Source: Chloroflexota bacterium (GTDB lineage Bacteria; Chloroflexota; Anaerolineae; J036; Brachytrichaceae). From it: DNA of 64,000 bases. A model generated the notes under the pieces. That model searched no databases and was not told the DNA's origin. It worked only from the letters and a program-made list of their open reading frames with translations. The translations under genes and the position numbers were made by a program. Positions within the stretch are counted from its first letter, which is position 1, and the number at the start of each line of letters is the position of its first letter. The stretch lies in contig JAMCQN010000141.1 in NCBI GenBank assembly GCA_023382055.1, positions 13,613 through 77,612 of the forward strand, given 5' to 3'. Shown piece after piece: positions 1 through 64,000 of the stretch.

Positions 1-293
1 AGATTGGCTGCCGGATTCTAGCCGAGCTTGGCGCCGATATGATCAAGACGTTTTACACGAACAGCTTCCCTGAAGTGGTGGCCGGTTGCCCTGCGCCTGT
101 CTTCGCGCTGGGCGCCGCGAAGCTCCCGACGCCGCTGGATGCATTGCGGCTCGCTCATAACGAAGTGGCTGATGGCGCACAGGGCGTTGTGTTCGGACGC
201 AACGCACTGCAGGTGGATGACCCCATCCGCTTCCAGGCAGCGCTGATTCAAGTGGTGAAGCACGGCGCGTCGCCGGAAAGCGTGTGGAACTGA
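1..293 (+). CDS. class I aldolase (DeoC/FbaB/LsrF-type), C-terminal fragment; 5' end lies outside the window
   Basis: The frame is open from the window edge (...IGCRILAELGADMIKTFYT...) with the stop at 291-293. The GADxIKT and FGRN blocks are typical of DeoC/FbaB-type TIM-barrel aldolases. Confidence 0.55.
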   Translation, partial: IGCRILAELGADMIKTFYTNSFPEVVAGCPAPVFALGAAKLPTPLDALRLAHNEVADGAQGVVFGRNALQVDDPIRFQAALIQVVKHGASPESVWN

Positions 294-310
294 ACGGGTG
301 AGATGGTCTG

Positions 311-1375
311 ATGGGGCAACTATTCGAGGTCAAACCGGTTGATCGCCAGTTCTACGAGCAAAACCTGCGCGAATTTCTGCCGGACCGGATCATCGATGTG
401 CACACGCACGTCTGGCTGGATCGCTTCAAAAACAGGCAGCGGGATGCGCCGGTGCGCACGGTCAGTTGGCCGATGCGAGTGGCTCTCGATAACTCGCTGG
501 AGGATCTGCAGGAAACATACTGCCTGATGTTTCCCGGCAAGCGTGTCACGCCGCAATTTTTCAGCAGCTTATCGTCTGGCGATGATGTTGACGGCGCTAA
601 CGCCTATGTGAGCGAATGCGCAGCCCGTAGCGGCTACCCGGCTCTGATTTATGCCGCGCCGCAGTGGTCGGCGGAGTCGTTCGAGAACCGCATCCTGGCC
701 GGTGGATTCAGCGGCGCCAAGGTCTACATGACGATGGCTGACGCCTGCATACCCGCGAAAGAGATGCGCATCTTCGACTATCTCCCACATCACCAGTTGG
801 AAGTGTTGAACCGCCACGGCTGGATCGTCATGCTGCACATCCCGCGCGATGGGCGATTGAAGGACCCCGTGAATATCGCGCAACTGCTGGAGATTGAGCG
901 GCGCTATCCCAATGTTCAGGTCATCCTGGCCCACGTCGGGCGAGCCTACTGCATCGAGGATGTCGGCGACGCCTTTACAGCCCTGGCCGAAACCCGCCGT
1001 ATGCGGTTCGATTTCAGCGCCAACACGAACTCGCAGGTGTTTGAGGCGCTGATACGCGCGGTGGGCCCTGGGCGAATCCTGTTCGGCAGTGATATGCCCA
1101 TCCTGCGGATGCGCATGCGCCGCATCTGTGAAGGCGGGATTTATATCAACCTGGCGCCGAGAGGGTTATATGGCGATGTCGCCGGAGACAAAAATATGCG
1201 CGAGGTGGACGGCGCCGAAGCAGAACAACTGACCTTCTTCATGTATGAGGAGCTGGATGCATTCCGACGCGCCTCTGAAACCTGCGGTCTCCATCAGAGC
1301 GACATCGAAGACATTTTCTTCAATAACGCAGAGCAAATGCTGCGATCTGCCGGATGGTCTGGTAATCCGGCGTAA
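311..1375 (+). CDS. amidohydrolase_2-type metal-dependent TIM-barrel hydrolase (lactonase/decarboxylase family)
   Basis: 354-aa ORF. It carries IDVHTHVW (HxH), ILAHVG and LFGSDMP metal-ligand blocks. Confidence 0.7.
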   Translation: MGQLFEVKPVDRQFYEQNLREFLPDRIIDVHTHVWLDRFKNRQRDAPVRTVSWPMRVALDNSLEDLQETYCLMFPGKRVTPQFFSSLSSGDDVDGANAYVSECAARSGYPALIYAAPQWSAESFENRILAGGFSGAKVYMTMADACIPAKEMRIFDYLPHHQLEVLNRHGWIVMLHIPRDGRLKDPVNIAQLLEIERRYPNVQVILAHVGRAYCIEDVGDAFTALAETRRMRFDFSANTNSQVFEALIRAVGPGRILFGSDMPILRMRMRRICEGGIYINLAPRGLYGDVAGDKNMREVDGAEAEQLTFFMYEELDAFRRASETCGLHQSDIEDIFFNNAEQMLRSAGWSGNPA

Positions 1376-1479
1376 GTGACTCGCGCTGCCCGCCATCATC
1401 GCAGGCAGCGTTCTCGTATATTAAACGATCTGACACTGGTTTGCATGACTGTCTGAGCCTCAGGAGGGTGCAAGTCGAT

Positions 1480-2871
1480 ATGAAACCAATGGTCATTGGA
1501 TTGCTGCCGCTGTATCTCAAGCTGTACGACGACACTTCCCCGCAGCACCGCGCGGGCGTTGAGCGTTTCCGCGACGAGATCGCGACGGAGTTGGGTAAAC
1601 GCGGCCTCATGGTCGTCGGCGCGCCAGTGTGTCGCATCGCATCGGAGTTTACTGGCGCGCTGCGATTATTCGAAGAACACCGAGTGGAAGCCATTGTGAC
1701 ATTACATCTGGCGTACTCGCCCTCCGAAGAATCGACGCCTGTCCTGGCTGCGAGTACGTTGCCGATCATTGTTCTGGATACCACCCCCGCCTATGATTTC
1801 AGCCCGAGCCAGAGCCCGGATGAGATCATGTATAACCACGGCATCCACGGCGTGCAGGACTTCTGCAATCTGTTGATCCGGCATGGGAAACCTTTCCAGA
1901 TTGAAGCCGGCCACTGGCAGCATTCCGATGTGCTGGATCGAGTGGTGAGGAAAGCCCAGGCTGCTCATCTGGCGGCTGCCATGCGGACAGCGCGTGTGGG
2001 TAGGATCGGCCGGCCATTTGCCGGCATGGGAGACTTCGTGGTGCCCGAAGCGAAACTTCTGGAAACAATTGGCGTCACTACCGTGCCGGCGACGCCCGCT
2101 GCCATCGGCGAACTCGTCTCGCAAGTCACCGACATGGATGTGGCAGCCGAAGTCGCCGCCGACCACACACTGTTCGATACCGACCGGGTAAGCGCCGATG
2201 CGCATGAACGCACGGCGCGCGTGTCCCTGGCCGTGCGCCGCTGGCTGGAGCAACAGCACTTGACTGCCTTCACAGTGAACTTCATGGAAGCGACGCGCGC
2301 CGCCGGTGTGCCGGCGATGCCGTTCCTCGAGGCCAGTAAAGCCATGGCGCGCGGTATCGGGTATGCAGGCGAAGGCGACGTGTTGACGGCGGCTCTCGTC
2401 GGCGCACTCGCAGCAACATTCTCGGAGGTTTCCTTTTCCGAGATGTTCTGCCCGGACTGGGTCAACGATACGATTTTCCTCAGCCATATGGGCGAGATGA
2501 GCGTTAATTGCATTGCTGGAAAACCGCGCCTGGTACAGAAGTCATTCTCCTTTATCGACACAAATGACCCCGTACTCGCAATTGGCCGCTTCAAACCCGG
2601 CAATGCAACATGGGTGAACCTGGCGCCTGGCCCGCGGGATACATATACCCTGATCGTTGCGCCTGTAACGGTTCTGGAGGCGCCCGGACACGATGCGATG
2701 GGCGACAGCATCCACGGTTGGATGAAACCCAGGCAACCCATCGCTGATTTTCTAACTGCTTACAGCAAGTTAGGCGGAACTCATCACGCCGGGCTTGTTT
2801 ATGGCGATTTCACGGAACAACTCGTTGCCTTCGGCGACATGATGGGCTGGAAGACAGCCGTCGTCGAATGA
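1480..2871 (+). CDS. L-arabinose isomerase (AraA) family sugar isomerase
   Basis: The ORF-track start at 1441 is a TTG. The ATG at 1480 follows AGGAGG (1462-1467). The GIGYAGEGDVLTAAL block resembles the AraA GYGFGAEGDWKTAAL block, and the N-terminal LPLYLKLYD domain fits the family. Confidence 0.7.
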   Translation: MKPMVIGLLPLYLKLYDDTSPQHRAGVERFRDEIATELGKRGLMVVGAPVCRIASEFTGALRLFEEHRVEAIVTLHLAYSPSEESTPVLAASTLPIIVLDTTPAYDFSPSQSPDEIMYNHGIHGVQDFCNLLIRHGKPFQIEAGHWQHSDVLDRVVRKAQAAHLAAAMRTARVGRIGRPFAGMGDFVVPEAKLLETIGVTTVPATPAAIGELVSQVTDMDVAAEVAADHTLFDTDRVSADAHERTARVSLAVRRWLEQQHLTAFTVNFMEATRAAGVPAMPFLEASKAMARGIGYAGEGDVLTAALVGALAATFSEVSFSEMFCPDWVNDTIFLSHMGEMSVNCIAGKPRLVQKSFSFIDTNDPVLAIGRFKPGNATWVNLAPGPRDTYTLIVAPVTVLEAPGHDAMGDSIHGWMKPRQPIADFLTAYSKLGGTHHAGLVYGDFTEQLVAFGDMMGWKTAVVE

Positions 2872-2916
2872 TGTTGAAACGGCAACGAACTATGACGATC
2901 CGATATATTTAACAGC

Positions 2917-2946
2917 TTGACTTTTCTCGAATTAAAGGCATAACAT
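2917..2946 (+). promoter_or_regulatory. candidate sigma70-type promoter upstream of the Gfo/Idh/MocA gene
   Basis: TTGACT (2917-2922), an 18-nt spacer, then TAACAT (2941-2946). It sits in a 99-nt AT-richer gap about 25 nt upstream of the RBS and ATG at 2971. Confidence 0.35.
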
Positions 2947-2970
2947 CACCTTAACCTAAGGAGAATAAAC

Positions 2971-3960
2971 ATGACGCTAAAGGTCGGTATCGTCGGTGTC
3001 GGGAATATTGGCAGCATCCACGCCGGTGTTTATAAGGAGAATCCCAAAGTCGAGATAGTCGCTGTCTGTGACATCATCAAAGAGAAAGCCGACAAGGCGG
3101 CCGCCAAATTTGGTGGTAAAGCGTTTTACAGCGTCAAAGAGATGCTGGCGAGCGGCATCAAGATTGATGCCTGCAGCATGGCGACGCGCGGCGAAGAAAA
3201 CGGCGGCGAGCACTTCCAGCCTACGATGGAGCTGCTGGAAGCCGGCATCCCGGTGCTGGGTGAGAAACCGATATCCAATAATCTGGAAGAAGCGAAGCAG
3301 ATGGTCGCGTTGGCGAAGAGCAGGAAAATCCCATATGCCATCGATCTGAACCACCGCTTCACGCCGGCGGCATTGCGCGCCAAAGAGTGGGTTTCGGGCG
3401 GGCGTCTGGGCAAGCTGGCGTTGCTGAATATGCGCATGTGGATCAACAACCCTGTTGAAACCGCGCCATACTTTCACATGCGCGCGCTGCACCCGCACTC
3501 CTTTGACGTGATCCGCTACTTCTGCGGCGAGGTTAAGAGCGTCGCCGCATTCATGATGAAGGGCGAAGGGCGCAAAATCTGGTCTAATGCACAGGTTCTG
3601 ATGCACTTCGAAAATGGCATGTCCGGCACGCTTACGGGCAGCTACGACGCCGGCGGCTCATACGGCTTGGAGCGCTGCGAAGTCGTCGGCTCCAAGGGGC
3701 GTTTCGTGCTCGATGACGCCTGCGAACATCTATATTTCTACCCGCGCAACTCTATCGAGTTCGAGCATTACGCCTATATCGGCGGTATGCGCTCTTTTGG
3801 TGAGACATTCAAAAGCCGCATCAATGCCTGGGTAGATCAACTCATTGCGAATACTCCCTACGATCAGATCGATGGTTCCGGCGAGGAAGGCCTGAAGGCG
3901 CAAGCCATTATCGAAGCCGCGATCAAGTCGTGGGAAACACATACGATCGTCGATCTCTGA
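2971..3960 (+). CDS. Gfo/Idh/MocA family NAD(P)-dependent oxidoreductase
   Basis: N-terminal Rossmann motif VGIVGVGNIGS and the GEKPIS (EKP) motif are present. An AAGGAG RBS lies 7 nt upstream. It is collinear with its paralog at 7079-8074. Confidence 0.85.
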   Translation: MTLKVGIVGVGNIGSIHAGVYKENPKVEIVAVCDIIKEKADKAAAKFGGKAFYSVKEMLASGIKIDACSMATRGEENGGEHFQPTMELLEAGIPVLGEKPISNNLEEAKQMVALAKSRKIPYAIDLNHRFTPAALRAKEWVSGGRLGKLALLNMRMWINNPVETAPYFHMRALHPHSFDVIRYFCGEVKSVAAFMMKGEGRKIWSNAQVLMHFENGMSGTLTGSYDAGGSYGLERCEVVGSKGRFVLDDACEHLYFYPRNSIEFEHYAYIGGMRSFGETFKSRINAWVDQLIANTPYDQIDGSGEEGLKAQAIIEAAIKSWETHTIVDL

Positions 3961-3969
3961 GGTGAAACC

Positions 3970-4770
3970 ATGATCAAGTTAGGCGTAAATTCCGTATTAT
4001 TCGGCGGGTTTGACTTCGCCACTGCGGCGAAGCACATCAAGATGGCGGGTTATGACGGCGTCGAGATCTCGGCCATTAAGGGAATGTGCGAGCACCTTGT
4101 GCTGGATAACTGGCGGGCTCAGGCCAATGAACTCAAGCAGATCGTGGCCGACAACGGGCTGGAATTCCTTTCGACCGAAGTCGCATCGCTGGATGAGGAC
4201 CGGTTGATGAAAGCCTTCGAGGCCGGCGCCGAAATCGGCATCCCGTTGATCAATGTCGGCCCGGGCGGTAAAAGCAATGCGGAAGAGGATTTCCAGCGCA
4301 CGACGGACATGCTCGTAAAAATGGCGGAGAAGGCTGAGCCGTTCGGTGTGACGCTCTGTTGTAAGGCGCATGTCGGCGGTTCTATCTATAACACGCCGAC
4401 GACGTTGCGAGCCATGCAGAAGGTCGTCCATCCGGCCTTTGGCGTCGATATGGACCCCAGCCATATTTATCGCGCCGGCGAGAATCCTGCGGAGGCGCTC
4501 GCACCGGTTCTCAGCCGCACCCGCCACATTCATATCCGCGACTGTAAGGGTCCTGGGCCGAATCCCGGCACGCCGCCCAATCAGGCTTGCGGACGCGGCG
4601 ACATCGATCTGTTTGCTTACTGCAAGGTCATGGTCGATGGCGGCTACAAAGGCCCGGTATGCCTGGAAGTCATCGGTGCGAACCAGTTGGACCTGGCTCA
4701 GGTGTCGGTCATCGCCGCCGAGAGCTACGGTTATCTGAATGCCTGTCTGCGGATACTGGGTGCAAGGTAG
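3970..4770 (+). CDS. xylose isomerase-like TIM-barrel protein (sugar phosphate isomerase/epimerase family)
   Basis: Family-typical blocks are present: GYDGVEIS, HIHIRD, and GRGDIDL...GYKGPVCLEV. Confidence 0.75.
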   Translation: MIKLGVNSVLFGGFDFATAAKHIKMAGYDGVEISAIKGMCEHLVLDNWRAQANELKQIVADNGLEFLSTEVASLDEDRLMKAFEAGAEIGIPLINVGPGGKSNAEEDFQRTTDMLVKMAEKAEPFGVTLCCKAHVGGSIYNTPTTLRAMQKVVHPAFGVDMDPSHIYRAGENPAEALAPVLSRTRHIHIRDCKGPGPNPGTPPNQACGRGDIDLFAYCKVMVDGGYKGPVCLEVIGANQLDLAQVSVIAAESYGYLNACLRILGAR

Positions 4771-4852
4771 TGCTGTTGCAGGCCGGCGGACGCCTATGTC
4801 CAGTCGCCTCTCTTATTCACGGTGAAGTTGTATAAATGAGCGAGAGTGCAAT

Positions 4853-6268
4853 ATGAAAAAGAAACCCAACCTGATATTTTTTGGCATTGACAGTCTGCGC
4901 GCGGACCATATGAGCCTGTTTGGATATGACCGCCTGACCAGCCCGCATATTGGCGAATATGCCGCAGGGGGCGCGTCATTCAGCAGCGTCACCAGCCCGT
5001 CCATCCCGACAACCCCCGGTTACACGTCCATGTTCACGGGGATGGATTGCTTCAGCACCGACGTTGTTGCGCTGCGCCATGAGGGCGGACTCGGTTCGCA
5101 TAACAGGACGCTGGCCGAAATCCTGGGAGAGCAGGGCTATAACACCACCTGCGTGGGCTTCAGCGGCAACCCGGCCTCGCGCGGTTTCCAGAAATACCTG
5201 GATTTCGAAGGCTGGGGATCATGGGAGACTGGACGCAGCCCCAAGGCCGAGAATCTGAACGCAGTCGCGATACCGGAACTGCAGCGCCTGTCAAAGGAAG
5301 AGCAGCCATTCTTCCTTTTCCTGCGCCATATGGATCCGCATGCGCCCTACCTGCCGCCCCGGCCATTTGAGCGTATGTTCTATGCCGGCGACGAGACTGA
5401 CCCGGACAATCACTCGCTCGATCCGGTTTATAGCTTTAAGCCATTCCGCGATTTTCATGCCAGTTGGTTCCCGCCGAATTGCACCGACGCGGAATATGTC
5501 ATCGCCCAGTATGACGCCGAGATCGCCTATATGGATGCCTGTATCGCCAATATCTTCAGCCAGATCAGCCAGTTAAGGCTCGAAGAGGATACCCTGGTCG
5601 TCATCGACTCAGACCACGGCGAAACCCTGGCGGACCATGGTCTCTACTTCGACCATCACGGTTTGTATGAATGCACCCTGCACATCCCATTGATTTTCGT
5701 GTGGCCGGGCCATGTGCCATCCGGGCTGATGTTTGACGATATGTGCTACATGAAGGACATCACGCCGACGATCCTCGACCTGATGGGCGTCGCCCCTAAG
5801 CCAAGAATCAAGTTTGACGGGAGAAGCCTGCGGCCGTTGATGTTAGGCGAACCGCGCGTCGTGGAGCCCGAAACCTACATTACTGAGGCGACATGGATGC
5901 GCAAGCATGGTTGGCGCACCCCGCAGTGGAAGCTGATCCATGCGCTCGAGCCCGACTTCCATTTCAAGCCCGAAGTTGAGCTGTACGATCTCATCGCCGA
6001 TCCCGGCGAAAGCCGCAATCTGGCGGAAGAGCAGCCGGATGTGGTGAAGATGCTCGAGGAGCGCATGCTGGCGCACATCGAGCGCCGCACCAAGGCAACC
6101 GGACGCCCTAATCCGATGTACACAAACCTGAACTGGCATGGTCACGGCGGCGGTCCGTTCAAGACATCGCAGCAAGCCTACGACACCATGTACATCGGCT
6201 CTCCCAAACAGGCGCGCGCATTGCAGGCCAAGGAATTGCGCACGCAGCGCGGTGCAAAGAAACTGTAA
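4853..6268 (+). CDS. sulfatase-fold (alkaline phosphatase superfamily) enzyme with Thr at the nucleophile position; cytoplasmic
   Basis: N-terminal FFGIDSLRADH metal block and later DSDHGE and HHG blocks are present. The nucleophile block reads TTPGYTSMFTG instead of C/S-x-P-x-R-x4-TG. There is no signal peptide. Confidence 0.8.
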   Translation: MKKKPNLIFFGIDSLRADHMSLFGYDRLTSPHIGEYAAGGASFSSVTSPSIPTTPGYTSMFTGMDCFSTDVVALRHEGGLGSHNRTLAEILGEQGYNTTCVGFSGNPASRGFQKYLDFEGWGSWETGRSPKAENLNAVAIPELQRLSKEEQPFFLFLRHMDPHAPYLPPRPFERMFYAGDETDPDNHSLDPVYSFKPFRDFHASWFPPNCTDAEYVIAQYDAEIAYMDACIANIFSQISQLRLEEDTLVVIDSDHGETLADHGLYFDHHGLYECTLHIPLIFVWPGHVPSGLMFDDMCYMKDITPTILDLMGVAPKPRIKFDGRSLRPLMLGEPRVVEPETYITEATWMRKHGWRTPQWKLIHALEPDFHFKPEVELYDLIADPGESRNLAEEQPDVVKMLEERMLAHIERRTKATGRPNPMYTNLNWHGHGGGPFKTSQQAYDTMYIGSPKQARALQAKELRTQRGAKKL

Positions 6269-6275
6269 GTCCTCC

Positions 6276-6317
6276 GAACCGGAAGGCCAGGGCGATTGCT
6301 GCCCGGTCTTCCGGTTT
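6276..6317 (+). terminator. stem-loop after the sulfatase-fold gene (possible terminator or processing site)
   Basis: GAACCGGAAG (6276-6285) pairs with CTTCCGGTTT (6308-6317), with further internal pairing. It is followed by TCTGG, so the T-tract is weak. Confidence 0.4.
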
Positions 6318-6347
6318 CTGGCTCTCTCCTCGTAAACTTAACCACAC

Positions 6348-7061
6348 ATGATGATCACAATAATCGGCCGGGGTCATTCCGGCACGCGCGCCATCTCGCA
6401 TACTTTAATGACCAGCAACGTTTTCATGGGAGCGCTGCTGAACGCATCCGGCGACATGCTGCCGCCGGATAATTTGTATGAAGCCTGCCGTGTGATGGCG
6501 AAGTACGTCGTCTATAAGGGCGGGCTGGAGTGGGACTTCTCGCAACTCCACACCATGCCCATCGACCCTGAGTTCACTCGCCTGGTCGAGGCCTATCTGG
6601 CGCGTGTTCTCAGAGATCGCTCTGAGAATAAGGGTTGGAAGCTGCCCGAAACGACGCTCATTTACCCGTGGATGGTGCGCATGTTCCCCGATATTCGCTA
6701 TATCCACTGGGTGCGCGACCCGCGCGACAGCATCCTGGGCGCTCATCTGACCGATGACCTGGCCGACTTTGGCGTTCCTTACGATAAAACGGATGATGTG
6801 CGGTTGCGGCGGGCAATCAGTTGGAAATACCAGCGTGAGATTGTGAAAGCCACACCCGCCCCAAAGTACACAATCTCCGTGCGCTTTGAGGACTTCGTGC
6901 TAAAACAGGATGAGACGCTGGCGCGACTGGAACAGTTCCTGGACATACCGCTGGCGAAGGTCATCGTACGGCCGGATTCGGTTGGGCGCTGGCAGACCGA
7001 CACCGGCACACACTATTTTGATTTCTTTCGGGAAGATATGACCGAACTGGGATACCAGTAG
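6348..7061 (+). CDS. PAPS-dependent sulfotransferase family protein (cytoplasmic)
   Basis: N-terminal IIGRGHSGTR matches the 5'-PSB loop and HWVRDPRDSILG matches the 3'-PB block. There is no signal peptide or TM segment. Confidence 0.7.
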   Translation: MMITIIGRGHSGTRAISHTLMTSNVFMGALLNASGDMLPPDNLYEACRVMAKYVVYKGGLEWDFSQLHTMPIDPEFTRLVEAYLARVLRDRSENKGWKLPETTLIYPWMVRMFPDIRYIHWVRDPRDSILGAHLTDDLADFGVPYDKTDDVRLRRAISWKYQREIVKATPAPKYTISVRFEDFVLKQDETLARLEQFLDIPLAKVIVRPDSVGRWQTDTGTHYFDFFREDMTELGYQ

Positions 7062-7078
7062 TCATCAGGAGAGCATCT

Positions 7079-8074
7079 ATGTTGCGTGTATGCGTGATCG
7101 GCATGGGCCATATTGGTAACCTCCATGCCCGCATTTATAAGGACGATCCGCTGGTCGAATTGGTCGGAGTGTGCGATATCAAGGCGGATCGCGCCAGGGC
7201 CGCCGGCGAAAGCCTGGGCGTGCCATATTTCCTGAGCGCGCCCGAGATGCTGGCGGCCTTGAAGCCGGACCTGTGCAGCGTCGCAACAGGCGGATTCGAA
7301 TACAGCAGCGACCATTATGAGCCGACCATCCAGGCGCTTGAGGCAGGCTGCCACGTCTTATGCGAGAAACCGATCAGCAATGACATCGCCAAAGCCGAAG
7401 AAATGGTGCGCGTGGCGCGCGAGCGCAAGCGCTGCTTCGGCCTCGACTTCAATCATCGCTTTACTCCGGCGGCGCGCATCGCCAAAAAGTGGCTCGATGA
7501 GGGTCGGCTGGGCAGCCTGTTGTTTGTCAACATGGCTTTATGGATTGGGCGTCCCGAAGATCTCGACTCGCCTTTCTACCACATGAAGGCGCTGAACCCG
7601 CATTCGGTGGATATGATGCGCTACTTCTGCGGCGACATTGAGAAAGTCCAGTGCTTCGCTATGAAGTCGCCCGGCCGCTGGATGTGGTCGACGGCGTCCT
7701 GGAACATGCAGTTCAAGAACGGAATGGTCGGTCACCTGACCAGCAGTTACGATATCGCGCGCGGCCATCCCATGGAGCGTTGCGAAGTTGCAGGCGTCAA
7801 AGGACGCTTTATCGTGGATGATATGTGGCGCGAGGCCACATTGTATCCAGCCGGCGATCCGATCAAACAGGCCTACACCAATCCCGTATTTGGCGGATAC
7901 CGCGACTTCGATGACACGTTCCGCGAGCGTATCCATTGCTTCGCCCAGCAGGTGGCGGATGGCGTCGCGCCGGAGGATATCGACGGCTCCGGTGCGGCAG
8001 GTCTGGCGGCGCAGAAGGTGATCCAGGCTGGAATCGATTCTTTGACCACAGGCCAGATCATCACAGTTAATTAG
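7079..8074 (+). CDS. Gfo/Idh/MocA family oxidoreductase (paralog of 2971-3960)
   Basis: VCVIGMGHIGN Rossmann motif and CEKPIS motif are present. Shared blocks with the 2971 product include NHRFTPAA, RYFCG and ERCEV.G.KGRF. A GGAGAG RBS is present. Confidence 0.85.
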   Translation: MLRVCVIGMGHIGNLHARIYKDDPLVELVGVCDIKADRARAAGESLGVPYFLSAPEMLAALKPDLCSVATGGFEYSSDHYEPTIQALEAGCHVLCEKPISNDIAKAEEMVRVARERKRCFGLDFNHRFTPAARIAKKWLDEGRLGSLLFVNMALWIGRPEDLDSPFYHMKALNPHSVDMMRYFCGDIEKVQCFAMKSPGRWMWSTASWNMQFKNGMVGHLTSSYDIARGHPMERCEVAGVKGRFIVDDMWREATLYPAGDPIKQAYTNPVFGGYRDFDDTFRERIHCFAQQVADGVAPEDIDGSGAAGLAAQKVIQAGIDSLTTGQIITVN

Positions 8075-8085
8075 ACCTGATGAAT

Positions 8086-8115
8086 TGGATGGCGGCGCTT
8101 TAGCGCCGCCATCCA
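8086..8115 (+). terminator. perfect 13-bp GC-rich stem-loop between the Gfo/Idh/MocA and FGGY kinase genes
   Basis: TGGATGGCGGCGC (8086-8098), loop TTTA, then GCGCCGCCATCCA (8103-8115). No U-tract follows, and the next start codon is 11 nt downstream. Confidence 0.45.
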
Positions 8116-8125
8116 GTGTGTCCAA

Positions 8126-9613
8126 ATGGCAACCGCTGGTTACCTCGGCCTGGACATTGGCGGCGCCGGCGCGAAGGCTGCTGTTTACGACCGCGCAGGT
8201 CGGATGCTGGGTCACGCGTCTGCGCCATATTCTCCTCTGATTTCCTCCGACGGGCACGCCGAGATCGCTATTGAGGCGATCTATGCCGCCGCTCGCGACG
8301 CAGTGGGCAGCGCGGTAAGGCAATCCGCTGCGTATGTCGTCGCGCTCTCGATCGCAACTCAAGGCCAAACCTTCGTCGCACTGGATTCGATCGATTTACC
8401 AATCTTCCCGGCTATCCTGTGGTATGACAGTCGCGCAGCCGACGAGGCCGCACAGTTGAAAGATGCGCTGGCTTCAACCCCTCCGTCTCGCGATAAGCCT
8501 TATGTCGAAGCAATCGCCGCTGCGCCGAAGGTCATGTGGTTGCGCCGCCATTACCCCGATAAGATAGCTCGCGCACGACGCTATCTGTTGCTGCCGGACT
8601 ATCTCAACTACCGGCTGACAGGCCAGCCGGTAACCGACCCCTGTACCGCATCGACCACTGGGCTGTACGCCGATGGCGCGCCGGATTATCACGCGGGTGC
8701 GCTGGCAGCGGCTGGCATAGAACGGTCCGCGCTGGCGCGCATCCAACCTCCGGGTAGCGTCGTAGGGCGCGTGCGGGCGGATTTGGCGGTGGAGTGGGGC
8801 TTGTCAACACAGGCGCTGGTCATTACCGGCACGAATGACCAGTATGCAGGCGCATTAGGCGCAGGCAACTGCCGCCCTGGAATACTCACCGAGACGACCG
8901 GCACCTGCCTCGCGCTGGTCACACTCACCCAACGCGCTGCGGCTGGATCACCGCCGGGGCAGGGTTATGCTTATACGCCCGGATTGCTCAGCGGGCATTT
9001 CCCGGTCGAGGATTGCGATTACGTCCTGGCTTACGCCAAAACCGCCGGGTTGGTCGTCGACTGGTTCAGGCGGCAGTTCGCGCGCGACCGCAGTTTGGCT
9101 GACCTGGGGAAAGACGCGGCTTCCGTCCCGATAGGGAGCAGGGGGTTGAATGTTCTGCCGCATTTCGACGGCATGGTGTCGCCGGCGCCGAATGCAGCGG
9201 CTAGAGGCGCTATTCTCAACCTTGGGCTGTCGCACACGCGCGCCGATATGTACCGCGCCGTCCTCGAGTCCATTGCATTCTGTCTGCGCGAGAACATCGA
9301 ACTGATGCATCGTTGCGGATTATCGTTCTCCATCCTGCGTTCCATCGGCGGCGGCGCGAAGAGCGATTTATGGATGCAGATCAAGGCGGACATCACCGGG
9401 TTGCCGCTGGAACGTCCGGCGGTCACCGAGTCGGCTACGTTGGGCGCTGCCGTACTGGCGGCTGTAGGCGCAGGCTGGTTTTCGTCGATCGTAGATTGCA
9501 GCACCGCTTTCTATCGAGTTGGGCGTGTCTTTACGCCCGACGATAAAGCGCATGCTCTCTACGAGAAACCCTACCAGACTTATCTTGATCTGTATCGTAG
9601 ACTGTACGGATAA
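8126..9613 (+). CDS. FGGY family carbohydrate kinase (xylulokinase-like)
   Basis: N-terminal LGLDIGGAGAKAAVYD actin-fold phosphate-1 motif, a GTNDQYAGALGAG block and a C-terminal GGGAKSDLWMQI block are present. Confidence 0.85.
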   Translation: MATAGYLGLDIGGAGAKAAVYDRAGRMLGHASAPYSPLISSDGHAEIAIEAIYAAARDAVGSAVRQSAAYVVALSIATQGQTFVALDSIDLPIFPAILWYDSRAADEAAQLKDALASTPPSRDKPYVEAIAAAPKVMWLRRHYPDKIARARRYLLLPDYLNYRLTGQPVTDPCTASTTGLYADGAPDYHAGALAAAGIERSALARIQPPGSVVGRVRADLAVEWGLSTQALVITGTNDQYAGALGAGNCRPGILTETTGTCLALVTLTQRAAAGSPPGQGYAYTPGLLSGHFPVEDCDYVLAYAKTAGLVVDWFRRQFARDRSLADLGKDAASVPIGSRGLNVLPHFDGMVSPAPNAAARGAILNLGLSHTRADMYRAVLESIAFCLRENIELMHRCGLSFSILRSIGGGAKSDLWMQIKADITGLPLERPAVTESATLGAAVLAAVGAGWFSSIVDCSTAFYRVGRVFTPDDKAHALYEKPYQTYLDLYRRLYG

Positions 9614-9638
9614 TCCTTTCGTTAATACGAGGTGATCA

Positions 9639-11051
9639 ATGGCAGGCGCGTCGGTAAAACTCGGTTTCTGTCCGATCGGCAAATTCGTCTTCAGCCATGA
9701 GGATGCGTTGCGCTACAAGGCGCTGATCGAGGAGAAGTTGCGCCAGTGGCAAGTGGATTACGTCACCATTGACGGCGTTCTGCCCGATGGCATCGTGCGC
9801 GACCAGACACACGTCGACCCGGTCGTGGATCACTTCAAACGCGCCGGTGTGGACGCTGTTTTCATGCCGCACTGTAACTTTGGCACCGAGGGTGCGGTGG
9901 GCATGATCGGCGCGAAGCTGGGCCGGCCTGTCCTGCTGTGGGGGCCGCGCGATGAAGCGCCGTTGCCCGACGGCCGCCGGCTGCGCGACACATTATGCGG
10001 GTTGTTTGCGTCCAGTAAAGTCCTGCACAAGTTGAATGTGCCGTTCACGTACATCGAGAACTGCCGCGTTGATGATCCGGTGTTCCAGAAGGGCGTCGAT
10101 ACATTCCTGCGCGCCGTCAACGTGGCCGACGCGTTGCGCAGCGGTGTTCGCATCGGCCACATCGGGCAGCGTATCGACTTCTTCTGGACGACTATCGTGA
10201 ATGAAAGCGAGTTGCTTGAGCGCTTCCATGTCGAAGTGCTTCCGCTCGATATGGTCGAATTTATCCGGCGGACTAAACAGCGCGCCAGCGGTCATCGCAC
10301 GGCTTACCAGAAAGAGTTGAATGAGCTCAAAGCGAGCGCCGAGATTGTCGGCTTTGACGACGACGCACCCATGATCAACGTGCTGGCGACGCGCGATGAG
10401 ATGCTGGAGCTGGGTGACCGGCATAACCTGGCTGGATTCGCTATCCAGGATTTCAACTCGTTGATCGACGAGATGGGCGCGTATTGTTTCTATGCCGACA
10501 GCGCGGTTGCCGACCGTTATCCGGTCGGTTATGAGTCTGATATCCACGGCGCGCTGACCGGTGTGCTGCTCAGCCGCGCCGCCTATAACCGCGCGCCGAC
10601 CTACCTGGTTGACTTGACGATTCGGCATCCCGCCAACGACAACGGAATACTGCTGTGGCATGCCGGCGCGCCGTTGAGCATGCGCGACCCGGCGGACAAG
10701 GTGAAAATCGGCCATCACTGGATATTGCCCAGCCCACTCTCCGGGATGACTCATTTCCGGCTGCACGGCGGAGCGCTCACGACGGCGCGTTTCGACGGCG
10801 ACCGCGGTGAGTATCAGTTAGCCATCGGGCAGGGCAGATCCATCGATGGACCTTACACGCAGAACAACTATGTGTGGATGGAGGTAGACGACTGGCCGCA
10901 CTGGGAGCGTACGATCATGCAGGGGCCGTTTATCCATCACACCGGCATGCTGTACGGGCATTATGGCGATGCGCTGGTCGAAGCGTGCAAGTACGTGCCC
11001 GGCCTGCAACCGGTACGCCTTGATAAGAGCGCGAATCCACTCATTCGGTAG
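9639..11051 (+). CDS. L-fucose isomerase-like family protein
   Basis: 470 aa. It has an N-terminal Rossmann-like FucI/AraA-type domain (GFCPIGKFVF...FMPHCNFG) and a DTLCGLFAS block. The call rests on family-level resemblance only. Confidence 0.55.
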   Translation: MAGASVKLGFCPIGKFVFSHEDALRYKALIEEKLRQWQVDYVTIDGVLPDGIVRDQTHVDPVVDHFKRAGVDAVFMPHCNFGTEGAVGMIGAKLGRPVLLWGPRDEAPLPDGRRLRDTLCGLFASSKVLHKLNVPFTYIENCRVDDPVFQKGVDTFLRAVNVADALRSGVRIGHIGQRIDFFWTTIVNESELLERFHVEVLPLDMVEFIRRTKQRASGHRTAYQKELNELKASAEIVGFDDDAPMINVLATRDEMLELGDRHNLAGFAIQDFNSLIDEMGAYCFYADSAVADRYPVGYESDIHGALTGVLLSRAAYNRAPTYLVDLTIRHPANDNGILLWHAGAPLSMRDPADKVKIGHHWILPSPLSGMTHFRLHGGALTTARFDGDRGEYQLAIGQGRSIDGPYTQNNYVWMEVDDWPHWERTIMQGPFIHHTGMLYGHYGDALVEACKYVPGLQPVRLDKSANPLIR

Positions 11052-11080
11052 TACATTACATTCTGACAAGGGATGCAGCT

Positions 11081-11842
11081 ATGCAACTCGACCTCTTTGA
11101 TGTGAATCTGTATATCGGCAGGCCGACGCGCGAACTCTATGCGCCCGTGTCGACTATCGATGAACTGCTGGTCCAGCTTGATCGCCAGCGTATCTCGCGA
11201 GCGCTGGTGTGGCATGTGGCGCAGCGCGATGCATCGCCTGTCACGGGCAACGCGATGTTATCGGCTGCTATTGCGGGTCAGGATCGATTGTGGGGTTGTT
11301 GGACTATCCTGCCGCCGCAGACTGGCGAGGTCATTCGCGGCGACCACGACTTCTTCGGCGACATGAGGGCGAATCGCATCGTCGCACTGCGCGCGTTTCC
11401 CGAATTACACCGCTACTTGCTGAACTGCGTGGTGTTTGGGCGCTGGATGGATCAGATCGTCGAGCGGCGCATCCCGCTGCTGCTTTCCATGGAACACGGC
11501 GTGACATGGCCGGCTGTCTACGGCCTGCTGGAAGCATATCCAGCGCTGACCTGCATTCTGTGCGATGTGGGCATCTGGGGCGTAGACCGTTACACCTGGC
11601 CGTTGCTTGAAAACTACCCCAGCGTCCATTTGGAGACGAGCCTGGTCGCGCTGGAAGACGGCGGCATGGAGGCCACCGTGGCGCGTTACGGCGCAAAACG
11701 TCTGGTGTTTGGCACTGGTTTTCCAGAACGATATCCGGAGAGCGCCATCCTGCAGCTTCTGCATGCCGAGATCTCCGACGACGACAAACAGAAGATTGCT
11801 TCCGGCAATCTTCAGGATTTGCTGGCAAGAGTTGTTCTTTAA
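11081..11842 (+). CDS. amidohydrolase_2-like protein with degenerate metal ligands (probable pseudoenzyme or partner subunit)
   Basis: It is collinear with the neighbouring amidohydrolases. However, the HxH block reads DVNLYIG, the His block reads ILCDVG, and the Asp block reads VFGTGFP. Confidence 0.55.
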   Translation: MQLDLFDVNLYIGRPTRELYAPVSTIDELLVQLDRQRISRALVWHVAQRDASPVTGNAMLSAAIAGQDRLWGCWTILPPQTGEVIRGDHDFFGDMRANRIVALRAFPELHRYLLNCVVFGRWMDQIVERRIPLLLSMEHGVTWPAVYGLLEAYPALTCILCDVGIWGVDRYTWPLLENYPSVHLETSLVALEDGGMEATVARYGAKRLVFGTGFPERYPESAILQLLHAEISDDDKQKIASGNLQDLLARVVL

Positions 11843-11853
11843 GGCAGTGAACC

Positions 11854-12660
11854 ATGTCCCACTCTAACCTGAAGGAAGCGTTTTACGCAGAGGGCAAGCT
11901 GCCGGACTGCCCGGTGTATGACCTGCACGCGCACATGGGGCCGTACTACGGGATCGGTTTCCCGCGCCCGGATGCCGATGGGATGATCCACGCGATGGAC
12001 CGCGCGGGTGTGAGACTCCTGGTGTTCTGCCACCACGGTACGCTGTTCACGCCGGATATCGGCAACTGGGCCAACATCGCAGCGGTGCAGCGTTACCCGG
12101 CGCGATTGCGCGCCTACTGCGGCATCAACCCGAACTATCCAGAGGTCATCGCGTACGACATCGCGCACTTCGACGAGCACCCCGATGTGTTCGTCGGTTT
12201 GAAGATGCTGGCAGACTATCACGGTTTTGCGTTGACCGATCAGCGCTACCGCGCCGCCTGGGAATTGGCCGACCGCAGGAAACTGCTTGTGCTGATCCAC
12301 ACTTGGGGCGGCAGCCGCCTGGATGGCCCAGAGGTCGTGCGCGAAATTGCCGAACGCTACCCGCAGGCGTCTATTCTGATGGGTCACTCCTGCCATGGCG
12401 AATGGGATAAGGCGATCGCGCTGGTGCGAGAGTTCCCCAATCTCTACTTCGAACTCTGCGCGGTTCTTGATGAACGCGGCATGCTTGAGCGGTTTGTCGG
12501 CGAGATGGGATCGCGGCGCATTCTGTTCGGAACCGACTTGCCCTGGTTCAATCATCACTATTACATTGGTTCCGTCCTTGGCGCAGACATTACCGATGAG
12601 GATCGCCATGACATCCTGCATCGTAACGCGGAAGCGCTTTTGTCTCGATTCGGCGTTTAG
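11854..12660 (+). CDS. amidohydrolase_2-type metal-dependent hydrolase
   Basis: The ligand blocks are intact: YDLHAHMG (HxH), ILMGHSCHG and LFGTDLP. Confidence 0.7.
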   Translation: MSHSNLKEAFYAEGKLPDCPVYDLHAHMGPYYGIGFPRPDADGMIHAMDRAGVRLLVFCHHGTLFTPDIGNWANIAAVQRYPARLRAYCGINPNYPEVIAYDIAHFDEHPDVFVGLKMLADYHGFALTDQRYRAAWELADRRKLLVLIHTWGGSRLDGPEVVREIAERYPQASILMGHSCHGEWDKAIALVREFPNLYFELCAVLDERGMLERFVGEMGSRRILFGTDLPWFNHHYYIGSVLGADITDEDRHDILHRNAEALLSRFGV

Positions 12661-12669
12661 CGCGGATGG

Positions 12670-13467
12670 TTACGATTCATAAGACTTCATCGTAGCCAGT
12701 TCGCGCGGGAGGTGGACTTCCGGCGGTTCCCAGCCGATCCACTCACCGCTCAGGTAGCCGTCATATCCCGCCTGCTGGAGCAGCTCCACCGCGCGGCGGT
12801 GATCGATTTCACCGCTGCCAACCGGTTTTAGTTCAACGTCGTCCAAACGCAGCATGCCGTCATGGAAGTGTACGTGGCGAATCCACGGGCTGAGCGTCTG
12901 ATACGCCGCATCCATCGTGGAGCCGGCTTGGCGCACCGGATGCATGATGTCCCAGTTCACAGCGATCGCAGGGTGGTCGACGCGCCGCATCACCTCCGCC
13001 ATGTGCCGTGGGTCGCACCAATCATCGTGCGTCTCAACACAAATCACGACATGGCGCTCCAAGGCGTAAGCGGCGACTTCCGCTAGAGACCTGGCGACTG
13101 TATCAATGGCTTGCTCCCGGCTGATGCCGGCCGGCAGCCTTCCGCCGAACACGCGCAGGCGGGGCGCGCCGATGTCGGCGGCGAGGTCGAGACAACGACG
13201 GGTCAGATCCAGTTGCGCGGCGGTGGCCGCCGGGTCGGCGTACTGGCAGGACGTGGCAACGCAGCAGATGGGGATGCCAGACTGCGCTATCTTGTGGCGG
13301 ATCTCACGTCGCAACGCGGCCGGCATATTGGGTTCGATGCCATGTGCATGTCCGGCGTCGACACGGGGTTCGATACCATCATAGCCATATCGACTTGCCA
13401 TCGCCAGCATATCGTCCAGGCTGGCCTGCGGGCATGAGAAACTCATAAAGGCGTACTTTAAGCTCAC
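12670..13467 (-). CDS. xylose isomerase-like TIM-barrel protein (sugar phosphate isomerase/epimerase family)
   Basis: GYDGIEPR, VCVETHDDW, HVHFHDG and GYDGYLSGEW blocks are present. It converges on the upstream operon with a 9-nt gap. Confidence 0.8.
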   Translation of the reverse strand: MSLKYAFMSFSCPQASLDDMLAMASRYGYDGIEPRVDAGHAHGIEPNMPAALRREIRHKIAQSGIPICCVATSCQYADPAATAAQLDLTRRCLDLAADIGAPRLRVFGGRLPAGISREQAIDTVARSLAEVAAYALERHVVICVETHDDWCDPRHMAEVMRRVDHPAIAVNWDIMHPVRQAGSTMDAAYQTLSPWIRHVHFHDGMLRLDDVELKPVGSGEIDHRRAVELLQQAGYDGYLSGEWIGWEPPEVHLPRELATMKSYES

Positions 13468-13552
13468 ATCAACCTCCTCCCTATTTACTCAGATGATTGT
13501 ATGCCCGTCGTGAGATGTTTATCTGCCGTATGTCGCTATACTTCATCCAGCC

Positions 13553-14755
13553 ATGACAACAGTCCAGACTCCCGCTGCAACGTCAGCACGGAATGCCGGC
13601 GCGCCGCTTGACCGCCCCAGCGACCCGATCACCGTCGCCACCATTGCCGGTGGGCACTTCGTACACGATGCGTTTTCCAGCTTCCTCTCGCCGTTGCTGC
13701 CGTTAATCATCGATAAGTTGAGCCTGTCGCTGACACTGGCCGGCTCGCTCTCGGCGCTGCAAAGCTTCCCGTCCATCGTCAACCCGCTGCTTGGCATGAT
13801 CGGCGATCGCGTCAGTCTGCGCTGGCTGGCGGTGATCGCGCCCACCACAACCGCCATCACCATGAGCCTCATCGGCGTGGCGCCGACATACACCCTGCTG
13901 GCGATTCTGCTGCTGGTGGCGGGCATCAGCAATGCGTGCTGGCACACGCCGACGCCGGTGCTGGTCGCGCGCAGCGCAGGTCGGCGTGTAGGTTTGGGAA
14001 TGAGCGTGCTGATGATGGGCGGCGAGATGGCTCGCACACTGGGCCCGCTGATTGTTGTCGGCGCCGTATCACTCTGGGGACTGGAAGGTATCTGGCGCTT
14101 GATTCCATTCGGTGTATGTGCGTCCGCGGTGTTGCTCTGGCGCACGCGCAATCTCGAAACGCGCCCGTCTATAAGAACCGGCGGATCATGGGCGCAGACA
14201 TGGATTGAATTGCGGCGCGTGCTGTTGCCAATCGCCGGCATCATCCTGACGCGCACCTTCGTATCGGCGACACTGTCAACCTATCTACCCACGCTGCTCA
14301 CTCGCGAAGGTGACAGCCTGTTGCAGGCTGGCGGGGCATTATCGGTGTTGATGCTGGCCGGTGCAATCGGCTCGCTGGTCACCGGAACCGTCAGCGACCG
14401 CTTTGGCCGCAGGTTGGTGCTCAGCACAGTGCTGATTCTGTCGCCATTGTGTATGGTCGTATTCCTGAATGTGCACGGCTGGATCATGCTGCCTGTATTG
14501 TTCGTGCTGGGTTTTATGGCGAATAGCACGTCGCCGGTGCTTCTGGCGTTGGTGCAGGAAAATGGGCGCGACCATCCTGCCACCGCTAACGGCATGTATA
14601 TGGCGTTGGAGTTTGTAGGCGGTTCACTGATTACGGTGGTCGTCGGGGTGATTGCAGATGCGCTGGGACTGCGAACAGCCTTCGGCATCTGCGCCGGCAT
14701 CGCCATTTTCGCAGCGCTGTTTGTGTTTATGCTTCCTCAGCAGAAAAAAGCGTGA
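13553..14755 (+). CDS. MFS transporter
   Basis: 400 aa with about 12 hydrophobic segments. A DRFGRR-type loop (VSDRFGRRLV) lies between TM segments of the second half. Confidence 0.85.
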   Translation: MTTVQTPAATSARNAGAPLDRPSDPITVATIAGGHFVHDAFSSFLSPLLPLIIDKLSLSLTLAGSLSALQSFPSIVNPLLGMIGDRVSLRWLAVIAPTTTAITMSLIGVAPTYTLLAILLLVAGISNACWHTPTPVLVARSAGRRVGLGMSVLMMGGEMARTLGPLIVVGAVSLWGLEGIWRLIPFGVCASAVLLWRTRNLETRPSIRTGGSWAQTWIELRRVLLPIAGIILTRTFVSATLSTYLPTLLTREGDSLLQAGGALSVLMLAGAIGSLVTGTVSDRFGRRLVLSTVLILSPLCMVVFLNVHGWIMLPVLFVLGFMANSTSPVLLALVQENGRDHPATANGMYMALEFVGGSLITVVVGVIADALGLRTAFGICAGIAIFAALFVFMLPQQKKA

Positions 14756-14837
14756 GGGCGATTCCCGCAGCCCTGGAAATCGCCCCCCGCGATAAAATGA
14801 ATCCTGATGTGTATCTTTACTTGTGAGGAATACCAAC

Positions 14838-15836
14838 GTGGCTAAGAAATCGAAAAACGACTACACCATCGGCGTAGACCTGGGTGGAACAAAGATTCTG
14901 GCTGCTGTTGTCGCAGAAGATGGCAGCGTGATCGGCTCGGCCAAGAAGCGCACGCAAGCGGAGGAAGGTCCGGAAGCGGTTCTGAAGCGGATCACGAAAA
15001 CGATGCAGGAGGCTGTTGATGCAGCGGGGGCGTCGTTGACCGATATCACCGCGATCGGGTTGGGCGCCCCGGGCGTCATCGATACGGCGCGCGGCGTTGT
15101 TGTCAGCGGAACCAATATGCCGGGGTGGGTCGATATCGACGTCGGCAAAGCCTTGCGGCTGTGGAATGATGTGCCAGTCATGATATCCAATGATGTTCGT
15201 GTCGCGACATTCGGCGAACAATTGGCGGGGATCGGGAAAGGGGTGAAGCATTTCGCCGCGGTCTTCGTGGGCACCGGCATCGGCGGCGGCATCGTCATCG
15301 ACGGTCAGATCTACATCGGGAGCCGGGGCAGCGCCGGTGAAATCGGCCATATGGTCGTCATGGCCGACGGTCCCTATGCAGTGGGCGGAGGCGTTCGCGG
15401 CAGTATCGAGGCCATAGCCAGCCGCGCCGCGATTGAACGCGATCTGCGCGAAGCGATGGCCGCCGGACGCGACAGCGTTCTGCCTCAGATTGTGACGGAT
15501 ATCAACGCCAAGTTCACCAGCAGCATACTGGCCAAGGCCGTCGATAAAGGCGACGCCCTGACCATTGAGGTCTTGCTGCGCGCGGCGCATTACCTCGGTC
15601 TGCATGCAGCAACGCTGCTCAACTCCCTCGATCCGGAGATGTTGATCTACGGGGGCGGCGTGTTCGAAGCGTTGGGCGAATGGATGCTTGCGCCGGTGCG
15701 CACAGTTGCCAGGCAATACATGTTGAACAAGACGCGCATCGAGCAGGTCAGGATCGTCGAATCGAAACTGGGCGGGTCGGCAGGCATTGTCGGCGCGGCG
15801 TTGATGGCCCGCCGGGGCAGCCTGTCTGCGGCCTGA
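14838..15836 (+). CDS. ROK family sugar kinase (glucokinase-like) lacking the Cys-rich zinc motif
   Basis: IGVDLGGTKI and GTGIGGG blocks are present. GEIGHM is followed by GPYAVGGGVRGSIE where ROK proteins normally have CxCGxxGCxE. The GTG at 14838 follows GAGGAA; an alternative GTG lies at 14823. Confidence 0.8.
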   Translation: MAKKSKNDYTIGVDLGGTKILAAVVAEDGSVIGSAKKRTQAEEGPEAVLKRITKTMQEAVDAAGASLTDITAIGLGAPGVIDTARGVVVSGTNMPGWVDIDVGKALRLWNDVPVMISNDVRVATFGEQLAGIGKGVKHFAAVFVGTGIGGGIVIDGQIYIGSRGSAGEIGHMVVMADGPYAVGGGVRGSIEAIASRAAIERDLREAMAAGRDSVLPQIVTDINAKFTSSILAKAVDKGDALTIEVLLRAAHYLGLHAATLLNSLDPEMLIYGGGVFEALGEWMLAPVRTVARQYMLNKTRIEQVRIVESKLGGSAGIVGAALMARRGSLSAA

Positions 15837-15866
15837 CCACAGGCGCAGATGACCCTCCGTCGCCGC

Positions 15867-16568
15867 CTACTTGGCGCCCACGTGGATGGCGACGGTTCCA
15901 AACATCAGTCGCCTGTATGTCACGTCGCGCAGCCCGGCGCGCAGCATGACCGCCTTTAACTCCTCCGGGGATAGGAACTCATTGACCGATTGCGGCAGGT
16001 AGGCATACGCGTCTCTCTCACCGCTGATGATGCCGCCGGCAAGCGGCACCAGCCGGTTGAAGTAGAGCAGGAAGAGTGGCCGCAGGGCGTTGCGCGGCGG
16101 TTTACTGATCTCCAGACAGACCACGCGCCCGCCGCTTTTCAAAACCCGCCGCTGCTCACTGAAGGCCGACTCGCGATCGATGAAGTTGCGCACGCCGAAA
16201 CCGCTGGTAACGGCGTCGAACGAATCATCGCGGAACGGCAGCCGGTGTGCGTCCGCTGCGCACCACCTTATACGATGTGTGGCGGGTTTGGATTTTCCCG
16301 CCCGCATCATCTCAAATGTGAAATCGCTGCCGACGGCGAGGGCGTCGGGATGCTGTCTGAGAGCCTCGGCCATCATGTCGCCCGTGCCGGTCGCCACGTC
16401 GAGAATGCGTGCGCCGGGCGGCAACTGCGCTAATGAGATCACGGTACGGCGCCACGCGCCATCCCGACCTGCGCTCATCAGACGGTTCATCAGATCGTAG
16501 CGCTTCGAGATGCGCGCAAACATATCGCGGACGTAGCGGGCGCGTTCATTACCCTGAAGATGTGTCAT
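15867..16568 (-). CDS. ubiE: demethylmenaquinone/ubiquinone C-methyltransferase
   Basis: N-terminal VRDMFARISKRYDLMNRLMS...WRR block, the SAM motif ILDVATGTGD, and a GFGVRNF block are present. Confidence 0.85.
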   Translation of the reverse strand: MTHLQGNERARYVRDMFARISKRYDLMNRLMSAGRDGAWRRTVISLAQLPPGARILDVATGTGDMMAEALRQHPDALAVGSDFTFEMMRAGKSKPATHRIRWCAADAHRLPFRDDSFDAVTSGFGVRNFIDRESAFSEQRRVLKSGGRVVCLEISKPPRNALRPLFLLYFNRLVPLAGGIISGERDAYAYLPQSVNEFLSPEELKAVMLRAGLRDVTYRRLMFGTVAIHVGAK

Positions 16569-16601
16569 GAGAGTTGCCTGATTTGTTGGAGTATGTTGGC
16601 G

Positions 16602-17339
16602 TTAACCGGCGAATTTCCATGGGCATACACGCCGTTCCAGCCAGTCTATGAAAAAGTAGAGCAGCAGGCCCAGCACACCCATCGCGACTGCGCCGGCATA
16701 GGTTGCCGGATAGTCGAACAGCGTGCTTGCATTCAGGTAGATGTAGTAGCCCAGACCGAGCAAGGTGGCGGCGGTCTCCGTGATATAAAGCACCGCAACA
16801 GCCGTCCCGATACTGAGACGCACCGCCGTCAGGACGGCCGGCAACGATGCCGGCAGATAGACGAATCTGAAAAGCGCGCGCCTTCCCGCGCCCAGTGACT
16901 TTACCGAGTTGAGCAGTTCGGGTCGTATTCCGGCGGCATCATCGCGCACCGGCACCAGGATTTGAAAGAACAGGATCAGAACGATCATCAGCACTTTGCT
17001 GAAGTCCGTCGCGCCGAAAAAGAGCAGCACGATCGGCAGAAAGACGATCTTCGGAATCGGGTAGAGGATATAGGCAATGGGCGAGAAAATCCGGTTGAGC
17101 CGCGGCATCTGTCCCATCGCCAGGCCGGCCGGAACCGCCAGCACAATCGCGATGATCACGCTGACGATGACGCGCAACGCGCTGGCAATGAAGTGCCGCG
17201 CCAAGACGCCGAATTGAGTCACTATAGCCGCCGCCACCTGGAGCGGGGAAGGCAGAATGTCCCGCTGCACGATCATCGCAAATAGTTGCCAGGCCAGCAG
17301 GAATATAACCGTTGTAATGATGATATCGCGTCGCTGCAT
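16602..17339 (-). CDS. ABC transporter permease (NitT/TauT, SsuC-like family)
   Basis: Six hydrophobic segments and the EAA-type loop SVKSLGAGRRALFRFVYLPASLP are present. I chose the ATG at 17339 (MQRRDIIITT...); the longer ORF-track N-terminus has no family counterpart. Confidence 0.8.
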   Translation of the reverse strand: MQRRDIIITTVIFLLAWQLFAMIVQRDILPSPLQVAAAIVTQFGVLARHFIASALRVIVSVIIAIVLAVPAGLAMGQMPRLNRIFSPIAYILYPIPKIVFLPIVLLFFGATDFSKVLMIVLILFFQILVPVRDDAAGIRPELLNSVKSLGAGRRALFRFVYLPASLPAVLTAVRLSIGTAVAVLYITETAATLLGLGYYIYLNASTLFDYPATYAGAVAMGVLGLLLYFFIDWLERRVCPWKFAG

Positions 17340-17361
17340 GCGCCCATTATCGCTTGACCGC

Positions 17362-17390
17362 TTGACACAATGCCGGGAAATGTCTACATT
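17362..17390 (+). promoter_or_regulatory. candidate sigma70-type promoter for the zinc-ribbon gene
   Basis: TTGACA (17362-17367), a 17-nt spacer, then TACATT (17385-17390). An adjacent direct repeat reads CGCTTGAC-CGCTTGAC. A GAGAGG RBS lies 9 nt before the ATG at 17476. Confidence 0.4.
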
Positions 17391-17475
17391 AATACCCATA
17401 CGGCGTCGGGACCACGACAATGTCTCGAGCCAGGTTGCTGCAGACCATGACGTTTGCAGCAGAGAGGTACGTAGA

Positions 17476-17898
17476 ATGGTGTGCAAAAACTGTAAGATGG
17501 AACTGCCCGTGTATGCCGGTTACTGCCCCAGTTGTGGCATGAAAGTGCACAAGCCCCACGTGCACCACGAGATTGACACAACCAGAGGCCCCCGGCACGA
17601 AGCCCACGCCAGGCATGTCGATTGGCTGTTTGAGCCGGTTTATCGCGAGATAGAGCGGCGGCTGGAAGAGCCCACAGTCGACAAATCGGAACTTTTCGAT
17701 ACGGCGCGCCGGATTGAGGCCGAAGTGCTGAAGGGGAATGAAGCCAACCCCGGCAAGATCGTCCGCTGGTTGAAACTCTATGAGGAAGTCGCCCCCGATA
17801 TTCTCGGGCTGACGACGACCGCATTACTCGGCCCGGATGTGGATGTTACACCTGCGGTGCGCGATGCGATCCTGGCGTTTGCGCCGGAGCCGGCATAA
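17476..17898 (+). CDS. zinc-ribbon domain protein of unknown function
   Basis: MVCKNCKMELPVYAGYCPSCGMKV carries CxxC-x11-CxxC, followed by a charged helical tail. It has its own promoter-like and RBS-like signals. It lies antisense within an ABC operon. Confidence 0.45.
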   Translation: MVCKNCKMELPVYAGYCPSCGMKVHKPHVHHEIDTTRGPRHEAHARHVDWLFEPVYREIERRLEEPTVDKSELFDTARRIEAEVLKGNEANPGKIVRWLKLYEEVAPDILGLTTTALLGPDVDVTPAVRDAILAFAPEPA

Positions 17899-17970
17899 CC
17901 AGTCCGGCAGTCGTCCTTGCCTGACAATTGAATAACACTCGGTGCCAGGCAGCGCCTGCCCGTCTGGATA

Positions 17971-18756
17971 TCAGGCTGGCTGAAGGCGATGCGCGGGCAT
18001 GCGTCGCCGCACATCCGAACACTTTTCGTAGAAGGCAGTCAAGGTCCGGTAGCCGGTATCACCGGAAAGCGGGTTGTCAATAACCGCCGGCGTGGTATGC
18101 GGCGGCGCTCCCAGCACGAGGATATGCTGGCCCAGGAAAACGGCATCCTCGATATTGTGCGTCACGATCACCAGCGTCAGGTGATGCTCGCGCTGCAGCT
18201 CTATAGTGAGGTTCTGCAGATCCTCGCGGGTGGGCGCATCCAGCGCAGCGAATGGTTCATCCATCAGCAGAACATCGGGTTCGAGCGCCAGGGTGCGGGC
18301 TATCGCTGCGCGCTGGCGCTGGCCGCCCGATATCTGCCCGGGATAGCGGTTGCGGATCGCGCTGATGCCCAATCGCTTCAACCAGTAGTCGACGCGCTCT
18401 TTCTCAGGCGCGACCGTATGGTCTTCCGGCGCGTGTCGTCCATCCGGGCCGTAATAATTCCGCAGCTTCAGTCCCAGCGCCGCATTCTCGGCGACGGTAG
18501 CCCACGGCAGCAGGCCATATTCCTGCAACACCAGACCGGTGCGCGGGCGCGGCCGTTCGATGATCTGGCTATCGATTAGTACCTGTCCGGATGTGGGCAG
18601 GCGCAAGCCGGCCAGCATCATCAGCAATGTCGTCTTGCCGTCTCCAGACGCGCCCACAACCGCCCACGTTTCAGCGCGCTCCGCCGTCCAGTTGAAATGC
18701 TCGAATACGGCCTTACCGGCGGCATAGGCAAAAGTGACGTCGCGTAACTCAATCAT
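17971..18756 (-). CDS. ABC transporter ATP-binding protein (NitT/TauT family)
   Basis: Walker A GASGDGKTTL, signature ISGGQRQR and Walker B LLMDEPF are present. I preferred the ATG at 18756 because the TTG at 18789 lies inside a stem-loop. Confidence 0.85.
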   Translation of the reverse strand: MIELRDVTFAYAAGKAVFEHFNWTAERAETWAVVGASGDGKTTLLMMLAGLRLPTSGQVLIDSQIIERPRPRTGLVLQEYGLLPWATVAENAALGLKLRNYYGPDGRHAPEDHTVAPEKERVDYWLKRLGISAIRNRYPGQISGGQRQRAAIARTLALEPDVLLMDEPFAALDAPTREDLQNLTIELQREHHLTLVIVTHNIEDAVFLGQHILVLGAPPHTTPAVIDNPLSGDTGYRTLTAFYEKCSDVRRRMPAHRLQPA

Positions 18757-18786
18757 GGCGCGTAAGATAGCTCGATTTGGCTTGCT

Positions 18787-18825
18787 CAAACGCCAAATGC
18801 TTTATCTGATGCCGTTTGGCGTTTG
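18787..18825 (-). terminator. intercistronic stem-loop between the substrate-binding protein and ATPase genes
   Basis: CAAACGCCAAA (18787-18797) pairs perfectly with TTTGGCGTTTG (18815-18825), with a 17-nt loop. It lies just 3' of the SBP stop on the minus-strand mRNA. Confidence 0.45.
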
Positions 18826-18838
18826 AGACTCGATTTGC

Positions 18839-19786
18839 TTATTTCGGCAGGTAACTGGCATCCACCAGCTTATCGTATGCCAGCGGGCTGCTGATCAATC
18901 CTTTCCCCTGCATCCAGTCCTGCACGTCCTTGAATTGCGCTTCGGTTGGAACCGAGGCGCCGGGGAATTTCGGCAATGTGTACTTGCCTTGCAGCGGGGC
19001 AGGGATCAACTTTTTATCGGATAACACGCTACCGTACTTATCCGGCGACGCGTTAATATCGTTGACTGCCTTTTCCAGCGCAGAAAGAAATTTCTTCACC
19101 GTATTGGGCTTCGCTTTCAACGTGGCGGAACTGAATGACCATACACTGTTGCCGATTTCGTTATGAGTTCTGTCATCGGCTATCAGCACGGCGCCGGCCT
19201 GTGCGGCCAGCGACGAGAACGGATCGGGCAATGTGGCTGCCTTCAGTTTGCCTTGCTCGAGCAACTGCATGCGGTCGGTGATCTTTACGACCGGCGTGGT
19301 TTTGATATCGGATGGGCTCAACCCCTCGAGCTGCAGCAGCCGGTCGGTTACATACGCGATCACCGTGCCATCGGAGATGCCGATTTCGACGCCTTTCAGA
19401 TCGGCGGGCTTGGTGATGCCGCTGTCCTTGGCGGCATAGATCGAGTACTGTGCCGAGTCCGGCGTGGCCGTGCGGGCGAATCGCACCACGGCGATCTTCT
19501 GGGTGTTCTTGTTGTACAGCACGGTCGAAACCAGGTCGTTGATCATCCCGTCAATCTGCCCGGCCTGCATCAACTGGTCGCGCTCGGCAGCCGATGCAAC
19601 CGGCACGTACTCCACAGTGATGCCCTCGTTCTTGAAGTAGCCCTGCGAGTCAGCCACATACATCGGCAGCGCTTCCAGCACGGGCAGCAGTCCGATTTTC
19701 AGCGTAGGTGTTTCCGCCGAAGTCTGCGCGCAGGCGCCCAGCAAGGCGCTGAGTACGACCATTGTAACCAGCCATTTCTTAACCAT
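18839..19786 (-). CDS. ABC transporter substrate-binding lipoprotein (NMT1/THI5 / SsuA-like)
   Basis: The signal peptide has a lipobox (MVKKWLVTMVVLSALLGAC). The fold is a periplasmic-binding-protein type 2 family. The ATG at 19786 follows an AAGGA RBS. Confidence 0.75.
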   Translation of the reverse strand: MVKKWLVTMVVLSALLGACAQTSAETPTLKIGLLPVLEALPMYVADSQGYFKNEGITVEYVPVASAAERDQLMQAGQIDGMINDLVSTVLYNKNTQKIAVVRFARTATPDSAQYSIYAAKDSGITKPADLKGVEIGISDGTVIAYVTDRLLQLEGLSPSDIKTTPVVKITDRMQLLEQGKLKAATLPDPFSSLAAQAGAVLIADDRTHNEIGNSVWSFSSATLKAKPNTVKKFLSALEKAVNDINASPDKYGSVLSDKKLIPAPLQGKYTLPKFPGASVPTEAQFKDVQDWMQGKGLISSPLAYDKLVDASYLPK

Positions 19787-19864
19787 TATGTGAGTCCTTT
19801 GAATAGATAAAATTTGAAACATCAGCCGCCGCATAGTAACACAGTAATCCGCTTGTCCGCTCAT

Positions 19865-20728
19865 TCAGTGAACGACCACCGCCAGGAAAGTCGCCACGAA
19901 AATCGTCATGCTGATGTAGCCGTTGATATTGAAAAAGGCGACATTCAACTTTGTCAAATCGTCCGGCTTTACCAGTGAATGCTCGTAAACGAGCAGCGCG
20001 ACTACCGCCAGTATGCCCAGCCAGTAGATGAGTCCCAGCCCCATAACGATCCCGATGCCAAGAAGCATCCCAACGGTTATAACATGGCTGATTTTGGCAA
20101 GACCCAGCGCGACGGCGTTGCCCCAGCGCGCCGGGATACTATGCAGGCGCTCGACTCGGTCGAACTCGGTATCCTGGCAGGCGTAAATCAGGTCGAAACC
20201 GCCGATCCAGAAGGTGACTGCGAACAGCAGCAGCCACGCGGGCAGGTCCTGCGGCGTGAATACCGATCCTTTGATGGCGGCCCATGCGCCGATCGGCGCC
20301 AGCCCATCCGTAAAGCCCAGGATGAAATGCGATAACCAGGTGAAGCGTTTGGCGTACGCATAACCGAGCAGGAACACGATGGCGCCTGGCAACAATGCCA
20401 ATGTCAGCGGGTTGAGCTGCCACGCAGCCAGGGCCAGTATCAGCAGCGAGATAACCACGCCGATCACCACCGTCCGTAAGCTGATCTTGCCGGTCTGGAT
20501 GGGCCGGCTCGCTGTCCGTGGATTGCGCGCATCGATATGCCGGTCTGCCAGGCGGTTGAAGCCCATGCCCAGCGTGCGGGCGGACGCCATGGCGACTGTG
20601 ATCCAGAAGAACTGCGAAAGGGTGGGTAGACCATGCGCGGCCAGCACCATGCCCAGGTAGGCAAACGGGAGCGCGAAAACAGTATGCTCGAATTTAATCA
20701 GGTCGAGAAAAGCAAGCAGTTGTTTCAT
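19865..20728 (-). CDS. UbiA family aromatic prenyltransferase (menaquinone/ubiquinone branch)
   Basis: NRLADRHIDARNPRT (NxxxDxxxD) is present, along with a second Asp-rich block (YACQDTEFD). It has about 8-9 TM segments. Confidence 0.85.
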   Translation of the reverse strand: MKQLLAFLDLIKFEHTVFALPFAYLGMVLAAHGLPTLSQFFWITVAMASARTLGMGFNRLADRHIDARNPRTASRPIQTGKISLRTVVIGVVISLLILALAAWQLNPLTLALLPGAIVFLLGYAYAKRFTWLSHFILGFTDGLAPIGAWAAIKGSVFTPQDLPAWLLLFAVTFWIGGFDLIYACQDTEFDRVERLHSIPARWGNAVALGLAKISHVITVGMLLGIGIVMGLGLIYWLGILAVVALLVYEHSLVKPDDLTKLNVAFFNINGYISMTIFVATFLAVVVH

Positions 20729-20781
20729 GGTTTACAGGACATCACTCCGGCAGTGCAATGGCTATTCTACAGTCTTGCGAG

Positions 20782-22245
20782 TTACAAGCCATACTCTTTC
20801 CATCGCCGGGTTACCAGCTCTTTTACAGCAGCATCCATGACGACCTGTTGAGGCCAGCCGCGCGGATGATTATCCTCCGCGCCCTTGGCGGTGGCATCGA
20901 TGCCGATCTTGCCGCCGAATGAGTTGCGAATGGCGGAATGATCCAGTTGGTCAACGGCGCCCTCGACCACCGTGACATCGCGCTTCCAGTCTATGTTGCC
21001 CAGCACACGCCACGCTACTTCACTGAGATCATGCACGTTCACACTTTCATCGACTACGATGATGGCTTTGCTGAGCATCAACATACCCAGCCCCCAGATG
21101 CCGAACATCACTTTCTGTGGGTGGCCGGGAAAGCGTTTCTTGATCGACACGATGACGAGATTGTGGAACACGCCTTCAGCAGGCATGTTGTAGTCGACTA
21201 CTTCGCCGAGGAACAAACGCAGCAACGGCAGGAACAGGCGCTCTGTGGCCTTGCCCATCCAGTAATCTTCCATGGGCGGTATGCCGACGATAGTGGCCGG
21301 GTAAATCGCATTCTTGCGGTGCGTAATCGCGGTGACGTGAAAGACCGGGAACAGGTCGGCCGGCGTGTAGTAACCGGTATGGTCGCCGAAAGGCCCTTCC
21401 ATCTCATGCTCGTTTGGTTCAACGTAACCTTCAATCACAATCTCGGCTTCAGCAGGCGCCTCGATGGGTTGCGTCACGCACTTGACGAACTCGATCGGCT
21501 TGCCGCGCAGATAGCCCGCCAGCAGGTACTCGTCGATATTCGGCGGCAGCGGCGCCGAAGCGCACCACATCGATGCCGGATCGCCTCCCAGGGCGATGGC
21601 GCAGGGGATCTGTGGCTTGCGCGCTTCCTGCGCAACGCGTTCGTGCTCTGCGCCGCCCTTGTGGCGCTGCCAGTGCATCATCAATGAAGACTCGTCGCGC
21701 ACCTGCAGCCGGTACATGCCGACGTTGCGCACATTCGTCACGGGGTCTCGTGTGATGACCTGCATCAACGTGATGTACCGGCCTCCGTCAAGAGGCCAGC
21801 ACTTCAGAATCGGCAACGACGATAAAGCCGGCGCATCCGTAATGACGACTTCCTGGGACGGCGCCTTGCTGACCAGTTTTGGCTTGAGGCCGACCGAGCG
21901 CAGCACGTCGAACAAATCGCCGGCGCGACTCAGCGTAGCGCCCAGGCCGCGCGGCAGGCGCATGTCGATTACCTTTGCCAGGTTCTTATTAAGGTCGTCG
22001 AGATCAGCTACGTTCAAGGCGGTCGCCATGCGAGAGGCGCTGCCGAAGGCGTTGATCAGCACGCGCATATCCGAGCCTTTGACATTCTCAAATAGCAGGG
22101 CCTTGTTAGCGGATAACGGCCCTTTGGAGACGCGGTCGGTGATTTCGCTGATCTCCAGTTCGGGATCGACCTGCGCATCAATGCGAACCAGTTCGCCATC
22201 GTCTTCCAGCGCCCGTATGAAGTCACGCAGATTGCGGAATGTCAT
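20782..22245 (-). CDS. UbiD family (prFMN-dependent) decarboxylase
   Basis: MTFRNLRDFIRALEDDGELVRI is a typical UbiD N-terminus, and GPFGDHTGYY and other family blocks are present. I chose the ATG at 22245. Confidence 0.85.
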   Translation of the reverse strand: MTFRNLRDFIRALEDDGELVRIDAQVDPELEISEITDRVSKGPLSANKALLFENVKGSDMRVLINAFGSASRMATALNVADLDDLNKNLAKVIDMRLPRGLGATLSRAGDLFDVLRSVGLKPKLVSKAPSQEVVITDAPALSSLPILKCWPLDGGRYITLMQVITRDPVTNVRNVGMYRLQVRDESSLMMHWQRHKGGAEHERVAQEARKPQIPCAIALGGDPASMWCASAPLPPNIDEYLLAGYLRGKPIEFVKCVTQPIEAPAEAEIVIEGYVEPNEHEMEGPFGDHTGYYTPADLFPVFHVTAITHRKNAIYPATIVGIPPMEDYWMGKATERLFLPLLRLFLGEVVDYNMPAEGVFHNLVIVSIKKRFPGHPQKVMFGIWGLGMLMLSKAIIVVDESVNVHDLSEVAWRVLGNIDWKRDVTVVEGAVDQLDHSAIRNSFGGKIGIDATAKGAEDNHPRGWPQQVVMDAAVKELVTRRWKEYGL

Positions 22246-22255
22246 AGTGTCCAGT

Positions 22256-24181
22256 TCATACTCCAATGAATGGGGCTGCCAGAATTGCAAGCACACGCGC
22301 CGCGAACGCCGCGATAAGCGCGATGACCACGGTCAGGCCGGCGATGCTGAACATTGCCCGCGTCCCAAGCTCGCGCCGCAGCACGCTTAACGTGGCCAGG
22401 CAAGGGATATAAAACACGACGAACACGCTGAACGTGATCATCTGTTCCGGGCTGAGCACCCTTGCGAAGTTGGTGCTGCCCAGTGCCTGTCCCAGCATGA
22501 CCAGGGAGAGCTCCTTGCGCAGGATGCCGAATATCAGTGGAACACCCACCGATTGCGGGAGTCCCAGCGTCCAGGTCACCGGCCTGGCCAGCAGATCGAA
22601 GTAGGACGACAGTTTGAAATAAACCAGCAAAGAAAGTACGATGCTGCCGCCGATGAGCACGGGCCAAGCCTCAACGACGAATTCATTCACCCGGTAACGC
22701 GCCTTTTGCAGAACGGTGCGCAACGTGGGCAGGCGATAGACCGGTATCTCCATGATCAACCCGGGACTGTCCTCCGGCAGGGCGCGCGAAAGCAGCTTGC
22801 CGGTAACGGCAATGACGAACAGGTTGAACAGATATATCGCCAACGCCAGCACCGGGCCGAGATAGAATGCCACCAGCCCGAAAACGACGGCGAGGCGCGC
22901 CGCACACGGCACCAGTGTGGCCAGCGCCGCCGCCAGGTAACGGTCGCGCTTCTCTTCCAGGATGCGCGTGGACATGACGGCCGGGACATTACAACCATAA
23001 CCCAGGATAAAAGGCACTACCGCTTTACCGTGCAACCCAAGTTTGTGCATGAGTGCATCCATCAAAAATGCAATGCGCGGTAAATAGCCGATATCTTCCA
23101 GAACGCCCATGCCAACCAGAAACGGCAGCAGATAGGGCAATACGATCGCGATGCCGCCGGTGATACCCTGTATTAACCCGGTGACGATTTGAGCAAACAG
23201 CGTCCCTGGGGCGATGAAACCCAGAATATATTGTGACAGGATGTCCAGTACGGCCAGGACAGGCGGTTCGACCAGCCGTCCGAAGCCATATACGCCTTCG
23301 AAAAACAACAGCATGATCACGACCAAACAGACATACCCGAGCACGGGGTGCAACAGGATATCATCGAGGCGGTCGCGCAGACTCAGATATCGCTCGCCCT
23401 GGCGCATCACGCTGCTGACGATGCGGGATGCCTGGTTGCGCCGTTCGGTGTTGACGACCCATGCAGCCGGTTGACCGTGCGAGTGCTCAATCACATGTTG
23501 CAACGCCTGGACATTCGGCAGCAAGCCGGGAACTATGCTGCGCGCCTGCTCAACCAGTTGTGGGGTTCCTTCCAGCAGTTTGATCGCCACCAGTTCGGCT
23601 TGCAATGGCGCAAACTGACCGTCGATGCCGGCCATCGTCGCATGAATAGCATCTTCAAGGTCTTTGCTGTACCGTAATCGCTTAGGGGGCGCAGCGGCGC
23701 GCGCTGTTTCGAGCGCTGTGGTGAAAAGCAGCTTTATGCCGCGACCTTTGCTGGCTATGAGGGGGAGTACCGGCACGCCCAGCAGTTCTGCCAGTCGCGC
23801 TCCGTCGATCTGCATGCCCAGGCGAGCCGCCTCATCCATCATGTTCAGCGTGACAACCAGCGGGCGATTGAGTTCAAGCAACTCCATCGTCAGATTCAGA
23901 CCTTGCAGCAGATGCGACGCATCGATCACATTGATGATGACATCAACTTCGCGCGTGGTCAGGTAAGCCAGCGATTCTCGCTCAGCGGGGTTCATCCCGG
24001 CCAGAGTATATGTGCCGGGCAGATCGACCAGATTGACCACCTCACCCAGTACGCGTACCTTGCTTTCGGTGAATGTGACCGTAGTTCCCGAGAAATTGCC
24101 GGTTTCAGCCTTGTACCCGGCGACCTGGTTGAAGAGGGTGCTCTTGCCGCAATTCGGCTGACCGATCAGTGCGAAGCGCAT
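22256..24181 (-). CDS. feoB: ferrous iron transporter FeoB
   Basis: The N-terminal G-domain (GQPNCGKSTLFN, DLPGTYTL) is followed by a polytopic membrane domain. The ATG at 24181 overlaps the feoA end. Confidence 0.9.
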   Translation of the reverse strand: MRFALIGQPNCGKSTLFNQVAGYKAETGNFSGTTVTFTESKVRVLGEVVNLVDLPGTYTLAGMNPAERESLAYLTTREVDVIINVIDASHLLQGLNLTMELLELNRPLVVTLNMMDEAARLGMQIDGARLAELLGVPVLPLIASKGRGIKLLFTTALETARAAAPPKRLRYSKDLEDAIHATMAGIDGQFAPLQAELVAIKLLEGTPQLVEQARSIVPGLLPNVQALQHVIEHSHGQPAAWVVNTERRNQASRIVSSVMRQGERYLSLRDRLDDILLHPVLGYVCLVVIMLLFFEGVYGFGRLVEPPVLAVLDILSQYILGFIAPGTLFAQIVTGLIQGITGGIAIVLPYLLPFLVGMGVLEDIGYLPRIAFLMDALMHKLGLHGKAVVPFILGYGCNVPAVMSTRILEEKRDRYLAAALATLVPCAARLAVVFGLVAFYLGPVLALAIYLFNLFVIAVTGKLLSRALPEDSPGLIMEIPVYRLPTLRTVLQKARYRVNEFVVEAWPVLIGGSIVLSLLVYFKLSSYFDLLARPVTWTLGLPQSVGVPLIFGILRKELSLVMLGQALGSTNFARVLSPEQMITFSVFVVFYIPCLATLSVLRRELGTRAMFSIAGLTVVIALIAAFAARVLAILAAPFIGV

Positions 24182-24384
24182 TTGCCCTCCTCGACGATAA
24201 TTTTCCCTGCCACCTCGCGGCCCAGGGCGACCGAACGACCGCTGAACTCCACCAGCAATGGTCCGCCGAGGGGCGCTGCTCGGATAATGCGAAGACAATC
24301 GCCCGGCAGCAGGCCTAATTGCAGCAACTGATTGGCGAGGTCCTGTTCAGCATCGAATCGAATGACCCGTAACCATTGACCCAT
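24166..24384 (-). CDS. feoA: FeoA domain protein
   Basis: About 72 aa, MGQWLRVIRF...LGLLPGDCLRIIRAAPLGGPLLVEF (SH3-like FeoA pattern). It sits immediately upstream of feoB and overlaps it. Confidence 0.7.
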   Translation of the reverse strand: MGQWLRVIRFDAEQDLANQLLQLGLLPGDCLRIIRAAPLGGPLLVEFSGRSVALGREVAGKIIVEEGKCASH

Positions 24385-24570
24385 TGATGCCTGCAACAGC
24401 GATTCTTTATTGTTCGATGTAGTCACACTTACCTGCTGAATCCTGGCCCTGCGCCAATACGCGCATACAACGCGCGGTGTTTTGCTTACCCTCTCTGCGT
24501 GCTGATAAGTAAACACCTCGCTTACGATCCGCAACGCCGAACATCAATCTCAGTCTGATCGCTGCCTGCA

Positions 24571-25749
24571 CTAGATTACGCCCAGCTCCTTTCCAACCTG
24601 CGCGAACGCCTCAAGCCCGCGGTCCAGATCGGTTTTCTCATGCGCTGCACTGATCATGACACGGATGCGCGCCTTGCCTTTTGGCACGGTCGGGAATCCC
24701 AGCGACATGGCGAACACATCGCGTTCAAACAGGCTGCGAGAGAATTGCTGCGCCAATGGCGCTTCACCCAGCATAACCGGTGTAATCGGCGTAGCGCTGC
24801 GTCCGATATCAAAGCCAAGGCGTTTCATCTCGGTCTTGAAGTAGCCGGTATTATTCCACAACTTATCGACCCGCTCGGTTGATGCCTCCAGGATATCGAC
24901 GGCTGCCAGACAGGCTGCGGCATCGGCCGCCGTAACCGCGCTGGAAAACAGGAACGGACGCCCGCGCTGGCGCAGCCACTCTACGATTTCGCTGTGCGCG
25001 GCGACGTAGCCGCCAACCACGCCAAATGCCTTCGATAACGTGCCGATCTCGATATCGACGCGGCCATGCAGGCCGAAATGGTCGACGATCCCGCGTCCGC
25101 CGCGGCCCAGTACGCCTTCGCCGTGGGCATCATCGACCATGAGCAACAGGTTGTGCCGTTCAGTGACTTCGACGATATCCGGCAGCGGCGCTATGTCGCC
25201 GTCCATCGAGAAAACGCCGTCGGTAATGACAAGGGCGCGCCGGTATGCTCCGGCTTGTTTGATCTGGTCCTCCAGCGCTTGCGGGTTATTGTGCGCGTAG
25301 CGGATGATCCGCGCGCCTGATAAACGCGAACCGTCGATGATGCTGGCGTGGTTCAGCTCATCAGAGAAGACGACATCCTCCTTGCCGACAAGACCGGCGA
25401 CCGTCGCCAGGTTTGACGCAAAGCCCGACTGGAATGAGATTGTGTCCGCCACACCCTTGAAGGCAGCAAGCCGTTGCTCCAGCTTACGGTGCAGAGACAA
25501 CGTGCCGGCGATGGTGCGCACGGCTGCCGGGCCGACGCCATACTGATCGATCGCCTTCTGGGCAGCCATCTTAAGGCTTGGTTCGTTAGCCAGACCGAGG
25601 TAATTATTGGAGCAGAAATTCAGTACTCGCTTGCCATCGACGTTCAACCAGGCGCCTTGTGCGGAGTCAATCGTGCGGATGTTGTTGTATAGGCCCTGCT
25701 GGCGCAGGTTATCCAGTTCGTCGCGGATCCATTGTAGTTTGTCTGTCAT
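24571..25749 (-). CDS. kbl: glycine C-acetyltransferase (2-amino-3-ketobutyrate CoA ligase) / alpha-oxoamine synthase family
   Basis: [17 protein letters not shown] and the [11 protein letters not shown]-lysine block are present. It lies adjacent to a Zn-dependent dehydrogenase. Confidence 0.8.
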
Positions 25750-25849
25750 AGCGCATCACATTGTTTATCATGAAGTTTTTCAGCGTTTCCGGCGCGCTGT
25801 TAGCGTTATTCTAATTCCACAGCCCCGCGTCATCGACGCATCTGCAATG

Positions 25850-26824
25850 TTATGCGATATCCAGTAACACTTTGAGGACACCGTGTTGTTGGGCATGCTG
25901 GAAGGCGGCCAGGCCTTGATCGAGTGGATAACGCGCATGAATCAGCGGCGCTACATCGACCTGTCTGGTTGACAGCAACCGCAAGGCGGAGGCGAAAGGG
26001 CCGCAGCGCGAGCCAACCAGGGTGATCTCGTCCACGACGAGTGCCGTCAGGTTTGCGGTCGTCAATCCCTCAAATGTGCTCTTCAATACCAGCGTACCGC
26101 GCGGGCGCAGCATTCGTCGCGCCAGGTCAAAACCAGCCGAGGCGCCGGTGCACTCGACGACGATATCGTAGGCGCGCCTGCCATCCCATTCGGAAGGTAG
26201 TTGAGTCGCTATGCCACGGGCGGTCAGAATATCCAGTTTGTTCCTGTGCTTGCCCATAACCACCAGGTCGCAGCTCGTGCTTGCCAGAACTTGCGCGCAC
26301 AGTAAACCGAGTTTGCCATCGCCAAGGATGGCGACCCGATCCGTCGTTTTGACGTGCACCTGTTCGAGTATCTGGCATGCCGCCGCCAGCGGTTCGACGA
26401 ACACGGCTTCGTCGTCGCTGATGTTATTCGGCACATGATGCAGGTTCGCTATCGGCGCGCGTGTCATGTCAGAAAAAACGCCGTCGCGGCACGAAATGCC
26501 CAGCGTCGTGCGTTCCGGGTCCTGTGCGCGGGTGAAGTAATCCCGCGATGGCGAGTCGGCTGCGACACAGTTGATTTCCGCAACGACACGGTCACCGGCC
26601 TTGAAGTTATCGGCTATTCCCGGGTAATGCTCGAGTGAGTCGATGATTCCGACGAATTCGTGTCCCAGCACGCCGTGGAATCCCATGTAACCCTTCGTCA
26701 GTTCCAGGTCGGTATTGCAGATGCCCGCCCTGGTTACATTAACGAGTGCTTCGCCCGGCGCTGGCTGTGGCGCCGGGTAATTCGCAGCGTAGGCAAGCTG
26801 GTTGGTGAGTATCAGGGCGCGCAT
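25850..26824 (-). CDS. zinc-dependent medium-chain dehydrogenase (possible threonine dehydrogenase partner of Kbl)
   Basis: GICNTD and GHEFVG catalytic-Zn blocks and the GDGKLG Rossmann motif are present. The structural-Zn Cys cluster is absent. Confidence 0.65.
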   Translation of the reverse strand: MRALILTNQLAYAANYPAPQPAPGEALVNVTRAGICNTDLELTKGYMGFHGVLGHEFVGIIDSLEHYPGIADNFKAGDRVVAEINCVAADSPSRDYFTRAQDPERTTLGISCRDGVFSDMTRAPIANLHHVPNNISDDEAVFVEPLAAACQILEQVHVKTTDRVAILGDGKLGLLCAQVLASTSCDLVVMGKHRNKLDILTARGIATQLPSEWDGRRAYDIVVECTGASAGFDLARRMLRPRGTLVLKSTFEGLTTANLTALVVDEITLVGSRCGPFASALRLLSTRQVDVAPLIHARYPLDQGLAAFQHAQQHGVLKVLLDIA

Positions 26825-26836
26825 GGTTCGCCAGCG

Positions 26837-35748: not shown

Positions 35749-36936
35749 ATGGCAAGTAATCGAGGTGTTGTTTATATCAAACCAGGTGTTGTTGAAGTCC
35801 AGAGCATTGACTTCCCGAAGCTGGAGCTTGGCAAACGGAAGTGCCGGCATGGCGTGATCCTGAAGATCATCTCAACGAACATCTGTGGCAGCGACCAGCA
35901 CATGGTTCGAGGGCGCACAACAGCCCCTGAAGGCCTGGTGCTCGGGCATGAAATCACCGGCGAGGTGATCGAGGCCGGGAGCGATGTTGAGTTTATAAAA
36001 GTGGGCGATATCGTTTCCGTTCCCTTTAACATCGCCTGCGGGCGTTGCCGCAACTGTAAGGAAGGCAAAACTGGGATCTGCTTGAATGTGAATCCGGCGC
36101 GCCCGGGCGCCGCATACGGATATGTGGACATGGGCGGCTGGGTCGGCGGACAGGCGGAATTCGTGATGGTCCCCTATGCCGATTTCAATCTCCTGAAGTT
36201 GCCGAAAGAACGCGCAATGGAGAAAATCAAGGACCTGACGCTCCTCTCCGATATTTTCCCGACCGGCTATCATGGCGCGGTGAATGCCGGCGTCGGTCCG
36301 GGATCGATCGTGTATGTCGCCGGCGCTGGACCCGTGGGTCTGGCCTGTGCGGCATCCTGTCATCTGCTCGGCGCAGCAGTGGTCATTGTAGGCGATATGA
36401 TCCCTGAGCGGCTGGCGCAGGCGCGCAGCTTCGGCTGCGAGACAATCGACCTGAAGAAGAATGCGACGCTGGCGGAGCAGATCGAGTCGATTGTCGGCGC
36501 GCCCGAAGTGGATTGCGCCGTGGACTGTGTTGGATTTGAGGCGCACGGCCACGGCGACGAGGCCGGGAAGGAACGACCGGCAACTGTTCTGAACTCGATT
36601 ATGGCTGTCACACGCGCGGGTGGTTCGCTCGGGATACCCGGCTTATATGTCACCGGCGACCCGGGCGCGGTGGATGCCAATGCCAGGATTGGCATGCTGG
36701 GCATCCGGATTGGTCTGGGATGGGCCAAGTCGCATTCCTTCCACACCGGCCAGACGCCGGTGATGAAGTATCATCGCCAGTTGATGAACGCAATCCTTTA
36801 CGACAGGGTGCAGATTGCCAGGGCGGTCAATGTTACGGTTATCACATTGGACGATGCGCCCAGGGGATATCGCGATTTCGATAAAGGCGCTGCGCGCAAG
36901 TTTGTGCTGGACCCGCATGCGATGATTCCGGCTTGA
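35749..36936 (+). CDS. fdhA: glutathione-independent formaldehyde dehydrogenase (Zn-dependent MDR)
   Basis: MASNRGVVYIKPGVVEV..., NICGSDQHMVRG, GHEITGEV and the CGRCRNCKEGKTGIC structural-Zn cluster are present. Length is about 395 aa. A GGAGG RBS lies before the ATG at 35749. Confidence 0.8.
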   Translation: MASNRGVVYIKPGVVEVQSIDFPKLELGKRKCRHGVILKIISTNICGSDQHMVRGRTTAPEGLVLGHEITGEVIEAGSDVEFIKVGDIVSVPFNIACGRCRNCKEGKTGICLNVNPARPGAAYGYVDMGGWVGGQAEFVMVPYADFNLLKLPKERAMEKIKDLTLLSDIFPTGYHGAVNAGVGPGSIVYVAGAGPVGLACAASCHLLGAAVVIVGDMIPERLAQARSFGCETIDLKKNATLAEQIESIVGAPEVDCAVDCVGFEAHGHGDEAGKERPATVLNSIMAVTRAGGSLGIPGLYVTGDPGAVDANARIGMLGIRIGLGWAKSHSFHTGQTPVMKYHRQLMNAILYDRVQIARAVNVTVITLDDAPRGYRDFDKGAARKFVLDPHAMIPA

Positions 36937-37021
36937 ACATCGCCTTGTGCTGTTGTTAACCATGCCGTCAGAGCCAGCGGCGCACCCGATGTGGCGCTGA
37001 TCTGACGGCTGGCAGTGTCAA

Positions 37022-37312
37022 ATGCGACATTTCATCATTGAATTGACTTATACCGTTCCATTTGAGGACCTTGCGGACACTTTGCCCGCACATCGCGCGT
37101 TTCTACAACCCGCCTACGATCGCGAACTGGTGCTGTTCAGCGGTCCACAACTGCCGAAAGCAGGCGGAGTCATCGTGATGCGAATGGAGTCAATGGACGA
37201 GGTCAAGGCATTTTTCGTGCATGACCCCTTCCATGTGCGTGGACTGGCCACCTATCGTTTTATTGAGATCGATATGGTGAAGCGCCAGCCATTCATGGAT
37301 CGCTGGTCCTGA
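37022..37312 (+). CDS. YciI family protein
   Basis: 96 aa, MRHFIIELTY...HRAFL...GP...DPF..., which fits the YciI-like ferredoxin-fold pattern. Confidence 0.7.
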   Translation: MRHFIIELTYTVPFEDLADTLPAHRAFLQPAYDRELVLFSGPQLPKAGGVIVMRMESMDEVKAFFVHDPFHVRGLATYRFIEIDMVKRQPFMDRWS

Positions 37313-37529
37313 TTTATAAGCGCCCCGAGCATCTGTGGTATGATGCAGCGTTCGTTGCTGTGGTGTAGTGTGAATGAATCGTTTGTAGTACACCGCGGTT
37401 ATCGCATCAATCTGCACCCGGCGATAATGCAGCCCATTGTAATGATGGACATGCGTTTGTATTGCACCAGCCGCGTCGGTCCCCAAAATGGACGCAGAAA
37501 ATGTTTGTGCTGGTGTATACAAGGACTAA

Positions 37530-38888
37530 ATGTTATTCTCTGATTTCGCGCTTGATGCACGCCTGCAGCAAGCCATAAAAGCCGCCGGGTATGAGTCGCC
37601 GACTCCCATACAGGAAAAAACGATTCCCATTGGATTGGAGGGGCGCGATATTGTCGGCACTGCGCAGACAGGCACGGGCAAGACCGCAGCCTTCGTGCTG
37701 CCGATTCTTCAGCGCCTGCTGACCCAACCGTTGCCAGGTAAACGCCGCCAGACCCGCGCACTCATCGTGACTCCCACTCGTGAACTGGCCGAACAGATCC
37801 ACGAAACCATCCGCCAACTGGCGCATTACACGACAATACGAAGCGCGACCGTATATGGCGGCGTCGGGATGGGATTGCAGGAACAGGCGCTGCGCGATGG
37901 TGTGGAGATCATCGTCGCATGCCCGGGGCGGCTGCTCGATCACATCGAGCATGGCAGGACGCTCGACGGGGTAGATATGCTGGTGCTGGATGAGGCGGAC
38001 CGCATGCTGGATATGGGCTTCCTGCCTTCGGTGAAGCGTATCCTGCAGCACCTGCCGCGCAGTCGCCGCTCGATGATGTTCTCCGCGACGTTTGCGCCTG
38101 AGCTGAACGCGCTGGCCGCCCAGATGCTGAACAAGCCGGCTCGGGTCGATGTCGGCCACGGCACGCCGCCGAAGAAGATCGCCCATGCGCTCTACCCGGT
38201 GCCGCAGCATCTGAAAACTGCCATGACCCTGTCTCTGCTCAAGGAGACCAATGCGTATTCCGCTCTGGTGTTTACGCGCACCAAGCATCGCGCTGACCGC
38301 GTGGCGCGGCAGATCAAACAGGCTGGATATAAAGTCGCAACGCTGCATTCAAACAAATCGCAAAACCAGCGCCAGCAGGCCCTGGACGGCTTCCGCTCCG
38401 GCAAAGTGCAGATTCTCGTCGCCACCGATATCGCGGCGCGCGGTCTCGATATCGCCACGGTCACGCATGTGATCAACTACGATATTCCCGATACGCCGGA
38501 CGCCTATATCCATCGCATCGGCCGGACCGGGCGCATCGAACATGAAGGGGACGCGATGACGCTGGTGACCAGCGAGGATGGCGCCATCGTACGCGATATC
38601 GAGCGGACGCTCGGCAAGCCTATCGAGCGCCGCACGATAAACGACTTTGACTACAAGAGTCCGCCGCCGTTGCGTGAGTCAGGCCAGAATGGTGGAATGG
38701 CGTCTGATGCCGCCATCGGGCGCACGCTGCAGCATTCCCGCAATATTCGCACCCCCTATCAGAATGAGCGCTCCGCCAGGCAACCGACTGCGGTCATGGA
38801 TAGACCGGGTCGGCTGGCTGACACGGGTCTGCGCCGATCTCCGCTGCAACAGGGCACCTGGCGCAGTTCGCGCCGTACCCCGCGCTGA
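37530..38888 (+). CDS. DEAD-box ATP-dependent RNA helicase (RhlE-like) with a basic C-terminal tail
   Basis: Q-motif region, AQTGTGKT, PTRELA, DEAD (VLDEADRM), SAT and HRIGRTGR motifs are all present. Confidence 0.9.
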   Translation: MLFSDFALDARLQQAIKAAGYESPTPIQEKTIPIGLEGRDIVGTAQTGTGKTAAFVLPILQRLLTQPLPGKRRQTRALIVTPTRELAEQIHETIRQLAHYTTIRSATVYGGVGMGLQEQALRDGVEIIVACPGRLLDHIEHGRTLDGVDMLVLDEADRMLDMGFLPSVKRILQHLPRSRRSMMFSATFAPELNALAAQMLNKPARVDVGHGTPPKKIAHALYPVPQHLKTAMTLSLLKETNAYSALVFTRTKHRADRVARQIKQAGYKVATLHSNKSQNQRQQALDGFRSGKVQILVATDIAARGLDIATVTHVINYDIPDTPDAYIHRIGRTGRIEHEGDAMTLVTSEDGAIVRDIERTLGKPIERRTINDFDYKSPPPLRESGQNGGMASDAAIGRTLQHSRNIRTPYQNERSARQPTAVMDRPGRLADTGLRRSPLQQGTWRSSRRTPR

Positions 38889-38917
38889 GACCAGACGCCA
38901 ACTCACTTAACAAGCCG

Positions 38918-38954
38918 GAACCCGGCAGTGGACCACCACTGCCGGGTTCTTTTT
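38918..38954 (+). terminator. canonical rho-independent terminator of the helicase gene
   Basis: GAACCCGGCAGTGG (38918-38931), loop ACCA, CCACTGCCGGGTTC (38936-38949), then TTTTT (38950-38954). Confidence 0.85.
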
Positions 38955-38972
38955 GGTGTTGTTGCGTCTATG

Positions 38973-40172
38973 TTATCGCGCAGGCGATTCGCGATTCGGA
39001 CCGAAGTGCTTGAGCATGACAATGGGGTCGGTGCTGCTCGGGTTGATGATCCTGACCCCTTCCTGAGCGGCGCGGCACGAGACGAAGTACTCATCGTGGC
39101 TCAGTTGGCCGAACCGCAGCAGGGTCGGCGTCTCGACAGGCCATACTCCCAGCGTGCCGTGACCTTGCAGCATGATCAAGCCGTAGGGCCCTGCGTCGCG
39201 GATGGTAACGGTTCTGCCGGGCAATACAGTCAGCTCCTTGGCAGCGACATACTCGTTGCCGTAGACAATCCACTTTTCCACATACCCATCGCTCTGCATC
39301 TCATCGTAAGGTCTGACCGGACGCGGTTCAAGGAACTGTTCCTCTTTGAAATTCGCTTTGGTATTTGTGTCCCAGTCGATCATCGACACGAGGTAGTCCA
39401 GGTCATGCTGCAGTTCCAGCGGAACATTCTTTACGAGCAGCGACCAGTCCGTGGGGACTTCACTGACCAGCGACTGGAACATGGCGAACACGTCGCTGGC
39501 CCACTGCGGCTCGTAGGTGCATAAACTGCCTGGCGCGTGCAGCACTCCTGCGGGCACATACCACCCGGTGCCTGGCTGCAACCGGTACGCTTTGGACAAG
39601 TCGGTGATGTGGTTGTCGCCCTGATTCCAGATCTCGAGACAATGCCGGACCTGCGCTTTTGTCGTGCCGGGTTCAAGGCCGAAGAACGTGTATGGGAAGT
39701 CGGCGCCGTAATTATTGAGCTGATAGGGGAAGTAGTAGGCCTCCGGCTTTTTGACGGCGCCCACTCTCTCGGCATGTTCCTGCATCTGGTGCAGGTGATG
39801 GGGTAGTGGGCCGCGGTTATCGAAGAACTTCGAATACATCGGCCAACCATGCTGCTCCTTCCATAGCCGGTCGCCGATCAGTTCAGCACCCAGTTCCGCT
39901 ACCAGATCGCGCAGCGGAATCCTCTCGGGATGCTCATCGGCGCCATACAAAACATAGCTGAGCCCTTCGTCCGGAGTCGTCAGCGGACCGTTGTCGGCTT
40001 TGGTCGTCGAGGATAGCCACCGTTCGTCGATGCCGCCGCGGTTAGCCCCAAACGCATACAGGTCATCGGGATGCAATTTGATGCGTTTGCCGGGTATACA
40101 GAATGAGCGCGGAACCCAGACCGGAGCCAGTCTCAAGATACCTTCGCCTTGTTCTAATGCCTGATGTGTCAT
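38973..40172 (-). CDS. cupin-type sugar isomerase-like protein (type I phosphomannose isomerase-like), function uncertain
   Basis: The block YSKFFDNRGPLPHHLHQ resembles the PMI K(V/F)LD...LSIQVHP block, and there is a C-terminal beta-rich domain. The context is mannoside genes. Assignment is weak. Confidence 0.4.
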   Translation of the reverse strand: MTHQALEQGEGILRLAPVWVPRSFCIPGKRIKLHPDDLYAFGANRGGIDERWLSSTTKADNGPLTTPDEGLSYVLYGADEHPERIPLRDLVAELGAELIGDRLWKEQHGWPMYSKFFDNRGPLPHHLHQMQEHAERVGAVKKPEAYYFPYQLNNYGADFPYTFFGLEPGTTKAQVRHCLEIWNQGDNHITDLSKAYRLQPGTGWYVPAGVLHAPGSLCTYEPQWASDVFAMFQSLVSEVPTDWSLLVKNVPLELQHDLDYLVSMIDWDTNTKANFKEEQFLEPRPVRPYDEMQSDGYVEKWIVYGNEYVAAKELTVLPGRTVTIRDAGPYGLIMLQGHGTLGVWPVETPTLLRFGQLSHDEYFVSCRAAQEGVRIINPSSTDPIVMLKHFGPNRESPAR

Positions 40173-40347
40173 TTTCTACCTCGTCAGATTACTCGATTAC
40201 TGCTGCGGCTGAACATGCTGGAATGGTAATGCTACCGCCCGCACAGCCTTTTGCCAAATGGATGGCAGTTCGCGTTTCATTGGCGCATGGCGTGCTTTGA
40301 TGCTATAAGTTGACGCATATGAAAATCCTCGCCGCCGTTGGATCGTT

Positions 40348-41238
40348 ATGAGCATAGTCCCGTTCATCGATTTGCTGGAGCGTGCAGTCCGTAAACATTA
40401 TGCCATCGGCTATTACGAGTCATGGGATCAATACTCACTGGAAGCCGCCATCGAAGCCGCGGAGGAGAGCCAATCGCCTGCCATTCTCGGGTTTGGCGGC
40501 GCAGTAACCAACCAGGGCTGGCTGGATCGATATGGTGTTGAAGAACTCAGCGGGCTGGCAACCTATCTGGCTGAACACAGTTCAGTTCCAACTGCCGTGC
40601 TGTTCAATGAGGCCAGGACATTGAGCCAGGTGCTGCAAGGCTTGCATGCAGGCTGCAATGCCGTAATGCTTGACACCTCGCATCTGCCGTTCGAGGAGAA
40701 TCTGGCCTGGACGCGTAAAGTGGCTGAGGCGGCACATCCGCTGGGTGCAGCGGTTGAGGCCGAACTGGGGCGCCTGGCGGACGGCACAGACCCGCGGGTG
40801 CAGGCCGCAGGCACGCACCCGCAGGAGGCAACCATCTTCGTTGCGCAGAGCGGTGTGGACGCGCTGGCGGTATCCATCGGTAATGTTCACATCCTCACCG
40901 ACGGTGAAGCTCGCGTCAACATTGAGCTTCTGGAGACCATTCACCGCGCAGTCCGCGTGCCGCTGGTCATTCATGGCGGGACGGGATATCCAGCGTCGGC
41001 GGTGCGAGCCGCCATCGAACACGGCGTCGCCAAGTTCAACGTGGGAACGCGCCTGAAACAGGTTTATCTGGCCGGCATCAAAGAGGCCATCGAGGCCATG
41101 CCTGAGAAACCTAATGTGCATCTCTTCGTCGGCTCTCGTGAAACGGATGATGTCTTTGCCAGGGGGAAAAAGCGCCTCAAGGACGAGATAATCCGATATA
41201 TCCACCTGTATGGCTCGGCTGGCATGGCCTCGAGCTAA
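40348..41238 (+). CDS. class II (metal-dependent) ketose-bisphosphate aldolase family protein
   Basis: SPAILGFGGA, MLDTSHLPFEEN, the GNVH block and HGGTGYP block are typical of the FbaA/GatY/KbaY family. Confidence 0.8.
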   Translation: MSIVPFIDLLERAVRKHYAIGYYESWDQYSLEAAIEAAEESQSPAILGFGGAVTNQGWLDRYGVEELSGLATYLAEHSSVPTAVLFNEARTLSQVLQGLHAGCNAVMLDTSHLPFEENLAWTRKVAEAAHPLGAAVEAELGRLADGTDPRVQAAGTHPQEATIFVAQSGVDALAVSIGNVHILTDGEARVNIELLETIHRAVRVPLVIHGGTGYPASAVRAAIEHGVAKFNVGTRLKQVYLAGIKEAIEAMPEKPNVHLFVGSRETDDVFARGKKRLKDEIIRYIHLYGSAGMASS

Positions 41239-42360
41239 ATGAAAGATACAAGGTACACAATGAACTCACGCGAACGTATGATGACTGCCTTGAATAATGG
41301 CCGGCCTGACCGTTTGCCCTGCCAGGTGCACGGCTGGATGGACTACTATCTGCGGCATTACCTGGGCGGCATGGACTGGTGGCAGGCTTATGAAAAATTC
41401 GGCATGGACTATGCCATCTATGTGTCACCCAATTATCAATACTCAGATAAAGACCTGACGCATTGGCGCGTCGAAAGACATGAGTTAGGGACCGATCGGG
41501 ATGGCAATCATCGCTGGGAAGAAACCATCCTGACACCCAAAGGCAATCTGCATCATGCCGGCGCATGGAATGACATCACGCCGTGGGAGACGGAATACCT
41601 GATAAAAACCGAAGACGACTTTGCGATATGGGAAGCGTACCACCCGGCGCCGGTCGGCATCGATTTCACCCCGATACAGAAGGTCAAGGACCGCTTGCGC
41701 GACCGCGGTATCATCCGCAGCCATCCGTTCAGCCCGGGTCAGGGCAGCCCGTGGCAGAGTTTCTGCACACTGGTTGACACCGAGAAAGCCATCATGATGG
41801 CCATGGATTCACCGGATTTTCTTCATCATGCGCTTGATGTCATACTCCAGAAAACCTTGATAGTGCTGGATATGTGGAAAGGCACACCCGCCGATATGGT
41901 TGAAGTCGGCGGCGGGGCGGGTTCGAATACTGTAATCAGCCCTGCGCTGTTCAGGGAATTTTGCCTGCCCTACGACCAGAAGCAAAATGCGATGCTGCAT
42001 GAAGCCGGTCTCAAGGTCGTATACCACCTGTGCGGGGGACTGATGCACATGCTCGATCTGGTGGTTGAGACCGGCGCGGATGGACTTGAGACGATGACGC
42101 CGCCTTCAATGGGCGGCGACTGCGATCTGCGAGAAGCTTCCCGGCGCGTAGGCGACCGGCTGTTCTTTATCGGCGGTTTTGATCAGAACTCCGGTTTCGA
42201 ACACGGCACTCCGGACGTTGCGCGGCGGCAGGTGTTCGATTGTTTTGAGGCGACCAGGGACCACGCGGGCTATATCATCTCGCCTTCGGATCACTTCTTC
42301 CACGGCGATCCTGCCAACCTGCAGGCATTCGCCGATGCCGCCAAGGAATGTTTGTATTAA
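41239..42360 (+). CDS. uroporphyrinogen decarboxylase (URO-D) superfamily protein, MT2/MtaA-like branch (paralog 1)
   Basis: MNSRERMMTALNNGRPDRLP N-terminus and VYHLCGG (HxCG) block are present. The start abuts the aldolase stop. An alternative start lies at the MNSRER Met (41260). Confidence 0.7.
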   Translation: MKDTRYTMNSRERMMTALNNGRPDRLPCQVHGWMDYYLRHYLGGMDWWQAYEKFGMDYAIYVSPNYQYSDKDLTHWRVERHELGTDRDGNHRWEETILTPKGNLHHAGAWNDITPWETEYLIKTEDDFAIWEAYHPAPVGIDFTPIQKVKDRLRDRGIIRSHPFSPGQGSPWQSFCTLVDTEKAIMMAMDSPDFLHHALDVILQKTLIVLDMWKGTPADMVEVGGGAGSNTVISPALFREFCLPYDQKQNAMLHEAGLKVVYHLCGGLMHMLDLVVETGADGLETMTPPSMGGDCDLREASRRVGDRLFFIGGFDQNSGFEHGTPDVARRQVFDCFEATRDHAGYIISPSDHFFHGDPANLQAFADAAKECLY

Positions 42361-42362
42361 CG

Positions 42363-43589
42363 ATGACTAAAATGAACTCACGCGAACGTGTGCTGGCGAC
42401 ATTGAACTTTCAAACGCCCGACAGACTGCCTAAAGATATGGGCGGCATGCTGTCTACAGGCATCAGCGTCTTTGCTTACCCCAGACTTGTGAAGGCTCTG
42501 GGCTTGCCGCCGCGTTTGCCCAGGGTTTACGATACCGGCCAGATGCTGGCGATGCCTGACCTCGACGTGCTGGACGCGCTGGGTTGCGACTGTGTCGTCC
42601 AGTGTTACGGCGCAACCAATGCATTCGAGCAGACGAACTACTGGCATCCATACGATTTCAACGGCCGCCTGCCGGCGCTGGTGCACCAACCGGCTGCCTT
42701 TGAAACGCTCCCCGACGGCAGCATACTGCAGAACGGGTTGACGAAAATGGTGCCGGCATCGTATGTATTCGATGAAGCCCACGGCGGGCAACCGGTGGAC
42801 TGGACCGGCGACCTGCCCATGTACGACCTGAAGCAGTACCGCAAGGAACTTGATAAACGTTTGCTGAAAGATCAGCAAATCGTTGCGTTGCGCGATCTAT
42901 GCAAGCGTGTGCGTGAATCCAGTGACCGCGCCGTGTTCATGAGCGAGGGGTCGATCACGCCTGGCATCTCCATACATGCGCATGGCGGCATGGCGGTGTT
43001 CCCGATATTGTGTGTCACCGAACCGGATTATGTGCACGAACTGCATGATATGATCACTGGAGTCACTGAGCGGAATATCCGCATGTTAATGCCGGAGCTT
43101 GCGCCGTATGTGGATGTCGTCATGGCAGCGGCCGACGACTGGGGTACGCAGAACACGACCATCGCCTCGCCGGCGGTATTTCGCGAGCTGTTTCTGCCGT
43201 ACAGGCGCCGTATCAACGCAGCATTTCATAGCGCGGCGCCGCCGGTGAAGATATTCCTGCATACCTGCGGCGCAATCTATGACATCATCGATCTGGTTAT
43301 CGAGGCTGGCTTTGATGTGCTCAATCCCGTGCAGTGGTGCGCAGGTAAACGCTCATTCAGGGAGTGGAAAGATAAAGCGCGCGGCAGGATCGCGCTCTGG
43401 GGCGGCGGTGTGAACTCTCAGGTTACACTCCCATTGGGGTCAGTTGAAGACGTGGCGCGCGAGGCAACCGAAGTGGCCCGATATCTCAAACAGGACAACG
43501 GGTATGTCTTCTGCAATATCCATAACATCCTGGCGGAAATCGCGCCAGAAAAGGTCATTGCGATGTATCACGCAGCGGGCGCTGCTTAA
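42363..43589 (+). CDS. URO-D superfamily protein, MT2/MtaA-like branch (paralog 2)
   Basis: MTKMNSRERVLATLNFQTPDRLP N-terminus, LHTCGA (HxCG) and a distal FCNIH block are present. The alternative upstream start at 42348 would overlap the previous gene by 13 nt. Confidence 0.7.
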   Translation: MTKMNSRERVLATLNFQTPDRLPKDMGGMLSTGISVFAYPRLVKALGLPPRLPRVYDTGQMLAMPDLDVLDALGCDCVVQCYGATNAFEQTNYWHPYDFNGRLPALVHQPAAFETLPDGSILQNGLTKMVPASYVFDEAHGGQPVDWTGDLPMYDLKQYRKELDKRLLKDQQIVALRDLCKRVRESSDRAVFMSEGSITPGISIHAHGGMAVFPILCVTEPDYVHELHDMITGVTERNIRMLMPELAPYVDVVMAAADDWGTQNTTIASPAVFRELFLPYRRRINAAFHSAAPPVKIFLHTCGAIYDIIDLVIEAGFDVLNPVQWCAGKRSFREWKDKARGRIALWGGGVNSQVTLPLGSVEDVAREATEVARYLKQDNGYVFCNIHNILAEIAPEKVIAMYHAAGAA

Positions 43590-43649
43590 CGCAATCGCGA
43601 ACGCTGTTACATCGATTGTTGATATCACAGCACGGATTGATAAGAATCT

Positions 43650-46394
43650 ATGGCAAAAAGAACCGTTCATTTTGTGTTAAGCACGCACTGGGATCGCGAG
43701 TGGCGGGAGTCATTCCAGGAACTGCGCTATGACCTCGTCCGGTTGATAGACCGCGTTGTAGCCGGGCTGCAGGATGGCCGGTTACAAGGACCATTCCAGA
43801 CGGATGGCCAATCCATCATTGTGGAAGATTATCTTGAGGTCCGTCCGGAGCGCCGTACGGTGATCGAACGATTGGCGTCAAGGGGTAAACTCGTCGTTGG
43901 CCCCTGGTACACCATGCCGGATGAGTTCACGGTATCAGGCGAATCGTTGATCCGCAACCTGCGCCTGGGCCGCGACATTGCCCGGTCGCTTGGGGGCCGG
44001 CCCTCATTGGCCGGCTATGTGCCCGATATGTTCGGCCACACCAGCCAGTTGCCACAGATTCTTGCGGGATTTGGCATTCACGGCGCCTATCTCTGGCGCG
44101 GCGTCAATAACGTCGAAACCCGCAACCTGATCTGGCGCGGCGCCGATGGCACGGAACTGATATGCCACAGGTTCGGCCGAATCGGTTATGGGACATACGC
44201 CTTTCTGGTGCGGCACGGGCATGATTTTGGTGAGACTGAGTACGACAGCACGGAGTTTGCACGGCGGCTGGATCAGTATCTGGCGGATGAAGCCCGCGCA
44301 ACTGCGGTGGATCCGATATTGGTGTTGGACAGTTGCGACCATCAGGAATGGGATGAGCCGGCTTATGCTTTATTGCAGGAGTACTTTACTCGGGCCGACT
44401 GCCCCTATGACTTTATGCATACCAGCCTGGATGCCTATCTGGATGAGTTGGTCCGGCAGAAAGACCGTATCACGACTGTGTTGACAGGCGAGTTGCGTGA
44501 GCCGGGCCGCGCAACGGTACAGCCGGGTCAGTCTGCGCTCGACGCCGATCAACAGTGGGTCATCCCAGGGGTGCTCTCAAGCAGGGTGTGGATGAAACAG
44601 GCGAATCGCGCCAGTGAAACCGCCTTGTGCCAGTGGGCGGAACCATTTTCAACATTTGCGTGCGCCGCCATAGGCGCTGAGTATCCGCAGGGCTTTCTGG
44701 ATATCGCCTGGCGGCACCTGCTTAAAAATCACGCGCATGACTCGATCGATGGCTGCAGCATCGACCAGGTCCACCGCGATATGGGTTACCACTTCGACCA
44801 GTCGCTGCTGATCGGCAACCGCCTTGCCAAAGAAGCGACACACCAGTTGGCTGCGCGCGTGCAGGGAGCCATAGACCGGAACGAGTTGCGCGTTGTCGTG
44901 TTCAATCCGGCTGCGCGGCCATTCGACGGCGTCGCCGAACTGACACTGCAGATTCCGACGGAATGGCCTTGCTTCAATGAGTTCTTCGGATTCGAACCAA
45001 AGCCGGCATTCCGCATCTATGCGCCCGATGGCGTCGAAATCCCCTATCAGCGTCTCGGCCAGGCGATGGATCGCATCAAGACGCGCATACGTCCCACCAA
45101 GTTCCCGGATGCTTATCGCACCAATGATATCAAGGTGGCGCTCAACATGACGATACCTGCGGTTGGGTATACCACGCTCATTGTGCGCGCAGCTACGGCC
45201 GGACAACCGACCCGCTACGTGGATGTGCCTGGCCTGGCTAAAGACGCTTTCACACTGGAAAATGAGCATATGTGGGTTCGCGTCGCGCCGGATGGCACGC
45301 TGGCGCTGGTGGATCGACATACCGACCAGATGTACCTGAACCTGCTTCATTACGAGGACAGCGCGGATATCGGGGATGGCTGGTATCACGGCGTGGGGGT
45401 CAACGATCAAGTATTCAGTTCAACCGGATCGCGCTGCGATGTGGCGGTGGTGCACAATGGCCCACTGTGCGCGACATTGCGCATACGCACGGTGATGCAT
45501 GTGCCGGCGCAGTTTGATTTCTCGCGAATGGCCCGTTCGGCGTCATTCAGCGAACTTGTCATCGACAGCCTGATCACATTGCGCGCCGGACAACCCTACC
45601 TGGATGTTGAGACCACGGTCGACAATCAGATCGACGATCACCGGTTGCGTGTGCTGCTGCCGACCGGCGTGCACGCGGAAAGTTACCTTGCCGACAGCGC
45701 GTTCGACGTGGTTGAACGCCCCATCGCTTTGCGCGCCGATAACCATCTGTATCGCGAACTGGAAGTGGAGACTAAGCCGCAGCAGAGCTGGACAGCGGTG
45801 TTCGACCGCGACAAAGGGCTGGCGATCATTACACAAGGCCTGCTGGAAAGCGCAGTTCGCGATCTACCCGATCGTTCGCTGGCCTTGACGTTGTTTAGGA
45901 GCACGCGCAGGACCGCGCTCACCGACGGTGAACCGGATGGCCTGATGCACAGCAAGCTGACATTCTCATATCGCATCATGCCATTGAGCGGTGAGCCTGA
46001 CCGGACGCGCCTGTGCGAACTTGGCATGCAACTGTCCGCCGGGCTGCGCGATGCCCAACTGCGCAGCCAGGATATCTCCAACTACAGTCACCGCCCCTCC
46101 ACTCATCCGGAAGCAATACTCGCGCCATCCGGAAGTTTGCTCAAACTGGACGGTGACGCCGTGATGACAAGTCTGCGCAGCCTTGATAATGCTGTTGAAG
46201 TGCGCTTGTTTAACCCGCGAGATACGCCGATACACGGCGCCCTGGCGCTCGATGCGTCCATTCGCCCCGGATGGACGACGGCTCAGCAGGTGGATTTTGA
46301 AAGTAATCCCACCGAGGCAGCGCAGATGATCAATAATGGAACGGTGTCATACAACCTGTCTGCTAAGCAAATCATCACATTGCGGCTGACATAG
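43650..46394 (+). CDS. glycoside hydrolase family 38 alpha-mannosidase (cytoplasmic, MngB-like)
   Basis: The N-terminus VLSTHWDREW, PDMFGH block, HDSIDGCS block and ~900 aa length fit GH38. There is no signal peptide. Confidence 0.85.
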   Translation: MAKRTVHFVLSTHWDREWRESFQELRYDLVRLIDRVVAGLQDGRLQGPFQTDGQSIIVEDYLEVRPERRTVIERLASRGKLVVGPWYTMPDEFTVSGESLIRNLRLGRDIARSLGGRPSLAGYVPDMFGHTSQLPQILAGFGIHGAYLWRGVNNVETRNLIWRGADGTELICHRFGRIGYGTYAFLVRHGHDFGETEYDSTEFARRLDQYLADEARATAVDPILVLDSCDHQEWDEPAYALLQEYFTRADCPYDFMHTSLDAYLDELVRQKDRITTVLTGELREPGRATVQPGQSALDADQQWVIPGVLSSRVWMKQANRASETALCQWAEPFSTFACAAIGAEYPQGFLDIAWRHLLKNHAHDSIDGCSIDQVHRDMGYHFDQSLLIGNRLAKEATHQLAARVQGAIDRNELRVVVFNPAARPFDGVAELTLQIPTEWPCFNEFFGFEPKPAFRIYAPDGVEIPYQRLGQAMDRIKTRIRPTKFPDAYRTNDIKVALNMTIPAVGYTTLIVRAATAGQPTRYVDVPGLAKDAFTLENEHMWVRVAPDGTLALVDRHTDQMYLNLLHYEDSADIGDGWYHGVGVNDQVFSSTGSRCDVAVVHNGPLCATLRIRTVMHVPAQFDFSRMARSASFSELVIDSLITLRAGQPYLDVETTVDNQIDDHRLRVLLPTGVHAESYLADSAFDVVERPIALRADNHLYRELEVETKPQQSWTAVFDRDKGLAIITQGLLESAVRDLPDRSLALTLFRSTRRTALTDGEPDGLMHSKLTFSYRIMPLSGEPDRTRLCELGMQLSAGLRDAQLRSQDISNYSHRPSTHPEAILAPSGSLLKLDGDAVMTSLRSLDNAVEVRLFNPRDTPIHGALALDASIRPGWTTAQQVDFESNPTEAAQMINNGTVSYNLSAKQIITLRLT

Positions 46395-46817
46395 GAACAA
46401 CGACGGATGCTGACCATCCGGAGAAGCCGCCCGTACTGACTGAGGCATCGCAGAGATACAAACCAGCGGAAGAGCAAATCAGTACCGCAGAACTATCCAC
46501 GGTAATCAATACACAGGCGGGCCGCGAGGATCGTTTGTCGAGTGAAGTCGATGTCTCGGCTCTGGCGGCGTTGCGCTAGCGCTTGGCAAGGCGCAAGATA
46601 ACGGTATCCCACGACAGCATTGTGCCACAGGCTGCTTGACGAATCAGGCAGACGAGATCAGGCGATGCCTTCATGTGGGTCACGCTGAGTTATCGACCGG
46701 AGCAGCTCGCTGATCTTGCGGCGATGCGCTTGATGCAGTCGTTTGTGCGACTGGTTGAAGGCCCCGACTTGCTGATCTGAGTACGCCAAGGTATTCACCC
46801 TTTTTACTTCCCTTGTG

Positions 46818-47903
46818 TTATGCGTTATATCGACCCAGTTCGAGGCCGCGTTCTATGAAGTACTGGTATGTATCGTAGTTGACCGTATTCGGTATCGAGT
46901 GATCGCTGTGCAGAACGTAGCCATTATTCCCTTTGACGATAGGGATTATTGACTCCAGTTCAGCGTCGATGATCGACCGGTCGTTGGTATAGAGTGTTCG
47001 TACGTCGATCCCGCCCATGAACGACAGCCTGTCGCCATACTGTTTATAGAGCTTCAGCAGATCCATGCCCGCTTTCACCTCAATGACTTGCAGGCAATCG
47101 ATACCGGCTTCCAGAAGTCCCGGTATGAGCGGCTCGACATATCCGCACGAGTGCAGGATGACAGGCAGGTCATGGCTTTTGGCGAAACCGATATCGAGTT
47201 TATGAGCCGGCAGCATGATCTCCCGATACATGCGCGGCGACATGAACGGGCGGTGCTTGAATCCCATATCCTCGTAATACCAGATACCGTCGGGCCAACC
47301 TTCCTCGGCAAACAGGATTTCCTGCAACTCAACGGTCAGTCGGGCGTACGTATTCGCCATATCGCGCACCCAGTCGGGGTCCTCCGCCATGCCGATGAGC
47401 ATGAACTCGTGGCCGCAGACGTCTTTCATGATCTCGAAAACGTTTACGCCGGACCACGCGAAGAAACGATTCGCATTACGCGAGCTTTCCTTCGCATCGC
47501 GATAAGCCTGGAAGTTGATGCGGCGGCGGTCCGGCGTCAGCTTTGGTTTGATGTGGCGTTCCCAACCAGCCCGATCGCGCACCAGGAAATCCACATGCTC
47601 CGGTGTTGAGTCATGCAGCTTATGCGTGCGAAAGAGCGCTCCATTGCCATTGCGGGCCAGACGCGTCTCGCTTGTTTCCTCGATGACTTCGTCTACGTAG
47701 TCCAGATCGGCAATCATGTTGAATGGCCAGCACAGATCGAGGTCGAAACCGAAGTGATCCGCGAAGTTCTCATCCGGTTTTATATTCCCGCGCTGTGTCC
47801 ATGCAGACTGGGTATCCGACCAGAAGTGCTCAAACAACCCGATACGATCAATCGGCTGGCGTTTTAATATCCGTGAGATGCGTTCTTTTCCTGTGAGTTC
47901 CAT
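46818..47903 (-). CDS. URO-D superfamily protein, MT2/MtaA-like branch (paralog 3)
   Basis: MELTGKERISRILKRQPIDRI N-terminus and LHSCGY (HxCG) block are present. It has the C-terminal layout of the family. Confidence 0.7.
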   Translation of the reverse strand: MELTGKERISRILKRQPIDRIGLFEHFWSDTQSAWTQRGNIKPDENFADHFGFDLDLCWPFNMIADLDYVDEVIEETSETRLARNGNGALFRTHKLHDSTPEHVDFLVRDRAGWERHIKPKLTPDRRRINFQAYRDAKESSRNANRFFAWSGVNVFEIMKDVCGHEFMLIGMAEDPDWVRDMANTYARLTVELQEILFAEEGWPDGIWYYEDMGFKHRPFMSPRMYREIMLPAHKLDIGFAKSHDLPVILHSCGYVEPLIPGLLEAGIDCLQVIEVKAGMDLLKLYKQYGDRLSFMGGIDVRTLYTNDRSIIDAELESIIPIVKGNNGYVLHSDHSIPNTVNYDTYQYFIERGLELGRYNA

Positions 47904-47966
47904 GGTGATATGTACTTGATGTATGCCTGCTTATATAGCGGATGTCTTTAGTGCCTGCGGTGATGT

Positions 47967-48761
47967 CTACCAACTGTCGACGGGTTGCTGCAAGCCCTCC
48001 GTGATCCAGAGAAACTGGCCGTTGATTGTTGCCGCGTCGTCGCTGATGATCCGCAAAACGAGGTCCGCTGCCTTCTCGGGCGGATCGCCGCCGGTTTCAT
48101 CTACCCAGCGTGCCCACGATCGGTAGCCCTCGCCCTTCGGACCGGTTCCGGCTATCTCATCCCGGATGTGAGCCCACATATCTGTCTTGACTTCGCCTGG
48201 ATGAATGACATTAGCCGTTACACCAGTTCCCTTCAACTCGGAAGCCAGGTGTCGGGTGAACTGATTGAGTGCGGCTTTACTGGCGCCGTATGCGCTGTTA
48301 AGCGGGCCGGGGGTGTGCAACGCTGCCGCTGATGAGACATTGATAATGCGACCCCAGCCTGACTCAATCATTGCGCCAGCGAATGCACGGCATGTAAGGT
48401 AAGGCGCAATCGTGTTGACGGTCAGTGTTTCAATCCAGCGTAGCGGATCGCTTTCATGGATCAACTGAAGCGGTCCAAACACACCCGCAGCGTTGACAAG
48501 AATCTGGGCTATGCCCAATGCATCTCGAACACGCGACTGCAAGATATGTATGACGTGACTATCGGCAATATCGCAGGGGATCGCGATAGCGCTTGCGCCT
48601 GTGTCGCGTATGCGCCGCTCGATCTCAGACAGTTGTAAAGCATTGCGCGCCACTAACGCGACTTTGACGCCGTGTGAGGCCAGGGATAATGCGATGGCTG
48701 CGCCGATTCCGCGGCTGGCGCCGGTCACGACCGCGACCTTATCCACTATATGCTGATTCAT
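47967..48761 (-). CDS. short-chain dehydrogenase/reductase (SDR)
   Basis: VAVVTGASRGIG (TGxxxGxG), NAAG and YGASKAAL (YxxxK) motifs are present. Start is uncertain: ATG at 48761 or 48770, or a GTG at 48794 that overlaps the upstream stop. Confidence 0.85.
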   Translation of the reverse strand: MNQHIVDKVAVVTGASRGIGAAIALSLASHGVKVALVARNALQLSEIERRIRDTGASAIAIPCDIADSHVIHILQSRVRDALGIAQILVNAAGVFGPLQLIHESDPLRWIETLTVNTIAPYLTCRAFAGAMIESGWGRIINVSSAAALHTPGPLNSAYGASKAALNQFTRHLASELKGTGVTANVIHPGEVKTDMWAHIRDEIAGTGPKGEGYRSWARWVDETGGDPPEKAADLVLRIISDDAATINGQFLWITEGLQQPVDSW

Positions 48762-48790
48762 CGTTAACATCGCGTAAATTGCATCATTAA

Positions 48791-49867
48791 TCACTTACCG
48801 ATGACGACGTTTGTCCCAGTCTGAACCGAACGCATGGCGCCCTCGATGATTTTCATCGCGTATAGCCCCAGCGTCGCAGGAGAACCATTTGGCGCTTTGC
48901 CCAGGATTGCATCAATCAAATTGAGTGCTGGCGCGAAACGAGGGGACCTCTCTTCGGGGGCCGGTTCCGGAAATGTTGTGGCATTGCCATCGATATCGTG
49001 AAACTCGAGTTGGCCCCTGATCAGGTCCATGGTCGCAGCGCCTTTGGCGCCGGATGCGCGGATCTCCCAGCGAGCATCACGCGGCATGGGCAATCCATGA
49101 CTGGTGAGCGACACAAGCGCGCCGTTGGCCAGCTTTGCATTGATGACGTCAAACACGTCCACGGCGGCGCCGTTGTTGTCGAAGCGCGCGAACACCTCAA
49201 CCGGGTCGGATTGCGTGATAAAGCCCAGCATGGCGGCTGCATGCGACACCTGTGTATAAATCTGTCCGCCGCCGGCGACTTCAGGATCGCTGTACGAGCC
49301 GACGCCCGGCATTCGATACGGCAGGCGCTCCGGGTGCTTCTCGGCGTCGATGCGGAAAGCCTTGTCCAGCGGCTGGCCTTCGTATAAACCGGCGACGTTG
49401 TTAGTAAACAGCAGGCTGATAACTTTGAGCTGGCCTAATGCGCCGGTCTCGATCAGACGGCGCGCTTCGATAGCGCATGCGTTGTAGTGCCACGGGCAAC
49501 TGATGATGAAGTGCAGTTTGTTCCGCGCGGCCAGATCGACCAGTTCCTGCGCCTGCGCAACAGTGATCGTCATCGGTTTTTCGATGACGAGATGTTTGCC
49601 GTGTTCCAGAGCCGCTCTGGCTTGCTCATAGTGGACGTTCGGCGTGGTGCTGATGATCACTGCATCCAGGCCGTCGATGGCGAGAATCTCATCCATGGTA
49701 GTGCACGCCAGCGGCACGTTGAAATCATCCGCGATCTTGCGCGCTTTTTCAATCGTCCGCGCCTGCACCGCCACCAGTTCGGCCTGCGGATGTTTCTTCA
49801 ACGCTGGTATGTGCGCATTGGCGCCCCACCAACCCGCTCCAACAACGGCGACTTTGACAGTTCTCAT
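48791..49867 (-). CDS. Gfo/Idh/MocA family oxidoreductase
   Basis: VAVVGAGWWG Rossmann motif and the IEKPM (EKP) motif are present. Confidence 0.85.
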   Translation of the reverse strand: MRTVKVAVVGAGWWGANAHIPALKKHPQAELVAVQARTIEKARKIADDFNVPLACTTMDEILAIDGLDAVIISTTPNVHYEQARAALEHGKHLVIEKPMTITVAQAQELVDLAARNKLHFIISCPWHYNACAIEARRLIETGALGQLKVISLLFTNNVAGLYEGQPLDKAFRIDAEKHPERLPYRMPGVGSYSDPEVAGGGQIYTQVSHAAAMLGFITQSDPVEVFARFDNNGAAVDVFDVINAKLANGALVSLTSHGLPMPRDARWEIRASGAKGAATMDLIRGQLEFHDIDGNATTFPEPAPEERSPRFAPALNLIDAILGKAPNGSPATLGLYAMKIIEGAMRSVQTGTNVVIGK

Positions 49868-49992
49868 TCCAGCCTCCAGATCGGTATAGTTTTAATCTGT
49901 GCCGTATTGTACGAGTCAATCGCAAAACGCAAAGTATGACTTCTGGTAAAGTGTGAACACAACTAATCGGCAGGTAATGGAGCAACATACAT

Positions 49993-52638
49993 ATGACACA
50001 AACTGCGCACGTTGTTTCACATACGCACTGGGACCGCGAGTGGTACAGGCCTTATCAGGTCTTTCGCGCACGGCTGATCGAGGCCATCGACGCCGTTCTT
50101 GACCTGCTGGAACGCAGACCGGACTATCGCTTTTTCCATCTGGATGGCCAGACGATTGTGCTGGATGACTATCTGGAAATCAGGCCGGAGAAGGAACCGC
50201 TTCTGCGCAAGTTTATCCAGGAGGGTCGTCTCCTGGTCGGCCCATGGTATACCCAGCCCGATGAGTTCCTGGTCAGCGGAGAGGCGATGGTGCGGAATCT
50301 GCTCATGGGCGGCAGGGCGGCTGAAGCCATGGGCGGGTGCATGGCGCTGGGATACCAGCCCGACTCGTTCGGTCACGCCAGTCAGATGCCGCAGATTTAT
50401 GCGGGTTTTGGTTTCCCTGCGGCCGTGTTGTTTCGCGGCATTACCGCAGACCAGGTTCGCAGTGTTTTCAAATGGGTAGGCGCCGATGGAACCGCCCTGC
50501 CCACCATCAAAATGCCGGATGATGATGCGTACAGCAATTACCTGTATCGGCTGCGCGAAACGCTAGCGGATTCCAAACCGCTCAACACAGATCGTCTGGA
50601 CGGCGAGTTGGCGCGCCTGCGCGATGAAACCGAATCAATGGCGGTCTGCGACCACCTGCTGTGGATGGATGGTGTTGACCACATATTCCCTAACCCGAAA
50701 ACGCCTGACATCATCAGGTACGCGAACCAAACTCTGGCAGGTATGAATGTGATTCACTCGACGCTGCCCGAATATGTAAGGCAAGTGCTGCTTGCCGCGC
50801 CAGAGCTTACAGAACAGGCCGGTGAACTGCGCCACGCTAATCGGCAGTGGCGGTTGCAGGCCGTGCTGGCGAACGTGGCTTCATCGCACATCGGGATCAA
50901 ACAGGCCAACTTCAGTGCACAGGTTGCGCTGGAACGTATCGTCGAACCGCTTTGCAGTATGGCATGGCTGCGCGGAGCGGAATATCCCTATCGCCATCTC
51001 CAGGTCGCCTGGAAACTGCTGCTGCAAAATCATGCGCACGACAGCATCTGCGGTTGTTCCGTGGATCGCGTGCACCGCGACATGCACTACCGATTTGCGC
51101 AGATATTCGACATTGCGGATGTCATCAAAACACGCGCACTCAAGGCGCTGGCCGATCAGGTGGATACCGCCGCTGCCCAGCCCAATCAACAAGTGCTGCT
51201 CGTGTTCAATCCGCTGCCCTGGCAACGCCGCGAGACGATCGTCGTGGATGCGCCGATGCCTGCTGGCACGCGGGGCGATCTGTTGACGACCACGATTGCC
51301 GGCGAGGGGGTGGCGAGCCAGGCGCTTGGCATCCATGAAAGCGGACGCCTGCAGCAGCCTCGCTATGACATTCCGAGTATGGATAACCGTCGCAACTACC
51401 GGCTTGCGCTCAATGCGCAGATGCCTGCTTATGGCTTTGCGGCATTCTGCGTCTCACCATCGGATACCCCGCAGCGCCCACAAGGCACGCTCTTTACGGG
51501 GATGCGCACGATGGAAAACCGCCTGCTTAGCGTCACCGTGGAAGACGACGGCGCCATCACGCTGACGGCGAAGCAATCGGGCAAGGTCTATCGCGGACTG
51601 CTGGCCTTCGAGGATTGCGGCGATGGCGGCGAGGGGTGGAACTGGATACCGCCTCGCTTCGACCGGGTTTATACATCCCGCGGCGCATCGGTCGAAGTTT
51701 CGCGCGAGCACGATGGCCCGCTGCTGGCATCCCTGCGATTGCGCATGAAGTTCCGTGTGCCGGCTGGCTTTGTGGGCGTACCTTACGAACATGACCCGGC
51801 GCGCATGCAGCGCAGCAACGAACTGGTTGACATGCCAATCGATGCTTTATTGACTCTGGGCGCGGAATCCAGGCGGCTGGATATAGCGCTCACGGTCGAT
51901 AATCCGGCGCGCAACCATCGTCTGCGCGTGTTGTTCCCGACGAATATCGCCACAGACCATTGTTTCGCCGACGGCGCGTTCGATGTTATCCGGCGCTCTA
52001 TCGCGCAGCCGGACAGCCACGACTGGCGCGAGCCGCAACTCGGCACATACCCGCACAGCTCGTTTGTATGCGTCGAGGATGCCGATTGCGGCCTGGCCAT
52101 CCTGACTGCCGGAACACCTGAGTACGAAGTCGTTGATGACGCCAGTCGCACCGTGGCGATTACCCTGTTGCGTGCCTTCGGCCGTGGCGCCGGCGAACCG
52201 CATGAATACGTCGATAGCCAGGAACCTGGTCTGCACACTTACCGTCTTGCCGTGCTGCCTTATGCCGGCCGCTGGGAGGACGACGATGTTATGCGGGAGT
52301 CGCGTGCATTTGCCGTGCCGCTGCTGCCGGTGCTCACCACGCGTCATGCCGGCATAATCCCGGTAGATCATTCCCTGTTGCAGATCGAGGGCGACGGCAT
52401 CGACGTTACGGCCATCAAGCGCTGTGAAGAGCGCAATAGCATGCTGGTGCGGATGGTCAATCTATCCAGCGATTCGCAACCGATCACCTTGAATGCCGGC
52501 GTGCCCTGCGTTCATGCTTATGAGCTGGATCTCGCCGAGAAGCGCCATCAGCCACTGCAACTCGATGCCGATGGGTCGTTGCGCGTCATGTTACGCCCGC
52601 GTCAGATCGTCACGCTGGAGTTAGTTCCTGGAACGTGA
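49993..52638 (+). CDS. glycoside hydrolase family 38 alpha-mannosidase (second cytoplasmic paralog)
   Basis: VVSHTHWDREW, PDSFGH and HDSICGCS blocks are present. It is collinear with the 43650-46394 product and has no signal peptide. Confidence 0.85.
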   Translation: MTQTAHVVSHTHWDREWYRPYQVFRARLIEAIDAVLDLLERRPDYRFFHLDGQTIVLDDYLEIRPEKEPLLRKFIQEGRLLVGPWYTQPDEFLVSGEAMVRNLLMGGRAAEAMGGCMALGYQPDSFGHASQMPQIYAGFGFPAAVLFRGITADQVRSVFKWVGADGTALPTIKMPDDDAYSNYLYRLRETLADSKPLNTDRLDGELARLRDETESMAVCDHLLWMDGVDHIFPNPKTPDIIRYANQTLAGMNVIHSTLPEYVRQVLLAAPELTEQAGELRHANRQWRLQAVLANVASSHIGIKQANFSAQVALERIVEPLCSMAWLRGAEYPYRHLQVAWKLLLQNHAHDSICGCSVDRVHRDMHYRFAQIFDIADVIKTRALKALADQVDTAAAQPNQQVLLVFNPLPWQRRETIVVDAPMPAGTRGDLLTTTIAGEGVASQALGIHESGRLQQPRYDIPSMDNRRNYRLALNAQMPAYGFAAFCVSPSDTPQRPQGTLFTGMRTMENRLLSVTVEDDGAITLTAKQSGKVYRGLLAFEDCGDGGEGWNWIPPRFDRVYTSRGASVEVSREHDGPLLASLRLRMKFRVPAGFVGVPYEHDPARMQRSNELVDMPIDALLTLGAESRRLDIALTVDNPARNHRLRVLFPTNIATDHCFADGAFDVIRRSIAQPDSHDWREPQLGTYPHSSFVCVEDADCGLAILTAGTPEYEVVDDASRTVAITLLRAFGRGAGEPHEYVDSQEPGLHTYRLAVLPYAGRWEDDDVMRESRAFAVPLLPVLTTRHAGIIPVDHSLLQIEGDGIDVTAIKRCEERNSMLVRMVNLSSDSQPITLNAGVPCVHAYELDLAEKRHQPLQLDADGSLRVMLRPRQIVTLELVPGT

Positions 52639-52769
52639 TCGGACATATTGCGACAGCCGACTGTTCTCATGCGGTTGCATGGATGATGTCCGGTATTCGG
52701 CAATCGGCATACCGACCCTATCGGCTTCTGTATGCGAAATTGGTTTCTGGACCCCAGACTCGAACCCAG

Positions 52770-52798
52770 ACTCCCGGAATCTCCGAGATTCCGGGAGT
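52770..52798. repeat. 29-bp perfect palindrome (14-bp arms), possible bidirectional terminator or protein-binding site
   Basis: ACTCCCGGAATCTC-C-GAGATTCCGGGAGT lies between the convergent GH38 and ABC exporter genes. No U-tract is present on either side. Confidence 0.6.
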
Positions 52799-52836
52799 CT
52801 ATGCGCGAGAGTCTATGCGCGAGAGTCTATGCGCGA
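52795..52836. repeat. 3 x 14-bp perfect tandem repeat (GAGTCTATGCGCGA)
   Basis: The copies lie at 52795-52808, 52809-52822 and 52823-52836. The first copy overlaps the right arm of the palindrome. The third copy supplies the last codons and the TAG stop of the ABC exporter gene. Confidence 0.9.
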
Positions 52837-54782
52837 TCATCGACGACCCAATGGGATTCGCCAACAGAATCCGTATCGGACCATTCCGCCTGCGCGCCCC
52901 GGGCCAGCCCGCGGAATTGCGTCTCGTAGAGGCGCGCATAGATGCCTTTGATCGCCATCAGCTCATGATGATTGCCTTGCTCGACGAGATGACCTTGATC
53001 AAATACGAGGATAAGGTTGGCTGCCAGTATGGTTGACAGGCGGTGCGCAATGACGATGCTGGTGCGGCCGACAAATAACTCATCGAGCGCCTTCTGGATG
53101 TAGGCTTCGCTCTCTGAATCCAGCGATGAAGTCGCCTCATCGAGGACGAGCACGCTGGGATTTTTCAATATCACGCGCGCCAGCGCCACGCGTTGTTTTT
53201 CGCCACCCGAGAGGCGGTAGCCTCTTTCACCCACAATGGTGTCGTAACCCTGCGGCATGCTCATGATGACGTCATGGATATAAGCGGCGCGACAGGCGCT
53301 CTCCAGTTCGGATTGTTGCGCTGCGGGTTTCGCATACAGGAGGTTATTCCGGATGGTATCGTGGAACAGGTATGTCTCCTGCGTCACCAAACCGATGTGT
53401 TCGGAAAGTGTAGCCAGAGTCAGGTTGCGGATATCCTGCCCGTCGAGCGCGACACTGCCTTTCTGTGGCTCATACAGGCGGGGCAGCAGATATGAAATCG
53501 TCGTTTTGCCGGCGCCGCTCGGTCCGACAAGCGCGACCAGTTGCCCAGGCTCGACGCGAAAACTCACGTCGTCGATCGCCCAATAGCGCCCCTTCGCACT
53601 CACCGCCGCGAAGTCGGGGTCAGCACTGTCCTGCGGCGCTATGACGGGTTCAGTTACAGCGGGCAGTTCGCGGTAACTGAATGAGACGTGTGAGAATTCC
53701 ACAGAGCCCTGCAGGCGCGTCAGGTGATGGGCGTCTTTGCGGTCCTTGATGTCAATCGGCAGATCCAGATATTCGAAAACCCGCTCAAAGCTCACCAGCG
53801 ACTGCGCGAGATCGGATTGCAGGTTGGTGAGGCCGACGATAGGCTGATACAGGCGCGTCAAATACGAGATAAAAGCCACGATCGTTCCTATGCTGAGCGC
53901 GCCGATGATAACCAGATAACCGCCCGCCCAGAACAGCACGGCGCTTCCGATTGAACTCACAAGACCGGCGACTACGAAGAACCAGCGCCCAACCAGTGCG
54001 CGACGGATGCCGATATCACGCACGTCGGCGGAGGTGGTTGCAAAACGATCCAGTTCTCTTTTCTGGCGACCGAACACCTTCACCAGCAGCGCGCCGGATA
54101 CGTTCAGCGTCTCGTTGAGCTGGGCGTTCATCCGGCTGTTCAGCTCCATGGCCCTGTGCGATATATCGCGCAGGATCGACGCGGCTCGGCGCGCGGGCAG
54201 ATACAGCAGCGGAAGCACGACCAGCGCTGCAACCGTCAGGCGCCATTCGATGCTCAACATGAGGGCCAGTGTTGATACCAGCGTGAAGACGTTCGACACG
54301 ACCGATACAAGCGTGCTTGTAATCGCGCCCTGCGCGCCGACTACGTCGTTGCTGAAGCGCGACATCATCTCGCCGGTTTTAGTGCGAGTGTAGAAACGCA
54401 GCGACATGCGCTGCATGTGATCGTACATCTCGCAGCGCAGGTCATATATGATGCCTTCGCCGATTTGCGAACTGAACCAGCGTTGTACTGTGCCAATCAG
54501 CGCATCAAGCAGCGGGATGATGATCATTCCCAGCGCCAGCAGGCTCAAGCGCGATACGTCGCGATCCGGTATCGCGTGGTCAATCAAATCGCGGGCAAGC
54601 AGCGGGGGGATCAGATCGATCACGGCGATAATTGCGATGACTCCCAGCATCAGCGCAATGCGGCCGCTGTAGGGCCGTGTGTAGCGCCAGATTCTCAACC
54701 AGGTTTCGCGGCTCATGTTCGGGCGACTGTCCGGCCGCTCGCTCATCATCGACCGCCATGAACCATGCTGCATCGCCTTCAC
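52827..54782 (-). CDS. ABC exporter, fused permease/ATPase (MsbA/multidrug type)
   Basis: A six-TM N-terminal domain is followed by Walker A GPSGAGKTT, signature LSGGEKQR and Walker B LVLDEATS. The true start may be an internal Met. Confidence 0.85.
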   Translation of the reverse strand: MKAMQHGSWRSMMSERPDSRPNMSRETWLRIWRYTRPYSGRIALMLGVIAIIAVIDLIPPLLARDLIDHAIPDRDVSRLSLLALGMIIIPLLDALIGTVQRWFSSQIGEGIIYDLRCEMYDHMQRMSLRFYTRTKTGEMMSRFSNDVVGAQGAITSTLVSVVSNVFTLVSTLALMLSIEWRLTVAALVVLPLLYLPARRAASILRDISHRAMELNSRMNAQLNETLNVSGALLVKVFGRQKRELDRFATTSADVRDIGIRRALVGRWFFVVAGLVSSIGSAVLFWAGGYLVIIGALSIGTIVAFISYLTRLYQPIVGLTNLQSDLAQSLVSFERVFEYLDLPIDIKDRKDAHHLTRLQGSVEFSHVSFSYRELPAVTEPVIAPQDSADPDFAAVSAKGRYWAIDDVSFRVEPGQLVALVGPSGAGKTTISYLLPRLYEPQKGSVALDGQDIRNLTLATLSEHIGLVTQETYLFHDTIRNNLLYAKPAAQQSELESACRAAYIHDVIMSMPQGYDTIVGERGYRLSGGEKQRVALARVILKNPSVLVLDEATSSLDSESEAYIQKALDELFVGRTSIVIAHRLSTILAANLILVFDQGHLVEQGNHHELMAIKGIYARLYETQFRGLARGAQAEWSDTDSVGESHWVVDDRA

Positions 54783-54828
54783 CCCTTTGCTATCCGTCGC
54801 AGCGCATTCGCATCTGTCCTCTGAAATA

Positions 54829-55962
54829 CTACATCAGCCAACGCGCCAGCCAGTCGAAAGCGTCCTGTTGCATCGCGCGGTTGAATTGATGCGGAACATC
54901 ATAGAAGCGCGACTGAAACCGCTCAGGCAGTCCGGCCTTCGCGTAGTTGCGTTCGATCTTGTTGCAGGCGCTTTGCATGCCCTCATAAGTAAAAAGCTCG
55001 TCCCGCGCGCATTCCTGCGCGAAAAACGCGGCGGGCATGCCAATAGAGACAACATCGCTCAGTTCGAAGTTCGCTGCCAATCCCGGCACGAATTGCGCCC
55101 AGGAATGCGAGCGGACATGCATGGGCAAAAGGTCCCTCCAGTTGGTCATCCAGCCGATCGTCACCGCGGCTTTGATGCGCGGGTCGGTTGCCAGCAGGTA
55201 GTTATTCCTGTGACCGCCCATCGATAAACCGAGGCAACCGATGCGCTCGGGATCGACTTCCGGACGCGTCAGGAGGTAATCCACACTCATCCGATCGTCG
55301 TGCGACATGATGCCCAGCCAGGTTGCACCAGCAGCGAAAATGTGGCGGGCGACCACCTCTTCGAAAGCGGAGCACTGTTCGTGATATGCGGATAGCGACT
55401 CGGTCAAGGTGCTGATTCGCGATTGCATGCGTGCGAGCAGGTCAGGGTCAATGGCGCTGAAGTCGATGCGGCGTTCGCCGAAGTAAAACGCATCGATCAC
55501 GACGACGACAAAACCCAATCGCGCGAGTTCGGTGGCGTAAGAACGCCCGGAGTAATAGGTCTCTTTGAAGAGCGTCAGGTCGCTGGCCTCGTGTTCAACC
55601 TGAACAAGCTTTTCCTTGCCGTAGGTATAAAAACCGCCGTGGTCGTGCAATGCAACGATGCCGGGCGCCGGGCGAGTCTGGCGGGCGGGCTTCAGGAGAT
55701 AAGCCGGCACACGCACCCCCGGCGCGCTGCTGAATGTCAGGCTTTCACGGATGACGCCGTCGTGCTGCGCGACCTCCTTGATCTCCGGTGCAAGTGGAAC
55801 CTGTGGCGGCCGGTAGCGCAGCAGTTCCATCAATCGCTTGCGCGCTTCCGACTGCCAGTTCTGCAAATCGGTGTATCGCTCGTTCAGGAAAGATCGTTCC
55901 GGTTTGTTCTGATTGGCGATCAGCTCGATCACAGGATAAAGGTTTCCCAGTGTAGCGGTCAT
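54829..55962 (-). CDS. alpha/beta hydrolase (acetyl-xylan-esterase / dienelactone-hydrolase-like)
   Basis: The GLSMGGH nucleophile elbow (GxSxG) and the VALHDHGG oxyanion-region block are present. There is no signal peptide. Confidence 0.65.
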   Translation of the reverse strand: MTATLGNLYPVIELIANQNKPERSFLNERYTDLQNWQSEARKRLMELLRYRPPQVPLAPEIKEVAQHDGVIRESLTFSSAPGVRVPAYLLKPARQTRPAPGIVALHDHGGFYTYGKEKLVQVEHEASDLTLFKETYYSGRSYATELARLGFVVVVIDAFYFGERRIDFSAIDPDLLARMQSRISTLTESLSAYHEQCSAFEEVVARHIFAAGATWLGIMSHDDRMSVDYLLTRPEVDPERIGCLGLSMGGHRNNYLLATDPRIKAAVTIGWMTNWRDLLPMHVRSHSWAQFVPGLAANFELSDVVSIGMPAAFFAQECARDELFTYEGMQSACNKIERNYAKAGLPERFQSRFYDVPHQFNRAMQQDAFDWLARWLM

Positions 55963-55971
55963 CTTGTGCTC

Positions 55972-58635
55972 CTATTTCACCAGTTTCTTGAGTTCGTACA
56001 GCACGCTCAGTGCCTCCAGGGGACTCATTGCATCAGGATCAATGGATCGCAGCCTGGACAAGGCCGGCGGTTCGGTGATGAACATGGGCAACTGTTCCAC
56101 AGGCCTGAAAGAAGGCATCTGTGTCTGCAGAGTGCCATCCTCAAGCTGTTTGAGTATGTCCTGGGCGCGATGGACCACCGGCGGCGGCAATCCAGCCAAC
56201 TGCGCCACGTGGATGCCGTAAGAACGGTCGGCGCCGCCGGGAATGACCTTGTGCAGGAATACCACTGCGCCGCCTTCCTCACTCACTGCGACATTGAGGT
56301 TGCGGACATGAGGCAACTTGTCGGCGAGTTGGATCAGTTCGTGGTAGTGGGTGGCGAACAACGTCATCGCCCTGCGATCGGGGTGGTTGTGCAGGAATTC
56401 GATCACGCTCCACGCAATCGCCAGGCCGTCATAGGTGCTTGTGCCGCGCCCGATTTCATCAAGGATGACCAGCGAGCGCGGCGTGCAGTGGTGCAGGATA
56501 TTGGCTGCTTCCACCATCTCGACCATGAAGGTGCTCTGCCCGGCAGTTAACTCATCCTGCGCCCCGATGCGCGTGAAGATGCGGTCAACAATCGTTAATG
56601 AAACAGCCTGTGCCGGAACGTAGCTTCCGATTTGAGCCATCAGGCTGATCAGCGCGATCTGCCGCATATACGAACTCTTTCCGCTCATGTTCGGCCCTGT
56701 GATGATCAGGATGCGCGCTTCGCGATCGATTTGTGTGTCGTTGGGCGTATACGGCGTTTCCTTCATCAGTTGCTCGATGACGGGATGCCTTCCCGCGGTG
56801 ATCTGCAACACAGCGTGCTCGTTGAAAACGGGTTTGGTGTAGTTGTTGCGCACTGCGACCTCGGCGAGTGCTGCTGCAACATCCAGTTGCGCGATCCTGT
56901 GCGCGCCTTCCAGAAGCTGGCGCGCATGTGAGGCGATACTGCTGTTGATCTCATTCAACAGGCGCGCTTCGATCTCGGTGATGCGTTCGTCTGCGTTCAA
57001 TATCAGTGTTTCGTATTCTTTGAGTTGCGGCGTAATGTAGCGCTCGGCGTTTGTCAAAGTCTGTTTACGGATGTAATCAGTAGGGACGGAGTCGGCGTTG
57101 GCATGTGTGATCTCGATGTAGTAGCCGAATACCCTGTTGTAGCCGACCTTCAGCGTGCGGATGCCCGTGCGCTCGCGCTCCACGCGCTCCAGGTTTGCCA
57201 CCCATACTTTTGCATCGCGCGCCGCCAGATGCACGCCATCCAGTTCAGCGCTGAATCCAGGCCTGATAAAGCCATCATCGTCGGGTTCATCTTTGATGGC
57301 GGACTCGACCAGTTGCGCGACCGGAGTCAGGTCGGGCAGGTTGAGCCAGTCAGCGGGAAGCGGTGGCGACGTTTTTGCATGGGCGTCTGATGCAGTAGTG
57401 AGTAATGCGGCTATGCTGTTTGCTTGATCGCAGGCTGCCCGCATGTTCAACAGATCCCTCGGCGTCGCCAGACCGCTGCTGACCCGGTTTGTCAGTCGTT
57501 CCAGGTCGGGCATACTTTTTAAGTGTTCGCGAACCTGCGCGCGCAGCAGCGTGTCCATCACCATGACTTCGAGCCGCGCCAAACGCGCCTCGATTGCGCT
57601 CTTGTCAAGAAGCGGTTGTGATACCCATGTTCGAAGCAGGCGGGCGCCCATGGGTGTCTGCGTGCAGTCCAGCACGCCCAGCAATGAACCACGCTTGTCG
57701 CGCGTCCGCAGGCCCTCCGTTAACTCGAGGTTGCGGCGAGTGACGGCATCGAGGCCCATGAACTGCGCCGTCGAATAGACGCGCAGTTCGGCGAGCAGCT
57801 TCAACGCTGCTGGTTGCGTTTCACTCAGGTATGAAAGGATGGCGCCGGCGCTGCGCATCGCCAGCGGCTTATCCTCCAGATCGAAACCGGCCAGCGTGCT
57901 GGTCTTGAAATGATCGATCAACGCCTGGCGGGCATGCTCGTATTGAAATCGATACGCGGGTAAGGGCGTGGGGTGAAGGTTCTCCAGGTACGCCGGCAAA
58001 CCGCTCTGCATGCTTGTCGCGCCGGTCCAGTTCCGGGTCTCCGGCATCAGCAACTCGCGCGGTTGAATGCGGGATAGTTCCCGGTCCAGGTCAATGTCGC
58101 CGTCGATCTGCGTGGCCCGGAATTCCCCGCTGGTGATATCGCAATAGGCAAGACCATAGCTGCTGCCGGAACCGGATGGGCCGTCTGCTCCCTGCTGATA
58201 TCCGGCGCCGGTCTTGATACCGTGTTCCTCTGAGCAGACGGCTGCCAGGTAACTGGCCCTCTCTGCATCCAGCATGCTGGATTCAACGACGGTGCCGGGC
58301 GTCACGACCCGGCGCACTTCGCGAGGTACCAGGCCATTGATTGGCTCGCTGCCCATCTGTTCGGCTATGGCTACGCGGTAGCCGCGCGCGATCAACCGGG
58401 CAATATAGCCGTCCGCGGCGTGGTATGGCACACCGGCCATCGGTACGCGCGTATCCTTGCCGACCGAGCGGCCTGTCAGCACGATATCCAGTTCGCGGGC
58501 GACGAGTTCGGCATCGGCGTCAAACGTCTCATAGAAGTCGCCCAGTCTGAAGAAAACGATGCAGTCAGAATAGCGGCGCTTCAATTCCAGATATTGGCGT
58601 CGGATAGGCGTGGTTTCGTTGGATGCCTGAGACAT
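55972..58635 (-). CDS. mutS: DNA mismatch repair protein MutS
   Basis: TPIRRQYLELK...FYETF mismatch-binding N-terminus, GPNMSGKSSYMRQ Walker A and DEIGRGTSTYDG are present. I chose the ATG at 58635. No mutL gene is adjacent. Confidence 0.9.
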   Translation of the reverse strand: MSQASNETTPIRRQYLELKRRYSDCIVFFRLGDFYETFDADAELVARELDIVLTGRSVGKDTRVPMAGVPYHAADGYIARLIARGYRVAIAEQMGSEPINGLVPREVRRVVTPGTVVESSMLDAERASYLAAVCSEEHGIKTGAGYQQGADGPSGSGSSYGLAYCDITSGEFRATQIDGDIDLDRELSRIQPRELLMPETRNWTGATSMQSGLPAYLENLHPTPLPAYRFQYEHARQALIDHFKTSTLAGFDLEDKPLAMRSAGAILSYLSETQPAALKLLAELRVYSTAQFMGLDAVTRRNLELTEGLRTRDKRGSLLGVLDCTQTPMGARLLRTWVSQPLLDKSAIEARLARLEVMVMDTLLRAQVREHLKSMPDLERLTNRVSSGLATPRDLLNMRAACDQANSIAALLTTASDAHAKTSPPLPADWLNLPDLTPVAQLVESAIKDEPDDDGFIRPGFSAELDGVHLAARDAKVWVANLERVERERTGIRTLKVGYNRVFGYYIEITHANADSVPTDYIRKQTLTNAERYITPQLKEYETLILNADERITEIEARLLNEINSSIASHARQLLEGAHRIAQLDVAAALAEVAVRNNYTKPVFNEHAVLQITAGRHPVIEQLMKETPYTPNDTQIDREARILIITGPNMSGKSSYMRQIALISLMAQIGSYVPAQAVSLTIVDRIFTRIGAQDELTAGQSTFMVEMVEAANILHHCTPRSLVILDEIGRGTSTYDGLAIAWSVIEFLHNHPDRRAMTLFATHYHELIQLADKLPHVRNLNVAVSEEGGAVVFLHKVIPGGADRSYGIHVAQLAGLPPPVVHRAQDILKQLEDGTLQTQMPSFRPVEQLPMFITEPPALSRLRSIDPDAMSPLEALSVLYELKKLVK

Positions 58636-58708
58636 TGGTGACAATGGTACTACGCGCCGGTCTGCTGTTCTGTAGCGCTGCCCAGCCAATAGAGTTGTAT
58701 CGCGATGC

Positions 58709-60127
58709 TTACTTCAGGATGTAATAAGTGCCGCGCTTATCGCCAATCCGCATGATGACGCCGCGCTCCACCATGTCGACGAAGTCCCGGCGCAGTGACT
58801 CTGCGCTCACGTCAGGGCATAACTCCTGGTAGTCCCGGTTGGTTATTCGGCCGCTTTCTTTTATGAAGGCAAGCATCTTCTCGATGCGCGCATTCTGCGC
58901 CGGTGCATGAACGCTATTCTGATCGGCGGACGCCTCGCTTTTGGCATAGAGCGTCACCATGAAACCCGCATCGGTTTCTTCGAACTTCGGCGGCTGGTGT
59001 CCGCGATCTTTCATCGTACGCACCATGCGGTCGATGCCATAGCCAAGACGCTCGATAAAGCCCATGTCGGCCAGCACCTGCACAATTGCTTCATTGCGCG
59101 AGTAGCGCTCGTTCATCAGGTTTTTCAAGGTCACATGGCCGGGCAATCTGCCGGGGCTGCGCACCTCTACGCGGTCGTTGAAAATCAGGATATGAATCTG
59201 GCCGCCCGTTGCCCGGTAATCGCGGTGGGCGATGGCATTCACTACCGCTTCGCGCAGCACGCCAGGCGGATATGGCGCCTGTTCGGTGCGCTGCCAGCCT
59301 GCGATGCGCGACTGTGGTGTGACGTTCTCATTGACGAATAATTCCGCGCGTCTGATCTGTTCCGGCAGTGTATTGCTGATCGTCTGGCGTACAAAAACAT
59401 CATCCATGTTGCCGCCGCTGAAACGCACCGCCAGCACCTCCGCGCCGCGCACCCAACGTTGCGGTTGTTTGCCGAACAGCAGCAGTCCCGCATAAGTGGG
59501 TCTCAATCGTTTGCCCTGGCGTATGACACAACCGCGTCTCAGCAACAGGTCTTCGACAGTGGGTTCGCCCATATTCACGACGTTGCCTGCGTAGGCGCCA
59601 ATCTTAGCCCAGTCAAGGTCGTCCCGGCTGCACCCGCTGGGCGAATGGGCTTCCCACGTTCCTTCGCTGCGCGTCAGCAGCAACTCACGCAATCCGCGCG
59701 CTGTTAACGGCGCTATGCGCGAACCGTTGCGCCCAAGGAACCTGCCGTCGAGACTATACGCGTGCGGCAGACCGCCCGGTATCTCGATAGCCAGAGCCAC
59801 GGCAGGTTCATCCGGCTTTGGCTGTAAAAGATAGGGCAGGGGGATGATCAGATGAGGTTCAGTCGTCAGCGCGGCTTTATAAGCCCGATCGCGAATCTCA
59901 TCCGGCTCTACGGGGCTGCGGCCCCTGGCGTCGATGACCGGGATAATCAACACACCGCCGTGCGCATTCGCGAGAGATACGAGCGAGCGGGCGATACGCT
60001 CGGTAGTGGCTGCGGCCGGGTTCATGATATCGATGCGAGGGCCTGGGCCAGCGTCATAGAGCTTTTTCAAGTCCTCAACAGTTAACATGGCGTCTGCTCG
60101 TAGTAGCGCTGATGCATCTGACAGCAT
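58709..60127 (-). CDS. Schlafen/AlbA_2-domain + HATPase_c_4-like + winged-helix protein (COG2865-type putative regulator)
   Basis: The N-terminal AlbA_2 pattern (...SLVSLANAHGGVLIIPV) is present. The central block reads REAVVNAIAHRDY...DRVEVRSPG...RNEAIVQVL...GYGIDRM. The C-terminus has a wHTH (GRITNRDYQELC...). Confidence 0.7.
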   Translation of the reverse strand: MLSDASALLRADAMLTVEDLKKLYDAGPGPRIDIMNPAAATTERIARSLVSLANAHGGVLIIPVIDARGRSPVEPDEIRDRAYKAALTTEPHLIIPLPYLLQPKPDEPAVALAIEIPGGLPHAYSLDGRFLGRNGSRIAPLTARGLRELLLTRSEGTWEAHSPSGCSRDDLDWAKIGAYAGNVVNMGEPTVEDLLLRRGCVIRQGKRLRPTYAGLLLFGKQPQRWVRGAEVLAVRFSGGNMDDVFVRQTISNTLPEQIRRAELFVNENVTPQSRIAGWQRTEQAPYPPGVLREAVVNAIAHRDYRATGGQIHILIFNDRVEVRSPGRLPGHVTLKNLMNERYSRNEAIVQVLADMGFIERLGYGIDRMVRTMKDRGHQPPKFEETDAGFMVTLYAKSEASADQNSVHAPAQNARIEKMLAFIKESGRITNRDYQELCPDVSAESLRRDFVDMVERGVIMRIGDKRGTYYILK

Positions 60128-60160
60128 GCGTAACTCCGATCCACCTTTTAGCTCATCGCA

Positions 60161-60790
60161 TTACTGTTGTTTCACCGTAAAGGTCGCGATGGTCTTGCTC
60201 TGACGGGCTAGTGTGATGATATCCCCAACCTGCCAGGCAGCGTCGCTGCGGTTCATAAACAAATCCGTCGGGACATCCGCGCCGCTCGTTGTATGCAGGC
60301 TGATAAAACTATCTTTGAACAGAGTCACGTTGCCGAAGGTGTATGTAATACTGCGGCTTGATGAGAGGGTCCAACCTTTCATATTCACCTGGTCGCCCTG
60401 GTTTACGATCACGACAACCTCGCGCTGGCGCTGGCCTACGTTGAGCACGGAGCTGATGCTGACATTACCGGCGCTCTGTGGCGGAGTTGTAGCTGATGGC
60501 ACGACAGCGGTAGTCGGCGCGCTGGTCTCTGTTGCCTTGGGTGCGGGCGCACTGGTTGGCTTGGCTGCAACGGTGTTGGCGGGCGCCTGAGTCTGCGTTG
60601 GCGATACTTGCTGCGTAGGATCAGCCGCAGCAACGGGTACAGGCTGGTCGGTCGGCGCCGCCGCACCCATAGAGTTGGGTATCGGCTGAGCCGTTAGAAC
60701 ACGGACGATCAACAGCGCGGTGACTGTCGACACAACCACATTGACAAGTATGACTATGGCCCACTGTTTACGCGTGAGAGGTGTTGACAT
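60161..60790 (-). CDS. membrane-anchored lamin-tail-domain (LTD) protein with a Pro/Thr/Ala-rich linker
   Basis: It has one N-terminal TM segment (WAIVILVNVVVSTVTALLIV), a PT/A-rich linker, and a C-terminal block (EVVVIVNQGDQVNMKGWTLSS...) resembling an LTD. I chose the ATG at 60790. Confidence 0.5.
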   Translation of the reverse strand: MSTPLTRKQWAIVILVNVVVSTVTALLIVRVLTAQPIPNSMGAAAPTDQPVPVAAADPTQQVSPTQTQAPANTVAAKPTSAPAPKATETSAPTTAVVPSATTPPQSAGNVSISSVLNVGQRQREVVVIVNQGDQVNMKGWTLSSSRSITYTFGNVTLFKDSFISLHTTSGADVPTDLFMNRSDAAWQVGDIITLARQSKTIATFTVKQQ

Positions 60791-60918
60791 TGGTATCGAA
60801 TATATCACCATCGCGCATGACTGGTCAAACACGATGTCATAATGCGGCTTGACCAGCGGATTCTGCTGGCGCCAGGAATGCCATAGCGCACCCAGAACAT
60901 TTGTGCTAAACTGCTGGT

Positions 60919-61854
60919 ATGGGCAAAAATCTAACGCTTCAGGATGGGATTGTTGAATTCGGCAACCATCTGGCAAGGCGTCCCCTGAGCGACAATACCC
61001 GCAAGGCCTTTACCGGCGACGCGCGCATCTTTGCGCGCTTTTTGGAGTCGGCACATGATGGCGCTGAAGGGACGCTAAAGTCCATCGATCTATCCGGTAT
61101 CAATGCCGAACACATCAAAGCCTTTCTGGTCCATCAGGAAAAAGGCGCTGTAGCCAATAGCCCGAAATCGATTGAGCGCCGTCTCACATCGATCAAAGTC
61201 ATGTTCAAGTGGTTTCAGGATGCCGGGTATATGGTCAATGACCCCGCGGCCGGCGTAGCGTATAAGCCCTTTATGGACCCTCTGCCGGAGTATCTCAGTG
61301 ATGCCGAAACGAGCGCGGTGCTTCTAGCGGCGCAGAGTCTGGCGACCGGGGAGCGTCTGGAAATGCGCCCGCTGACTGCAATCATGCTCGTGCTGGACAC
61401 CGGCATCAAGAAAGGGGAATGCCTGGCATTAACTCTGAATGATATCGAGCGTGGACCGGACGGTTATGCGAGTATCTGGATACGATATGAGAAGCAGCGC
61501 CTGTACTTCAAGGATCGCCAGTTGCGCGTCTTCGGTGAATGCCTGCATGTGATCGAGTCTCATATCCAGAGATACGACACGAAAGACCGGTTGTTTGAGT
61601 GTACCGGGCGCAACCTGGAATATCTGTTTAACCGTAAGGTGGCGCCCCCGGCTGGCCTCGACGCGCTGACCTTTGAGATGCTGCGTTGGACATGCGCGGT
61701 GCGCGATTATCGCGAAGCCGTTTTGAGCAGCGAGCAAATGCAGGTCAAGTACGGCTTGTCGACGATTGGCTGGCTGGAGATGGAGGCTAAACTGGCGCGC
61801 CTGACGCGTCAGTCTTACACTGTGAACACTGAATCTGACGCAGATACACCGTAG
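60919..61854 (+). CDS. tyrosine recombinase (XerC/D, phage-integrase) fold protein with a degenerate catalytic set
   Basis: The N-terminal SAM-like core-binding domain (LSDNTRKAFTGDARIFARFL) is present. The C-terminal domain is collinear with XerD but reads DTGIKKGE for ATGLRxSE, FEMLRW for HxLRH, and has no Tyr in the LGHxxxxTTxxY region. Confidence 0.6.
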   Translation: MGKNLTLQDGIVEFGNHLARRPLSDNTRKAFTGDARIFARFLESAHDGAEGTLKSIDLSGINAEHIKAFLVHQEKGAVANSPKSIERRLTSIKVMFKWFQDAGYMVNDPAAGVAYKPFMDPLPEYLSDAETSAVLLAAQSLATGERLEMRPLTAIMLVLDTGIKKGECLALTLNDIERGPDGYASIWIRYEKQRLYFKDRQLRVFGECLHVIESHIQRYDTKDRLFECTGRNLEYLFNRKVAPPAGLDALTFEMLRWTCAVRDYREAVLSSEQMQVKYGLSTIGWLEMEAKLARLTRQSYTVNTESDADTP

Positions 61855-61959
61855 ACGGACTCCCGTAGGTCATTGCCCATCCAGGCTTGCCTGAAATATG
61901 ATAAACGGGTCAGTACGCCTGTTGCTTAAGGTAATTCACCGAGTTAGGGTATCACGGGC

Positions 61960-62844
61960 ATGTTACAACGATGGCGGTCCGGACGGTATGACATCATCAC
62001 CACATCGCGAGATTACGGGTTGATCCTGCTGGGTGCGGTGCTTCAGGCGATTGGGATCGTGGTGTTTCAGGCCCCGGCTGAACTCGCGGCGGGCGGTGTG
62101 AGTGGCCTGGCTGTCATCGCCAACCACCTGATACCGGCTATCCCTATCGGGGCGGTTGTGCTGGTGCTGAACATTCCGCTGCTGGCGCTTGGCATACGAT
62201 CGCTGGGAGGGTGGCGTTTCTTCGTGCGAACGGTTGTCACGGTCATCCTTTACAGCGTGAGCATGCTCATACTGGCGGCTATTGGCGCACAAAGCCTGAC
62301 ACACGACATTGTCCTGAACACGCTCTTTGGAGCGATTATCGGTGGGGCCGGGAGCGGTCTGGTATTCCGTGCCAAGGGAACCACCGGGGGTACCGACATA
62401 CTGACGCTGGTTCTCTCAAAGTGGAAAGGAATACCGCTCAGCCAGGGATATTTGATAACCGATGCGCTGGTGATCCTTGCGGCTGGATTGATCTTCGGAT
62501 GGGAGAAGGCGCTTTATGCCTTGATCGCACTGTACGTATCAGGATTGGTCGCTGAAACCATCGCGGAGGGCGTCGGTATCAACCGTGCCGTCACGGTCAT
62601 TACGACTGAAGCCGATCGTATTGCAGCGGAAGTCTCGACTCATATGGGGCGCGGCGTTACCCGTTGGGCAGCCAATGGCGCTTATACGGGGCTTGAGCGG
62701 CACATCCTCTATATCGTGGTGAGTCGCGCGGAAATATCCATTTTGAATTCGATCATCACCGACATCGACCCACATGCATTTGTCGTGGTTGGACAGGTGC
62801 ATGAAGTCTACGGAGAAGGATTCAAGCAGTTTGAGAGGCGTTGA
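61960..62844 (+). CDS. YitT family membrane protein (DUF2179 C-terminal domain)
   Basis: Five or six TM segments are followed by a soluble C-terminal domain (VTVITTEADRIAAEV...GVTRW...HILYIVVSRAEI). Confidence 0.75.
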   Translation: MLQRWRSGRYDIITTSRDYGLILLGAVLQAIGIVVFQAPAELAAGGVSGLAVIANHLIPAIPIGAVVLVLNIPLLALGIRSLGGWRFFVRTVVTVILYSVSMLILAAIGAQSLTHDIVLNTLFGAIIGGAGSGLVFRAKGTTGGTDILTLVLSKWKGIPLSQGYLITDALVILAAGLIFGWEKALYALIALYVSGLVAETIAEGVGINRAVTVITTEADRIAAEVSTHMGRGVTRWAANGAYTGLERHILYIVVSRAEISILNSIITDIDPHAFVVVGQVHEVYGEGFKQFERR

Positions 62845-62873
62845 AACACTGCGTCATTCGCCGGAAATAAATA

Positions 62874-62902
62874 GCCCCGCTGTGTAAGCGGGGCATTTTG
62901 TT
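62874..62902. terminator. bidirectional rho-independent terminator (YitT gene / ftsH)
   Basis: GCCCCGCT (62874-62881), loop GTGTA, AGCGGGGC (62887-62894), then ATTTTGTT. The minus strand reads TATTTATTT after the hairpin. Confidence 0.8.
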
Positions 62903-62923
62903 CCAAACGAATGAGTGTTGGTG

Positions 62924-64000
62924 TCAGGCGGCTGCCGGCAGCGCCAGCCCCCCCATGATTGAACGGAATTCCGCGGAATCGAGAGTTTCCTTCTCGAGGA
63001 GGGTCTTGGCCACCAATATGAAGCGATCACGATTGTCGATGAGGATCTGGCGGGAGCGCTCATACGAGCCTTTGATGATCTTGCTGACCTCGCCATCGAT
63101 CGTCTCAGCGACTTTCTCGCTGTAATTTTTGCCTTCGGCCAGTTCGCGACCGAGAAACACCATCTCGCTGCGCTCGCCGAATGAAACGGGCCCGATCACT
63201 TCGCTCATGCCGTACTGTCTGACCATCGCGCGCGCCAGAGTCGATGCGCGATCCAGGTCGCTGACTGCGCCGGAGGTAATGTCGCCGAACACAATCTCTT
63301 CAGCGGCGCGGCCTGCCAGCAAAGTGACGATGTTCGCTTCCATCATTTTCTTACTCATCATTGTGTCTTCTGAATCCGGCGCCATCCACGTCGTGCCGCC
63401 CGTCGGGCCGCGCGGAATGATGGTGACTTTCTGCACCGTGACACCGGACGAAGGGGTGAGTACCGCGGCGACCGCGTGACCTGCTTCGTGATAGGCGACG
63501 ATTTCCTTATCATGCGGCGTGATCAAGCGGCTCTTGCGTTCCGGACCCAGTGCTATTTTCTCAATAGCTTCCTGAAGTTCAACCTGGCCGATTTCCTTCT
63601 TGCCTCCGCGCGCGGTCAGGATGGCCGCTTCATTGACCAGGTTCTCGATATCCGCGCCGGTGAAGCCCGGCGTCTGCTTGGCTATTGCTTTTAAGTCGAC
63701 CTCGGTTGAGACCGGCTTCCCTCGCGTGTGCACACGCAGAATCGCCTCGCGGCCGACCAGATCAGGGGCATCTACCACAATGCGGCGGTCGAAACGCCCG
63801 GGGCGCATCAACGCCGGGTCGAGGATGTCCGGGCGGTTCGTCGCCGCAATCACGATGACATTCGTGTCGGTATTGAAACCATCCATCTCGACGAGCATCT
63901 GGTTGAGCGTCTGCTCGCGCTCGTCGTTTCCGCCGCCCAGACCGGCTCCACGCTGGCGGCCAACAGCGTCAATTTCATCGATAAACACAATGCACGGCGC
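62924..64000 (-). CDS. ftsH: ATP-dependent zinc metalloprotease FtsH (C-terminal ~358 aa; 5' part outside the window)
   Basis: The frame is open to the window edge (...[15 protein letters not shown] Walker B). The SRH region, the HEAGHAV zinc motif and a typical FtsH C-terminus are present. Confidence 0.9.

Follow-up and report, generated by a model that had tools for sequence, protein, structure and literature searches.

Organization of the locus

The window, a 64,000-nucleotide stretch of a Chloroflexota contig (JAMCQN010000141.1), opens with a dense block of 15 ORFs at positions 1 to 15836 (Table 1). Listing and translation of the ORFs gave gaps of 9 to 99 nt, with 14 co-oriented genes and one convergent gene, and Pfam agreed with all 15 family assignments, one of them slightly under its cut-off. 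The packing and gene content described in the initial annotation are therefore real. None of the 15 products reached the cut-off of any characterized enzyme family among the NCBIfam equivalogs, and this one-to-one orthology check, in which all scores were far below threshold, agrees with the earlier statement that the block matches no named pathway. All N-termini, as read from the sequences, begin straight in the catalytic domain; thus, the products carry no signal peptides, as had been proposed.

Table 1. Genes at positions 1 to 15836 of the window, with Pfam support
Product	Position	Strand	Pfam match	Score (bits)
DeoC/LacD-family class I aldolase, 3′ end, cut by window edge	1..293	+	PF01791	28
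Amidohydro_2 protein, lactonase/decarboxylase-type metal hydrolase	311..1375	+	PF04909	60.7
AraA-like sugar isomerase	1441..2871	+	AraA central and C-terminal domains	
GfoA, Gfo/Idh/MocA NAD(P) oxidoreductase, variable core member	2971..3960	+	Pfam	
TIM_A, xylose-isomerase-like TIM barrel, core	3970..4770	+	PF01261 (AP_endonuc_2)	84.5
SulfT, leaderless sulfatase-fold (alkaline phosphatase superfamily) enzyme, core	4853..6268	+	PF00884	147
ST, PAPS-type sulfotransferase, 237 aa, frequent core member	6348..7061	+	PF13469 (Sulfotransfer_3)	47
GfoB, Gfo/Idh/MocA NAD(P) oxidoreductase, core	7079..8074	+	Pfam	
FGGY sugar kinase, xylulokinase-like, below family cut-off	8126..9613	+	FGGY N- and C-terminal domains	
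FucI-like sugar isomerase	9639..11051	+	Fucose_iso_C	31
Amidohydro_2-like protein, sub-threshold	11081..11842	+	Amidohydro_2	24.3 (cut-off 26.4)
Amidohydro_2 protein	11854..12660	+	Amidohydro_2	82.4
TIM_B, second xylose-isomerase-like TIM barrel, convergent	12670..13467	-	AP_endonuc_2	126
MFS transporter	13553..14755	+	MFS_1	126.6
ROK-family sugar kinase without N-terminal DNA-binding domain	14823..15836	+	ROK (from residue 15)	190

The block had also been described as free of glycosidases and regulators. Pfam found no glycoside-hydrolase or DNA-binding domain in positions 1 to 15836, but the absence of glycosidases is peculiar to this genome: GH38 mannosidase genes neighbor the central genes elsewhere, and GH38, GH2, GH42 and fucosidase genes are found beside related loci. 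Likewise, in 18 of 103 loci from other genomes an AraC-type regulator that carries a cupin ligand domain lies upstream in divergent orientation. Two GH38 genes lie at 43650 to 52638 of the same window, outside the 15-gene block. The glycosidase-free label depends on Pfam names, and certain NAD-dependent glycosidases share the Gfo/Idh/MocA fold.

A conserved five-gene core

Only the part of the 15.8-kb block from 2971 to 8074, encoding GfoA, TIM_A, SulfT, ST and GfoB, recurs widely. This core was seen at 55 to 90% identity in more than 100 loci of Chloroflexota, Armatimonadota, Planctomycetota, Lentisphaerota, Bacillota and others, a spread of more than 10 bacterial phyla. In a SulfT-centered scan, counted over loci with enough flanking sequence, a TIM_A ortholog lay upstream of the SulfT gene in 59 of 65 loci, a GfoB ortholog (at least 55% identity) lay downstream in 38 of 45 and ST was present in 37 of 64. 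An ST-centered scan of 559 relatives found at least two core partners within 6 kb in 14 of the 47 loci with enough flank, and these 14 span at least eight phylum-level groups. The pair of ST and SulfT is thus not a strain-specific insertion, being kept with the TIM barrel and Gfo genes across phyla. GfoA has orthologs in about a quarter of loci, with its position kept and 63 to 82% identity (L006, L035, L046, L072, L087, L104 and others).

For all four core genes tested, dS was at least 1.0 and dN/dS about 0.05 to 0.15. The central gene order, kept in more than 100 independent loci despite saturated synonymous sites, is beyond chance. Full-text literature searches returned no characterized members of the four core families. 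The core is an old, strongly constrained and leaderless (cytoplasmic) module that corresponds to no described pathway.

Two observations bear on whether ST belongs to the same pathway as its neighbors. In most loci ST is placed between SulfT and Gfo, with ORF coordinates that sometimes abut or overlap, which suggests co-translation in one pathway. On the other hand, about 40% of SulfT loci have no ST within 7 kb and the trio of TIM barrel, SulfT and Gfo is absent from most ST loci, so ST and the trio may act on different molecules.

Properties of the core proteins

GfoA and GfoB share 46% identity over their full length, and the blocks NHRFTPAA, RYFCG and ERCEV.G.KGRF are found in both, in agreement with their earlier description as paralogs. 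The wider proposal that the block is built from duplicated modules holds for this pair only: TIM_A and TIM_B are 24% identical, the three amidohydrolases 25 to 27% (26% over 250 aa for the products of 11081 to 11842 and 11854 to 12660), and no significant similarity links the AraA-like to the FucI-like protein. Both Gfo proteins match IolG best and the TIM barrel matches the inosose isomerase IolI best, yet these matches are sub-threshold: GfoA scored 126 bits against IolG, its top NCBIfam match (cut-off 355), and the TIM_A family profile 45 bits against IolI (1i60). The best PDB matches of GfoB are inositol dehydrogenases and DgpA. The IolG and IolI matches weakly suggest a cyclitol as substrate. 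Similarities this far under family cut-offs are usual for generic superfamily members. The Gfo and TIM proteins also matched LGDH, BT_2158/2159 and DgpA weakly. Pairs of Gfo proteins and TIM-barrel lyases carry out oxidation and elimination in levoglucosan and 3-keto-glycoside routes.

The PAPS-binding motifs of ST are conserved in its family, with GRGH[SG]GTR in 62 of 63 members and RDPRD[SC] in 44 of 63. Its AF2 model (pLDDT 77) gave TPST1/2, 3rnl, the CurM ST, HS 3-OST and Cpz8 as top Foldseek matches. Gene neighborhoods in many loci tie ST to PAPS synthesis: CysD and CysNC adjoin ST in 15 to 17 of 80 ST loci and, among the module loci, in 9 of 103; in Clostridia an APS kinase–CysQ fusion adjoins it, and one locus (L088) holds CysD, CysNC, ST, TIM, SulfT and Gfo together. 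Fusions of ST relatives to GT61 and GT4 glycosyltransferases and to a CE15-like esterase suggest carbohydrate acceptors.

In SulfT, Thr53 replaces the formylglycine-forming Cys/Ser. The Thr-type catalytic position noted earlier is invariant, with Thr and the motif PT[TS]xx[YF] in 102 of 102 orthologs. When SulfT was mapped on EfAS (9KOQ), the closest solved relative and a sulfatase, D13/T53/D254/H255 were kept and the metal ligands retained, but four of the five EfAS residues that contact sulfate or formylglycine were lost (R65 to Y57, K110 to F103, H112 to G105 and K324 to D267). Judged from Thr53 and these losses, SulfT cannot act as an ordinary formylglycine sulfatase. T53 is in register with the nucleophile Thr285 of MCR-1, and near T53 and the D-H metal site SulfT is similar to phosphoethanolamine transferases; overall, however, SulfT is nearer to true sulfatases than to phosphodiesterases. 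As the sulfate-binding residues of true sulfatases are gone, a phosphodiester substrate is favored as much as sulfate. The structure model of SulfT (pLDDT 58) is too low in confidence for pocket inspection. Known Thr-type PF00884 enzymes, LtaS and EptA/MCR, are group transferases onto glycans.

The ten outer genes

None of the ten outer genes was found in 83 SulfT-centered loci. Among 84 ST-centered loci, some of them occur, only in the close Chloroflexota relatives L005, L007, L010 and L017; the aldolase, the amidohydrolases and the ROK kinase are absent from all 84. L007, of the Thermoflexales, is the only other holder of the FucI-like gene (80% identity) and the FGGY kinase gene (57%), and it alone shares the AraA-like gene, of which a fragment with 65% identity precedes its core. 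A TIM_B ortholog is found only in L005, a 92% identical relative, and in L010 and L017 the core is followed by MFS copies with 65 to 68% identity. The true start of the AraA-like gene is probably the ATG at 1480.

Compared to NCBIfam families, the AraA-like protein scored 95 bits as L-arabinose isomerase (cut-off 622), the FGGY kinase 303 bits as XylB (cut-off 380) and the ROK kinase 190 bits as ROK glucokinase (cut-off 260); the product of 311 to 1375 had no NCBIfam match. The match of the FucI-like protein to the sulfoquinovose isomerase SftI spans the full length but is weak (88 bits, cut-off 700).

Possible functions of the module

Our best reading, a tentative one to which we give somewhat less than an even chance, is that 2971 to 8074 is a functional unit that converts a neutral sugar or cyclitol, sulfates it from PAPS and transfers or removes an ester with the Thr enzyme. 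PAPS use in catabolism is energetically expensive, which counts against it.

A rather unlikely alternative is a biosynthetic role: the module would make a sulfate-bearing sugar or cyclitol to serve as solute, signal or precursor of glycoconjugates, and the Thr-type enzyme would attach the sulfated or phosphorylated moiety to an acceptor. The adjacent PAPS synthesis genes, the glycosyltransferase fusions among ST relatives, the precedent of LtaS and EptA/MCR and the very strong purifying selection are consistent with this. However, catabolic loci typically have such features as the AraC/cupin regulators, the MFS importer, the neighboring GH38, GH2, GH42 and fucosidase genes and an isomerase-kinase-aldolase context, and neither the core nor its flanks hold a glycosyltransferase, flippase or nucleotide-sugar enzyme.

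In another unlikely reading, the Thr enzyme would be a phosphodiesterase with which the TIM-SulfT-Gfo trio breaks down phosphodiesters of sugars or cyclitols, such as sugars or inositol carrying glycerophospho or phosphoethanolamine groups, and ST, though often adjacent, would serve another purpose. The Thr nucleophile and the lost cationic sulfate-binding residues would suit diester chemistry, and the local resemblance to phosphoethanolamine transferases, the trio's occurrence without ST, the weak IolG/IolI affinities and the GH38 neighbors point the same way, but the placement of ST between SulfT and Gfo and the overall closeness of SulfT to true sulfatases argue against it.

We consider it quite improbable that the 15 genes together make up a dedicated catabolic route for one rare sugar or cyclitol, sulfated or phosphorylated, that ends in sulfo-EMP-like isomerase, kinase and aldolase steps. 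Dense packing and common orientation, the SftI alignment, the DeoC/LacD-family aldolase and the fact that in L007, too, the core is surrounded by the AraA-like, FGGY and FucI-like genes would fit such a pathway. The single unit proposed initially does not survive the comparison of genomes, as the outer genes are confined to close relatives; moreover, the equivalog scores are far under cut-offs and the outer "duplicates" are alike at superfamily level only. Cryptic sulfation, with sulfate as leaving group, a Gfo-made ketone, E1cB elimination by the TIM barrel to a deoxy-keto sugar and reduction by the second Gfo, is quite doubtful: it would draw on the shared operon of ST, two Gfo genes and TIM barrel, the oxidation-elimination pairs and weak lyase-route matches above and the CurM ST, a sulfate-as-leaving-group precedent among the nearest structures, but it leaves SulfT, the most conserved member, without a role, the trio often lacks a nearby ST, and the best TIM-barrel match is an isomerase, not a lyase.

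Under the favored conversion and sulfation of a neutral molecule, one imported sugar or cyclitol would most likely be the module's substrate. First, the Gfo dehydrogenases and the TIM barrel may interconvert hydroxyl and keto groups, as the IolG/IolI pair does. Second, ST, with its family, motifs and link to PAPS supply evident, would O-sulfate a hydroxyl of a putative acceptor. Third, SulfT, with its altered active site, would most likely use a covalent Thr intermediate to transfer or remove a singly charged ester, either the newly added sulfate or a phosphodiester. As regards the outer genes, their tight co-orientation in this Chloroflexota lineage suggests that the isomerases, kinases, amidohydrolase-type enzymes, aldolase and MFS importer may feed the product into central metabolism.

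Gene content and organization of the cluster

The initial annotation had described the first 15.8 kb of the window as a closely packed, almost entirely co-oriented series of sugar-conversion genes built from duplicated modules. Its gene content, orientation and spacing were borne out by ORF listing, translation and Pfam searches; the gaps between cluster genes are 9-99 nt, and the G+C content over the cluster region is 58-61%. Pfam supported every family named for the cluster: a DeoC/LacD aldolase, three Amidohydro_2 proteins (one just below the cut-off), AraA-like and FucI-like isomerases, two Gfo/Idh/MocA oxidoreductases, two xylose-isomerase-like TIM barrels, a PF00884 sulfatase-fold protein, a Sulfotransfer_3 protein, an FGGY kinase, an MFS transporter and a ROK kinase that has no DNA-binding domain. 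No leader peptide was seen on any of the cluster's soluble products when their N-termini were read by eye. The claim of duplicated modules held for the two Gfo proteins, GfoA and GfoB, which are 46% identical and are the only real paralogues in the cluster, but not for the other pairs. The TIM barrels (24% identical) and the amidohydrolases (25-27%) are alike at the superfamily level only, and the AraA-like and FucI-like isomerases have no significant similarity to each other.

Features of the window, with the five core genes listed separately
Feature	Position	Strand	Basis or remark
Gene fragment, 3' end	1-293		ORF listing and translation
Eleven genes	311 to 12660	+	ORF listing and translation
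GfoA, Gfo/Idh/MocA oxidoreductase	2971-3960	+	core gene
TIM_A, xylose-isomerase-like TIM barrel	3970-4770	+	core gene
SulfT, sulfatase-fold protein with Thr53	4853-6268	+	core gene
ST, PAPS-type sulfotransferase	6348-7061	+	core gene
GfoB, Gfo/Idh/MocA oxidoreductase	7079-8074	+	core gene
One convergent gene	12670-13467	-	ORF listing and translation
Two further genes	last ending 15836	+	ORF listing and translation
dnaA	31025-32434
Two GH38 mannosidases	43650-46394 and 49993-52638		leaderless, 28-37 kb from the module

In NCBIfam searches no cluster product reached the cut-off of any characterized equivalog; xylulokinase, for example, was matched at 303 bits against a cut-off of 380, and L-arabinose isomerase at 95 bits against 622. 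An Rfam scan of the whole window gave no match. A promoter and terminator scan of 1-16700 returned counts at or below shuffled expectation, and the operon was defined without its results. Between the MFS and ROK genes (14754-14787) there is a G+C-rich hairpin with a 13-bp stem, followed by a T run on the minus strand, in a scan that is overall at chance level. Long antisense ORFs lie over real genes throughout the G+C-rich region (11839-12621 on the minus strand and others), and those of related loci give spurious "conserved" clusters, one of which, lying over the TIM-barrel gene, passed for a recurrent partner of 156 aa. A GNAT acetyltransferase was likewise rejected as a recurrent partner, as its apparent 18-locus cluster proved to be an out-of-frame ORF overlapping the TIM-barrel gene; a genuine GNAT was found in a single locus (L002).

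The genes 3' of 15836 are unrelated to the cluster and encode UbiE, an ABC transporter, UbiA, UbiD, FeoB, sigma-70, DnaA, GH38 and MutS proteins. Immediately bounding the sugar cluster, the minus strand of 15867-22296 carries a UbiE methyltransferase, an ABC transporter (permease, ATPase and NMT1-type binding protein), a UbiA prenyltransferase and a UbiD decarboxylase, a block with the appearance of a unit for quinones or prenylated aromatics. The only marked G+C dip of the window (0.52 compared to about 0.58) is at 30000-32000, adjoining dnaA, and may be a replication origin; a DnaA-box search near dnaA gave 15 matches against 8.6 expected, which is not above chance, with none in the 30232-31025 gap.

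Conservation of a five-gene core

Both the sulfotransferase ST and the sulfatase-fold protein SulfT are matched at 100% identity by database entries from a Chloroflexota MAG. Loci were fetched around relatives of these two proteins, 80 from genomes for ST and 80 from metagenomes for SulfT, with a few more obtained through exact-protein look-ups, and all were searched with the 15 window proteins. A TIM_A ortholog was found in 59 of the 65 SulfT-centered loci with at least 1 kb of upstream sequence, a GfoB ortholog in 38 of the 45 with sufficient downstream sequence, and ST in 37 of 64, which leaves about 40% of the trio loci (TIM barrel, SulfT and Gfo) with no ST nearby. GfoA orthologs are present in about a quarter of the SulfT-centered loci, and some lineages, such as Lentisphaerota, have a third Gfo gene inserted. 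Around ST, at least two core partners lie within 6 kb in 14 of the 47 loci with sufficient flank, and these 14 come from Chloroflexota, Armatimonadota, Planctomycetota, Lentisphaerota, Bacillota and candidate phyla. The ten outer genes were found in none of 83 SulfT-centered loci. Among the loci searched, some of them recur, in close Chloroflexota relatives only: AraA-like, FGGY and FucI-like genes in a Thermoflexales locus (L007), the MFS transporter in L010 and L017, and the second TIM barrel in a 92%-identical relative (L005).

Between phyla, the four core proteins keep an identity of 55-90%. Recent horizontal spread was rejected as an explanation for cross-phylum values of 65-90%, since dS, at 1.0 to above 2, is saturated with the closest relative included. 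Together with dN/dS of about 0.05-0.15 for the four core genes, this indicates long-term purifying selection rather than recent transfer. A comparison of ST with a plasmid collection gave one 27%-identical match, inside an NRPS gene, and no sign of plasmid carriage. From this pattern of conservation and constraint across loci, 2971-8074 is a unit selected as a block, and the remaining genes of the 15.8 kb are its lineage-specific setting.

The sulfotransferase and its link to PAPS supply

ST scores 47 bits against PF13469 (cut-off 27) and belongs to a family of 3,699 relatives; identity to ST is 70% or more for each of the best 120. A GRGH[SG]GTR loop is present in 62 of 63 family members and RDPRD[SC] in 44 of 63; we take these to be the 5'-phosphosulfate-binding loop and the 3'-phosphate-binding motif for PAPS. 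Both align with the PAPS-binding elements of tyrosylprotein sulfotransferase (TPST), with RDPRD falling on TPST RDGRA. A Foldseek search with the ST model (pLDDT 77) returned TPST1/2, the Alicyclobacillus sulfotransferase 3rnl and CurM ST at probability 1.0 and TM of about 0.5, and other structural neighbors are heparan sulfate 3-O-sulfotransferases and Cpz8.

The link to PAPS is also seen in gene order. CysD and CysN-CysC adjoin ST in 15-17 of 80 ST loci and the whole module in 9 of 103 module loci, and one locus (L088) has the order CysD-CysNC-ST-TIM-SulfT-Gfo. In four loci of gut or rumen Clostridia (L025, L039, L043 and L045), the gene directly upstream of ST encodes a fusion of APS kinase with a CysQ/inositol-monophosphatase-type domain; CysD and CysNC are usually there too, and the trio of TIM barrel, SulfT and Gfo genes is absent. 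No PAPS-supply gene was identified among the scanned ORFs of the window itself. In relatives 37-57% identical to ST (P0243, P0291, P0246, P0242, P0244 and P0296), the sulfotransferase is joined to a glycosyltransferase of family GT61 or GT4, a CE15-like (glucuronyl-esterase-like) domain, a TPR array or a methyltransferase; the glycosyltransferase and esterase fusions point to carbohydrate acceptors for ST. In Latescibacterota (L049, L051, L052, L071 and others), an ST 68-70% identical stands in a different conserved context, with a different TIM barrel, a DUF1015 protein, two PhyH-type dioxygenases and a Gfo protein. The DUF1015 family has recently been proposed as a serine kinase (bioRxiv 10.1101/2024.10.14.618325).

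The oxidoreductases and the TIM barrel

IolG is the best NCBIfam match of both Gfo proteins (126 and 104 bits, compared to a cut-off of 355), and after inositol 2-dehydrogenase they match solved inositol dehydrogenases and DgpA. The TIM_A family profile best matches the inosose isomerase IolI (1i60) over its full length at 45 bits. Further NCBIfam scores are 29.5 bits for IolE (cut-off 290), 53-65 bits for LGDH (cut-off 650) and 30-43 bits for the BT_2158/BT_2159 families (cut-offs 650-750). The matches to inositol enzymes and DgpA, all far under the family cut-offs, point no further than to an exchange between keto and hydroxyl forms of a pyranose or cyclitol.

The sulfatase-fold protein

SulfT scores 147 bits against PF00884 in Pfam and has 6,394 database relatives at E below 1e-20; where one of the 120 closest bears a name, it is always of the kind "sulfatase" or "arylsulfatase A-like enzyme". 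Its closest solved relative is the Mn-arylsulfatase EfAS of Enterococcus faecium (PDB 9KOQ), and the best sequence matches to S1 sulfatases reach 129 bits when the family profile is used. The metal ligands of EfAS are D20, C61, D311 and H312, and R65, K110, H112, H220 and K324 contact the sulfate or the formylglycine (PMC12421950). Single-sequence and profile alignments agree that the metal site is kept, as D13, T53, D254 and H255, and that R65, K110, H112 and K324 are replaced by Y57, F103, G105 and D267. The only sulfate or formylglycine contact retained by SulfT is H220 (H163). The positions of F103, G105, H163 and D267 are invariant in the SulfT family alignment. Other invariant residues of the protein are R75, H76, R110, R158, H159, H262, H268, H269, R350, K351, H352 and R355. 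All 102 SulfT orthologs carry T-[TS]-[PS]-[GA]-[YF], in which the Arg position is always Tyr or Phe, and none of the 102 has the C/S-x-P/A-x-R motif for formylglycine maturation. As judged from its sequence, SulfT falls short of a formylglycine sulfatase in two defining respects, the motif and the cationic sulfate-binding residues, with the fold and the metal site kept.

Residues 3-71 of SulfT align with positions 235-303 of the MCR-1 profile, with T53 in register with Thr285, and the N-terminal 123 residues match the MCR-1 and MCR-2 structures at 27-29 bits. An N-terminal multi-span membrane domain is absent, as SulfT starts with the catalytic domain (MKKKPNLIFFGIDSLR), and its NCBIfam scores against phosphoethanolamine and phosphoglycerol transferases are 19-45 bits compared to cut-offs of 400-1250. 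In formylglycine enzymes, the formylglycine permits release of the sulfo-enzyme intermediate, and the known Thr-type PF00884 members are transferases of singly charged phospho-alcohol groups. From these precedents we infer that SulfT forms a covalent intermediate on its Thr and passes on or removes a monoanionic ester, which may be a sulfate or a phosphodiester. An AlphaFold2 model built from a 14-sequence alignment (pLDDT 58.5, poorest around the active site) was set aside. Other sulfatase-family paralogues adjoin the module in related loci: leaderless Cys-type (CAPAR) proteins in L034 (7014-8429) and L143 (9439-10614), and proteins with an N-terminal hydrophobic anchor in L087 (5357-6898 and 14028-15611), L104, L035, L092 and L097.

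Comparison with known systems

Compared to the S1 formylglycine sulfatases (EfAS, choline sulfatases and arylsulfatases), SulfT has the same fold and domain order, PF00884 followed by an SGSH_C-like C-terminal domain, and the same set of metal ligands (Asp, nucleophile, Asp, His), but its nucleophile is Thr rather than Cys or Ser and it has no signal peptide. With the Thr-nucleophile PF00884 transferases MCR-1/EptA and LtaS it shares the homologous Thr and the region of the D-H metal motif. These transferases are anchored in the membrane and use lipid donors outside the cytoplasm, whereas SulfT is soluble, leaderless and overall nearer to the sulfatases.

The module also resembles several sugar routes in part. 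The iol system likewise couples a dehydrogenase of the Gfo/Idh/MocA type to a xylose-isomerase-like TIM barrel (IolG with IolI, and the dehydratase IolE). However, IolB, IolC, IolD, IolJ and IolA are not present here, there is no equivalog-level match to IolG, IolE or IolI, and we know of no iol operon with a sulfotransferase or a sulfatase-fold protein. Routes for levoglucosan and 3-keto-glycosides (LgdA with LgdB; BT2156-2160; DgpA/B/C) likewise use a cytoplasmic Gfo oxidoreductase and a TIM-barrel partner on an imported sugar but, unlike the module, involve neither a PAPS sulfotransferase nor an enzyme of the alkaline phosphatase superfamily. The isomerase-kinase-aldolase logic of sulfoglycolysis (sulfo-EMP YihS/V/T/U; sulfo-TK SftI/SftT), which acts on an anionic sugar, is similar to that of the cluster: SftI is matched weakly but over its full length by the FucI-like isomerase (88 bits, cut-off 700), and YihT belongs to the DeoC/LacD family, as does the aldolase of the cluster, seen here as a 96-aa fragment only. 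The cluster nevertheless has an FGGY rather than a PfkB kinase and is without a sulfoquinovosidase, transketolase or sulfolactaldehyde enzyme, and Pfam found no GH31 or transketolase in 1-15836. Moreover, sulfoquinovose is a C-sulfonate and not an O-sulfate, and the matching cluster genes are not conserved with the core.

With PAPS sulfotransferase clusters that have their own PAPS supply, of which the Bacteroides cholesterol sulfotransferase locus is an example, loci of the ST family share a small cytoplasmic sulfotransferase beside CysD, CysN/CysC and a CysQ-type PAP phosphatase. Cpz8, of the two-step Cpz8/Cpz4 sulfation, and CurM ST are among the structural neighbors of ST, whose identity to any solved sulfotransferase is at most 20%. 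Compared to these three systems, the partners of ST here are sugar oxidoreductases and SulfT, and not lipid, polyketide or nucleoside enzymes. With the equivalog tests failed and the defining sulfatase features lacking, sequence comparison places the module in none of these systems. Full-text literature searches for the gene combination, for Thr-type sulfatases and for sulfotransferase-PAPS clusters found no paper on the module. The superfamilies making up the sugar-conversion operon are known, and it is the pairing of ST with a Thr-type "sulfatase" that is undescribed.

Proposed function and alternatives

Our tentative reading, to which we give somewhat less than an even chance, is that the five genes encode a module which converts a single imported sugar or cyclitol in the cytoplasm. 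Keto intermediates would be the route taken by the Gfo enzymes and the TIM barrel, ST would O-sulfate the compound with PAPS as donor, and SulfT would transfer or remove a singly charged ester group, in an order of steps that we infer. In this genome, the isomerases, kinases, amidohydrolase-type enzymes, aldolase and MFS importer would feed and drain the module.

The setting of the module in other genomes bears on its role. Of 103 module loci, 18 (L118 and L103 for example) have a regulator of the AraC family ahead of the operon, divergently oriented and with a cupin domain for ligand binding. A GH38 alpha-mannosidase lies directly upstream of the TIM-SulfT-ST-Gfo block in four loci (L010, L011, L018 and L014), which hints at a mannoside-derived substrate, and further neighbors include GH2, GH42, GH123, fucosidase and Cys-type sulfatase genes. 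Together, the AraC regulators and glycosidase neighbors favor an inducible sugar-handling function over constitutive biosynthesis. They thus argue against the module being a biosynthetic one that produces a sulfated metabolite, a reading that we consider rather unlikely.

Somewhat less probable still is that the TIM-SulfT-Gfo trio degrades a phosphodiester and that the neighboring ST is unrelated; a phosphodiester is one of the two esters proposed for SulfT. Cryptic sulfation for elimination is improbable in our estimate. A single 15-gene pathway, as the initial annotation had it, is just as improbable next to the lineage-specific setting of the outer genes.

A bolder version of the sugar-conversion reading concerns SulfT. 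With Thr in place of formylglycine, a sulfatase scaffold could work as a transferase or mutase that moves sulfuryl (or phospho-alcohol) groups without hydrolysis. ST would then prime a sugar or cyclitol with sulfate, SulfT would relay the sulfate between hydroxyls or molecules by way of a covalent Thr-O-sulfate intermediate, and the Gfo and TIM enzymes would reshape the carbon skeleton. We regard this as a long shot; if true, sugar metabolism in the cytoplasm would use sulfate much as it uses phosphate, as an activating handle that can be recycled.

Significance of the module

The value of the module is that it is widespread, misannotated and directly testable, as four soluble enzymes define it and can be studied in vitro. 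Because the SulfT family is named as sulfatase yet is without the sulfatase-defining residues, sulfatase counts used as a proxy for the degradation of sulfated glycans are probably inflated in genomes of Planctomycetota, Verrucomicrobiota, Lentisphaerota, Armatimonadota and Chloroflexota. To our knowledge, no pathway has been described for PAPS-dependent sulfation of small carbohydrates inside the ordinary heterotrophs of soils, sediments, digesters and guts, and it is to such sulfation in these organisms that the module points.

Follow-up and report, generated by a model that had tools for sequence, protein, structure and literature searches.

Three URO-D-family proteins that resemble zinc methyl-transfer enzymes are encoded among cytoplasmic GH38 genes in a Chloroflexota genome

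The described members of the UroD superfamily are HemE, MetE, the epoxyalkane:CoM transferase and the corrinoid methyltransferases (PMC10418091). Their metal ligands follow a rule, in that a His-Cys-Cys set characterizes S-methyltransferases, whereas in O-methyltransferases a Cys is lost to Asp, Glu or no ligand at all (PMC10418091). The components of known corrinoid methyltransferase systems are usually encoded together (PMC10418091).

We analysed a window of 64,000 nucleotides from a Chloroflexota metagenome-assembled genome, in which three genes of the URO-D family occur with two GH38 genes. The nine ORFs of the cluster, g1 to g9, lie exactly where the first-pass annotation had placed them, and its family assignments are borne out for eight of them; the ninth, a 'PMI-like cupin' call for g1, is weak. 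The features are as follows.

38917..38950, + strand: hairpin followed by a T-run, in the stretch that separates the helicase gene from the end of g1 (consensus scan alone)
38973..40172, - strand: g1, 399 residues, divergent from the aldolase operon
40348..41238, + strand: g2, class II aldolase (PF01116)
41260..42360, + strand: g3, URO-D-a (PF01208), 366 residues; longest ORF from 41239
42363..43589, + strand: g4, URO-D-b (PF01208), 408 residues; ORF 42348-43589, directly upstream of GH38-1
43650..46394, + strand: g5, GH38-1, 914 residues, with GH38 N, middle and C domains
46818..47903, - strand: g6, URO-D-c (PF01208), 361 residues; last gene of the Gfo-SDR-URO-D-c operon
47967..48794, - strand: g7, SDR-family oxidoreductase (adh_short)
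48791..49867, - strand: g8, Gfo/Idh/MocA sugar oxidoreductase (PF01408 and PF22725)
49993..52638, + strand: g9, GH38-2, 881 residues, with four GH38 domains; divergent from g8

The starts of URO-D-a (41260) and URO-D-b (42363) are corrections that follow gene callers and homologues. The intergenic gaps from the aldolase gene through URO-D-a and URO-D-b to GH38-1, of 21, 2 and 60 bp, are operon-like, and the 4-bp overlap of g7 and g8 suggests that these two genes are co-transcribed. The hairpin is strong and GC-rich, with a 15-bp stem including 10 GC pairs and a T tract after it, and it probably marks the left boundary of the cluster. As had been noted before, no transporter or regulator is encoded inside the cluster, which is flanked by genes for a DEAD-box helicase and an exporter-type protein with fused ABC_membrane and ABC_tran domains. 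As the best explanation, we propose that the locus serves the cytoplasmic catabolism of imported mannoside-type glycans.

Pfam identified GH38 N, middle and C domains in both g5 and g9, which are 33% identical to each other and start with MAKRTVHFVLSTHWDREW and MTQTAHVVSHTHWDREW. Their catalytic domains begin at residue 4-5 (residue 5 in g5), too close to the N-terminus for a signal peptide to fit, in line with the earlier annotation. The nearest solved relatives of g9 are Streptococcus pyogenes SpGH38 (2wyh) and an Enterococcus faecalis protein (3lvt), with E about 1e-126. Both proteins are predicted to be cytoplasmic enzymes of the GH38 alpha-mannosidase family. The product of g2 matches PF01116 (E = 6e-63) and scores under the cut-off of every NCBIfam FBA or tagatose-bisphosphate aldolase equivalog; its closest solved relative is the Escherichia coli aldolase YdjI (6ofu, E = 2e-42), and it is a class II, metal-dependent ketose-phosphate aldolase nearest to YdjI. 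An orthologue is kept directly upstream of URO-D-a in Chloroflexi relatives (L001-L006). The two putative oxidoreductases match adh_short (g7, E = 1e-50) and GFO_IDH_MocA (g8, E = 6e-29). In NCBIfam, g8 has sub-threshold matches alone, to xylose, inositol, levoglucosan and glycoside 3-dehydrogenase models, and its nearest solved relatives are assorted sugar dehydrogenases.

All three URO-D proteins match PF01208 above the gathering score (2.4e-25, 2e-16 and 1.1e-14 for URO-D-a, -b and -c, respectively), the match of URO-D-a being confined to its C-terminal half. They are mutually 23-27% identical and are ancient paralogues, each in its own large, highly conserved family. Searches returned 1906 matches for URO-D-a, more than 2500 for URO-D-b and more than 4000 for URO-D-c, the top 120 being 73-89% (from many phyla), 64-84% and 72-92% identical, respectively; those of URO-D-c include proteins of the cultured Mahella australiensis and Caldicoprobacter guelmensis. 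Members of the three families are spread over many bacterial phyla and recur beside glycan-degrading genes. We found no literature on these families.

An H-x-C-G motif is invariant throughout all three families. This is the zinc motif of MtaA/MetE-type enzymes, and the LHSCG of URO-D-b and URO-D-c aligns with LHICG of MtaA; in contrast, HemE has LFGKG at this position. URO-D-a has H256-x-C258-G and an invariant D344-H345, URO-D-c an invariant H251-S-C253-G and H332-S-D334-H335, and both are devoid of the second Cys. URO-D-b harbours an invariant H300-x-C302-G together with C384, i.e. the His-Cys-Cys pattern. From the alignment, the three proteins are predicted to bind zinc.

The high-confidence structural models point in the same direction, as Foldseek ranks MtaA first and HemE second. 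The top matches are 4ay8 and 4ay7 for URO-D-a (pLDDT 90.6, with a six-strand beta insertion at residues 51-112) and 4ay7 for URO-D-b (pLDDT 92.0). Sugar epimerases, aldolases and GH10 barrels are among the second-tier matches, and MetE structures are found among those of URO-D-a. In NCBIfam, the three proteins match MtaA, CmuA and MtbA models alone, those of URO-D-a to MtaA/CmuA being weak and sub-threshold. Sequence comparison with MtaA gives E = 4e-5 to 0.18 and 14-16% identity, a remote similarity that is far under the NCBIfam cut-offs. These three proteins, annotated as haem-pathway decarboxylases, look like zinc methyl-transfer enzymes. No HemE model of NCBIfam matched any of them at E <= 1e-3 and the RQAGR motif is absent, which refutes a HemE identity.

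Comparison of neighbourhoods showed that URO-D-family and GH38 genes are also syntenic in other, distant genomes. GH38 genes account for 5/135 of the genes directly adjacent to URO-D-a and 8/136 of those adjacent to URO-D-b, versus 1/461 and 1/192 of the genes at least three positions away in the same loci (odds ratios 12-18; p = 0.003 and 0.0045). A GH38 gene adjoins URO-D-b in eight loci (L088, L089, L100, L111, L129, L136, L158 and L169), and in seven independent contigs the two are co-directional, with gaps of 9-102 bp. GH38 neighbours occur in only about 6-11% of the loci, the families having many other carbohydrate contexts. As a whole, the nine-gene cluster is not conserved, as its closest relatives (L002, L004 and L005/L084) keep the aldolase/URO-D-a/URO-D-b and Gfo/SDR/URO-D-c modules with no GH38 gene within 10 kb; in L084 the latter module is arranged as Gfo-SDR-(421-aa protein)-URO-D-c. 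Among the neighbours of URO-D genes are genes for GH38, GH2, GH42, GH29, CE15, sulfatases, MFS_2 and LacI/AraC/ROK regulators.

The first-pass interpretation is supported in part. The paralogues are distinct from HemE orthologues and their synteny with GH38 recurs, but the nine genes do not travel together. Its 'mannosylglycerate-hydrolase type' label is non-specific, HWDREW being a trait of the bacterial cytoplasmic GH38 subfamily as a whole rather than of MngB in particular. Decarboxylation, one of the two roles that it had considered, is disfavoured by the lack of the HemE signature and the presence of a metal motif.

Its other suggestion, O-demethylation, finds some support in the MtaA-type H-x-C motif and in a few related loci. 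A small corrinoid protein is encoded in 3/163 of these loci, and a MetH-like protein in one more (L022). In L053, a 211-aa corrinoid protein is encoded 44 bp from URO-D-a. In L164, the corrinoid gene is flanked by URO-D-like genes and located two genes from URO-D-b, at a locus that also has ROK and GH94 genes, and L028 has genes for a corrinoid protein, a RACo activase, a DUF1638 protein and a URO-D-c-like protein within 10 kb of URO-D-a. The corrinoid proteins of the latter two loci adjoin other URO-D-like genes, which may be their true partners. A DUF1638 gene also adjoins URO-D-a in L052. In addition, 24/80 URO-D-a loci harbour two or more URO-D-like genes, as expected of MT1/MT2 pairs. In contrast, neither a corrinoid protein nor a RACo activase is encoded in the 64,000-nt window, which keeps the demethylase reading tentative; folate enzymes are also absent from it.

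We tentatively favour, as possible rather than probable, a role of URO-D-a, -b and -c as zinc-dependent enzymes for the removal or transfer of heteroatom-bound alkyl groups, which would most plausibly be the methyl groups of O-methylated sugars. The two GH38 enzymes would cut alpha-mannosidic bonds. URO-D-a and URO-D-c, with their oxygen-type ligand pattern (other residues, Asp or His, in place of the second Cys), would accept the methyl group of the sugar, and URO-D-b, with the His-Cys-Cys set typical of S-methyltransferases, would hand it to a thiol acceptor, with a corrinoid protein from another part of the genome as the methyl carrier. Once unblocked, the sugar might be oxidized by the Gfo and SDR enzymes, isomerized by the PMI-like cupin, phosphorylated by a kinase not encoded at the locus and split by the YdjI-like aldolase. 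In the literature searched, we found no described precedent for corrinoid-dependent cleavage of aliphatic sugar methyl ethers. The carbohydrate context throughout the related loci counts in favour of methyl transfer. The URO-D families are also present in Fimbriimonadaceae and Capsulimonadaceae, lineages generally held to be aerobic; this occurrence and the remoteness of the MtaA similarity count against it.

Nearly as likely, if doubtful in its own right, is a sugar-converting role with no methyl transfer. The proteins would be metal-dependent TIM barrels that isomerize, epimerize, eliminate, hydrate or hydrolyse the product or substrate of GH38, the Cys/His zinc site being re-used as an acid-base site or as a plain Lewis acid, for which it can also serve. 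More than 95% of the loci, including this window, are devoid of corrinoid components, and the neighbouring genes are of the kind found in monosaccharide pathways: the Gfo and SDR genes here and in L084, aldolase and PfkB kinase genes together with URO-D-b in L105, genes for a xylose-isomerase-like TIM barrel, a cupin and an MR_MLE dehydratase around URO-D-c of Mahella, and MR_MLE genes two genes from URO-D-b in L132, L150, L153 and L154. The PfkB/aldolase, MR_MLE and xylose-isomerase-like contexts fit ordinary sugar conversion equally well. URO-D-b orthologues more than 60% identical are found with GH38 partners of subfamilies less than 30% identical, so that the link may be to mannose, the product that these partners have in common, and not to some special decoration. 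The very high conservation of the families fits a small universal substrate, and the second-tier fold matches agree with this role. However, no UroD-superfamily member is known for such chemistry (PMC10418091). The strict H-x-C-G, with His-Cys-Cys in URO-D-b, is a hallmark of the alkyl-transfer branch, and the occasional tight linkage to corrinoid protein, RACo and DUF1638 genes would be left unexplained.

It is unlikely that the three proteins belong with the cobalamin-independent zinc alkyltransferases such as MetE or the epoxyalkane:CoM transferase. As such, they would attach a thiol (or selenol) to a sugar-derived electrophile, or separate the two, in a direct reaction that needs no corrinoid carrier, and their substrates could be methylthio-sugars or thiol adducts. 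The scarcity of corrinoid genes would be expected, the His-Cys-Cys site of URO-D-b favours soft S or Se ligands, and the MetE matches of URO-D-a are in keeping with such enzymes. Nucleoside-hydrolase genes adjoining URO-D-a (L081) and URO-D-c (L173) could indicate methylthio-nucleoside or ribose salvage. Nevertheless, sulfur-metabolism genes are missing both from the cluster and from the common neighbours, the context is dominated by glycan degradation rather than by methionine or sulfur salvage, and URO-D-a and URO-D-c have no second Cys.

We regard as more improbable still that the GH38 genes are juxtaposed here with no functional meaning, in a gene-dense, rearranged region whose URO-D-like genes serve another pathway. 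The neighbourhoods are indeed very variable, GH38 genes are missing from ~90% of the URO-D-a and URO-D-b loci, and the closest relatives keep their URO-D modules without one. Against this stand the 12-18-fold enrichment directly beside URO-D-a and URO-D-b, the co-directional pairs of the seven contigs and the operon-like spacing at this locus.

Finally, it is very improbable that this is an ordinary mannosylglycerate or mannoside pathway with bona fide uroporphyrinogen decarboxylases or methanogen-type MtaA orthologues: MngB is the top-scoring NCBIfam model for both GH38 proteins and Pfam does place the three proteins under URO-D, but the MngB scores (363 bits for g5, 485 for g9) compare with a cut-off of 1138 and those of MtaA/CmuA (33-53 bits) with one of 235, HemE signatures are missing, glycerate kinase, PTS and mannosylglycerate genes are all lacking, the window holds no other haem genes, and no characterized pathway for mannosylglycerate or mannosides explains the locus.

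The product of g1, labelled a hypothetical protein by PGAP, has no match in Pfam or NCBIfam above threshold. It is possibly a remote PMI-type cupin, given faint similarities to Cupin_2 (E = 0.055) and to the Bacillus subtilis mannose-6-phosphate isomerase 1qwr (E = 0.29) over the HPDD and PAGxLHA motifs. Its family counts 1654 representatives (50% identity) at E <= 1e-3, and copies 81-82% identical lie near the aldolase gene in L002, L006 and L091.

The nine-gene locus at 38973-52638 (g1 to g9) is a cytoplasmic carbohydrate-catabolic cluster that harbours two genes coding for GH38 enzymes (GH38-1 and GH38-2) and three coding for URO-D-family proteins (URO-D-a, URO-D-b and URO-D-c). All nine ORFs proposed in the first-pass annotation are present, with exact coordinates, and Pfam analyses bore out the family calls for eight of them. 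The exception is the product of g1, initially described as a PMI-like cupin, which has no Pfam or NCBIfam match.

Genes of the cluster (coordinates, strand, product)
38973-40172, minus strand: g1, uncharacterised family with weak PMI/cupin resemblance
40348-41238, plus strand: g2, class II aldolase (Pfam)
41239-42360, plus strand: g3, URO-D-a (PF01208; Pfam)
42348-43589, plus strand: g4, URO-D-b (PF01208; Pfam)
43650-46394, plus strand: g5, GH38-1 (Pfam)
46818-47903, minus strand: g6, URO-D-c (PF01208; Pfam)
47967-48794, minus strand: g7, SDR (Pfam)
48791-49867, minus strand: g8, Gfo/Idh/MocA (Pfam)
49993-52638, plus strand: g9, GH38-2 (Pfam)

According to homologues and public gene calls, g3 and g4 actually start at 41260 and 42363, respectively. 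The gaps in the g2-g3-g4-g5 series are operon-like (21, 2 and 60 bp); g8 and g7 overlap by 4 bp, and g6 begins 63 bp beyond g7. The g1/g2 and g8/g9 pairs are divergent, and the cluster is flanked by genes for a DEAD-box helicase and an exporter-type ABC protein. As initially reported, there is no local transporter or regulator: no uptake transporter, kinase or regulator was found in the locus. In the PGAP annotation (locus tags M1434_02430 onward), the products of g1, g4 and g6 are named 'hypothetical' and that of g3 'uroporphyrinogen decarboxylase family protein'. The convergent 3' ends of the GH38-1 and URO-D-c genes are separated by a non-coding stretch of 423 bp (46395-46817), which contains several weak terminator-like hairpins and in which a 35-aa ORF is called in another assembly. 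A promoter scan was uninformative because the sites were no more numerous than in shuffled sequence.

Both GH38 proteins comprise the N-terminal catalytic, middle and C-terminal domains of the family, all above gathering scores. Their N-termini read ...STHWDREW and ...HTHWDREW, and the catalytic domain starts at residue 4-5; hence, neither has a signal peptide, in agreement with the first reading, and both are cytoplasmic. They are closest to the cytoplasmic enzymes of S. pyogenes and E. faecalis (E ~1e-126), and they share with SpGH38 (2wyh), the E. faecalis protein (3lvt) and E. coli MngB the domain architecture, the N-terminal HWDREW metal motif and the lack of a signal peptide. In contrast, they are not MngB equivalogs, as the MngB model NF007331 gives 363 and 485 bits against an equivalog cut-off of 1138; the initial likening to the mannosylglycerate-hydrolase type is non-specific. 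Their genes are also set among UroD-like genes, not PTS, ROK or GH1 genes.

The product of g2 matches PF01116 at 213 bits, and 20 of 20 NCBIfam aldolase models score below cut-off. Its nearest solved protein is E. coli YdjI (6ofu, E = 2e-42), which acts on unusual long-chain ketose phosphates. In L105 (L numbers denote related loci from other genomes), an aldolase and a PfkB kinase gene precede URO-D-b, an arrangement that resembles YdjH-YdjI. Unlike the ydj sugar cluster, however, the window locus has no kinase, transporter or regulator. No match gave a specific assignment for the SDR (g7) or the Gfo/Idh/MocA protein (g8). Finally, g1 is a member of an uncharacterised family that counts 1654 representatives at 50% identity. 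As it matches B. subtilis mannose-6-phosphate isomerase (1qwr) in two short motifs alone (E = 0.29) and Cupin_2 below threshold (E = 0.055 in a Pfam scan at E <= 1), the 'PMI-like cupin' label is plausible but weak.

The PF01208 scores of URO-D-a, -b and -c (89.7, 60.4 and 54.7 bits, respectively, for a gathering threshold of 23.9) make them members of the UroD superfamily. Their mutual identities of 23-27% indicate that they are ancient paralogues and not the products of a recent expansion. We used NCBIfam model scores and PDB matches as a surrogate for a tree to place them relative to HemE, MtaA, MtbA, CmuA and OdmB. Their NCBIfam matches are solely to MtaA/CmuA/MtbA models, at 33-53 bits against cut-offs of 235-600; with TIGR01463 and PRK06252 they score 53, 40 and 33 bits, below the cut-offs of 235 and 244. 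None of the three matches the HemE equivalog models of NCBIfam (E <= 1e-3). HemE proteins carry an N-terminal substrate-binding signature described by the PROSITE pattern ...W.MRQAGR..., and a regular-expression search did not find the RQAGR motif in g3, g4 or g6. At the position of the HemE LFGKG sequence, all three have H-x-C-G, that is, a metal motif where HemE has none. No other tetrapyrrole or haem gene was found among the annotated ORFs of the window, which cover it except for some ten ORFs at 11.8-20.7 kb. Thus, although they share PF01208 and the fold with HemE, with E-values and TM-scores near those obtained with MtaA, none is a bona fide HemE orthologue, and this identity was excluded. 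The decarboxylation of a uronate or glycerate-type aglycone, one of the two options initially raised, is disfavoured.

In alignments, the H-x-C-G motif is invariant in all three URO-D families (HLCG, HTCG and HSCG in the window proteins) and aligns with the zinc motif LHICG of MtaA (4ay7). In the UroD superfamily, a His-Cys-Cys zinc sphere denotes S-methyltransferases, whereas in O-methyltransferases one or both Cys are replaced with Asp, Glu or non-ligands (Kountz and Balskus, PMC10418091). The putative ligands deduced from our alignments differ between the paralogues. In URO-D-b, the invariant H300, C302 and C384 correspond to the S-type pattern. URO-D-a has H256 and C258, then a variable third-ligand column followed by an invariant D344-H345 pair, and URO-D-c has H251, C253 and an invariant H332-S-D334-H335 stretch in which H332 occupies the third-ligand column. 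The published rule would set URO-D-a and URO-D-c beside OdmB, VdmB and other aromatic O-demethylase methyltransferases of the same superfamily, whose zinc sites also lack one or both Cys (PMC10418091).

According to their AlphaFold models (pLDDT 90.6 and 92.0, respectively), URO-D-a and URO-D-b are predicted to share the (beta/alpha)8 UroD-type fold. Foldseek ranked MtaA (4ay7/4ay8) first for both, with HemE structures close behind, at a probability of 1.00 and target-normalised TM-scores (TMt) of 0.59-0.70. The likeness to the MT2 enzymes MtaA, MtbA and MtsA thus lies in the fold and the aligned H-x-C-G motif and, for URO-D-b, in the putative second Cys ligand that would complete His-Cys-Cys. 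In contrast, structural identity is 14-16%, and the models display an additional beta-rich insertion of ~60 residues in the N-terminal third that is absent from the reference enzymes of ~340 residues. The setting also differs, since the window locus encodes neither CoM metabolism nor a corrinoid protein and relates to bacterial glycan catabolism, not methanogenesis.

Each paralogue is the local member of its own large, strikingly conserved family. Searches returned 1906 hits for URO-D-a (the best 120 at 73-89% identity), >2500 for URO-D-b (best 120 at 64-84%) and >4000 for URO-D-c (best 120 at 72-92%). The best 80 species-representative genomes with a g3 orthologue (67-89% identity), all of them MAGs, belong to many groups, including Chloroflexota, Planctomycetota, Verrucomicrobiota, Lentisphaerota, Kiritimatiellia, Armatimonadota, Hydrogenedentota, Spirochaetota, Actinomycetota, Fibrobacterota, Latescibacterota and Limnochordia. 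The g6 family includes proteins of the cultured anaerobes Mahella australiensis and Caldicoprobacter guelmensis. A tblastn search of 72,556 plasmids found no orthologue of URO-D-a or URO-D-b. We conclude that g3, g4 and g6 stand for three separate families within the MtaA/MetE-like zinc-motif branch of the UroD superfamily, each of them widespread, highly conserved and functionally uncharacterised. Full-text literature searches found nothing on them, be it with GH38 or in carbohydrate contexts, and the only useful source was a general paper on the superfamily (PMC10418091). Whereas the UroD superfamily is well described, as is the chemistry known for it, these searches indicate no such description of the three families, their conservation or their systematic placement in glycan-degradation loci.

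We analysed the neighbourhoods of their homologues, trimming starts and applying a GC3 filter when calling ORFs. The nine genes are not conserved as a unit; only the closest Chloroflexi relatives keep parts of it, in the form of sub-modules. The latter retain the aldolase/URO-D-a/URO-D-b module, with g1 nearby in L002, L006 and L091 and an insertion of ~5 kb between URO-D-a and URO-D-b in L005/L084. A module in the order Gfo/SDR/(421-aa protein)/URO-D-c is found in L084. No GH38 gene is present within 10 kb in these closest relatives. Where the window has mannosidases, L002 encodes a DUF6259 protein, two further URO-D-like proteins, an Fe-ADH and an E1/E2 dehydrogenase complex. Its position suggests that the DUF6259 protein may be an unrecognised glycoside hydrolase.

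In contrast, GH38 genes recur beside URO-D-a and URO-D-b in distant lineages. Compared with genes at least three positions away in the same loci, they are enriched directly next to URO-D-a (5/135 versus 1/461; Fisher test, p 0.003, odds ratio 18) and URO-D-b (8/136 versus 1/192; p 0.0045, odds ratio 12). As in the window, the GH38 gene runs in the same direction as URO-D-b, 9-102 bp from it, in seven loci (L088, L089, L100, L111, L129, L158 and L169), and L111 has a GH2/URO-D-b/GH38 series preceded by further URO-D-like genes. Since co-linear GH38 genes occur in other genomes, the URO-D/GH38 association is not peculiar to this one. It is nevertheless partial, with GH38 at ~6-11% of loci, and the partner GH38 proteins are of different subfamilies (<30% identical to g5 and g9). 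At least two URO-D-like genes are found in 24 of the 80 URO-D-a loci. The three families are statistically linked to GH38 and to one another.

The other recurrent neighbours code for regulators (AraC, LacI, ROK), transporters (MFS_2, Opp-type ABC), CAZymes (GH2, GH42, GH29, CE15), sulfatases, PhyH dioxygenases, Gfo/Idh/MocA proteins, xylose-isomerase-like TIM barrels, MR_MLE dehydratases and PfkB kinase with class II aldolase, as well as further URO-D-like paralogues and proteins of the IU-nucleoside-hydrolase family. In Mahella australiensis, URO-D-c is found among genes for a sugar ABC transporter, two sulfatases, GH123, a xylose-isomerase-like TIM barrel, a small cupin and an MR_MLE dehydratase.

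Some neighbouring genes deserve mention in their own right. A family of 370-450-aa proteins, absent from the window, recurs beside URO-D-a, -b or -c in 10 loci (L053:262-1620, L084:1440-2705, L164:7214-8449 and L088:7669-8793, among others) and is encoded between the SDR and URO-D-c in L084. It has no Pfam match save a faint one to URO-D (E = 0.16) and is probably a further divergent UroD-like paralogue. DUF6259 proteins adjoin URO-D-a or its aldolase module at L002:6762-8885, L175:11076-12395 and L176:10627-11919. Genes of PF01156 (inosine-uridine nucleoside hydrolase) are located beside URO-D-a (L081:9045-9977) and URO-D-c (L173:10144-11097). In the Thermoflexales locus L002 (12352-19309), downstream of the aldolase/URO-D-a/URO-D-b module come a third URO-D-like gene, the Fe-ADH, genes for E1 alpha/beta and E2 of a thiamine-dependent complex of the acetoin or 2-oxoacid dehydrogenase type, and a fourth URO-D-like gene; an E1-beta-like gene is also found in the window (28048-29028). 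A PhyH-family dioxygenase is encoded at 34791-35612, 3.4 kb upstream of the cluster, and PhyH genes lie directly beside URO-D-a in five unrelated loci (L028, L033, L035, L038 and L073), often with AraC. Just past the cluster, an Abhydrolase_7-family esterase is encoded at 54829-55962, and in Hydrogenedentota a gene of the same family (L082:8710-9951) is directly upstream of URO-D-a, together with BNR_2, GH42 and sulfatase genes.

We searched 163 related loci and the window for corrinoid proteins by motif scan, Pfam and tblastn. MtaC-type proteins (~211 aa, PF02607 + PF02310) are encoded at three of these loci (L028, L053 and L164), and the motif scan and tblastn found none in the window. In L053, the gene is 44 bp from URO-D-a, which has a gene of the unclassified 452-aa family on its other side. 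The order in L164 is ROK, URO-D, corrinoid protein, xylose-isomerase-like TIM, URO-D, URO-D-b, 411-aa protein and GH94. L028 harbours a corrinoid protein, two AraC, a URO-D-c-like gene, DUF1638 and a RACo activase, then PhyH, AraC, URO-D-a and Gfo; a tblastn search with this RACo as the query found no other in the related loci or the window. DUF1638 adjoins URO-D-a in L052, and a MetH-like protein without the activation domain is encoded close to URO-D-a in L022. The window encodes none of these components. In L053, from an Acidimicrobiaceae MAG, a 512-aa fatty-acid-desaturase/Rieske fusion (3662-5200) is encoded directly upstream of the corrinoid protein abutting URO-D-a, an unusual partner for such a protein.

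In the corrinoid methyltransferase systems described so far, the genes for the carrier and the activase usually lie next to those for the methyltransferases (PMC10418091). That such genes are so rare at the related loci therefore speaks against a strict need for a corrinoid protein, unless one carrier encoded at another site is shared; the three occurrences among 163 loci are suggestive only.

The uncharacterised step postulated in the first-pass annotation is real. As to its chemistry, we tentatively propose that zinc-dependent enzymes take alkyl groups off heteroatoms or transfer them, the most plausible such groups being the O-methyl groups of sugars. URO-D-a and URO-D-c would be oxygen-type enzymes and URO-D-b their thiol-type partner, with a corrinoid carrier presumably encoded elsewhere in the genome. 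OdmB, VdmB and related proteins similarly form multi-paralogue systems, which move O-methyl groups via a corrinoid protein. In contrast with the URO-D proteins, however, their substrates are aryl methyl ethers, and their genes accompany those for a corrinoid protein, an activase and a folate methyltransferase, partners that are absent from the window and found at 3-4 of the 163 related loci. Adjacent UroD-superfamily paralogues of non-methanogens are also found in the type 1 mlp clusters (for MtaA-like proteins), to which a function was ascribed on the basis of their zinc ligands and genomic context (Kountz and Balskus 2023, PMC10418091). By comparison, the URO-D-a, -b and -c families have a far more distant relationship to MtaA, are for the most part without the mlp partners and occur in carbohydrate contexts. 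O-demethylation in this locus is plausible but unproven.

Nearly as likely as methyl transfer is the re-use of the UroD scaffold for a cobamide-free sugar conversion, with which the scarcity of corrinoid genes is compatible; the zinc motif shared with MtaA points rather to methyl transfer. A direct thiol alkylation similar to those of MetE or epoxyalkane transferases is improbable: the ligands of URO-D-b would suit it, and those of URO-D-a and URO-D-c are not of the S type. Chance juxtaposition is more improbable still, as the enrichment of GH38 and its recurrence in distant lineages argue against it, even if most loci lack GH38. The reading of these proteins as HemE and MngB accounts for their domains and can practically be discarded, since they fail the equivalog models of both.

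Methylated sugars such as 3-O- and 6-O-methyl-mannose, 6-O-methyl-galactose, 4-O-methyl-glucuronate and 2-O-methyl-fucose are common constituents of glycans from algae, plants, fungi and bacteria, and sugar methylation blocks glycosidases. To our knowledge, the sole route described for sugar demethylation is an oxygen-dependent P450 system, and no anaerobic route was found in the literature searched. Extending the methyl-transfer reading, one may speculate, with considerable doubt, that URO-D-a, -b and -c, the related unclassified 410-450-aa family and other paralogues form a widespread, unrecognised guild of zinc enzymes in glycan degraders, which would strip O-methyl or small alkyl groups from sugars without oxygen and pass the methyl group to a shared corrinoid carrier and then to a thiol. 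Such a guild would span Chloroflexota, Planctomycetota, Verrucomicrobiota, Lentisphaerota, Armatimonadota, Spirochaetota and some Firmicutes. If it exists, it would do anaerobically what the P450 demethylases do with methyl sugars, and glycosidases such as GH38 would depend on it in order to act.

Whatever their chemistry, these are three families with thousands of members each, 64-92% identity across phyla, a location beside CAZymes and no assigned function, which automated pipelines name 'uroporphyrinogen decarboxylase' or 'hypothetical'. The assignment of this chemistry would correct a large block of misleading annotation and add a step to models of glycan turnover in Chloroflexota and the PVC group (Planctomycetota, Verrucomicrobiota and relatives). 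The cultured Mahella australiensis offers an experimental entry point.

Elsewhere in the window, a second sugar-type cluster is found on the plus strand at 311-11842. It codes for Amidohydro_2, an AraA-like isomerase, two Gfo/Idh/MocA proteins, a xylose-isomerase-like TIM barrel, a sulfatase, a sulfotransferase, an FGGY kinase, a fucose-isomerase-like protein and a 253-aa ORF without a Pfam match, and it may supply the kinase missing from the cluster studied here. The dnaA gene is located at 31025-32434, and the lowest G+C of the window (0.519) is found just upstream, at 30-32 kb. The chromosomal replication origin is thus probably situated within 30001-32434, ~7 kb from the cluster.
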